IMG/VR virus record: IMGVR_UViG_3300029792_000005
Location: 1 to 31,334 of that record
Direction: 5' to 3' (one strand)
Origin: a virus
Taxonomy: Duplodnaviria; Caudoviricetes
Length of the DNA stretch: 31,334 nt
Shown here: in pieces, positions 1 through 31,334 of the stretch
Layout of the letters: the number at the start of each line of letters is the position of its first letter
Position numbering within the stretch: position 1 is the first letter of the stretch
Notes under the pieces: generated by a model
Told to the model about the DNA's origin: nothing
Databases searched by the model: none
The model's input: the letters and a program-made list of their open reading frames with translations, nothing else
Position numbers and translations under genes: made by a program

Positions 1-186
1 AATACCAATTAGCCATTGACATACCTACCTTAACATATAAGAATTTATATGCATTGAGCCAGTCAGATCTTGTAAATAAAAATGGAAAATCTTTTTTTTG
101 AAATTGTAAAAATTGATCAATAGTTGAAAAATATTTATCCTTATAAAATTTGCTCCAGGATCTTATTTGTTTCCTTTCGACAATTT
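1..186. repeat. Imperfect terminal direct repeat, copy 1 (pairs with 31149-31334)
   Basis: Gap-free alignment at offset 31148. 142-186 is identical to 31290-31334 (45 bp); about 30 mismatches in 1-141. Confidence 0.95.
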
Positions 187-232
187 TATATTTCTGATCA
201 TAAGCTCTGGAAAACTTGCTATAATTAATCAT
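1..232 (-). CDS. 5' part of MuF/SPP1 gp7-like minor head protein gene (allele A, runs off the window start)
   Basis: ATG at 232 overlaps the portal stop. Translates MINYSKFSRAYDQKYKIVERKQIRSWSKFYKDKYFSTIDQFLQFQKKDFPFLFTRSDWLNAYKFLYVKVGMSMANWY, matching the reading frame upstream of ORF 29506..31170. Confidence 0.85.
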   Translation of the reverse strand, partial: MINYSKFSRAYDQKYKIVERKQIRSWSKFYKDKYFSTIDQFLQFQKKDFPFLFTRSDWLNAYKFLYVKVGMSMANWY

Positions 233-2480
233 CTTTATATTTGTTTCTTATCCTGGTAACATAAGGGATCATTGATTTGCCTCCCCAAAGTTTATAAGAA
301 ACCCATCCAGCATCTTTGTAAGGCTCATCCTGGTATTTTGGATCTATTTTTTCATTTCCCTTATGCCTCATTAAAAATGAATAAATATCTAATACATCTC
401 GAAACGATAGATCAGATCTTGATGCCAATTGTTTAGCTCGTTTCCATCCAGTTGCTGTTCCTCCCTTTACTTTAGATCCATATTTTTCTTTTAGATCTAA
501 CATCCTCTGAGCATTGTTTGATGCTGATTGAGGATAGCCATCAAATCTCATTTTGTATGGATCCTCCTCGTTGTTATGGCTTGATTTTTTTTTTGTTGAT
601 TTTGGATGTTCAGCTGGCAATAGATCTGTATCATGCTGGCCAGATCTGAATCTCCCATTTCTTAAAACATATAAAAAAGAATTTACTCTGGCCATTGCCC
701 ATTGTTCTGGAGATGAAACTGATGGCCTAACTGATGATGGATTTGTTCTATATGCTCCGATCCCTCTTTTGTAAACTGCATATAAAGTTCTGACATTTGT
801 TCGTTTACTTACAGCATTGTTTACTTTCTCATTGTGATCATCAGCCTTTTTTTTTAATGCCTTTTCCAAACTTGCACTCATTTGCTTTTCCTCCTCCTCA
901 TCATGATAATTTTTATCATCCTCAATAGCCTCCATATATTCCTCATGCGAGTTAAATGGCATAAAGATCTCATTTCCATCCTCATCCTCATGAGAATGTG
1001 ATCCTGATCCACCGAGCTCCTCAGCTCTTGCCTCAGCCTCCTCCTCAGTAGTGTAAGCATCATTCATTCCAGGAACAGCTCTTTTTATGATCATGGTTTT
1101 TTCCTCTTGATCCTCATCCAAGTTGATCGGCTCAATGCCATCCTGATTTGGATCAACTTCGGATTCCTCTATTGGTAAAAGATTAGATGGAACATAATAA
1201 GTGTTCATCATATCATTATCCTCATCAACTCCATATCCAGTTGCAATTCTTTTTTCATTTGGAGTAAGCCACCAGGCTGAGCTCATTTGATTAACGATTT
1301 TTTCAGTTTCCTCCTGGAGCTCTGGTATTGCTGTGAAATCAAAATCAAGTTTTAATTTCTCTCCAAATTGAGGCATTAGCCATCTGTTCAATTCATCTCT
1401 TATCTTTAACATCTCTGGCAATATTGCATTTTGATACAATGATTTTTTTGCCTCTTTGACATTGTTATAAGTTGAGGATTCAGTATTGTTTAATAATACA
1501 GATGGAACATTATAGATATTGCATAGATCTTTGATGGATGCATTATATTGCTCGATCAAACTTAAATCTGATGCATTCAATCCGAAATTTATCCAGGATA
1601 ATTTCTTTGGAGTTATAACAATATCTCCAGCATTATTAGATCCTCTATATTGCTGTTTGAATCTATCTTTAAGCTGTTGAGCCTGGACTTCATTAATATC
1701 TCCCTCATCACTCATTAAAACACCTCTGGCTGTTTGATTCTGTAAGTATTTAACACCGGTTTCTGTGGCCTCATTGTTTGTTTGTAATGATCTTAATCCA
1801 GCTTTCAATGGAGATTGCCCATAAAGATGAGATCCAGAGAGATTATAATTTGGATTAAAATCTTTAATATGGCATATTACTTCAGCTGGAATTTTATGTG
1901 ATCCATTGTATTGCAAACTATATTCTTTGACTGGTTGCATGATCCCACCAGAATGTATTTCCACCAATTGAGATGGCAAAACATAAAGCTCTTTGTATTG
2001 CTTTAATCCAGTTTCTGGAGCTATTCCATAGATGTATCTGTTCCCAGTCAGTTTGCCAAATGCAATTAATTCCTGGATAAAAGATCCATAAGATTGCATT
2101 GGATTTGGCCTTTCTAAGAGCTCATGGATATTAGTATGCTCTAGTTCCACCATACTATGCTTTCGCATGATCTGAGCTTTTAGCATAGCCTCTGGAGTTA
2201 ATGCTGAGGTTAATGCTTTATATCTTTTAAATTCAGATTCTGATTTGATCTCAAAGATCTGAAATGGTATTGTTGAACATGCATTTATTATGATATTAAC
2301 TAACGAATAGATCGTTGCATTTTGTCGATAGCCTTTGTCAATGTAGGTTTGATCATTCTCAGCATTCCAAATAATATTATTTCCAAGATAGTTGAAAATG
2401 GCTTTGTTATAATCAATATTAGTTGATTGATCATTCTTTGTTGTAATAAGGTTTCGGATCCTATCTAATAAGCTGGCCAT
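225..2480 (-). CDS. Phage portal protein (HK97 family) with ~300-aa C-terminal extension
   Basis: Portal motifs (LLERPNP, GNRY, HIKDFNP, LYGQSPL, IYNVPSVLL, LTPNEKR) in the first ~440 aa; directly downstream of terL. Confidence 0.9.
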   Translation of the reverse strand: MASLLDRIRNLITTKNDQSTNIDYNKAIFNYLGNNIIWNAENDQTYIDKGYRQNATIYSLVNIIINACSTIPFQIFEIKSESEFKRYKALTSALTPEAMLKAQIMRKHSMVELEHTNIHELLERPNPMQSYGSFIQELIAFGKLTGNRYIYGIAPETGLKQYKELYVLPSQLVEIHSGGIMQPVKEYSLQYNGSHKIPAEVICHIKDFNPNYNLSGSHLYGQSPLKAGLRSLQTNNEATETGVKYLQNQTARGVLMSDEGDINEVQAQQLKDRFKQQYRGSNNAGDIVITPKKLSWINFGLNASDLSLIEQYNASIKDLCNIYNVPSVLLNNTESSTYNNVKEAKKSLYQNAILPEMLKIRDELNRWLMPQFGEKLKLDFDFTAIPELQEETEKIVNQMSSAWWLTPNEKRIATGYGVDEDNDMMNTYYVPSNLLPIEESEVDPNQDGIEPINLDEDQEEKTMIIKRAVPGMNDAYTTEEEAEARAEELGGSGSHSHEDEDGNEIFMPFNSHEEYMEAIEDDKNYHDEEEEKQMSASLEKALKKKADDHNEKVNNAVSKRTNVRTLYAVYKRGIGAYRTNPSSVRPSVSSPEQWAMARVNSFLYVLRNGRFRSGQHDTDLLPAEHPKSTKKKSSHNNEEDPYKMRFDGYPQSASNNAQRMLDLKEKYGSKVKGGTATGWKRAKQLASRSDLSFRDVLDIYSFLMRHKGNEKIDPKYQDEPYKDAGWVSYKLWGGKSMIPYVTRIRNKYKDD

Positions 2481-2505
2481 ATATTTTGATATAAGAAATT
2501 AAAAG

Positions 2506-2513
2506 CAAATTTA
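2506..2513 (-). promoter_or_regulatory. Bacteroidota-type -7 promoter element upstream of portal
   Basis: TAAATTTG (TAnnTTTG) in intergenic gap. Confidence 0.65.
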
Positions 2514-2529
2514 CAAAATTTAAAACTCA

Positions 2530-3708
2530 TTAAATTACAAAGAAATTATCCCCTTTTTTCCACCTCGAAAACACCATATATCTTAGAGCATCCATGCAAT
2601 GATTATGCTTATCTCGAGGAACATTTATGATCTGGCCATTCTTTGTTTTCTCCCACCAGTAATTGTAAAACTCTTTGATCATATTTTTGGATTGTTTAGA
2701 TACAATGATCTCATGATCCTTTAATAGCATTATTCCAGCCATTATAGATCCAGCTCCTTTAGTTGCTGGTTTAACCCAGAGCTCTGTGGATAGGAAATCA
2801 ATACTCTTTGGCTCAGCTGATTCTGCATAGATCAATTTCTGATCCAGATCATTTCTCTTTATGTAGTCAATGATCATTTGATTAGTGAACTTTGTTTTAT
2901 ACAAAATTTCATGGACATATAATTTATTACTTTGTTTTCCTACCTCTACAATTGCTGTTGGATCATTCGTATATCCAAAATCTAATCCCAAATAAGTTTC
3001 ATCCAGATCAGGGAACTCGTTATGATCAATGATCTTAAAATCTGTAAAGATCTGCCGATCAGTATAAGTTGCTCTCTGGCCTAGTCCATAGATCTGCCAA
3101 TAGTTAGGATTAGTTTTCTCTAACCTTTCGATCTCTGCCTTGATCAATGGATCCAGGAATGCATTATCCATGTAGGTTGATACAAATACATCTGCATCAT
3201 CTCTCGATTCCAGATCATCATAGATCCAGCTGTTCGGATCTGATGGATTATAATCGCAAATGAATTTATCTTTTGTTCTCATGTTTAGCTGAGTAAAATC
3301 CTCCTTTGTTAGCTCATTGATCTCATTGGCATAGCATATTGTTCTAAATGCTCCTCTTAGTTTCTGAGGATCATCCAGGCCTCTAAACTCCAGGAGATGA
3401 TTCTTATATCTAAAAGTATTTTCTGATTTGTTATGGATCCCATGATAATAGATCTCTGTGTCCTCCAGGATCTTGATCATATCTCTATATATGGATCCCT
3501 TTAATGTTGGCAATGTTTTTCTTATGATCGTTATTACTTGAGGATCCTTTGCTGTTAATAGAACATAAGCTATGTATTGGCAGATAGCTACTGACTTCCC
3601 AGATCTTGATCCTCCTCTATGGATTATGAATCTCTGATCAGAGTTTAGTGTTTCGTAAAATTGTTTGTTACATTCCTGGATTACTCTTTGCTCTTTGCTG
3701 GTTTCCAT
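2530..3708 (-). CDS. terL: Terminase large subunit (PBSX/Terminase_3-like)
   Basis: Walker A GGSRSGKS, NE Walker B region, YNP, nuclease GLDFGYTNDPTA and HNHCMDALRY. Confidence 0.95.
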   Translation of the reverse strand: METSKEQRVIQECNKQFYETLNSDQRFIIHRGGSRSGKSVAICQYIAYVLLTAKDPQVITIIRKTLPTLKGSIYRDMIKILEDTEIYYHGIHNKSENTFRYKNHLLEFRGLDDPQKLRGAFRTICYANEINELTKEDFTQLNMRTKDKFICDYNPSDPNSWIYDDLESRDDADVFVSTYMDNAFLDPLIKAEIERLEKTNPNYWQIYGLGQRATYTDRQIFTDFKIIDHNEFPDLDETYLGLDFGYTNDPTAIVEVGKQSNKLYVHEILYKTKFTNQMIIDYIKRNDLDQKLIYAESAEPKSIDFLSTELWVKPATKGAGSIMAGIMLLKDHEIIVSKQSKNMIKEFYNYWWEKTKNGQIINVPRDKHNHCMDALRYMVFSRWKKGDNFFVI

Positions 3709-4034
3709 TCAATCAATTTAGATTCGAGCTTAGCATCATGCTGGATCTCTTGCCTCTCTATATAGTTCCTTTTTTTGCCTTTGGTTTTAAGATAGAATAT
3801 TGTCGCTGTTGTATTGCCCTCTGAGATCTGTTGATGTAGTTTACTCTCAGCAAAGTCAAGAGCTATCTCTGAGATGTCCTCAACTGATTTCTTAAACTCC
3901 GGATCCTTAGCCATGTAATCATAAAATGTTGATCTGGCTACCTGAGCTGATTTGCAAGCTGTTGTTACAACTCCAAGAGATTTCTCGAGAGCCTCCAATA
4001 ACTTCTTTTTTAGTATGTCCGAATGTGTAGGCAT
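3681..4034 (-). CDS. terS: Terminase small subunit (HTH)
   Basis: HTH-like GVVTTACKSAQVARSTFYDY and ATIFYLKTKGKKR; overlaps terL start. Confidence 0.8.
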   Translation of the reverse strand: MPTHSDILKKKLLEALEKSLGVVTTACKSAQVARSTFYDYMAKDPEFKKSVEDISEIALDFAESKLHQQISEGNTTATIFYLKTKGKKRNYIERQEIQHDAKLESKLIEWKPAKSKE

Positions 4035-4038
4035 GTGG

Positions 4039-4046
4039 CAAATTTA
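4039..4046 (-). promoter_or_regulatory. -7 promoter element upstream of terS
   Basis: TAAATTTG ending 4 nt before the ATG. Confidence 0.5.
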
Positions 4047-4358
4047 ACGAATTAATTTTATTATTTCCGAGAGCCCAGAAATAGTTGGAATGTTTAACGA
4101 TTTATTATTAGCCAAACAATAATCAGCAATAAAAGATTTTGGGATCCATAGATCATCAGTAGTATCAAGATCAGGATCAGAATCAATAAAGTTTAAGATC
4201 CAATCCAGGATCTCTTGATATATTTCCTTATTGTTTTGATCTGGACAGCAATGGATCAATCTTGTAAGTTTATCAACAGCATGATCTAATAGATCATAAT
4301 CTAACATAACAAATTGTTCCTCATCACTTATTCCAAAGTCAGTTGATCTTATTATCAT
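4044..4358 (-). CDS. Hypothetical protein
   Basis: 104-aa ORF, coupled to upstream stop (TAATG). Confidence 0.7.
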   Translation of the reverse strand: MIIRSTDFGISDEEQFVMLDYDLLDHAVDKLTRLIHCCPDQNNKEIYQEILDWILNFIDSDPDLDTTDDLWIPKSFIADYCLANNKSLNIPTISGLSEIIKLIR

Positions 4359-4522
4359 TATTTAAACCATTTAATGTTAATTGTTAAAGCTACGATCAGG
4401 ATCTCAACATTATAATATTTATGATGCAATAGCTGATCATGATCCTGGATCCAGAACTTTAAACTTAATCCCAATCCCCAGATCAATCCTAAATTAATTT
4501 TATATCTGTTTAATATTTTCAT
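4358..4522 (-). CDS. Hypothetical small protein (MKILNRYK..., 54 aa)
   Basis: Internal ATG of track ORF 4358..4651 avoids a long overlap with 4500..4733. Confidence 0.55.
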   Translation of the reverse strand: MKILNRYKINLGLIWGLGLSLKFWIQDHDQLLHHKYYNVEILIVALTINIKWFK

Positions 4523-4733
4523 CTTTATATTTTTTATAGATGTGAACATATAGATCCCAAATTTTTTCAGATGCCTCTTTATCTGTTTTATAAAATTTAT
4601 GGCTTTTGATAATAGCTCCGGAATCATTGATGTAAAGTGTTTTATATCCACTTTGCAAAGCTACAATATAAATTTTTATGTTTCTTTTTAAACACCAGCT
4701 CATGGCTGTATATTGGATCGGTAGGATGCTCAT
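4500..4733 (-). CDS. Hypothetical protein
   Basis: 77-aa ORF, ATGA-coupled to upstream ORF. Confidence 0.7.
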   Translation of the reverse strand: MSILPIQYTAMSWCLKRNIKIYIVALQSGYKTLYINDSGAIIKSHKFYKTDKEASEKIWDLYVHIYKKYKDENIKQI

Positions 4734-4834
4734 AATAGATGAGTTTCAATTAAGATCCAAAGAAATGTTAAGATCAGGCCAATGTAAGATATTGCCAGGA
4801 TTCTCATTTTGTTTTCGTATTTGTTTTTATTCAT
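4730..4834 (-). CDS. Small membrane protein (34 aa, not in ORF track)
   Basis: MNKNKYENKMRILAISYIGLILTFLWILIETHLL; TAATG and ATGA coupling at both ends; one hydrophobic segment. Confidence 0.65.
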   Translation of the reverse strand: MNKNKYENKMRILAISYIGLILTFLWILIETHLL

Positions 4835-6516
4835 TAGAATGGTATTTGATTTTTGTTTAATATAGGTTTTGTTTGTTGATCTAATTCTTTATAAGATCCT
4901 CCAGCTTTAAAATCTGGAGCAAGATCAAAGGATCCTAATGATCCATTATCCTTTCTTTTTACTTTGTCAATATAAACTCTCACGAGATCAGATCCATATT
5001 TAGTTTTAGATCCGAGCTCTCTAACTACAACTATCCCATTAAAACATTTGTTAAAGAAACTGGCTGATCCAGAAATATCATATAGAGTTGCTTTTTTGTA
5101 AATGCCATTTTCTGATTCTAGTTTTCGAGGATGAGCAATTAAAAAAAGATGAGTATTTGTTTGCTGAACAAATTGAGTAAGTAAAGATAAGATCTTATCA
5201 TGATAGGAATGATCTGCATTAAAATTATGATTGAGCATGTTATAAGGATCAATTACAAAAAGATTTACTCCCTTTTGATATACCAGCTCCTTAAAGTGTT
5301 TTAAAACTTTTTCTAATGTTAGATCCTTTAAATCTATTTTGATCCAGGAGAAATGATCATTAATAAAATCTCTGGTATTATTTAGATCCTCAATCGAGCT
5401 GGATCTTTTGTTTAGCTTATCTGAGATCCTTTTGATATGAGATTCATAAGGATATGATTCTGGAGCAAACATTGCAGATCTAAATCCATGCTTAACTGCC
5501 ATATTACAAAGAATCTGATCACAAAAATCTGATTTTCCAGAATTTGGAACTCCAGTTATAACACTCCATTCTCCCATTGCTATTTTTAACAAACTATCAG
5601 CATTTTCAAATCCCATAGTAAAGTTTTTGATTCCAGAATTATTAAAGCTGATCACATCTTTCCAAATAGTATCAAGATCCAGAACTCCATCCAAAGGAAA
5701 ACTCTTTTTGTTATTTTCTAAGAGTTCTAACAGCTTTAAAATTCCTAATGACACAAGAGCCTCATTAGCATCTTTAAATCCATTTAGATCAATGTATTTG
5801 CATCTATATTTGCCTAATCTCCTGGCCAGTTCATTTCTTAATGCCAATCCAGGATCATCATGATCACAACATAAGATGATTTCTTTTTTATTATTAAAAT
5901 ACTTAATACAATTATCTAAATAATCTAATTTCTGAGATCCAGAGCTTGCTCCATTTGGAACAGAAATAACATTTTTGATTCCAGCTTCATGCAATGATAA
6001 TGCATCTATTTCTCCCTCTACAATATAACAGCTCTCTTGATCTTTGATCTGATCCAGGTTGTAAAAGATCAGCTCAGCATTTTTTTCAAGTGAAAAATTT
6101 TTCCTGGAATCTCTATATTTAATATTGATCAACTCATTATCTCTGTAATAATTAAAATTGATTGCTTTTGTTTTACGATCAAGAGCATGAAAATATTTCA
6201 TTGATTCTGTGATCTTAAAATCAATCAATGTTTGCATTGATATTGATCTACTTTTAAAATAATCTATAATCTTATCGGATAGTTTACCAGGATTTATTTT
6301 TGGTAAAACATATTCCACTTTCTTTTTAAACAATACTGATCCACTCCATTGGCAGTTATGACAATTATAATAACCTTGATCAATATTTACTGACAAGCAT
6401 GGATCTGATTTCTTTTTTCTTGTATGAGAGCATTTTGGACAAATAGTTTTGATTTGTCCTGATGATCTGTTCTTTAAGTTGATTCCTAAATTCTGGAGCT
6501 CGTTTATTATGTTCAT
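4834..6516 (-). CDS. Primase-helicase (T7 gp4/Twinkle-like)
   Basis: Zn finger CPKC..CHNC, TOPRIM VEGEIDALS/DHDDPG/KDANE, Walker A GVPNSGKS, VIDPYN, LIAHPRK, DISGSA. Confidence 0.93.
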   Translation of the reverse strand: MNIINELQNLGINLKNRSSGQIKTICPKCSHTRKKKSDPCLSVNIDQGYYNCHNCQWSGSVLFKKKVEYVLPKINPGKLSDKIIDYFKSRSISMQTLIDFKITESMKYFHALDRKTKAINFNYYRDNELINIKYRDSRKNFSLEKNAELIFYNLDQIKDQESCYIVEGEIDALSLHEAGIKNVISVPNGASSGSQKLDYLDNCIKYFNNKKEIILCCDHDDPGLALRNELARRLGKYRCKYIDLNGFKDANEALVSLGILKLLELLENNKKSFPLDGVLDLDTIWKDVISFNNSGIKNFTMGFENADSLLKIAMGEWSVITGVPNSGKSDFCDQILCNMAVKHGFRSAMFAPESYPYESHIKRISDKLNKRSSSIEDLNNTRDFINDHFSWIKIDLKDLTLEKVLKHFKELVYQKGVNLFVIDPYNMLNHNFNADHSYHDKILSLLTQFVQQTNTHLFLIAHPRKLESENGIYKKATLYDISGSASFFNKCFNGIVVVRELGSKTKYGSDLVRVYIDKVKRKDNGSLGSFDLAPDFKAGGSYKELDQQTKPILNKNQIPF

Positions 6517-7031
6517 ATTATGTTCAATTTGTATTTAAGTTGTTTAAGGCTAATGAATTGATCATTTTTAAAATGATAGCTATCTCCTTTTATGTTTTTT
6601 GGATCAAAGATCATTTGATTGGTTGCAAATCCTATAAACTTATAAGATCTAAATTGTTTTGAAAATGTTTTAAAGTATGCAAAGATCTGACAATTAGATC
6701 TGAGATCCTTTCTGATCCTTAATGGATATTTAGATCCAGATGCTTTTACATCTACTGAAAATCCATTCCATAGAGCATCAAAATCATCAGATCTATTTGA
6801 TTTTCTTTTGTTATGGATCGTAAAGTCAGGCATTAGATTCATTTCTTTGCAAAAAATATATTCAGCTCCGAATCCCATCTTATTTAATTCTAATCTTGAT
6901 CTATTTTTAGGAGCCAATGTTTTAAGGCCATCAAAGCCAGTTTTGATCTTGTTTTTTTGTCGTTGGTTTGCGACAAAACTGATCAGATCTATTTCATGAT
7001 CTGCAAGATGATAGGTTTTATTGATTATCAT
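6513..7031 (-). CDS. Hypothetical protein, possible restriction-endonuclease-fold nuclease
   Basis: GAE...D..D...VDVK pattern reminiscent of PD-(D/E)XK. Confidence 0.5.
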   Translation of the reverse strand: MIINKTYHLADHEIDLISFVANQRQKNKIKTGFDGLKTLAPKNRSRLELNKMGFGAEYIFCKEMNLMPDFTIHNKRKSNRSDDFDALWNGFSVDVKASGSKYPLRIRKDLRSNCQIFAYFKTFSKQFRSYKFIGFATNQMIFDPKNIKGDSYHFKNDQFISLKQLKYKLNII

Positions 7032-7848
7032 TTCTGAGATGTTTTATCACTTCTTTAATATCTCGATCACTCAGGATCTGTTTTAAATGAAATTCAGTTA
7101 ATATTTGATTATTGGTTTGAGCAAAAAGATTAAAATCTGAATCTAAATAGAATTGTTTTAATCCTTTTATTTTTTTGTAAGCATTAGGTTTTGATTCTTT
7201 GTTGAACAGATCAGCAAATCTATCAATGTATTTTAATCCATTTTTATCCTTGTTCCTCAGCTTTAGCAATGTCAAAAATTGATTACTCCAGAATTGATCA
7301 GATCTAAAATATTTAACTATTCTATAAACCTCTCTAAGATCATAACCATCTAATCTCTCTAATTTATCAAGGCATTGGATCCACTTATCATTGTTCGCTT
7401 TTGTTTTCGGTTTAAATTGATCTGGAAATAAATCTATAAAATGAGGCATTATATTATTATATCTTATATAATTATTAGTATTATTTATATTATTATTTAT
7501 TTGTTTAGGATTTTCCGGTTTCGGTTTATCCGGTTTCGGTTTTCCAGGAACTGGTTTTCCTAAAGTCAAATGGAGATCATATCCAGAAAATTTGCCTTTA
7601 GATCTTAATTGTTTTTTTTCTAAAAATCCATGATCAATCAATTCATTCAAAGCTGTATTTATGGCATCTCTACCATTTTTGAAATGTCCAGCAATAAAAG
7701 AAACTGAGATCCCATGTCCAGATTTATGAGAAAAAAGCCAGCAATATAATCCAGAGGCTTGCATAGAAACCCCCTTAGATCTAAAGATCTGATTCGGAAT
7801 AGCTGTAAATTGGTTTAATTCTTTTGGCTTATAAATCTTTATTGACAT
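7018..7848 (-). CDS. Replication initiator-like protein (N-terminal winged HTH)
   Basis: FTAIPNQIFR..GLYCWLFS..GRDAINTALNELIDHGFL, Pro/Lys linker, Asn-rich tract; upstream of primase-helicase. Confidence 0.75.
   Translation of the reverse strand: MSIKIYKPKELNQFTAIPNQIFRSKGVSMQASGLYCWLFSHKSGHGISVSFIAGHFKNGRDAINTALNELIDHGFLEKKQLRSKGKFSGYDLHLTLGKPVPGKPKPDKPKPENPKQINNNINNTNNYIRYNNIMPHFIDLFPDQFKPKTKANNDKWIQCLDKLERLDGYDLREVYRIVKYFRSDQFWSNQFLTLLKLRNKDKNGLKYIDRFADLFNKESKPNAYKKIKGLKQFYLDSDFNLFAQTNNQILTEFHLKQILSDRDIKEVIKHLRNDNQ
7511..7560. repeat. 15-bp imperfect tandem repeats (iteron-like) next to an AT-rich tract
   Basis: ttttccggtttcggt / ttatccggtttcggt / tttccaggaactggt / tttcc; nearly pure AT at ~7449-7506. 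Confidence 0.6.
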
Positions 7849-8080
7849 TAATCAAAGTTTTTAATTCATCAGTAAAATTTCTCAGCTGTAAATAAACATT
7901 GACAAACTCCTCTAATGTGATATTTTGATTGCCATGCTGTTCAAATAGCACTTCAATCAATAGATCAAATTCGCATTTGGTTAACTTCCCAACAAATTCA
8001 AATTCAGCATCACTAACTTGAAATGATTTGCATCTGACTTTTTGGGATTTTTCGTTGTAGTAAATATAATTATAGATCAT
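7829..8080 (-). CDS. Hypothetical protein
   Basis: 83-aa ORF in tightly packed operon. Confidence 0.7.
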   Translation of the reverse strand: MIYNYIYYNEKSQKVRCKSFQVSDAEFEFVGKLTKCEFDLLIEVLFEQHGNQNITLEEFVNVYLQLRNFTDELKTLINVNKDL

Positions 8081-8441
8081 TATGATAGTATTTATTGATT
8101 AGTTCTACTGCATCATCATAATTGTAAATGACAAAACAAGCCCAATTTCGCATTTTAAGCTCGTTTAACCACCTTTCTTGATTTTCTGTTGGTTTATTAT
8201 ATTTAATTTTAAATTCAATCGCTAAGCCATTATAATTGCTTTTTGGATCAAATATTAAAAGATCTGGAACTCCAGCCTTGACACCTAAATATTTAATCAA
8301 ATATTGCTCCCATCTTGATCTTTTGCCCTCATTTGCTACATGAGTATATAAAAGATCTGGATATTGAAAATTGATATATGTGATCACAGAATGCTGGAGT
8401 TTATTTTCTTTAGTTAAATATTTTTGATAAGGATTCGGCAT
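8070..8441 (-). CDS. VRR-NUC domain nuclease
   Basis: E..LQ, HVANEG, GVKAGVPDL, IEFK, PTENQERW. Confidence 0.9.
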   Translation of the reverse strand: MPNPYQKYLTKENKLQHSVITYINFQYPDLLYTHVANEGKRSRWEQYLIKYLGVKAGVPDLLIFDPKSNYNGLAIEFKIKYNKPTENQERWLNELKMRNWACFVIYNYDDAVELINKYYHNDL

Positions 8442-8766
8442 CTATTTTTTTTCCAAGATTAATTTGCACAAACAAAGCCTCCAAATTGGTTAGCTGTTGA
8501 TCACAAATTACAACATTATCCTGGATCCTTAAAGTTTTCTGGACTCCATTATCGTTAAACAAATAATATTTCTGAGGCTCAGTTATAGCTGGAGCCAAGC
8601 ATAAATGATAATATGAAACCATATCTCTGTGATATTCCTGGATCACTTTTGTAGCATATTGCTCAGAGCATCCGGATCTATATGCCAATGATCTAAGATC
8701 TAATGATGGATCATTAGCATAAAGCTCCAGGACTTTTTTTCTTTTTTTACCTATTCTCATGATCAT
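8410..8766 (-). CDS. Hypothetical protein, possible N-terminal HTH
   Basis: LRSLAYRSGCSEQYATKVI; coupled to upstream stop. Confidence 0.65.
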   Translation of the reverse strand: MIMRIGKKRKKVLELYANDPSLDLRSLAYRSGCSEQYATKVIQEYHRDMVSYYHLCLAPAITEPQKYYLFNDNGVQKTLRIQDNVVICDQQLTNLEALFVQINLGKKIDAESLSKIFN

Positions 8767-9542
8767 AAAGTTTTAGATCCATCCTCTGAGATCTCATGCC
8801 ATTCATGGCCAATGATCTCTCCAGTATCAAGAAAATTTTTATATTGAGCCAATGCTGTTCTCCAAAGCATTTCTCCCTCCTCCAGCATATCATCTGAAAA
8901 ACTAAATACATCAATCTTATATGGATGAACATTCTCGATTGCAATGATCCTGAATGCTTTAGGATCCATTCCCAGCATGTAAGAATAGAAATGAGCTTGT
9001 AAATGATAATTTAGATTTTTACATTCATATTTAAACTTAGATGGCTTGATGTTCCTTGTTGTTTTTATATCTCCGATCCATCCCTCTTTAAGATTAATTA
9101 TGTCAGGCCTGATCCTAATATCAATTCCATTATAATTTCCAAAAAAAGATTTTTCAATTTCTCCTTTACAATACTTTTTTGCCAGATCAATTTTATCCCT
9201 ATTATGTTCCATTTGCTGGAGGATCTGATACTCTGCATCATTAATGATCATTTTTCCCTCAGCTCTTTTATTATGCCAGGCGAATTGCTCTTTGCCCTCT
9301 TTGGATCTCCGATCAATTTTTGGCATAATATAAAACTCAGATAAAAATTTTTCTTTCTCTAATAAGAATGAATGAGTTGCTGATCCTATGATCATAGCTT
9401 GAGATGGCTCTTTGTTAGGATCTGGATGTAAAAAATTGTATAAGCTATCATTGATGATTGTTTTAATTCCAGAACAGCTTATTGATTTATGAGAATGATA
9501 TTTCTCATTTGACATGGTTTTTTTAATTAAGTTATTTAACAT
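8763..9542 (-). CDS. RecE-like PD-(D/E)XK exonuclease (DUF3799-like)
   Basis: YH..ISCSGIK, GSATHS, E.S, RPD, DIKTT, YHLQAHFY. Confidence 0.88.
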   Translation of the reverse strand: MLNNLIKKTMSNEKYHSHKSISCSGIKTIINDSLYNFLHPDPNKEPSQAMIIGSATHSFLLEKEKFLSEFYIMPKIDRRSKEGKEQFAWHNKRAEGKMIINDAEYQILQQMEHNRDKIDLAKKYCKGEIEKSFFGNYNGIDIRIRPDIINLKEGWIGDIKTTRNIKPSKFKYECKNLNYHLQAHFYSYMLGMDPKAFRIIAIENVHPYKIDVFSFSDDMLEEGEMLWRTALAQYKNFLDTGEIIGHEWHEISEDGSKTL

Positions 9543-9837
9543 TTGATTTTAATTTTGGATTATTTTCAATTAATTTTTGGAGATGGCTCAGAGCTCTCCA
9601 TGCAACTTTTGCATCATGCAAAACATTATCATCATCTAATGTTCCAGATTCAGATAAATGCCTCAGCATTGCATCAAGATCATCAGATGATTTGTTTCTA
9701 TCCCAATGGATCGGTTTATCAGGATGATGCTGTTTGGATCCAGCATAACTAACCTTAGCAACCTCTTTCAATGCATCAGGAAAATATAGAAAAACCCCTC
9801 TATAAAGAGGGATTTTCTTTCTTTCATTATTACTCAT
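9532..9837 (-). CDS. dATP/dGTP diphosphohydrolase domain protein (DUF5664-like)
   Basis: FPDALKEVAKVS..G..H, HW, DAMLRHL, LHDAKVAWRAL. Confidence 0.8.
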   Translation of the reverse strand: MSNNERKKIPLYRGVFLYFPDALKEVAKVSYAGSKQHHPDKPIHWDRNKSSDDLDAMLRHLSESGTLDDDNVLHDAKVAWRALSHLQKLIENNPKLKSNVK

Positions 9838-10025
9838 ATTTTTGGATTCATTTTAGCAAAATCATTCTCCAGCTCTACATAATCAAGATCAAGCTGTTTA
9901 AGGATCTCTCTGCAATTTTCCAGATCCTCTTGATGATCTTGTAATCCATAATACTGGATCTTTGTAAGAATGCCTTTATAAACATTCATGTAAGTGATTT
10001 TTAATTCATAAAGTTTTAATACCAT
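9834..10025 (-). CDS. Hypothetical protein
   Basis: 63-aa ORF with ATGA overlap. Confidence 0.65.
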   Translation of the reverse strand: MVLKLYELKITYMNVYKGILTKIQYYGLQDHQEDLENCREILKQLDLDYVELENDFAKMNPKI

Positions 10026-10029
10026 AATT

Positions 10030-10158
10030 TTAATTTAAGTTTAACAATTTATCTATCCAATACTCTAATTTTAAAAAGAGCAGAATGATGATCATGCAAA
10101 AAATTGATGTAATTATATACATGATCCACCATTCTAATTTTTCTCTAAAATTTCTCAT
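10030..10158 (-). CDS. Small membrane protein (42 aa, not in ORF track)
   Basis: MRNFREKLEWWIMYIITSIFCMIIILLFLKLEYWIDKLLNLN; ATGA overlap; fills the gap. Confidence 0.65.
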   Translation of the reverse strand: MRNFREKLEWWIMYIITSIFCMIIILLFLKLEYWIDKLLNLN

Positions 10159-10646
10159 TGGCATGATTTTATAATGGCATTGCCATTGTTATCAAAATAT
10201 TTTTTGATCAAAATATCCCAACCCTCCAGGCCGAGCTCTCCTCTGCATTTGTAGCTGATATTATTTCTAGTCCATCCGGATTGGCCTAATGAGATCCCAT
10301 AATATTCTTTAACTCTTGAAACAGCTGTTTTGATGTCAGTTGCAATAGTGTGATATGATTTCTGATTTATGCCATAGCCTTTTTTGGTTTTAAGGATCTC
10401 CCCTCTTTGCAAATATTTCATAAAAACTATATATGATTTTTCAAATCCATTAAAGTTTTTACCAAATGAGAATCTAATTGCAAAATATGTTGATCCAGGT
10501 TTTCCCCAGATAGCAATTTTCTTTTTTGATGCAAACCCCCTCTCCAGGAGATTTGTTTTGTTGAACTTGCACAGCTGAGGGATCTCAAATGATCCCTCTG
10601 CATTTGGCACTTCGAACAATACTGATTTTGTTTTAAGTTTTTTCAT
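10155..10646 (-). CDS. Hypothetical basic early protein
   Basis: 163-aa ORF. Confidence 0.7.
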   Translation of the reverse strand: MKKLKTKSVLFEVPNAEGSFEIPQLCKFNKTNLLERGFASKKKIAIWGKPGSTYFAIRFSFGKNFNGFEKSYIVFMKYLQRGEILKTKKGYGINQKSYHTIATDIKTAVSRVKEYYGISLGQSGWTRNNISYKCRGELGLEGWDILIKKYFDNNGNAIIKSCQ

Positions 10647-10650
10647 GTAA

Positions 10651-11223
10651 TTAATTTTCGTTTATAACTCCTAATTTAAAAACAAGATCAGGCTCATTAT
10701 TGTTTACAATATCATCAGTAATGATCTGCTCTAATTGCAATTCTAATTTCCTGAACTTTTTTCTATAAATAGTATTAAGCCTTTTATTTGCTGGATCTAT
10801 TGATCCAGGATCTGCAATCTCTTTCAATTCTTGATCAAAAAGAAAATGATTCATTTTCATGATCTGATTATATTCAGCTTTTAATCTTATAAGATCCCAT
10901 TCTGATTTAGGCTTTTTTACATTATCATCAGCATTTGAATAGATCCTTACAAATTCAGTTTCTGAAACTCTAATCCAGGATCCAGATAAACTCCAATTAT
11001 GTAATTTTCTAAAATCAATACTAAATGTATTTTCGTGGAAAAATAAAATCCAGGCATCAGTGTACTGAGTTTTTTTGCCTCTATTCAAAGTTAGTTCAAC
11101 CCTAACTCTAACTGGCCGATTTGCTACATCAGCATTTTTTAATTTATTAAGATCTGTAATTCTAGCTCTTAAAAAATTCTCGTTAAATTTTTCAATTTGT
11201 GTTTTTGTGTTTGTGTTTTTCAT
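10651..11223 (-). CDS. Hypothetical early protein (start revised to MKNTNTKTQ)
   Basis: ATG at 11223 has A-rich context; the track's extension to 11280 runs through the ribozyme. Confidence 0.7.
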   Translation of the reverse strand: MKNTNTKTQIEKFNENFLRARITDLNKLKNADVANRPVRVRVELTLNRGKKTQYTDAWILFFHENTFSIDFRKLHNWSLSGSWIRVSETEFVRIYSNADDNVKKPKSEWDLIRLKAEYNQIMKMNHFLFDQELKEIADPGSIDPANKRLNTIYRKKFRKLELQLEQIITDDIVNNNEPDLVFKLGVINEN

Positions 11224-11240
11224 TTTATTAATATTTGTTT

Positions 11241-11300
11241 GACAAAGAACATCCCCCAGCTGGAGGATGTTTTCGGCCATTGAGGCCTCATCAGTTTGCC
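11241..11300 (-). ncRNA. Type I hammerhead ribozyme
   Basis: GGCAAA-CUGAUGA-GGCC(UCAAU)GGCC-GAA-AACAUCCUCC(AGCU)GGGGGAUGUU-C-UUUGUC: complete core, stems I-III paired, UUC cleavage triplet. Confidence 0.93.
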
Positions 11301-11669
11301 TTAATCTAATAAGTGAGAATAATCAACATTATCTATTCTAACAACATTGTTAGTTACTCCTCCGAAAACTTTGTGAGATCCATTTTGAGTAACCCAAACT
11401 CTTTCTCCACCAGTACACACCTCTTTGCCAGAAAATATTTTTCTGTAAGTTCTAAAAGAGATAAAATTTGTAGCATTAGGATTTAAAGGAAAGCCTCCAA
11501 CTTGATCAACTACTCCCTCAACAAAGCAATTATCTGAATTTTCAAAATCGTAAGATCTAACAAAATCTCCAACTTTGAATTTTTCGTTTGATGTTCTTGC
11601 AACCTTTAATGTTGGATTAAGAGGATTGTTTAAAATGTTTTTGTTTGTGTTTGTGTTTTGTGTTTTCAT
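11301..11669 (-). CDS. Hypothetical early protein, possible SH3-like barrel
   Basis: FKVGDFVRSYDF...FVEGVV; first gene after the large intergenic region. Confidence 0.7.
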   Translation of the reverse strand: MKTQNTNTNKNILNNPLNPTLKVARTSNEKFKVGDFVRSYDFENSDNCFVEGVVDQVGGFPLNPNATNFISFRTYRKIFSGKEVCTGGERVWVTQNGSHKVFGGVTNNVVRIDNVDYSHLLD

Positions 11670-11694
11670 GTTTTTTGTTTTTATTATTATGATG

Positions 11695-11702
11695 CTAATA
11701 TA
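11695..11702 (-). promoter_or_regulatory. Variant -7 promoter element of the early operon
   Basis: TATATTAG (one mismatch to TAnnTTTG) with long AT-rich upstream tract. Confidence 0.45.
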
Positions 11703-11930
11703 TAAAAGTATTTTTTAATTTTTAATCTAAAATGAAAATATTTTTTTATTTATTTTTTTTTACAGAGGGGAATTTCGTTTCCTGGCACTTCTCGAAATTT
11801 TGATATACTGATACCACAGAGGCATCAAATGCCGGGAAATCGCTTAAAAATGGCCTTAAAATGGATGTATGATTTTGCTAAAAAACCAAAAAAATCTTAA
11901 AAAAATAGGTAAAAATTACAATAAATCAAC

Positions 11931-11958
11931 AAAAAAGGCCTGAATTTCTCCAGGCCTT
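11931..11958 (-). terminator. Intrinsic terminator
   Basis: AAGGCCTG-8 nt-CAGGCCTT followed by T tract on minus strand. Confidence 0.8.
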
Positions 11959-12004
11959 GACAAAAAACTAACACAAAATTATTCAAAAAAACATGAACAA
12001 TTCT

Positions 12005-12331
12005 TTAAAATGGGAGATCATCTCCATCATTAACATTAAGTATTGGCTCAGTAGTTTGATCATTATTCTGAGCTTTTTGAGGCTTAAAATTGTTGAATTT
12101 GAAAGTATAAGATCCATAATCATTTTTCAGGATCTGAAACTTAAATTGAATATTCCCATTATATTCTTGTTTTGCATCATCCAAATTTTGCCCTAATTCT
12201 TTGATCTGTTCGATCAATAGTTTTGGAGTTATTACTCCATCACAAACAACAAAATCTGGAGCCTTTGGATTTCTTTCAAAGGTTTTAATGCCAGTTATTA
12301 CTAAAGGATTTTTCTTATTTTGATTTTCCAT
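12005..12331 (-). CDS. Putative single-stranded DNA-binding protein
   Basis: Acidic C-terminal tail DGDDLPF; follows putative annealase. Confidence 0.55.
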   Translation of the reverse strand: MENQNKKNPLVITGIKTFERNPKAPDFVVCDGVITPKLLIEQIKELGQNLDDAKQEYNGNIQFKFQILKNDYGSYTFKFNNFKPQKAQNNDQTTEPILNVNDGDDLPF

Positions 12332-12334
12332 AAT

Positions 12335-12877
12335 TTATTTATTTAAAGTATTTAATTGAATTTCTAATTTAGATCTATAATCTTTTTTCATTTTATATTT
12401 ATCCATAACATTTTGGATCATACCTGGATCTTTACAGATCATGGTTTTATTAAATTGATCCTCAGTAAGCCATTTTTTATTTTCAGTTTCAGGATCTGGC
12501 TTGACTTCCTGGATCAGATCTTGATTTTGCAATGCATTGATCATCTCATCAACTGATGCAAATGAATCATCAACTCCGATCCCTAAATATCCAAGAGCTC
12601 TGCCTAATGCTGAGGTTGAACAATTTTCCAGGAAACTTGTTTTATTGATGTTTGAGTTATCTCTATACTCATGAGCATGAGCTCTGGAGATTACTCTGCC
12701 ATTTGGTGTTTTGATCGTGCATTCCATTATGATCTCCTTATCATTACAAGTGATCACTCTATCCTCAATGGATATGATCTGATCATTAATTTCGATCATT
12801 TTTTTAGAGGCTCTGAACGATTTAAGCCTTTCATTTACTGGAGTATATTTTCTCCCTTTAATTTGAATGGTTTTCAT
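12335..12877 (-). CDS. Putative single-strand annealing protein (Rad52/Sak-like)
   Basis: IKGRKY..VNERL, AHE, ENCSTSALGRAL..LGIG; genome also has a RecE-like exonuclease. Confidence 0.55.
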   Translation of the reverse strand: MKTIQIKGRKYTPVNERLKSFRASKKMIEINDQIISIEDRVITCNDKEIIMECTIKTPNGRVISRAHAHEYRDNSNINKTSFLENCSTSALGRALGYLGIGVDDSFASVDEMINALQNQDLIQEVKPDPETENKKWLTEDQFNKTMICKDPGMIQNVMDKYKMKKDYRSKLEIQLNTLNK

Positions 12878-13086
12878 GTATTAATTATTAAGTTTAACAT
12901 AGTATCAGTATCAAATCCCATCTCTCTAAGATTTTTTATTTCTGTGATCTTAAACAGATCTGGATCCTCAACTCTGGTTTTAAGTGTCGGCATTTGAATT
13001 GCTAATCCCTCTGCGACATCTTTTTTTCTGAGCTTAAGCCTTTTTAATTCAGCTTTAAAAAATAGCTCAAATAAATTATAATCCAT
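12874..13086 (-). CDS. Small Cro/XRE-like HTH regulator
   Basis: LRKKDVAEGLAIQMPTLKTRVEDP; first gene of operon. Confidence 0.65.
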   Translation of the reverse strand: MDYNLFELFFKAELKRLKLRKKDVAEGLAIQMPTLKTRVEDPDLFKITEIKNLREMGFDTDTMLNLIINT

Positions 13087-13108
13087 AAAGATTTTTTTTC
13101 AATTTGTG

Positions 13109-13116
13109 CAAATATA
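13109..13116 (-). promoter_or_regulatory. -7 promoter element upstream of HTH gene
   Basis: TATATTTG. Confidence 0.65.
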
Positions 13117-13128
13117 TAAAAATTAATT

Positions 13129-15654
13129 TTAATTATCGCCCTCCCCAGTATCTATGGCAATTCTTTCCAGGAGCTCTATATCTCCAAAAGTGTTGTCGGT
13201 ATTTTGCTTTTGATCGGATAATGATCCTTTGATTGTATATTCATTTTTTTTGGGGTTGAATGTCATTTTATTAATAGTAACAACATTTTCATCAACAACA
13301 TCATTAAACTGATTTGTTAACACACTACGATAAACACCCCAAGCAAACCAAAGCCGATCACTAAAAAATATTGGTTTTGTGCCAGCTTTCATTACTTTGA
13401 ATTTTCCCTCATAAGTTTTTAATCTTGCTCTATAATCATTAGCTAGATCTTGATTAATTAAATATGGCAATTCTTTAGCTTGAGGCAATCCTCCAGATGC
13501 ATCAATTTTGTCAAGAGCAACTCCAGTAACTGATTGAGGCCTTTGGAATTTTTTAAGGCTAAAATTGTCAATGGTTGCAATATCATCATTATTATGATTG
13601 CCAGTTCCTTTTGTTTTAATATTTATATTTTTTGATAATTTATTGATAGTTCCATCAGCATCAACTGATAAAATGCTTTCAAATGTTTTTGGAGAATCAA
13701 CTGCCTCCTCAAAAAATATCTCTAAATTATCCACATAAAAACCTTTATAAAAAGGCATGAATGTATTGTTTTGAGCAAAAAAATCAGCACTAGTTGAGAA
13801 TGATCCATTGGATCCAGTTGTTCCACCATTTAACAAAAATGGAGGCATAAGCTCAAAAGTTAGCAAAAACTCCTCATCAGCTCTTGAATCCCCTGAATCA
13901 AAAGGAGGAGCAATTTCAGCTGTAAATGTCATCCATCTATTATAATCAGTTTTTGTTATTCTAAAAATATCTGGTTCTGGATCTACTGCCAGGCTTGTAT
14001 CTGTCCATTGTCGATCTCTCTCCTCTTTTGCTAATTCAAAATTTTGTGATGGTAAAGAGGTTTGAGTTCTCCTCCACATTTTAATAGGAGTTGAGTTTAA
14101 TGTTTGGCCTTGATATTCATATAAATAACACTTGTATTGGCATCTCCAGGAATTAGTACCAGATGAAAAATCGGCTGGAATTTGCGACATTTCTACAAAA
14201 AGAGAAATGCTAATCTTAAGAGGTTTGTCATAATGTCCAGTTATTTTAAATCTATTTCCAAAAAATGAGGATCTAAAAATATAATTATGAAAATAGCTAT
14301 CAGATGTATATTGTTGATAATTCACAATTGTTGATGGCCTCATTAGATTTGTAAAAAAAGATAATTTTCCATTTTTTCTTACATTTCTCACAAACCCCTG
14401 AATTGGCTCTCTGTAAGGAGGATCAACTGGAAAAATTCCCAAAGGATTTGAATTGGCAGTTGTTCCATAAATATTAGTTCCATTCATCCCGGTACTTCCT
14501 CCCTTTTGCCTATATAACCAGCCTTGATTGAAAAACAATTGCTGAGTTGTATTTTGTGAAACTGGACTATTATATTCAAATCCGGAATTAGTGAACATTT
14601 GATGCTTTCTAAATGTTTTAATATCAACAGAATTGTTTATTTGGCCGATCTGAGGCTCAAAACTTTCTTTTAGATCTAAAGGAACAGCATCATCAGGAAC
14701 TAGTTTTAATCTGCTTTCAACTGAATTTGTGAAATAATTCCCAGTTGTTTGAGAGTATTTCCATGTTCTAACTTCATAATCCAAAGTATTTTCCAGTCGA
14801 TCTTTGATTTTAGTTCCTAGATCAGCCAGGCCAGATCCTGAATCAGTTGCAATTGCATTGTTAATGGCTTGCTCTAAAACATTATCATCTAATAATCCGG
14901 CATTTTGATCAATCCACCAATAACCCTGAGCTTGATATATTCTTGCTCCCAATGTTGTAAGAAAATTTTTAAGTTGTTTTTTTGCTGTGATTTTTCCTAA
15001 TTCATTAGTTAAATGATGAGGATTTGCATTTCTTATTTTTGTTAAGAGTTTATTATTATTTCTAACATCAGTTGCAGATGAGGCATTATATAAAGGCTCT
15101 GCCTCAAAATAAGTATTTGAATTATAGATCACTAGTGTTGAGGCTTGAGGTGTATCATTATTGCCATTAATATCTAATTTTTTAAGGATCCCAAATATCA
15201 TTCTATTTAACTGCATTGTTCCAGTTCGAGGAGGATCAAATTGATCCTCTTGATCTAATAAACCTAATCCATCAAATGCCCTGAATGTTAAAAGGTTTGG
15301 GAGCTGTTGAATTGTTCTTGTAAGCCGATCAGCCACAATAAAACCAAGCCAATAGTTTTTATATGCATTAGCTTGATTATCATAATATTTTAAAACAACT
15401 CTATGATTTTTATCCTCAGTAAAAATTAGATCATTAAATTGATCTGGAGTTTCCTCATAAATTTGAATAGTTGCTGATGATCCATAAATAGATCCATAAT
15501 TATTATCGTTTCCCTCATATCTAATAATGATTGGAGATCCTCCAAATTTTGGAGTTGTTACAGATCCAGTATAATTTTTCTCTTGTATTAATAACCTATA
15601 TTCATGTCCTTCAACATCTCCAAAGTCAAGTGTATATTTATTGCTGTAACTCAT
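13129..15654 (-). CDS. Large tail tip/baseplate protein
   Basis: 841 aa directly after tape measure; N-terminal KY.L.F.D..G..Y...I, WLGFI, AFDGLGLL. Confidence 0.7.
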   Translation of the reverse strand: MSYSNKYTLDFGDVEGHEYRLLIQEKNYTGSVTTPKFGGSPIIIRYEGNDNNYGSIYGSSATIQIYEETPDQFNDLIFTEDKNHRVVLKYYDNQANAYKNYWLGFIVADRLTRTIQQLPNLLTFRAFDGLGLLDQEDQFDPPRTGTMQLNRMIFGILKKLDINGNNDTPQASTLVIYNSNTYFEAEPLYNASSATDVRNNNKLLTKIRNANPHHLTNELGKITAKKQLKNFLTTLGARIYQAQGYWWIDQNAGLLDDNVLEQAINNAIATDSGSGLADLGTKIKDRLENTLDYEVRTWKYSQTTGNYFTNSVESRLKLVPDDAVPLDLKESFEPQIGQINNSVDIKTFRKHQMFTNSGFEYNSPVSQNTTQQLFFNQGWLYRQKGGSTGMNGTNIYGTTANSNPLGIFPVDPPYREPIQGFVRNVRKNGKLSFFTNLMRPSTIVNYQQYTSDSYFHNYIFRSSFFGNRFKITGHYDKPLKISISLFVEMSQIPADFSSGTNSWRCQYKCYLYEYQGQTLNSTPIKMWRRTQTSLPSQNFELAKEERDRQWTDTSLAVDPEPDIFRITKTDYNRWMTFTAEIAPPFDSGDSRADEEFLLTFELMPPFLLNGGTTGSNGSFSTSADFFAQNNTFMPFYKGFYVDNLEIFFEEAVDSPKTFESILSVDADGTINKLSKNINIKTKGTGNHNNDDIATIDNFSLKKFQRPQSVTGVALDKIDASGGLPQAKELPYLINQDLANDYRARLKTYEGKFKVMKAGTKPIFFSDRLWFAWGVYRSVLTNQFNDVVDENVVTINKMTFNPKKNEYTIKGSLSDQKQNTDNTFGDIELLERIAIDTGEGDN

Positions 15655-15657
15655 GTT

Positions 15658-18060
15658 TTATTCTGTAAATCTGCCTCTAGTTTCTTGAGCTCGATCTAAT
15701 GCTACAATTAAATCCTCTCCAGATAATGTAAAGGATCCTCCAACATTAACATTTGTTTCTGTTTGATTAGATCCCATCATTGAATTTAGTTTGCTTAATG
15801 GAGCAATAACTTCTGGATTTGATCTAGCTCCAGCATATTCTCCCATAAGGCCAAGAGTTGGACTATTAACAATTCCACCCTTAGCAAATTTTGGAACTTT
15901 TTTCATGGCTCCTGAAACTACTGCCATTGCTCCAGCAATTAATGCTGGCAATATAAATGCTCCAAATGGTGTTTTGCTTGCTGTTTCAGTTGCTGAGGTT
16001 ACTGCATTTGATGTTGACAAGGCAGTATTTACAGCCATGTTTTTCAAAGCTGTTTGCATAAGTGTTCCCAAAAATGCTTTCATTGGATTTTCTGAATTGG
16101 CCATGCTATCGGCAAAAGATTGAGCCTGGCCTGATAAATTTTCTTTTAGGTTTTCATCTAATCCAGCTAATAGATCAGCGAATTGTGATGCTTTTTCCTC
16201 TCCCTCTGATAGCTCGCTATCAACATCCTCATTTGGATCATCCTCTCCATCATCTCCAGATGGAGGCTCTTTTGTTGTGATCGGAGGCAGTTCAATAGTG
16301 TTTCCAGAAAAAACTCCTTTTATTTGATCTAATAGTCCAGTAGCCATATCAGCTCCCTTGCCTACAAATGCATCAACATCCTCCTCTGAAATCAATTCTA
16401 TTGGCTCTCTCTCTAATGCAGATCCCATTGCATCCTTGAAATTTTCAACAGCTGATGTTCCGGCAGTTTCAAAAACCCCATTTACATCATCCATCATGCC
16501 AGTAAAATTTTCAACAACAGCATTCCCAACTCTACTCATTCCTTGTTCAATTAGATCATAATCGAATGTCAATGCTCCTTTGATAATATTTCCTAAGCCT
16601 CCAAATATATCTCCTAATAAGCCAAATCCTCTTTGGAATGATGAAACTATTGCCTCAATAACTGCGACTGCTATATCATACATAGTTTTAAAAAATGCTC
16701 CTATTCCATGAATGATCATGGCAAAAGCTGTTGATTCATTATATAGATCAATAAAATAATTGGCAATATCTACAATAATCCCCTTAATGCCCTCCCATTC
16801 ATTATAAACAACATAAGCCACAGCACTAAGGCCAGCAACCAATAAACCAATAGGAGATAAAAGGCCACCAATGATTGAGAGCAATGTTCCTCCCAATGAT
16901 AATATAGTTGGCAGTACAAGAGTAACTCCAGTTAGAGCTCCGATCAAGAGCTGAGTTTCTCCATCCAAACTTGTAAAAGCAGTTACAGCTTTATTTATAA
17001 CATTAGAAACTGATGCTAATGCTGAGGCCACCATTGGCAAGATCACAGCTCCAATATCTTGCATTGATTGCTTCATGCCATTCATTGCTTGATCTAATTT
17101 AAAACTGGATGATTTTGATGTAGTTTCAAAGGCTTCATCCAATGCTCCATGAGAATCCTGGATCTGAGCCAATACCTCCTTATAAGCATCTCCCTGAGAT
17201 CCAGCTGTACCCAAAACAGCTGTTAATGCTCTAATGTTAGGAAATAAAGATGATAATGCATCAATATTCCCATCAGTTTTTTCCATCAACAGCTCAAGAG
17301 TTCCGGCTAATCCATCAGTTGCTAATTTATCTCTTAATCCCTCTGCCGATAACCCAAATTGAGCCATTGTTTCTTTTGCCTCTTGAGTTGGAGATGCTAA
17401 TCCAGCCATTATAGATCTTAATCCGGTAACAGCTGAGGCACTATCAACCCCTAATCTTGTAAATGTCGCAATAGATGCTCCGACTTCCTCAAATGATATT
17501 CCCATTGTTTGAGCCATACCAACAACCCTCCCCAAAGTTGGAGCTAATTCAGAGGCCTCCAGGTTACCAGTTTCAACAATTCTTTTAAATACATTCATTG
17601 AATGAGTTGCAGTCATGCCCTCTTTTGCAAAAGCATTCATAACACCAGTTGTAGCTCTGGCAATATCCTTAACATCTCCCATTCCAACAGCTGAGGCTTT
17701 AGATGCCATCTCTAATAGCTCCATTGCTGGAGCTCCCTTAACTCCGGCTGAGGTTACAGCAAATAATGCATCTGATAAATCATTGGCTGATCTACCAGTT
17801 TCCAATGATACTCTTTTAATTCTTGATTGATATAATTCAAAATTCTTAGCTGAATCTCCAACTAAGGTTTTGATTTTAGTCATGTTTTTATCAAAGGTAT
17901 TCGCTAAATAAGTTGATGCAGTTCCAACTCCAGCCAATGGCAAAGTTACAGATCTGAGGCTTGATGCAAAAGATTTTAGGCTAGCTCCAGCCTTTTTTAT
18001 GCCAGCATTAAATCCAGTTGTATTTGCTCCGACATTAACCTGGAGCTGTTTAGTAGCCAT
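15658..18060 (-). CDS. Tail tape measure protein (TP901-like)
   Basis: Ala/Gly-rich helical repeats, hydrophobic segments, C-terminal PKFAKGGIV..PT...GE...PEVIAPL. Confidence 0.93.
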   Translation of the reverse strand: MATKQLQVNVGANTTGFNAGIKKAGASLKSFASSLRSVTLPLAGVGTASTYLANTFDKNMTKIKTLVGDSAKNFELYQSRIKRVSLETGRSANDLSDALFAVTSAGVKGAPAMELLEMASKASAVGMGDVKDIARATTGVMNAFAKEGMTATHSMNVFKRIVETGNLEASELAPTLGRVVGMAQTMGISFEEVGASIATFTRLGVDSASAVTGLRSIMAGLASPTQEAKETMAQFGLSAEGLRDKLATDGLAGTLELLMEKTDGNIDALSSLFPNIRALTAVLGTAGSQGDAYKEVLAQIQDSHGALDEAFETTSKSSSFKLDQAMNGMKQSMQDIGAVILPMVASALASVSNVINKAVTAFTSLDGETQLLIGALTGVTLVLPTILSLGGTLLSIIGGLLSPIGLLVAGLSAVAYVVYNEWEGIKGIIVDIANYFIDLYNESTAFAMIIHGIGAFFKTMYDIAVAVIEAIVSSFQRGFGLLGDIFGGLGNIIKGALTFDYDLIEQGMSRVGNAVVENFTGMMDDVNGVFETAGTSAVENFKDAMGSALEREPIELISEEDVDAFVGKGADMATGLLDQIKGVFSGNTIELPPITTKEPPSGDDGEDDPNEDVDSELSEGEEKASQFADLLAGLDENLKENLSGQAQSFADSMANSENPMKAFLGTLMQTALKNMAVNTALSTSNAVTSATETASKTPFGAFILPALIAGAMAVVSGAMKKVPKFAKGGIVNSPTLGLMGEYAGARSNPEVIAPLSKLNSMMGSNQTETNVNVGGSFTLSGEDLIVALDRAQETRGRFTE

Positions 18061-18075
18061 AAGATGAATTTTTTA

Positions 18076-18083
18076 CAAATTTA
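18076..18083 (-). promoter_or_regulatory. -7 promoter element upstream of tape measure
   Basis: TAAATTTG. Confidence 0.55.
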
Positions 18084-18434
18084 CTATTTATTTTTTTTAG
18101 CCTCTTGCTCTCTTATGTAATCTAAAGGATTTTTAATTGGCTTATTAAAGTTCTTTACTTTGTTGACAAATGCCTCATATTCATCCTTAGTTGATTTCGG
18201 TTTTCCGATCTCCAATAAATTATCTTGAGGCAGTTTAAACATCTGATGAGGCTTGATCATGGCTCCCTTTTTGATCCCAGATGTATTATAAATTAATGTT
18301 GAATTGAATCTGACTAATTCCCATAAATGAAATTTAGTCAATAAATGATGTTCGGCCATGAGATCATTCTCTTTCCAAGTTGATCTCCAAAACAGATCTG
18401 GCATGATTCCACATTCTCCAATGTAAAAATCCAT
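18084..18434 (-). CDS. Tail assembly chaperone, gpT-like part (likely -1 frameshift fusion)
   Basis: Lies in the -1 frame of 18452..18832 and is open back to the A10 run; PDLFWRSTWKE. Confidence 0.75.
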   Translation of the reverse strand: MDFYIGECGIMPDLFWRSTWKENDLMAEHHLLTKFHLWELVRFNSTLIYNTSGIKKGAMIKPHQMFKLPQDNLLEIGKPKSTKDEYEAFVNKVKNFNKPIKNPLDYIREQEAKKNK

Positions 18435-18451
18435 CAGATCATCTATTGAAA

Positions 18452-18832
18452 CTATTTTTTTTTTGCCTTTGTTGTTTGCTTAACATTTCTTTTGATCCCA
18501 GCATTCATATCATTTCCCAAGAGCCTGGATTCCATCATTGCTGTCATGATCTTAGTTAGTTCATCTGGCTCAACATCATCAAGCCAGGATCCTAACTTAT
18601 ACTCATTAAAGCCTAATTCAAACCCCTCCTCTTGAGCATGAGCTAATAAAGCTGAATAAACCAAAGCTCTAACAGCTGAAATGTTTACAGATCCATCAAA
18701 GTATTTTCCGATCTCCTCGATTGAACAACCAAGCATGTCAGTAAAGTTTGCCCAGAAATTCATACTAAAGTGCATAGTATGATCCTGGCCATTGAGTTTT
18801 ATGGTATAGTAACCTCTCCTTTTATTCGGCAT
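18452..18832 (-). CDS. Tail assembly chaperone (gpG-like)
   Basis: Between tail tube and tape measure; ends GCA AAA AAA AAA TAG. Confidence 0.8.
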   Translation of the reverse strand: MPNKRRGYYTIKLNGQDHTMHFSMNFWANFTDMLGCSIEEIGKYFDGSVNISAVRALVYSALLAHAQEEGFELGFNEYKLGSWLDDVEPDELTKIMTAMMESRLLGNDMNAGIKRNVKQTTKAKKK

Positions 18833-18848
18833 GTATAAATCTTATTTG

Positions 18849-19259
18849 TTAAGAATTAGTTGATTTTATGATCTGTCCGGTTAAGGTTATAGATCCAGAA
18901 TAAGATACTGGACTTTCCATCTCAGCACTCATTTCAACTGAATCCAGGAAACCCTCAGCTGTATAAACAGCATCTCCAGTTACAGATGTTCCAAATACAC
19001 AAGTGATCTGAGTTCTTGCTAATACAAAATCAGCTAACTCGATAGCATTTTGAGTATCTGAATAATCAACCAATCCATCAAAGGAGATTGTTCCTGAGAT
19101 CACTCCAGCAATATGCTCAGCAAATCCATTTGAATCTTTTGTTGTTGCCTCTGGCAAGTCATTAGATAATGATAATGAGCATGATGTAGTGTGCCCCAAA
19201 GTTGTTCCCTCTATCTTTAACAATAGATTAGTTCCATTAAAAACATTTGTTGTTGGCAT
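18849..19259 (-). CDS. Major tail tube protein (TP901-1-like)
   Basis: NGTNLLL, HTTSCSLS, TTKDSNG, ISFDGL, YSGSITLTG. Confidence 0.88.
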   Translation of the reverse strand: MPTTNVFNGTNLLLKIEGTTLGHTTSCSLSLSNDLPEATTKDSNGFAEHIAGVISGTISFDGLVDYSDTQNAIELADFVLARTQITCVFGTSVTGDAVYTAEGFLDSVEMSAEMESPVSYSGSITLTGQIIKSTNS

Positions 19260-19286
19260 ATCCTAAATTTTATTTATTTAACTTTT

Positions 19287-19294
19287 CAAAGATA
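19287..19294 (-). promoter_or_regulatory. -7 promoter element upstream of tail tube gene
   Basis: TATCTTTG. Confidence 0.65.
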
Positions 19295-19306
19295 CAAAAT
19301 TTTAGA

Positions 19307-19777
19307 TTAAGCATTTTGCCATAATACATCAGCATTTTGCCATAATCCATAATCATTAAAGCTCCAAATATTTCCTTGATTTGGATTAGCAACTAAGAAC
19401 AATTGTTTGATCATAATTTCAGCATCAAATTCAGTTGCAGTTTCAATAGCTCCAGTTTCAGTTGCATCTGATACATTTCCATTTCCAATAAAAACTAATC
19501 CATTTGAGCTTTCAATGAAAAACTCAATGTCAGTTCTTTGCAAAACATAATCAGCCAATTCTGTATAATTTAAAGGATCTCCATATCTAGTTAATCCAGA
19601 AACCGAAAGCTGAGCATTTCTTAATCCAGCAATAACTTCCTGGAAACCATCAGAATCTTTGCTTGTTGATTCTGGCAGATCAGCTCCGATAGTTAAAGAA
19701 ATAGATTTTGAATGGCCAACTACTTGCCCATCTGATTGCCTTTTTAATAGAAAATTTGTTCCATTAACCTTTGCCAT
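19307..19777 (-). CDS. Second tail-tube-like paralog
   Basis: NGTNFLL, GHSKSISL, DLPESTSKDSDGF, ELADYVL align with 18849..19259. Confidence 0.8.
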   Translation of the reverse strand: MAKVNGTNFLLKRQSDGQVVGHSKSISLTIGADLPESTSKDSDGFQEVIAGLRNAQLSVSGLTRYGDPLNYTELADYVLQRTDIEFFIESSNGLVFIGNGNVSDATETGAIETATEFDAEIMIKQLFLVANPNQGNIWSFNDYGLWQNADVLWQNA

Positions 19778-19778
19778 T

Positions 19779-20840
19779 TTATTGAATTAATTGATCAATA
19801 TCAGCTTTAAATTCTGAATCTTTTACCATTTGATATTTGATTCTCATGTAAAATGCTCCTCCAGGAATTGGAGCTCCCTGATTTAAGTTCATTGCTGACT
19901 TCAACAAAATATCTCTATTTTGCAAAGTAACTATTAGATTATTTTTATCATAAAGGAGAGGCCTATTATAAAGATAATTATTTTGATTACCATTGATAAA
20001 ATGAACTTTATAAGGCATGGCAAAAAGTTGGACTGGATTACCTCCTGAATTTAGATTATAAGCAATTGACAACAATGGATCATCCACAGATCCAGCAAAT
20101 CCTCCCCTTTGATTATTGCCCTCTGTATCATAAAAAATAACAACCTGATCAATAATAATTGATCTATATTGTTCAGCTGGAAATAATACAACCGGATTAT
20201 TTTTAAGAGCATTGTTCTGGAATGCTGATCCTTTGATCTTTATATGTTTGTATCTCCAGCTCTCAACCAATTGGCCAGTTTTTCCAAATGCAGTTTCAAA
20301 TTTTGGTTTTTTGTTTTGGCCATCAACACACCATGCATTCCCAGCTCCATAATCAGCCATTCTCACATAATTCTGATTATCTGAAATAAACAATTTTTGA
20401 CTATCAACATTGATCCCTTTTGATTTTATAGATCCATTGACATCCAAAGCCGATTGAGGAGAGTTTGTTCTAATGCCTACTTTTGCTGATGCATGCTTAA
20501 AATTATTGGCCTCTGTATCAGAGTTAAAAGTTGATCCATCAACCATTGTTAATGTTGTTGGAATTTGTAAAGTGTCCAATGTTGATATTCCTGATGTCGC
20601 TTGCAATAATCCACTAACAACAACAGAGGAGGCTTGTATTTGGCCAGTATCAATTCCACCGGCATGAAATGTTGAGGCCTCTATTTCAGCTCCAGCTCCA
20701 GATTTACCAAGTTTCAGAGCTGTATCTTGCCCATCTCCATCCTGGATCCTTGTTCTCCCAGATCCGAGAGCTTGCTCATCATCAGTTTTTAATAATCCTG
20801 AATAAGTATCTTGAATTTTTTGATTTCCTAAAGTTGCCAT
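19779..20840 (-). CDS. Tail fibre/structural protein
   Basis: KIQDTYSGLLK N-terminus and KVGIRTNSPQSALDVNG motif typical of Bacteroidota phage fibres. Confidence 0.6.
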   Translation of the reverse strand: MATLGNQKIQDTYSGLLKTDDEQALGSGRTRIQDGDGQDTALKLGKSGAGAEIEASTFHAGGIDTGQIQASSVVVSGLLQATSGISTLDTLQIPTTLTMVDGSTFNSDTEANNFKHASAKVGIRTNSPQSALDVNGSIKSKGINVDSQKLFISDNQNYVRMADYGAGNAWCVDGQNKKPKFETAFGKTGQLVESWRYKHIKIKGSAFQNNALKNNPVVLFPAEQYRSIIIDQVVIFYDTEGNNQRGGFAGSVDDPLLSIAYNLNSGGNPVQLFAMPYKVHFINGNQNNYLYNRPLLYDKNNLIVTLQNRDILLKSAMNLNQGAPIPGGAFYMRIKYQMVKDSEFKADIDQLIQ

Positions 20841-20843
20841 ATT

Positions 20844-21287
20844 TTATTTTTTAAATATTTTTTCAGCTGATCTCATTCCAAAATAAGATGCATAAGTTGT
20901 TGTCAAGAGTATTTTATAAAGCTCAATCCACTCATTATTGATATTGAATGCTATCTCTAAACTATCAGCCACTATAAACAAAAATAATGATATTGTTAAA
21001 AAGATCAGAGTTAATGGCCTAACAGATTTTGACAATTTATTATCTGATTTCATATCATATCCCCATCTATTTGAGATCTCATTCATTTCTTTCATTTCTT
21101 GATCCAGGATCATTTTTGCTTGCTCCTTATCAACTGGAGGCATCTCCGGATCATTGTCAATTAGATTTTTAACAATTCCTAAAACTCCAGAATCTGGCAT
21201 CAGATCTCCAACTACATTTAAGATCTTTGAGTTTTTGCCAAGCAAAAATTTGCCCAACTTTGTATCTTTAAATTTTTTCTTATCCAT
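20844..21287 (-). CDS. Holin-like membrane protein
   Basis: RW..DM.SD..LSK.VRP, two hydrophobic helices, YFGMRS.EK; adjacent to amidase. Confidence 0.7.
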   Translation of the reverse strand: MDKKKFKDTKLGKFLLGKNSKILNVVGDLMPDSGVLGIVKNLIDNDPEMPPVDKEQAKMILDQEMKEMNEISNRWGYDMKSDNKLSKSVRPLTLIFLTISLFLFIVADSLEIAFNINNEWIELYKILLTTTYASYFGMRSAEKIFKK

Positions 21288-21289
21288 AA

Positions 21290-21727
21290 TTATAAATGTT
21301 GATATTCCTCAGGAACTGAAAAACATGGACATGCTTTTGAACTCCATTCGTTATGGCCTGAGATCCTAGCATCAGGATAAATTCTTTTAAGATCTTTTAA
21401 TAGAGATCTTAGTTGAAACTTTTGCTGATCTGTTCTTGTATCTTTCGGATCTCCATTTTCATCCAGGCCACCAATATAACAGATCCCCAAACTAGATCTA
21501 TTAATTCCTTTTACATGAGCCGGAATTAGATCGACATCTCTCCCTTTCTCAATTGTAGCCCTTTCATTATTTCTAATAACCCAATTATATCCTATTCCTC
21601 TCCAGCCTCTATTTTTGTGCCATCTATCAATGTCCTCAGCTGAGTAATCTTTGCCCTCTTTAGTTGCTGAGCAATGGATAACAATATGTTTAATTTTTCT
21701 TTTGCTTATTTTTTCGTTTGCTGACAT
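21290..21727 (-). CDS. Endolysin, N-acetylmuramoyl-L-alanine amidase (T7 lysozyme-like)
   Basis: IVIHCSAT, IGYN, AHVKG.N, GICYIGG, GHNE, KACPCF. Confidence 0.95.
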   Translation of the reverse strand: MSANEKISKRKIKHIVIHCSATKEGKDYSAEDIDRWHKNRGWRGIGYNWVIRNNERATIEKGRDVDLIPAHVKGINRSSLGICYIGGLDENGDPKDTRTDQQKFQLRSLLKDLKRIYPDARISGHNEWSSKACPCFSVPEEYQHL

Positions 21728-21896
21728 AATACCATTTTCTTTTTCTTTTGGAACAATCCTTAATTATAATTTTCTCTTGACATTCGCATTCTGGATCTTT
21801 GCAGATCTCTACATAATTCATCTTTTTACCAGTTCCCTTTCCAGTTAAAAAATCCCATATCTTTTTAAAAAATCCTAATATCATCATTGTAATCAT
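21690..21896 (-). CDS. Small basic Cys-containing protein
   Basis: 68 aa, amphipathic N-terminus, CKDPECEC. Confidence 0.5.
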   Translation of the reverse strand: MITMMILGFFKKIWDFLTGKGTGKKMNYVEICKDPECECQEKIIIKDCSKRKRKWYYVSKRKNKQKKN

Positions 21897-23002
21897 AATT
21901 TTAAATTAATTCCAGCTTTAATAAATGTTAGATCCTTATCCCAGAATCTTGTTTTTTCTAATTCAGTAAAAATTCCAATGCTGTTGTTTAAATACCATCC
22001 AAAGATCCATCCAGCATTATAATCAATCCATTGATCTGAATCTACAAAAAGCTCATAAGAATAAGCCTCATCTCCATATATATGTTTATGAATTGGATAA
22101 ACAGATCCCCATGCATGGATCCAGAATTTATTATCTCTATAAAAATAATAATCAAATCCAAAAACTCCTGATAATGTGGCCATTGTTCCGATCTTGTTTA
22201 GTTCCTCAGAATTGTAAGAATTAACGATCCTCCAATAATGATTTGCTCTAAAATCTTGATCTGTATCTGCAATCCTTTCTCCATCAGGATTGCTCCACCA
22301 CCAATCAAAATTATCAAGCTGGCCATCATTATCATAATCTATGCCATAAAAATGATCCATGAATCCCCTTTCATAAGCAAGATCCCACCAGGCATTGTTT
22401 TCTAAATAAGAGTTGATCGGTAAAAATCCGAATGGCTTATGAGTTCTAACAACAGATCCAATTGATAATGAAAAACTTTTGCTTTTATTTAAAGGCAATC
22501 GAAATCTCAGATCAGCTGATTGATAATCTAAATTGATCAATCCATTTCTTTGATATTCTAGTTTTAACATCCAATAGTTTGCCATATATCTTAAAAAATA
22601 TTTCTGAGATCTAAACTCTCTCCCTTGTTGTTTTCCTTTACTATATTGAGCAAAATATTCAATCCCATTAACAGCTCCAACATTTGATGAAATTGAATAG
22701 GTTTTTTCAGATCCATCATAATATTTTTTATCCTTATTTTCATAATCCATCCTGGCAATTTTTCTGATCCCAAAATTCAAAGAATAGTCATTTTCAATCT
22801 CTGGAGTTGTATTTATAACATCCCCTCCTTGAGTTACAAAAAAAGTTTCTGGAACAAATAAAGGAGAGCTCTCTGAATAGCTGGAAAATATTGTTGAATA
22901 TTTAAAAATATCCTTGATCCATTTTAATTTTTTAGGCTTCTCTTGAGCCGATAAATTTAAGCTGATTAAAACAGCTGTTATTAGTATTATTAATTTTTTC
23001 AT
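21893..23002 (-). CDS. Signal-peptide protein, candidate outer-membrane beta-barrel (start revised to MKKLIILI)
   Basis: Sec signal ending LSA-QEK, aromatic-rich alternating strands, C-terminal FIKAGINLKL. Confidence 0.6.
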   Translation of the reverse strand: MKKLIILITAVLISLNLSAQEKPKKLKWIKDIFKYSTIFSSYSESSPLFVPETFFVTQGGDVINTTPEIENDYSLNFGIRKIARMDYENKDKKYYDGSEKTYSISSNVGAVNGIEYFAQYSKGKQQGREFRSQKYFLRYMANYWMLKLEYQRNGLINLDYQSADLRFRLPLNKSKSFSLSIGSVVRTHKPFGFLPINSYLENNAWWDLAYERGFMDHFYGIDYDNDGQLDNFDWWWSNPDGERIADTDQDFRANHYWRIVNSYNSEELNKIGTMATLSGVFGFDYYFYRDNKFWIHAWGSVYPIHKHIYGDEAYSYELFVDSDQWIDYNAGWIFGWYLNNSIGIFTELEKTRFWDKDLTFIKAGINLKL

Positions 23003-23015
23003 ATCTATATTTATT

Positions 23016-23351
23016 TTAAAATCTTGATGATAAAAGATCATCTATTTCTTTATTAATTAGATCAACAGCATCCTCTTGCAATCTCAAAGAAATCCCAGCC
23101 TCAATTCTCTTGATCTCTTTACCATTTTGATATAAGATCAAAGTTGGAACAAACTGAATATCCTCCTTGATAAATATTTTTTGATCCTTGATCAGATCAA
23201 AATGATGGGTATTATATGCCTTAAAATTTTTAAGATCTATTTCTCCATCTTTTGCAAACTCTGCTGAATATTGAACAATAGAAATTTTCTCTTTATAGCT
23301 CTGGCTATAAGATGCCAGGCTAAATAGTAATAAAAATATTAATGATCTCAT
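23016..23351 (-). CDS. Exported thioredoxin-fold protein lacking CxxC
   Basis: Signal peptide ending SYS-Q; IVQYSAEF; IQFVPTLILYQNGKEIKR. Confidence 0.7.
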   Translation of the reverse strand: MRSLIFLLLFSLASYSQSYKEKISIVQYSAEFAKDGEIDLKNFKAYNTHHFDLIKDQKIFIKEDIQFVPTLILYQNGKEIKRIEAGISLRLQEDAVDLINKEIDDLLSSRF

Positions 23352-23665
23352 TATCTCACTTTTTGCGAGATTTCATAAAGCCTCTCATCCATCTTATTTA
23401 TATTCTCTTTGATTTCTCCAAGATCTGATTTTATGATCGTAACATCTGCCTCAACTTTTTCAATAACAGATCTTGTTAATTTATCTTTGAAATCTAGCTC
23501 AATTTTAGAAACCTCTGGAGCTGGCAGATGCTTTGCATCCTCTATCTGAGCAGATAAACTAAAATATGTTCCAGCAAGAGATGCTGTAAAACCAATAATG
23601 ATGATGAGAGTTTTTAGATCTAATTGGATCTGGCTGTTTTCTGATATTTTTGTAGGCTTTTCCAT
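23351..23665 (-). CDS. Single-TM coiled-coil protein
   Basis: LIIIIGFTASLAGTYFSL followed by heptad-rich C-terminus. Confidence 0.7.
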   Translation of the reverse strand: MEKPTKISENSQIQLDLKTLIIIIGFTASLAGTYFSLSAQIEDAKHLPAPEVSKIELDFKDKLTRSVIEKVEADVTIIKSDLGEIKENINKMDERLYEISQKVR

Positions 23666-23666
23666 T

Positions 23667-24143
23667 TTAAATTTCCATTGTTTTAAAGTTAATGTCGATT
23701 ATTGATCTGAAATAGTTGCCATCATCAAATTCATTATGCTGATAATTTAAGGCATCTAATTCAATAACATAAGTTTTAAATCCGAAAGCTGTTGTATCTA
23801 AATGGTTTTCTGATCTGGAGATAACTTTCTCTAAAATTTGGCTTGTTAGATCGTTGCAAAGTTTATCTCCTCCTTGCCCTCTTTTAAATTTTGTATGAAC
23901 TTCAAATGTAACAATAACATCTGATCCATAAGCTGTTTGATTTTGCTCTGATCCAGAAACAGAATTTGATCTGATCAATACAAATGGATAATCAGTATCT
24001 CTGTTTACAATATTTGTTACTTTAACATTTTTCTGATTATTATTAGGATCTAAATAAGTCAAAGCAGAATCATAAAGAAAAAAGTTCAAATCATTAAAAA
24101 GCACACTTCTAATATGTTTTGATCTATCTTTCATGATTTCCAA
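23667..24143 (-). CDS. Tail terminator-like protein
   Basis: YPFVLI, VTFEVHT; position after gp10-like gene. Confidence 0.65.
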   Translation of the reverse strand: MEIMKDRSKHIRSVLFNDLNFFLYDSALTYLDPNNNQKNVKVTNIVNRDTDYPFVLIRSNSVSGSEQNQTAYGSDVIVTFEVHTKFKRGQGGDKLCNDLTSQILEKVISRSENHLDTTAFGFKTYVIELDALNYQHNEFDDGNYFRSIIDINFKTMEI

Positions 24144-24592
24144 TCTTTTGTAATTCGTTTTTGTATATTATCAAACAAAACCTTAAAATTTGCTGATGCT
24201 GATGGAAATAGATGAGGCCTTGCTGGCAAATTTATTTTTTTAATTCCTTGTCCTTTAAACTGCAAAGCATAACTCTCCGGAATTCCTAGCTCTTTTAATT
24301 CGCTTAAATCAACAGAATCTCCAGTTCCAAATTCAACAAAGGGAGCATATAGTTTTTTATTGTAAACTCTTGCTGTTTTTTTATCCCTTTCAGCAAAGTA
24401 ATTCTGTGATAATTTACCAGTTTTCTTTGGAGCTCTTGCTGATGCATCTCTAGCTGTTTTTAATGCCCAAGCTCCAAGCTCTGAGGATAAACCATCTTTA
24501 TCAATTAATCTTAGCTTAGCCATGCTCTTTTTTAGCTTAGCCATGTCCGTTGGATCTATTTTGATTAATGCTTTTATTCCTTTACTTATCAT
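24131..24592 (-). CDS. HK97 gp10-like tail completion protein
   Basis: APKKTGKL, YAPFVEFGTG, PARPHLFPS. Confidence 0.88.
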   Translation of the reverse strand: MISKGIKALIKIDPTDMAKLKKSMAKLRLIDKDGLSSELGAWALKTARDASARAPKKTGKLSQNYFAERDKKTARVYNKKLYAPFVEFGTGDSVDLSELKELGIPESYALQFKGQGIKKINLPARPHLFPSASANFKVLFDNIQKRITKDWKS

Positions 24593-24594
24593 AA

Positions 24595-24969
24595 TTAACT
24601 CCTTGCATTTTTAGATCTTAATAAAAATTTCCAATATCCATATTCCTCCATTTGATAAAAACTCATAACATCATATTTAACTCCATTATCCAGAACATAA
24701 CTATCAAAAAAAATCTCCATATTTCCAAAGCTGTTTTCAATCGGATTAAATCTCGTAATAACTTCAACATCTTTAAAAATAGATCTTTTGCCATCCTCCT
24801 CTCTGACATCAGATTTAACCCATTTCCAAATGCTCCAAACACTTAAAATTGAAACTGGCTCCAGATTTGTTGGCTGTAAGCCTCCAACTCCATCTGATGC
24901 TCCAACAGCTGGAGAGAAAAAATCAATGTATTTGTTAAACTTTCCTGGATCTATTCCCTCGTAAATCAT
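24595..24969 (-). CDS. Head closure/head-tail adaptor (SPP1 gp16-like)
   Basis: PGKFNKYIDF, DGVGG, VW, ITRF; position. Confidence 0.65.
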   Translation of the reverse strand: MIYEGIDPGKFNKYIDFFSPAVGASDGVGGLQPTNLEPVSILSVWSIWKWVKSDVREEDGKRSIFKDVEVITRFNPIENSFGNMEIFFDSYVLDNGVKYDVMSFYQMEEYGYWKFLLRSKNARS

Positions 24970-25556
24970 TATATGTAAACATTTTTATGTTTGTTAAAAA
25001 AGCTCATTGAACTGATCGGCAAAATGTTGATCGTTTTACCAGCCATAAAATCAGATCTGTAATCATAAATATTTCCGATCACTTTTAGCAGAGCATGTTT
25101 TAAAGCATCCCCTAATAAATTATTAGATCCACTTACTGGCCAGAGAGCTGTTGTGTATTGTATCAATACATTTTTAAAAAATGGATCTTTAAAAACTATC
25201 ATGTTATTATTAATGCCTTGAATTTCGTACTCTGATGAATCAATCCCTCCTCCTCCAGATCCTTGTGAATAAGTAATTTGAATATTAGTAGCTGATTGAT
25301 CATGATCTAAAGCTACAAATGGCAGATAAACAACTCCATCCTTTGGCAATTCTGGTAAATAATATTGCCTATTCTTGCCTAATATATCCACACTCATGCA
25401 GTTTTCAGCATGATCAACAGCATGATCTCTCATTCTTTCAATCAAAGCATTTTCAAGAGATGTATATTCTGTTAATTTTAGATAATATCTGATTTCATCA
25501 TTTGATAAAATTGCTGATGAATCATGATTTGGAGTTGCTGAATTAGATTGCCTCAT
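24969..25556 (-). CDS. Head-tail connector (HK97 gp6-like)
   Basis: EIRYYLK, AE, LKHALLKVIGNIYDYR. Confidence 0.8.
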   Translation of the reverse strand: MRQSNSATPNHDSSAILSNDEIRYYLKLTEYTSLENALIERMRDHAVDHAENCMSVDILGKNRQYYLPELPKDGVVYLPFVALDHDQSATNIQITYSQGSGGGGIDSSEYEIQGINNNMIVFKDPFFKNVLIQYTTALWPVSGSNNLLGDALKHALLKVIGNIYDYRSDFMAGKTINILPISSMSFFNKHKNVYI

Positions 25557-25771
25557 TGTTTATTTTTTTTTTCGATCTGATCAAATTCTTTTTGATCTAT
25601 AACTCCATCATTGTTTAGATCTGCATCCTTAAAAGATTTTTTCTTTTGGATCTTAGATGCCCATCCTTTGGAACACCATTTTTCTGCAATCTTTTTTTCA
25701 ACCTCATATTCCTCTCCCTCTTTATAGATTTTTTTTGTCGAAATTATCTCAGAATTTATTATGATTTTCAT
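25553..25771 (-). CDS. Small head-associated protein with EF-hand-like loop
   Basis: YKEGEEYEV..KIAEKW..KGWA followed by DLNNDGVIDQKEF. Confidence 0.65.
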   Translation of the reverse strand: MKIIINSEIISTKKIYKEGEEYEVEKKIAEKWCSKGWASKIQKKKSFKDADLNNDGVIDQKEFDQIEKKNKQ

Positions 25772-25794
25772 GATTTAAATTTTTTTGTAAAGAT

Positions 25795-25828
25795 AAAAAA
25801 AAAGAGCCAGATGAAAATCCAGCTCTTT
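25795..25828 (-). terminator. Intrinsic terminator after endonuclease
   Basis: GAGCUGGAU-UUUC-AUCUGGCUC + U9; G-U pairs only work on the minus strand. Confidence 0.85.
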
Positions 25829-25863
25829 AACAACCAATACAAATTAAACCAATTATGAAAAAC

Positions 25864-26241
25864 TCAGTTAATTGATGCAAAGTTATTAAAATTAATTTTA
25901 TACTTTCCTCCAGGAGTAATTTTGACTGATTTCATTTTACCATCATTTTTGATTATGTAGAAACCTCCATGATCAGCGACATATACAACAAAAAAATCAA
26001 CTTGATCAAGATCATAAGGCTTATGCCGATCCAACATCATTTGGATCCCCTTTCTCCCTTTTTGTTTCCAGGCATTTTGTTTTTTAGATTTTACCTGGAT
26101 TTTTACGATCCTTGATCCGGTGTCAACAAGCAAATCATATCTGCATGAATCTAGCAAAGGCTTAGATACAATATATCCCAATTTCATAAATTCGAGAGCA
26201 ACAGCATATTCAGCCATTGATCCCTGAATGTTAGGATCCAT
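25864..26241 (-). CDS. PD-(D/E)XK endonuclease of I-Ssp6803I/PDDEXK_5 type (start revised to MDPNIQG)
   Basis: G..AE......F...GY.VSKP.....RYDLLVD.....KIQVKS...Y....VDFF. Confidence 0.85.
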   Translation of the reverse strand: MDPNIQGSMAEYAVALEFMKLGYIVSKPLLDSCRYDLLVDTGSRIVKIQVKSKKQNAWKQKGRKGIQMMLDRHKPYDLDQVDFFVVYVADHGGFYIIKNDGKMKSVKITPGGKYKINFNNFASIN

Positions 26242-26282
26242 AAAGTTGTTTGTTTGTTGGTTAGTTGAGTATTTACTCAACA

Positions 26283-26290
26283 CAAAATTA
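26283..26290 (-). promoter_or_regulatory. -7 promoter element upstream of endonuclease
   Basis: TAATTTTG. Confidence 0.55.
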
Positions 26291-26294
26291 AGAA

Positions 26295-26500
26295 ATAAAA
26301 AAGAGAGGTTTTATAAACGCAAAAACCTGATCAAAAATCTCTTATTTTGAAAGTTTTAGAAATGTCAACCTCTTGCGAGGAGCTTAGATCTAAAACGAGC
26401 AAAAATCCCAGATAATTGTCAGGTTTAAGATAAATCTGCATGGAGTTGGGAGCTCCACACGAAAAAATTTAAATCCCACTATAAATTCGTTCCCAGATTC
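26295..26500 (-). ncRNA. Candidate structured ncRNA B (~205 nt)
   Basis: TATATTTG at 26505-26512 upstream; hairpins GUGUGGAG(CUCCCAA)CUCCAUGC and CCUC(GCAA)GAGG; 3' stem plus U tract; no track ORF. Confidence 0.5.
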
Positions 26501-26529
26501 CCTACAAATATAATGAATTTATTTTTTAT

Positions 26530-26562
26530 AAAAACAAGAGAGGCCAGTTTGATCTGGCCTCT
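26530..26562 (-). terminator. Intrinsic terminator
   Basis: AGAGGCCAG-6 nt-CTGGCCTCT followed by CTTGTTTTT. Confidence 0.8.
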
Positions 26563-26757
26563 AAATATGATCTAATAAGTACAAAGAACAGATCAAAATA
26601 AAGTTACCATGAGTTAGGATCATTATAATCCTGGATAGCTTTAACTGATCTCGAGATCTTTGGTTGATTGGATCTAAATAGATCCGGAACTCTTAACCTC
26701 TCTCTTTACTGGATCTAGCTTGTAAACAAACTCAATGCAAAGCAATACAGATCCATT
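26530..26757 (-). ncRNA. Candidate structured ncRNA A (~225 nt)
   Basis: TATATTTG at 26762-26769 upstream; 5' hairpin, multibranch domain 26611-26692, 3' terminator; the ORF at its 5' end is only 13 codons. Confidence 0.5.
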
Positions 26758-26769
26758 AATGCAAATATA

Positions 26770-27075
26770 TCATTTTTTCATTTTATTGGTTTCGTAAAGA
26801 TTGCTCATAAATTCATTACAATCAGATCTGTTTTTATCCATACACCAAAACAAAGCTCCAGCCATATCATTATCTTTTAGTATTAGTTCAGGATCAATAT
26901 CCGGATCTCCGATTGATTCATGGCTTAATCTCCCATTGTATTTTACAACTTGATCATCAAATCCAAAAAAGATCATGTTTCTTATAGTGTTTATTTTATA
27001 TGCCTCATCCATAGTTTCAGCATATAAATACCATCCAATAGTTTCGGTTTTATTTTTAATCAATTTTATTTTCAT
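26770..27075 (-). CDS. Hypothetical protein (moron-like, own promoter)
   Basis: 101 aa; TATATTTG at 27098-27105; lies after the capsid terminator. Confidence 0.7.
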   Translation of the reverse strand: MKIKLIKNKTETIGWYLYAETMDEAYKINTIRNMIFFGFDDQVVKYNGRLSHESIGDPDIDPELILKDNDMAGALFWCMDKNRSDCNEFMSNLYETNKMKK

Positions 27076-27136
27076 AACATATATTTAAAAGTTTATTCAA
27101 ATATATATTTGATGTGTGCACTCAGTATGCACATAT

Positions 27137-27164
27137 AAAAAAAAGAGCCTCAAAAAGAGGCTCT
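27137..27164 (-). terminator. Intrinsic terminator after major capsid gene
   Basis: AGAGCCTC-5 nt-GAGGCTCT plus T tract. Confidence 0.85.
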
Positions 27165-27189
27165 CTAAAAACAAAAACTAATTAATTAA

Positions 27190-28380
27190 TTATGGTTTTG
27201 TGATTGCAGTAATTGCAGAGCTGAATGATCCTTGAACGAATGCATTCGGATTATAGTTAGTTAAAGCCTCTCTCATTTTTGCTCTAATTGTAACAAATCC
27301 CTCTCTGATGTTTACGCCATCCTCTCTGTAAATTCCTAAGCTAATTCCCTCTCTAACCCATAATTGAGATCCAAGAGCAAAATTACCAACTAAGAAATTA
27401 CCAGCAGTTACTGCTGTATTAAGAACAACTGGCACTCCCATGAATGATGGTTGCAATCCAGCATAAACTTGATCCTTTAGATATTGATTTGTAGTATCTT
27501 TTAACACTAAAATCTTATGAAAATCTGATGGATTTAAAACAATATGATCAGCTTGATAGTTAGCTAATGCCAATTGATTCATTGATGCAACTAATACATC
27601 AAACTCATTTGGATTAGATACACTCTGATAAAATGCTCCACCAGCTCCAGTAACAAATGCAGTTCCATCTGTAAAAATACCAGATAAATTTGGAGCTGTT
27701 CCATTTCCATTTAAGATCTGATCATCCTCAACTGCCATAATTTTTGATGGCACTCTTGCAGATAGATAAGAAATTAATTGCTTATAATCATCTAACATTT
27801 CCTCAGAAACTCTTAGATAAGTTCCAATTTTTCTAACATTCGCATCTTTAGCTTCAAGCTCAAAATCTGTTTGGCCTAATGTAGCTCCCTCAGATTTTGC
27901 TGATACACCATCAGAATATGCAGTTTCCTTAACATATCTAACGACATCAGAATCTGTTGATCCGATTGGCAAGATCTCTCTAATGTGAGATGGCTTAGCC
28001 GGATCAAATTTAACTCCATCCACTCGAGTTGGAGCAATTACATCTCCGGTGAAATCGGAGCTGATTTTCATATCGGCCTTTAAAATAAATTCTGCCGATC
28101 TGCCACCTTTTTTCAAAGGCTCTAAAGCTCCATTTTCAATAGCTTTTTCCAAAGCTGATTTGAATGTTGTTGGAGCCTGGTTTGCTTCAAATGCTTTTTT
28201 CTGTGCAATCTCTGCATCATCCATTCTCTTATTAAGAGTTTCGATTTTTGCATCAACATTAGCGACAGCTTCAGCATTATCTGCCTTTATAGTTTCAACT
28301 ACTTCCATTGATTTGCTTTCAATTTTATTATCAATTTCTCCAGCCAAACTATCTAACGAATTTTTTAATTCTTCATTCAT
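27190..28380 (-). CDS. Major capsid protein (HK97 family)
   Basis: Coiled-coil delta domain, IREILP, VSEEMLDD, EDDQILNGNG, LNPSDF, GVPVV. Confidence 0.95.
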   Translation of the reverse strand: MNEELKNSLDSLAGEIDNKIESKSMEVVETIKADNAEAVANVDAKIETLNKRMDDAEIAQKKAFEANQAPTTFKSALEKAIENGALEPLKKGGRSAEFILKADMKISSDFTGDVIAPTRVDGVKFDPAKPSHIREILPIGSTDSDVVRYVKETAYSDGVSAKSEGATLGQTDFELEAKDANVRKIGTYLRVSEEMLDDYKQLISYLSARVPSKIMAVEDDQILNGNGTAPNLSGIFTDGTAFVTGAGGAFYQSVSNPNEFDVLVASMNQLALANYQADHIVLNPSDFHKILVLKDTTNQYLKDQVYAGLQPSFMGVPVVLNTAVTAGNFLVGNFALGSQLWVREGISLGIYREDGVNIREGFVTIRAKMREALTNYNPNAFVQGSFSSAITAITKP

Positions 28381-28403
28381 TTTTGATGAGGCTCTTAACC
28401 CCT

Positions 28404-29111
28404 TTATTTTGAGTAATTTCTTACTCTGTTTGACAAATATTTAACGATCTCATTTGAATTGTCCTCAATTATTATTTCTGGCTCAGTAACAATAATTTCA
28501 GCTGGCTGAGTAGCATCTGCAAATAATGATTTTAATTTTAAGATCTCGAATTCTATGGCATATCCCAAATCATCCGAGATATTGCCTTTCCTGATCAATT
28601 TACATAACCGATCATATCGTTTGAGAGTTTCATCCAGGATCATCATATCTGATTTTACATCCAGGATCTTAGCCTCCTCATTGGATGCTAATGTAACAGC
28701 TGAGATCTCATAAAGTTTAACCTCAGAAATCTCTCTGTAACCCTCTTTATTTTCTTTTTGAATTGGCATGATCCCAACAGAGTTTTCGTTAATGATGCCC
28801 TCTTTCATTAAAGTATAAACATCTCTCCCTAGTTGAGTATCAGCAATTTTAGCCTGGAAAACCAAACCCTTATCATCCTCATAAAGCTCTTGCATTTTTC
28901 CGATAGGTTTGTCCATTTTATGTTGATATAAATATTTAACCCTTGATCCATTTTCCTCAATGGTTTTTTTATAAGCTCCTTTTTTGATTACATCTCCATC
29001 AGCATCTTTATTATCAAAATAAGATCCATATCCTTGAATGATCATTTTTTGATCATCATAATCTTTTAATTCTCCAAGAGGAGCTGTTTTAAATAGTATA
29101 TTATCAGCCAT
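28404..29111 (-). CDS. Prohead protease (HK97 family)
   Basis: GYGSYF...D.DGD, LYQH, PIG, SVG, LYEISAVT.ASN. Confidence 0.95.
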   Translation of the reverse strand: MADNILFKTAPLGELKDYDDQKMIIQGYGSYFDNKDADGDVIKKGAYKKTIEENGSRVKYLYQHKMDKPIGKMQELYEDDKGLVFQAKIADTQLGRDVYTLMKEGIINENSVGIMPIQKENKEGYREISEVKLYEISAVTLASNEEAKILDVKSDMMILDETLKRYDRLCKLIRKGNISDDLGYAIEFEILKLKSLFADATQPAEIIVTEPEIIIEDNSNEIVKYLSNRVRNYSK

Positions 29112-29124
29112 AATTATTTTTTTA

Positions 29125-29132
29125 CAAATTTA
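29125..29132 (-). promoter_or_regulatory. -7 promoter element upstream of protease-capsid unit
   Basis: TAAATTTG. Confidence 0.65.
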
Positions 29133-29143
29133 ATCAAAATAAA

Positions 29144-29290
29144 TTATCTGGTTTTCCCTTGTGATTTGTATGGTTTTTTATATTGTTTTGATCCTTTAGA
29201 TCTGCTTAGGTTTTTGCTATGGATCCCCTTTCGTTTTTTCTTTGGAGGCCTTACATAAGCTGTGAAATTAATTCCTTTTTTCTTAGCCAT
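29144..29290 (-). CDS. Small highly basic protein (48 aa, not in ORF track)
   Basis: MAKKKGINFTAYVRPPKKKRKGIHSKNLSRSKGSKQYKKPYKSQGKTR; overlaps upstream stop. Confidence 0.75.
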   Translation of the reverse strand: MAKKKGINFTAYVRPPKKKRKGIHSKNLSRSKGSKQYKKPYKSQGKTR

Positions 29291-29522
29291 TTTTAATTGT
29301 TATTACTTGCCCATCAAAATGATCATCTTGATCCTTTGTAGTTATGTATTTATTTTTTTTATAAGCATCTAATATCATTAAATAAGCATCAGCCTGATCG
29401 ACATTAGCCAGCTTTTCAATTAAAAAAGGTTTTATGGCTTCAGGATATTTATTAAAATAATCATTCTCTATTTCAAAATACTCATCAACTTCTTTTTGTT
29501 CCGATTCAGATAATACTCTCAT
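29283..29522 (-). CDS. Small acidic protein, candidate MuF toxin immunity protein
   Basis: 79 aa, overlaps the MuF stop by 17 nt. Confidence 0.55.
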   Translation of the reverse strand: MRVLSESEQKEVDEYFEIENDYFNKYPEAIKPFLIEKLANVDQADAYLMILDAYKKNKYITTKDQDDHFDGQVITIKNG

Positions 29523-31334
29523 TTTTTATTTTTTTCATTAAATAATTTAAGGCATTTGCCAATTGTTTAGGCAATGATGCAAGCCATTCATCAACAACTG
29601 AAATTAGATCATCAAATAATTCTGGATTAAATTTCCTAAATACATAATTCCCAAAATATTTATATTGAAATGCCTCAGCAACAACTTCAGCCAATCCATT
29701 TCTATTCATGTAAGCAACATCATGGCCATATCCAGCAAGTCGTGGATAATATTTTGAGATCCCAAATAATCCATCCATAGTATCAATGGCATAGATCATC
29801 TGCTGATTTATTTCATACCTTACAGCAAAAGGATTGATATTTTTATTGCCATATTTTTTAAGTGTTTCTAAAGCATTTTTATAAACATCATCTCCATAAA
29901 TTTGGATTAATCTGTTTTGAACAAATAAACCTATTTCATCAGCTGATGCTCCAGCTTGCCTCATTCGTGATATTGTGCTTGCTAGTTTAGAATAACTCTC
30001 ATCAAACATTGATGTAAATTTTTTATATTGTTTTAATCCAGTTTGGCCGACATATCTCTGAGCAAATTTTTTCCAGATTTCATTTCCAAATCTATAAGGT
30101 TTATATGATCCCCAGTTTTTAATTCCTATCCCAAAATAATCATCAAGAGCATGGCCAAACTCATGCATAAATGTCCTAACCTGACTTGTTCTCCCAAAAG
30201 CTCTGGATAGTTGCATTTTTTTCTCAGATGGCCTATAAAACTCTTTAATGTTTTTTCTTGCCTTAGTTATAAATAGCCTTAGTTTATTTAAAGGCTGAGA
30301 TCTGTTTATAATAGAAATATAATCATCCAGATCAGCTCCAAATCCTTTTAATTCCTCAACATAATTTCTCATCTGATCAGAAAATTTTGCATAGAGATCT
30401 CCCTCATCAGATCTCCTTTGAGTTTCTCTTATTGATCTTAACAGATCATCAATTTCTTTGGGAGGTGTAATGGTTGCTCCTCCAGATGTTGGCAATATTC
30501 TTGCAACTCCAGTTGAAACCAGATCTCCAGCTCCTCCAGGTGTATTAGAAACTAATCCAAATCCGACATCAACAAGATCTCCACCAACAACTCTCTCATT
30601 ATAAGTTTTTGGAATATAAAAAGCCTTACAAGTACAATTACAAACATTGCCAGCTGATCCAGCTGGATCTCCAGGAAAACTCATTAGATCTGATTTTCCA
30701 TCTGGAGCTATAACCAGGAATTGTTCATGTTCAGGTATAGTTTCTCCATCCAGCTCCATGTGGCCATCTCTTGAGGTTGGCAAAAAAGATGATTGCCATG
30801 TTTTATTAAGAGATGATTTATCAAACATTGTAAAAGCTGATTCTCTCATTGCCATATTTGATGCTGTTGTTGTTTCAGTTCTTACGATCCTAGTTGCTTG
30901 AACTTTTGATAAATATGTCAGCTGTTTTCTTATGATCCTAGTTTGCTCAGGAACTCCCAGAGCCATAAATTTAGGATCTCTCATTAATTTAGAATAAAGA
31001 TTGTTCAATTGTTTTCTTTGATTTGCTGATAATCCAGTAATTCTCCTTGTTCCAATTTGAGCTGAAATATTTGCAAATGTTTCCTCCCAAGCTGTTTGAT
31101 AATTTTTAGTTTCAAGATCCTTAGTTGCAAATTTTTCAAAATTGTTAAAATACCAGTTTGCCATTGACATGCCTACCCTAACATATAAAAATTTATATGC
31201 CTTTAACCAATCCTCTTTTTTAAATAAAAATGGAAAATCTGTTCGGCCAGTAGTTAGAAATTGATCTATTGTGGAAAAATATTTATCCCTATAAAATTTG
31301 CTCCAGGATCTTATTTGTTTCCTTTCGACAATTT
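29506..31334 (-). CDS. MuF/SPP1 gp7-like minor head protein with C-terminal zincin metallopeptidase-like domain (allele B; true start is across the junction at 232)
   Basis: RIVRTETT, KTW, R.GH..LDG, FPGDP.G...NVCNCTC; then HEFGH and EVVAEAF; frame is open to the window end. Confidence 0.88.
   Translation of the reverse strand, partial: IVERKQIRSWSKFYRDKYFSTIDQFLTTGRTDFPFLFKKEDWLKAYKFLYVRVGMSMANWYFNNFEKFATKDLETKNYQTAWEETFANISAQIGTRRITGLSANQRKQLNNLYSKLMRDPKFMALGVPEQTRIIRKQLTYLSKVQATRIVRTETTTASNMAMRESAFTMFDKSSLNKTWQSSFLPTSRDGHMELDGETIPEHEQFLVIAPDGKSDLMSFPGDPAGSAGNVCNCTCKAFYIPKTYNERVVGGDLVDVGFGLVSNTPGGAGDLVSTGVARILPTSGGATITPPKEIDDLLRSIRETQRRSDEGDLYAKFSDQMRNYVEELKGFGADLDDYISIINRSQPLNKLRLFITKARKNIKEFYRPSEKKMQLSRAFGRTSQVRTFMHEFGHALDDYFGIGIKNWGSYKPYRFGNEIWKKFAQRYVGQTGLKQYKKFTSMFDESYSKLASTISRMRQAGASADEIGLFVQNRLIQIYGDDVYKNALETLKKYGNKNINPFAVRYEINQQMIYAIDTMDGLFGISKYYPRLAGYGHDVAYMNRNGLAEVVAEAFQYKYFGNYVFRKFNPELFDDLISVVDEWLASLPKQLANALNYLMKKIKNESII
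31149..31334. repeat. Imperfect terminal direct repeat, copy 2
   Basis: Aligns to 1-186. Confidence 0.95.

What the first reader, a model, noticed from the sequence alone, without database searches (positions are those of the whole stretch)
1..31334. Extreme genome-wide GATC over-representation with no recognisable methyltransferase
Seen (manual counts): ~18 GATC in 1-1020, ~34 in 2521-3660, 10 in 4141-4300, ~28 in the 2.5-kb tail gene, ~10 in the capsid gene. About 3 per kb is expected at roughly 30-32% GC. The same-composition palindrome GTAC I found only about 9 times in the whole window, and I noticed no ACGT. Known: phages usually avoid short palindromes targeted by restriction. GATC is the Dam target and one of the Dnd phosphorothioation consensus sites. 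Inference: there is selection or a mutational/repair bias for sites marked by a host enzyme. Possible roles are self-mimicry against modification-sensing defence, titration of a host GATC-binding factor, or a HIP1-like process.
Basis: partly seen in the sequence, partly recalled or inferred. Interest (0 to 1): 0.8.

Follow-up and report, generated by a model that had tools for sequence, protein, structure and literature searches.

The report
Phage hoards Dam and Dcm sites
This marine phage has purged dozens of short DNA words that look like restriction-enzyme targets, yet it piles up exactly two words, GATC and CCWGG, with no recognisable methylase of its own, likely because a host enzyme marks those words and marked DNA passes as 'self'.

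Summary
Confirmed: 484 GATC in 31,334 bp (5.1x base-composition expectation; 454 vs ~245 in synonymous-codon shuffles; 454 vs ~295 when dinucleotides and 316 avoided words are also fixed). CCWGG (the Dcm word) is enriched as well (65 vs ~25), and at least 20 restriction-type words are absent or down to one copy. Other apparent excesses (AGCT, GGCC) vanish under the strict null. Codon choices that complete GATC are favoured 10-14-fold at every position tested. All clade members (capsid 83-99% identical) share both excesses, although only 180 of 334 sites are shared with a sister genome. A distant lineage shows both more weakly; 60 of 63 wider-family loci do not. No methyltransferase was found. 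The host is probably Bacteroidota but unidentified, and no modification is shown. Best reading (0.4): weak, additive selection for host-markable 'self' sites. Main rival (0.3): a mark-directed repair ratchet. Simple Vsr-type repair and Dam-overlap shielding fail my tests. Precedent: unexplained 4x GATC in mycobacteriophage B3; this scan also noted favoured GATC in a word-purged soda-lake phage.

The parts
1..31334 (.). 484 dispersed GATC sites (15.4/kb), in all three reading frames (186/112/156) and in non-coding DNA; spacing random (mean 65, CV 1.08, longest gap 462, no period)
155..31307 (.).
1..31334 (.). Words with 0 copies: ACGT, GCGC, CGCG, CCGC, AGAC, GACC, GACG, GCNGC, GGNCC, CCNNGG, ACNGT, ACAGG, CCTGC, CGATG, GATATC, AAGCTT, CATATG, CCATGG, ATCGAT; with 1 copy: ACGG, GAAGA, GGTGA, CCTTC, GAGTC, GAACC, CACTG
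2530..7031 (-). GATC-richest block: terminase large subunit (28.8/kb), ORF 4044-4358 (34.9/kb), primase/helicase (22.6/kb), ORF 6513-7031 (30.8/kb)
13129..20840 (-). Tail module, mostly lower density (tail protein 11.1/kb, tape measure 8.3/kb, tube genes 9.7 and 6.4/kb, fibre-like 11.3/kb)
27190..28380 (-). HK97-type major capsid gene (8.4/kb); marker used to collect relatives
10651..11669 (-). Two genes of no family (209 and 122 aa), 85% identical in the sister genome G003, not found in G004; the 209-aa model is a beta-meander plus two long helices, not a Rossmann methyltransferase fold (pLDDT 62.5)
25864..26283 (-). PD-(D/E)XK homing-endonuclease-like gene; also in G003 and G004
1..232 (-). 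Start of the head-morphogenesis gene, present again as a different allele at the far end (about 31150-31334): the contig spans one whole genome

Best explanation
The phage accumulates GATC and CCWGG genome-wide while purging restriction-type words, likely because a host enzyme modifies these two words and each extra marked site would slightly lower the chance that the incoming DNA is attacked by a defence that senses missing marks rather than a target sequence. Shown: the two-word excess, its independence from protein sequence, codon usage and short-word avoidance, a 10-14-fold preference for the site-forming codon, site turnover at constant density, and no recognisable phage methyltransferase. 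Inferred: a Bacteroidota host, host-made marks (methyl or phosphorothioate) carried in the virion, a DISARM- or Dnd-like mark-sensing effector, and a small additive benefit per site (fitted weight about e^2 to e^2.5).
For: Only GATC and CCWGG stay high under the strict null (454 vs 289-310; 65 vs 20-31), while AGCT, GGCC, GAGC and CCTC fall to about the null. The same two words lead in G003 (355 vs 229; 125 vs 47), L098 (216 vs 160; 51 vs 24) and, more weakly, in distant G004 (172 vs 131; 37 vs 19), which avoids a different word set. Ile is ATC in 156 of 214 cases after G but 86 of 534 after other bases; ATA:ATT is unchanged (0.61 vs 0.63), as a fitness-type weight on GATC predicts. Amino-acid pairs that can spell GATC are enriched (DP 2.04, RS 2.02, DQ 1.76). 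180 of 334 sites are shared with G003, which has 291 in the same alignment. [quoted passage not shown] GATC and CCWGG are methylated in some Bacteroidales strains (PMC10333322), CCWGG in a Polaribacter genome (PMC12570018). Dam-family genes occur in 28 of 201 and dndD in 6 of 201 sampled genomes of the likely host phylum.
Against: No host, no modification and no effector is identified. No paper I read shows one system reading both words. In class 1 DISARM extra unmethylated sites increase restriction, and protection did not scale with site number in phages. Spacing is random, with no sign of a protective radius. A per-site weight near e^2 for both words in two genomes fits a population-size-independent repair bias just as naturally. 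One close strain lineage appears to be losing GATC (GATC>GATT 12 of 243 vs 43 of 1,935 other C>T, small numbers, distant outgroup). One chromosome without a detectable Dam, C5 methylase or Vsr shows milder excess of both words (G065: 1.8x and 1.4x over dinucleotide shuffles in 20 kb).
Confidence: 0.4

Rival explanations
1. Neutral mark-directed ratchet (HIP1-like): host methylation of GATC and CCWGG biases the repair of mismatches or recombination heteroduplexes toward the marked strand, so near-sites convert to sites with no fitness benefit.
For: A ratchet acting on any mismatch gives the same equilibrium as selection; a bias of about 8-12-fold would not depend on population size (fitted weights 2.0-2.5); random spacing; the phage encodes an exonuclease VIII-like protein and strains 92-95% alike exist; model proposed for cyanobacterial HIP1 (PMC4390886, passages).
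Against: The classical Vsr form (T:G to C:G only) predicts loss of ATT but not ATA after G; both fall together (G003 9/24 vs 156/210). MutH is confined to gamma-proteobacteria. In Bacteroides, 6 of 14 lineage-specific methylated motifs were depleted and none enriched. Dam-positive genomes of the phylum sample are not GATC-rich (15 of 28 have 7 or fewer triple clusters vs 69 of 200 overall; hand count).
Confidence: 0.3
2. Passive refuge: with so many words forbidden, GATC and CCWGG are simply what is left.
For: Avoidance explains part: the null rises from about 245 to about 295 GATC, and AGCT/GGCC/GAGC/CCTC are almost wholly explained. My null held only contiguous 4-6-mers, not long bipartite sites.
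Against: About 160 GATC and 40 CCWGG remain unexplained, although the null keeps the already skewed codon usage and protein sequence; the same two words lead in G004 with a different avoided set; other word-purging relatives have no excess.
Confidence: 0.12
3. Overlap shielding: host Dam/Dcm-type methylation blocks restriction sites that overlap GATC or CCWGG, so such contexts are favoured.
For: Known behaviour of Dam/Dcm-sensitive enzymes (recalled); an earlier scan note proposed it for another phage.
Against: Avoided words are not rescued by overlap: GATCGAT 0 although 11 TCGA overlap GATC; GAAGATC 0 against 86 HAAGATC (confounded by general GAAG avoidance); GGNCC 0 including Dcm-overlap forms; the two CTAG left in the CTAG-purged strain L003 are not in CTAGATC. 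The systematic scan could not be run.
Confidence: 0.1
4. Binding sites or decoys for a host GATC-binding factor (SeqA/MutH-like, packaging or replication control).
For: Genome-wide dispersal; P1 needs Dam marks for packaging (PMC12707154, passage).
Against: No cluster, period or origin-like array; does not explain CCWGG; no Shine-Dalgarno motifs and Flavobacteriaceae-phage primase hits point away from gamma-proteobacterial hosts.
Confidence: 0.08

Closest known systems
Mycobacteriophage subcluster B3 GATC/GGATCC excess (PMC4841201; section read)
   Same: Genome-wide, lineage-specific GATC excess (about 4x), cause unknown
   Different: Here 5.1x at 32% GC, tested against codon-preserving nulls, paired with CCWGG rather than centred on GGATCC, and on a background of near-total purge of other sites; different host phylum
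Restriction-site avoidance in virulent phages (PMC6286503; passages)
   Same: Complete loss of many palindromic and asymmetric short words
   Different: Avoidance predicts loss only; there GATC was under-represented in all 46 phages whose hosts encode a methyl-directed (type IIM) GATC enzyme. It does not account for the two-word gain
Cyanobacterial HIP1 and alternate HIPs (PMC4390886; passages)
   Same: Dispersed palindrome far above chance that matches methyltransferase target words; ratchet model
   Different: HIPs are 6-8-mers at about 1/kb in chromosomes that encode the methylase; here a 4-mer and a 5-mer at 15 and 2.3/kb in a phage without one
Mark-sensing defences DISARM and Dnd (PMC9142583, 10.1101/2021.12.28.474362, PMC6435447; passages)
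   Same: Self marks at CCWGG (class 2 DISARM) or GATC (Dnd of Hahella, replaceable by Dam methylation) restrain the effector
   Different: These are host systems; none was located for this phage, and I found no report of phages gaining sites to exploit them

Membership tests
Restriction-site avoidance (anti-R-M) | Short palindromic or asymmetric words far below codon-aware expectation | tested here: met
   19 words at 0 and 7 at 1 copy; e.g. AGAC 0 vs 110, GAAGA 1 vs 70 in synonymous shuffles
Restriction-site avoidance (anti-R-M) | Host encodes endonucleases for those words | not testable with these tools
   Host unidentified; no prophage relative in a reliable host contig
Phage orphan methyltransferase (Dam/Dcm mimic) | Phage-encoded DNA methyltransferase gene | tested here: not met
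   0 hits with PF02086, PF01555, PF00145 in six frames; none in ORF scans; 209-aa orphan model is not Rossmann-like
HIP1-type iterated palindrome | Over-represented 6-8-bp palindrome with fixed flanks | tested here: not met
   Flanks of GATC are near background apart from CG avoidance; 15 of 16 flank pairs occur
HIP1-type iterated palindrome | Cognate methyltransferase in the same cell | not testable with these tools
   Host unknown
Vsr very-short-patch repair signature | Selective loss of the T:G precursor (GATT; CTWGG) | tested here: inconclusive
   Not met for GATC (GATT 0.87, GATA 0.82; ATA:ATT unchanged); CTAGG 0.39 and CTTGG 0.53 are low, so a contribution at CCWGG is possible
Dnd/DISARM self-mark mimicry | Phosphorothioate or methyl marks on phage GATC/CCWGG | not testable with these tools
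   Only assembled contigs were laid
Dnd/DISARM self-mark mimicry | Such systems occur in the likely host phylum | tested here: inconclusive
   dndD in 6 of 201, dam family in 28 of 201 sampled genomes; DISARM not searched; sample is not the host
Chi/uptake-type signal words | Non-palindromic, strand-polarised word of 5-10 bp | tested here: not met
   Both enriched words are palindromic 4-5-mers

The most novel reading that the evidence does not exclude
A marine Bacteroidota lineage runs an immunity that counts self marks at both GATC and CCWGG, and two phage lineages have independently evolved 'epigenetic camouflage by site gain', rewriting codons and even amino acids to collect host marks instead of encoding a methylase; phage word excess would then predict the marks read by unknown defence systems.
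Probability: 0.25. Interest if true: 0.8.

Novelty: new variant of a known kind. Interest (0 to 1): 0.55.

Why it matters
Phage genomes are read as records of what hosts cut (site loss). Here the same genome also records a gain, confined to the two classic orphan-methylase words and strong enough to shift amino-acid pairs. If it is selection, site gain is an overlooked counter-defence and names the marks of an uncultured host's immunity. If it is a repair ratchet, a 31-kb genome with polymorphic strains is a compact test of the unresolved HIP1 mechanism. Either way it gives a sharp prediction for long-read modification calling on marine viromes and a methylation-based route to the host.

Tried and rejected
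Cultured relatives: none close (terminase at most 35%, capsid at most 35%, tail tube no hit). Host from prophages: 4 hits, all 55-60% relatives on phage-sized contigs in genome bins, so no host call. AGCT, GGCC, GAGC and CCTC as extra enriched words: rejected as by-products. Even spacing or periodicity: none. Higher amino-acid conservation at GATC codons: no (0.72 vs 0.77). A phosphorothioate CCAG motif I recalled was not found in the PT-seq preprint passages. The 209-aa orphan had no Atlas, PDB-sequence or Foldseek match; the 122-aa orphan only unnamed viral clusters under 0.9; the model of the 163-aa ORF (10155-10646) had not finished. No tRNA. Polarised substitution rates were too few to separate selection from repair. 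Ten paper searches showed no phage with joint GATC and CCWGG gain; subscription papers are largely outside that library and no supplements were read.

Full report
What the window is. One contig holds a whole 31.3-kb tailed-phage genome (CheckV 100%), all genes on the minus strand: portal, PBSX-type terminase, primase/helicase, replication initiator, VRR-NUC, exonuclease VIII, tail, holin, amidase, HK97 capsid, protease and head-morphogenesis genes. It is marine, and two runs of other studies match it with 0-1 differences in each listed contig over 1-10,000. Start codons lack Shine-Dalgarno motifs and the best cultured primase matches are mostly phages of Cellulophaga, Tenacibaculum and Flavobacterium at 32-36%, so a Bacteroidota host is inferred, not shown.

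The observation. GATC occurs 484 times, 5.13x the base-composition expectation and first among 4-mers by maximal-order Markov z (22.5). In 44 ORFs there are 454, against 244.5 when synonymous codons are shuffled and 153.7 when codon order is shuffled; non-coding DNA has the same density (32 in 2,221 bases). Sites fall in all frames and are spaced at random (CV 1.08, longest gap 462). Several virion genes are poorer (capsid 8.4, tape measure 8.3, tail tubes 9.7 and 6.4 per kb) than terminase and replication genes (17-31 per kb), which I read as counter-selection in highly expressed genes.

The genome is purged of restriction-type words: 19 words at zero and 7 at one copy (matching them to enzyme names is from recall). 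Such purging inflates other words, so I built a null that keeps the proteins, exact codon usage and dinucleotide counts and penalises 316 depleted 4-6-mers. Under it AGCT, GGCC, GAGC and CCTC return to about the observed values, but GATC (454 vs 289-310) and CCWGG (65 vs 20-31) do not. After fitting those two words (weights at least e^2.0 and e^2.2; the fit had not fully converged) no other 4-mer exceeded z 2.3, with small residues such as CTGGA and CTCCAG. GATC and CCWGG are the Dam and Dcm target words (recalled).

How the sites are made. Ile is ATC in 156 of 214 cases after G against 86 of 534 otherwise (odds ratio 14); Leu after GAT is CTN 70 to TTR 10 against 34 to 46 after AAT/CAT/TAT (9.5); Lys/Glu/Gln end in G before ATC 59 to 18 against 33 to 117 before ATT/ATA/ATG (11.6, ratios by hand). 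ATA and ATT fall together after G (0.61 vs 0.63), which a transition-only Vsr-type repair does not predict. Dipeptides able to spell GATC are enriched 1.4-2.0x, except DR (0.73; CGN codons are rare).

Relatives. Twelve clade loci of 5 kb or more (terminase 87-99%, capsid 83-99%) have GATC 3.3-7.3x and CCWGG 3.2-9.4x; seven metagenome loci have 2.9-4.7x and 5.3-7.6x. Of 63 wider-family loci of 5 kb or more (capsid 54-61%; from the best 80 of 467 viral hits plus 4 genome-bin contigs, shorter loci dropped) 60 lie at 0-1.8x, nine with no GATC at all, and three (L033, L088, L089) at 2.3-2.8x. The strict null puts the same two words first in sister genome G003 (355 vs 229; 125 vs 47) and L098, and first but less cleanly in G004, the L033 record, whose avoided set is quite different (172 vs 131; 37 vs 19). 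Positions turn over: 180 of 334 window sites are shared with G003 at 77% nucleotide identity, while G003 has 291. Close strains have fewer sites (261 vs 283, 64 vs 97, 53 vs 72), and avoidance of CTAG, CCNNGG, ACAGG, GGTGA and GAAGA differs within the clade: both forces are host-dependent and moving.

No phage enzyme. Six-frame searches found no D12, N6/N4 or C5 methyltransferase in the window, no D12 or C5 enzyme in G003 and G004. The largest clade-restricted orphan (209 aa, 7 homologues) folds at low confidence into a beta-meander with two long helices and matches nothing. A very divergent enzyme among unfolded orphans is not excluded.

Host chromosomes. Five GATC-rich ones are 44-62% GC in the 20 kb read. 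No Dam, C5 methylase or Vsr was found in the five searched for each. One, G065, shows WGATC 1.8x and CCWGG 1.4x over dinucleotide shuffles where the window shows about 2.8-3.0x. So a milder version exists in some chromosomes, and the true host could mirror the phage. Dam-family genes occur in 28 and dndD in 6 of 201 genomes; dam-positive genomes are not GATC-rich (hand count).

Mechanism. Overlap shielding is not supported: GATCGAT, GAAGATC and Dcm-overlapping GGNCC are absent, and the CTAG survivors in L003 do not overlap GATC; these are spot checks, as the systematic scan was lost with the script machine. Two readings remain that give the same equilibrium. In the first, each host-marked site adds a little protection against an effector restrained by marks, as described for DrmAB (PMC9142583, passages), class 2 DISARM at CCWGG (10.1101/2021.12.28.474362, passages) and DndFGH at GATC (PMC6435447, passages); against it, that DISARM preprint found no scaling of phage protection with site number. 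In the second, marks bias repair toward the site, as proposed for HIP1 (PMC4390886, passages); against it, methylated motifs in Bacteroides lineages were depleted or neutral, never enriched (PMC10333322, passages). I put these at 0.4 and 0.3.

Comparison and verdict. Genome-wide GATC excess without explanation is published for mycobacteriophage B3 (PMC4841201, section 13 read), and site avoidance is well known (PMC6286503 and PMC4687349, passages). Passages of PMC8919816, PMC12570018, PMC9296519, PMC12707154 and 10.1101/2024.06.03.597111 gave context only. Ten searches showed no phage with paired GATC and CCWGG gain on a purged background. I file this as a new variant of a known kind: a real, strong, clade-wide signature with a sharp testable prediction but an unproven cause.

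Noticed in passing
window 1-232 and about 31150-31334: The contig ends are two non-identical alleles of the 5' end of the head-morphogenesis (MuF) gene; a contig of run X3 leaves the window at 87 into unlike sequence, so the gene is polymorphic in the population.
   Followed up: partly
window 29283-31170 (-): The MuF protein has a long C-terminal extension with an HExxH motif (HEFGH), is only 45% identical to G003's, and is followed by a 79-aa ORF (37%): resembles a polymorphic MuF toxin-immunity cassette (recalled).
   Followed up: no
whole window: AC/GT steps are at 0.54 and CG at 0.27 of expectation; Asp is GAT in 627 of 655 codons. AC about 0.5 holds in the whole clade but 0.7-1.0 in wider relatives. 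Four-base asymmetric words AGAC, GACC, GACG are wholly absent, shorter than most known asymmetric restriction sites.
   Followed up: partly
L001-L003, L008-L011, L016 vs window: CTAG is almost purged in these 94%-identical strains (1 vs 12 in 16.8 kb), a restriction target gained or lost recently; the window lineage shows a T>C excess (136 vs 42 C>T).
   Followed up: partly
window 10651-11669 (-): Two orphan genes are 85% identical to G003 while neighbours are 55-70%; candidates for early host-interaction proteins.
   Followed up: partly
L019-L093: Each lineage of this phage family avoids its own set of 4-mers (e.g. CATG, GGCC, AGCT, CCGG or GATC at zero), a possible host fingerprint.
   Followed up: no
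L106 (G065:C1:1-20000): A 44%-GC chromosome with both GATC and CCWGG above dinucleotide shuffles and AGATCT 2,237 vs TCTAGA 116 genome-wide, without detectable Dam, C5 methylase or Vsr.
   Followed up: partly
window 26284-27189: Mostly non-coding stretch downstream of the capsid gene; an earlier scan note reports a small structured RNA at this position in another marine phage. Not examined here.
   Followed up: no

Follow-up and report, generated by a model that had tools for sequence, protein, structure and literature searches.

The window analysed here is the whole virus record IMGVR_UViG_3300029792_000005 (Caudoviricetes; 31,334 bases), in which two small genes on the minus strand are separated by a ribozyme motif at positions 11241–11300. 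Neither the upstream gene (11301–11669; 122 aa) nor the downstream gene (10651–11223; 190 aa from the ATG at 11223) was assigned to a PHROG family. The 122-aa gene is the first open reading frame (ORF) after a terminator-like hairpin with a U-run (11935–11958, minus strand), which ends the preceding transcription unit, and after a putative −7 promoter box (11695–11702, minus strand) with one mismatch to TAnnTTTG, the −7 consensus of Bacteroidota-type promoters. On the basis of the hairpin and the promoter-like box, the 122-aa gene is likely the first gene of an early unit; a perfect TAnnTTTG box is found upstream of the first early gene of a sister phage (L133). The genome contains portal, capsid, exonuclease and replication-initiator genes. 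We infer a Bacteroidota host from the GC content of 32.5%, the A-rich leaders that lack a Shine-Dalgarno sequence, and the best matches of the primase/helicase (32–36%), which include Cellulophaga, Tenacibaculum and Flavobacterium phages.

Read on the minus strand, the segment at 11241–11300 is confirmed as a complete type I hammerhead ribozyme motif, in which stems I, II and III have 6, 4 and 10 bp, with the full catalytic core and the cleavage triplet UUC. Stem I pairs 11300–11295 with 11246–11241 and is followed by the core stretch CUGAUGA (C3 to A9; 11288–11294, with C3 placed at 11294 by the descriptor match). Stem II (11275–11287) pairs 11287–11284 with 11278–11275 and carries a 5-nt loop, UCAAU, for which a tertiary contact is predicted from conservation. 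GAA follows at 11274–11272, and stem III (11248–11271) pairs 11271–11262 with 11257–11248, contains one G-U pair and is closed by a tetraloop; its pair probabilities lie between 0.67 and 1.0 in every context folded. All core positions are present (C3, U4, G5, A6, N7, G8, A9, G12, A13 and A14, the A15.1–U16.1 pair and H17), three helices surround the core with a purine-pyrimidine (G-C) pair at the base of stem II, and both ends of the motif lie in stem I while loops cap stems II and III, which is the type I topology. The first-pass annotation had named a type I hammerhead with these stems on this strand, and sequence, fold and descriptor all agree with it.

The hammerhead fold is both the minimum free energy and the centroid structure of 11236–11305 (−25.8 kcal/mol; z −3.11), and 2 of 200 shuffled sequences reach this stability. 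A search of both strands of the genome with a type I descriptor returned a single match, at 11241–11300 with stems of 6/4/10 bp. In 200 dinucleotide-shuffled windows the mean number of descriptor matches was 0.33 at the loosest setting (stems of 3/2/3 bp) and 0.02 at 4/3/4, and no match occurred at 5/4/6 or 6/4/10. A covariance model (R2), for which 54 of the 123 phage hammerheads of the subtype described below served as training rows, with the window ribozyme and its relatives left out, scores the motif at 57.4 bits (rough E-value 6e-14) against 14.6 bits for the next match in the window, although these rows were gathered by a pattern derived in part from the window motif. Neither the descriptor, which covered type I, nor R2 detected a second hammerhead in the window; other ribozyme classes were screened with Rfam.

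Rfam itself, which the first-pass annotation had recommended as a check, does not report the motif. At gathering thresholds no Rfam family matched anywhere in the window; at E ≤ 10 over 10000–12100 the 10 matches included no hammerhead family; and RF00163 (Hammerhead_1) searched alone over the genome at E ≤ 10, with a gathering threshold of 34 bits, gave no match. Since Rfam also failed to detect any of 20 subtype loci, drawn from the 127 listed, its silence is not evidence against the window ribozyme. This ribozyme belongs to a sharply defined subtype, missed by Rfam at all 20 loci tested, that may hold an uncharacterised tertiary contact.

Hammerhead numbering on the descriptor match places the predicted scissile bond 3' of C17, between 11247 and 11246 on the minus strand. 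The predicted 5'-OH product would begin with a 23-nt A-rich leader (11224–11246) ahead of the ATG at 11223; both the cut and the leader length coincide with those originally predicted. The leader lacks a Shine-Dalgarno sequence and has adenines at −3, −6, −12 and −13, the positions at which adenine favours initiation in F. johnsoniae according to the available part of PMC6847099. At the other end, the final A of the TAA stop codon of the upstream gene (11301–11303, minus strand) is the near-invariant adenosine A2.7 of the subtype (122 of the 123 listed members), and two further conserved adenosines, A1.7 and A1.8, lie 3' of stem I at 11240 and 11239. Because these three positions are conserved in the subtype, the element probably runs past 11241–11300, taking in A11301 of the stop codon at one end and A11240 and A11239 beyond stem I at the other. 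One assembled contig from an RNA library (X2; eight of the 13 runs listed, low-depth contigs), which may derive from DNA, matches 11263–11417 without differences and stops short of the cut site; contigs X7 and X8, of unspecified kind, span this site, and none of these assembled contigs shows RNA ends.

A compact subtype of type I hammerheads

Judged by its sequence, the window ribozyme is a member of an abundant, compact type I subtype that is characterised by a 6-bp stem I, a U-N-A-N-U loop, which the UCAAU of the window fits, and conserved flanking adenosines. With a first pattern, carrying stem II of the window ribozyme, 125 distinct matches were obtained from viral contigs; 118 of them can be closed into a hammerhead (81 type I and 37 type III). 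A sense ORF starts within 60 nt in 63 of 78 of the type I matches, versus 10 antisense, and an upstream stop codon stands at gap −1 or 0 in 23 of 77. Several loci found with this pattern (L004–L126) represent a second type I subtype with a stem I of 4–5 bp, a longer stem II and a stem II loop that often contains TGG or TAGC; with an A-A-G-C-like tail after the motif, they are likely a form with a pseudoknot between loop II and the tail. A pseudoknot of this kind was considered for the window's own subtype and rejected, as the table of its 123 listed members contains no complementary flanking positions.

A second pattern, which fixes only the core and two loop bases, matches an estimated 1,300 or so stored IMG/VR viral stretches. 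In the 127 loci listed there are 132 distinct matches, of which 124 are of type I and have all 4 bp of stem II, four are of type III and four do not close. Stem I has exactly 6 bp in 112 of the 124 listed type I members. Conservation was counted in the 123 of these with enough flanking sequence, and is strong at several positions that the pattern left free: an adenosine directly 5' of stem I (A2.7) in 122, the closing G-C pair of stem I in 107, an adenosine directly 3' of stem I (A1.7) in 110 followed by a second one (A1.8) in 91, and a U as the last base of loop II in 91. The window ribozyme agrees with every strongly conserved position that was not fixed by the pattern. Conservation of the unpaired A2.7, A1.7 and A1.8 along with the last loop U suggests a tertiary contact between stem I and stem II. 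The subtype pairs covary far above both controls, in an alignment (that of R2) whose rows were picked for pairing, so that pair counts lean towards structure, and in which two of the 54 sequences are out of register at their 3' end. The cleavage triplet is GUC in 102 of the 123 listed members and UUC, as in the window, in one; UUC is expected to be cleaved more slowly than GUC.

The position of these ribozymes relative to genes is also regular. An ATG-started sense ORF lies within 60 nt of the cut in 91 of 116 listed members, versus 5 antisense, with a median leader of 25 nt. In 38 of 119 listed members, an ORF that is 45 aa or longer is closed by a stop codon at gap −1 or 0. Counted over stop triplets, 38 of 55 at gap −1 or 0 close such an ORF compared with 18 of 101 at gaps 1–15 (Fisher p 3e-10), and 6 of 47 do so at gap −6. 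The 38 upstream ORFs of these listed members belong to 36 protein families and end in TAG (18), TAA (17) or TGA (3). By these counts, the upstream stop codon often supplies the conserved adenosine. The window ribozyme had been described as precisely inserted between its two genes: its placement is real and non-random, but it is ordinary for the subtype, in which the stop stands at gap −1 or 0 in 38/119 listed members and the leader has a median of 25 nt.

The subtype extends beyond metagenomic viruses. R2 matches 42 of 48 loci in bacterial and archaeal genome contigs, many of them from Bacteroidota and several from Nitrosopumilus; among the latter (L272, L286, L295, L304 and L316), two genomes carry two copies each. 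Matches to R2 also occur in Flavobacterium phage elemoA_7-9A and in Pelagibacter phage Jormungand; both are cultured, and cleavage and function are thus testable during infection. In elemoA_7-9A (vB_FspP_elemoA_7-9A; L320:2937–3063, NC_055852.1), stem I is identical to that of the window, and the TAG of an unannotated 21-codon ORF overlaps the ribozyme; GenBank places an antisense hypothetical CDS, gp68, over the ribozyme, which may be spurious. The Jormungand hammerhead (L319:2994–3062) lies in the early region, 3' of two genes annotated as ardA and 5' of MarR, integrase and RNA polymerase genes, and the annotation of gp49 reaches about 50 nt into it.

Exchange of the junction among close relatives

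Close relatives differ in the genes that flank the ribozyme. L134 has the upstream gene of the window and a homologous ribozyme followed by another downstream gene; its contig was the sole match in a pattern search for close homologues. This ribozyme preserves the core and each of the 20 pairs, with three two-sided changes (two in stem I and one in stem II) and two one-sided changes relative to the window, and the G-U wobble of stem III has moved by one position. The covariation that the first-pass annotation had sought in related phage contigs is therefore found in these three two-sided changes, and it is the pairing that is conserved in relatives rather than the MAENILQL peptide, which an extended reading of the downstream ORF would encode and which L134 does not retain. 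In L137 the situation is reversed: the downstream gene is that of the window and the upstream gene is another, and the near-identical ribozyme has one change, which places U opposite U in the distal part of stem III. The stop codon of the upstream gene is TAG in L134 as well as in L137, and the G of this codon is the first base of stem I.

The sister phage L133 contains both flanking genes of the window joined without a ribozyme, by a plain 7-bp GC hairpin. This hairpin (L133:2846–2894), preceded by an AAT repeat, stands in the place of the ribozyme and is possibly a functional substitute. The same ribozyme-free junction is found in three metagenome contigs (L322–L324), and a fourth (L321), identical to the window over 519 bases, has the ribozyme; these four contigs may represent the same two viruses assembled repeatedly. 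The ribozyme thus behaves as a swappable cassette among relatives, and it is dispensable, since L133, whose junction is shared by L322–L324, joins the same genes without it. L133 and the window thereby constitute a natural pair with and without the ribozyme for the same two genes. In L138, a 60-aa gene is present where the window has the 122-aa gene and the ribozyme. The early genes of the window (11669–11640 and 11223–11190) and of L133, L134, L137 and L138 open with similar A/C-rich sequence of low complexity, and their N-termini are rich in Lys, Asn, Thr and Gln; these shared gene starts could serve the swapping of cassettes, either as a site of recombination or as an enhancer of initiation.

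Proposed role and relation to known hammerheads

Hammerheads in phages were described by Perreault et al. in 2011 (PMC3088659). According to the available part of that paper, they flank variable genes in prophages and such transcripts are cleaved; cleavage of tandem phage hammerheads of this general kind was observed in E. coli as well as in vitro; and processing into mRNAs of operon or gene length was already proposed. The window ribozyme shares with them the canonical core, the intergenic site on the sense strand beside small variable genes and the proposed mRNA processing. It is also comparable to the hammerhead of haloviruses HF1/HF2 reported there, which lies 13 nt before an early-gene ATG and for which a transcript 5' end was mapped within 3 nt of the cut. 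The prophage clusters described in the same text flank single genes in one operon, whereas the window has a single copy. The window ribozyme is thus a known kind of phage element, and the locus alone adds one more example; in the accessible portions of two reviews (PMC6155905, PMC6765202), the role of hammerheads in prokaryotes is still regarded as an open question.

Many examples in the available part of PMC3088659 use tertiary contacts that were not identified there. Compared with the hammerheads in that part, the subtype of the window has no pseudoknot; its variable loop II positions do not point to Watson-Crick partners, and its flanks have fixed adenosines. With RF00163 (Hammerhead_1) and the Schistosoma-type ribozymes it shares the type I topology, the open stem I, the core and the G-C pair proximal in stem II, but its stem I ends at 6 bp without the internal-loop extension and its stem III is long and stable. 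Type I hammerheads of bacteria and phages with a long helix III are reported in the accessible part of PMC13725137. In the literature searched, which comprised few subscription papers, neither the signature of flanking adenosines nor the overlap with the stop codon was found described, and the subtype may well be in print. The subtype itself may already be among the 2011 sequences of PMC3088659: the Cenarchaeum type I hammerheads in that dataset, as far as its available part goes, and our Nitrosopumilus matches hint in this direction.

For the ribozyme, the fold, core, covariation, position and cassette-like exchange among relatives are established. The reading that we consider rather probable is that it cuts an early polycistronic mRNA 23 nt before the next ATG, so that upstream and downstream genes come to lie on separate RNAs with lifetimes of their own. 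Both genes would be co-transcribed from the early promoter near 11700, and the folded ribozyme would cleave 3' of C11247. The 6-bp stem I, for which −5.3 kcal/mol is predicted as a duplex, would then fall apart, leaving the upstream gene on a short RNA that closes with the hairpins of stems II and III and carries a terminal 2',3'-cyclic phosphate, and the downstream genes on a 5'-OH RNA with an open, A-rich 23-nt initiation region. The ribozyme probably sits on the stop codon because this codon supplies the conserved adenosine, the most compact arrangement. We picture it as a portable punctuation mark that would move with the initiation region among swappable early genes and exert no control specific to these two. 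An original suggestion that it serves to detach this particular first gene is overstated: both flanking genes change among relatives, and L133 has both without a ribozyme. The processing reading is favoured by the rarity of the fold, the paired changes in L134, the regular spacing to sense ORFs and stop codons in the subtype, the mosaic relatives, and the published cleavage and halovirus data. Against it stand the dispensability of the ribozyme in L133, the atypical UUC triplet, the low predicted probability of stem I with flanks and the small predicted effect of cleavage on leader accessibility.

Insulators of the RiboJ type offer a parallel, in which a hammerhead cut shortly upstream of the start site leaves a defined 5'-OH leader independent of upstream sequence. 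RiboJ is engineered, and its hairpin is kept on the downstream product; by contrast, the window ribozyme, as any type I hammerhead, would leave both hairpins on the upstream product and a nearly unstructured leader downstream.

Two more elaborate forms of regulation were considered and rejected. Cleavage is not expected to act as a switch that frees the start region, as the gain in predicted leader accessibility is small (0.70–0.81 before cleavage, 0.86 after). With 40-nt flanks, the predicted probability of stem I is 0.12 in the window and has a median of 0.2 in the subtype (n=108), in a calculation that ignores tertiary contacts. When naked RNA is folded, the predicted partner of the core is the final stretch of upstream codons, and masking them raises the stem I probability from 0.12 to 0.83. 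Gating of the ribozyme by ribosomes through this anti-core helix is nevertheless not a selected feature by our tests: 53 of 200 shuffled upstream sequences were equally inhibitory, across 106 subtype members real flanks permitted slightly more pairing than shuffled flanks did (0.50 vs 0.42), and the helix is absent in L137 while L134 misfolds in another way.

Separate from the processing of early mRNA is a broader and more speculative proposal, which we advance tentatively and regard as rather unlikely when taken as a whole: that the compact subtype is apparently undescribed, that its U-N-A-N-U loop II and the unpaired adenosines at the end of the 6-bp stem I form a new tertiary contact, and that a stop codon supplies one of these adenosines in about a third of cases, the window included, so that the terminating ribosome would time cleavage to upstream translation. 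The cultured phage elemoA_7-9A, with its TAG-overlapping member, makes this proposal directly testable.

Several other explanations of the locus were weighed against mRNA processing. The ribozyme could be a near-neutral passenger that cleaves, spreads in recombining early-gene cassettes and persists since cutting does little harm. Its presence in L134, L137 and L321 and its absence from the same junction in L133 and L322–L324 are consistent with this, as are the variable flanking genes, seen likewise in the available part of PMC3088659. Against it, pairing and periphery are strictly conserved across diverse phages, and the orientation is fixed and the spacing tight relative to genes of 36 families, which implies selection on both activity and position; we regard a mere passenger as unlikely. 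An equally unlikely role is that of a down-regulator, whereby host nucleases would gain access, through cleavage, to the upstream piece or the downstream early mRNA, as in glmS, and early expression would be shortened in place of a yield of stable separate messages. The glmS transcript is degraded by cellular RNases after cleavage (PMC6765202, available part), and E. coli RNase E still quickly cuts 5'-OH RNAs that have several single-stranded sites; yet simple 5'-OH RNAs are poorer substrates of this enzyme than monophosphorylated ones (both from the accessible part of PMC2948425), and in the listed members the cut would leave the leader whole and of consistent length (median 25 nt) with, in the window, the adenines that favour Flavobacterium initiation.

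Less probable still is that the window copy has decayed or is weak as a ribozyme and serves chiefly as a stable hairpin, be it a terminator, a pause site or a 3'-end protector, like the GC hairpin of L133. A terminator scan does flag 11267–11253, within stem III, the L133 junction carries its 7-bp GC hairpin, few subtype members have the triplet UUC, and a weak stem I is predicted in context. However, the tail after the 11267–11253 hairpin is interrupted and poor as a U-tract, the two-sided changes of L134 in stems I and II would be needless for a terminator, and the window ribozyme carries all core and subtype-signature bases, none having been lost. We give almost no credence to the view that the segment is coding, with 11280 as the start of a 209-aa protein whose first 19 residues it would specify, even though the frame is open from there, as it is in the near-identical L137. 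In L133 the orthologue has its start at the position corresponding to 11223, with the alignment beginning at residue 22, and the downstream ORF of L134 begins after its ribozyme without any extension; these comparisons bear out the first-pass reading of the 11280 extension as an ORF-calling artefact and of 11223 as the true start. Moreover, the ATG at 11280 lies inside loop II/stem II and is preceded by G-rich sequence, unlike other starts in the genome.

Two observations concern the record outside the early region. It starts and ends (1–232 and 31101–31334) in one and the same head-morphogenesis reading, the protein sequences of the two ends being similar without being identical, and is classed as linear by IMG/VR. 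The portal gene (225–2480) is unusually long, with 751 aa that include an acidic linker and a C-terminal extension past the portal match.
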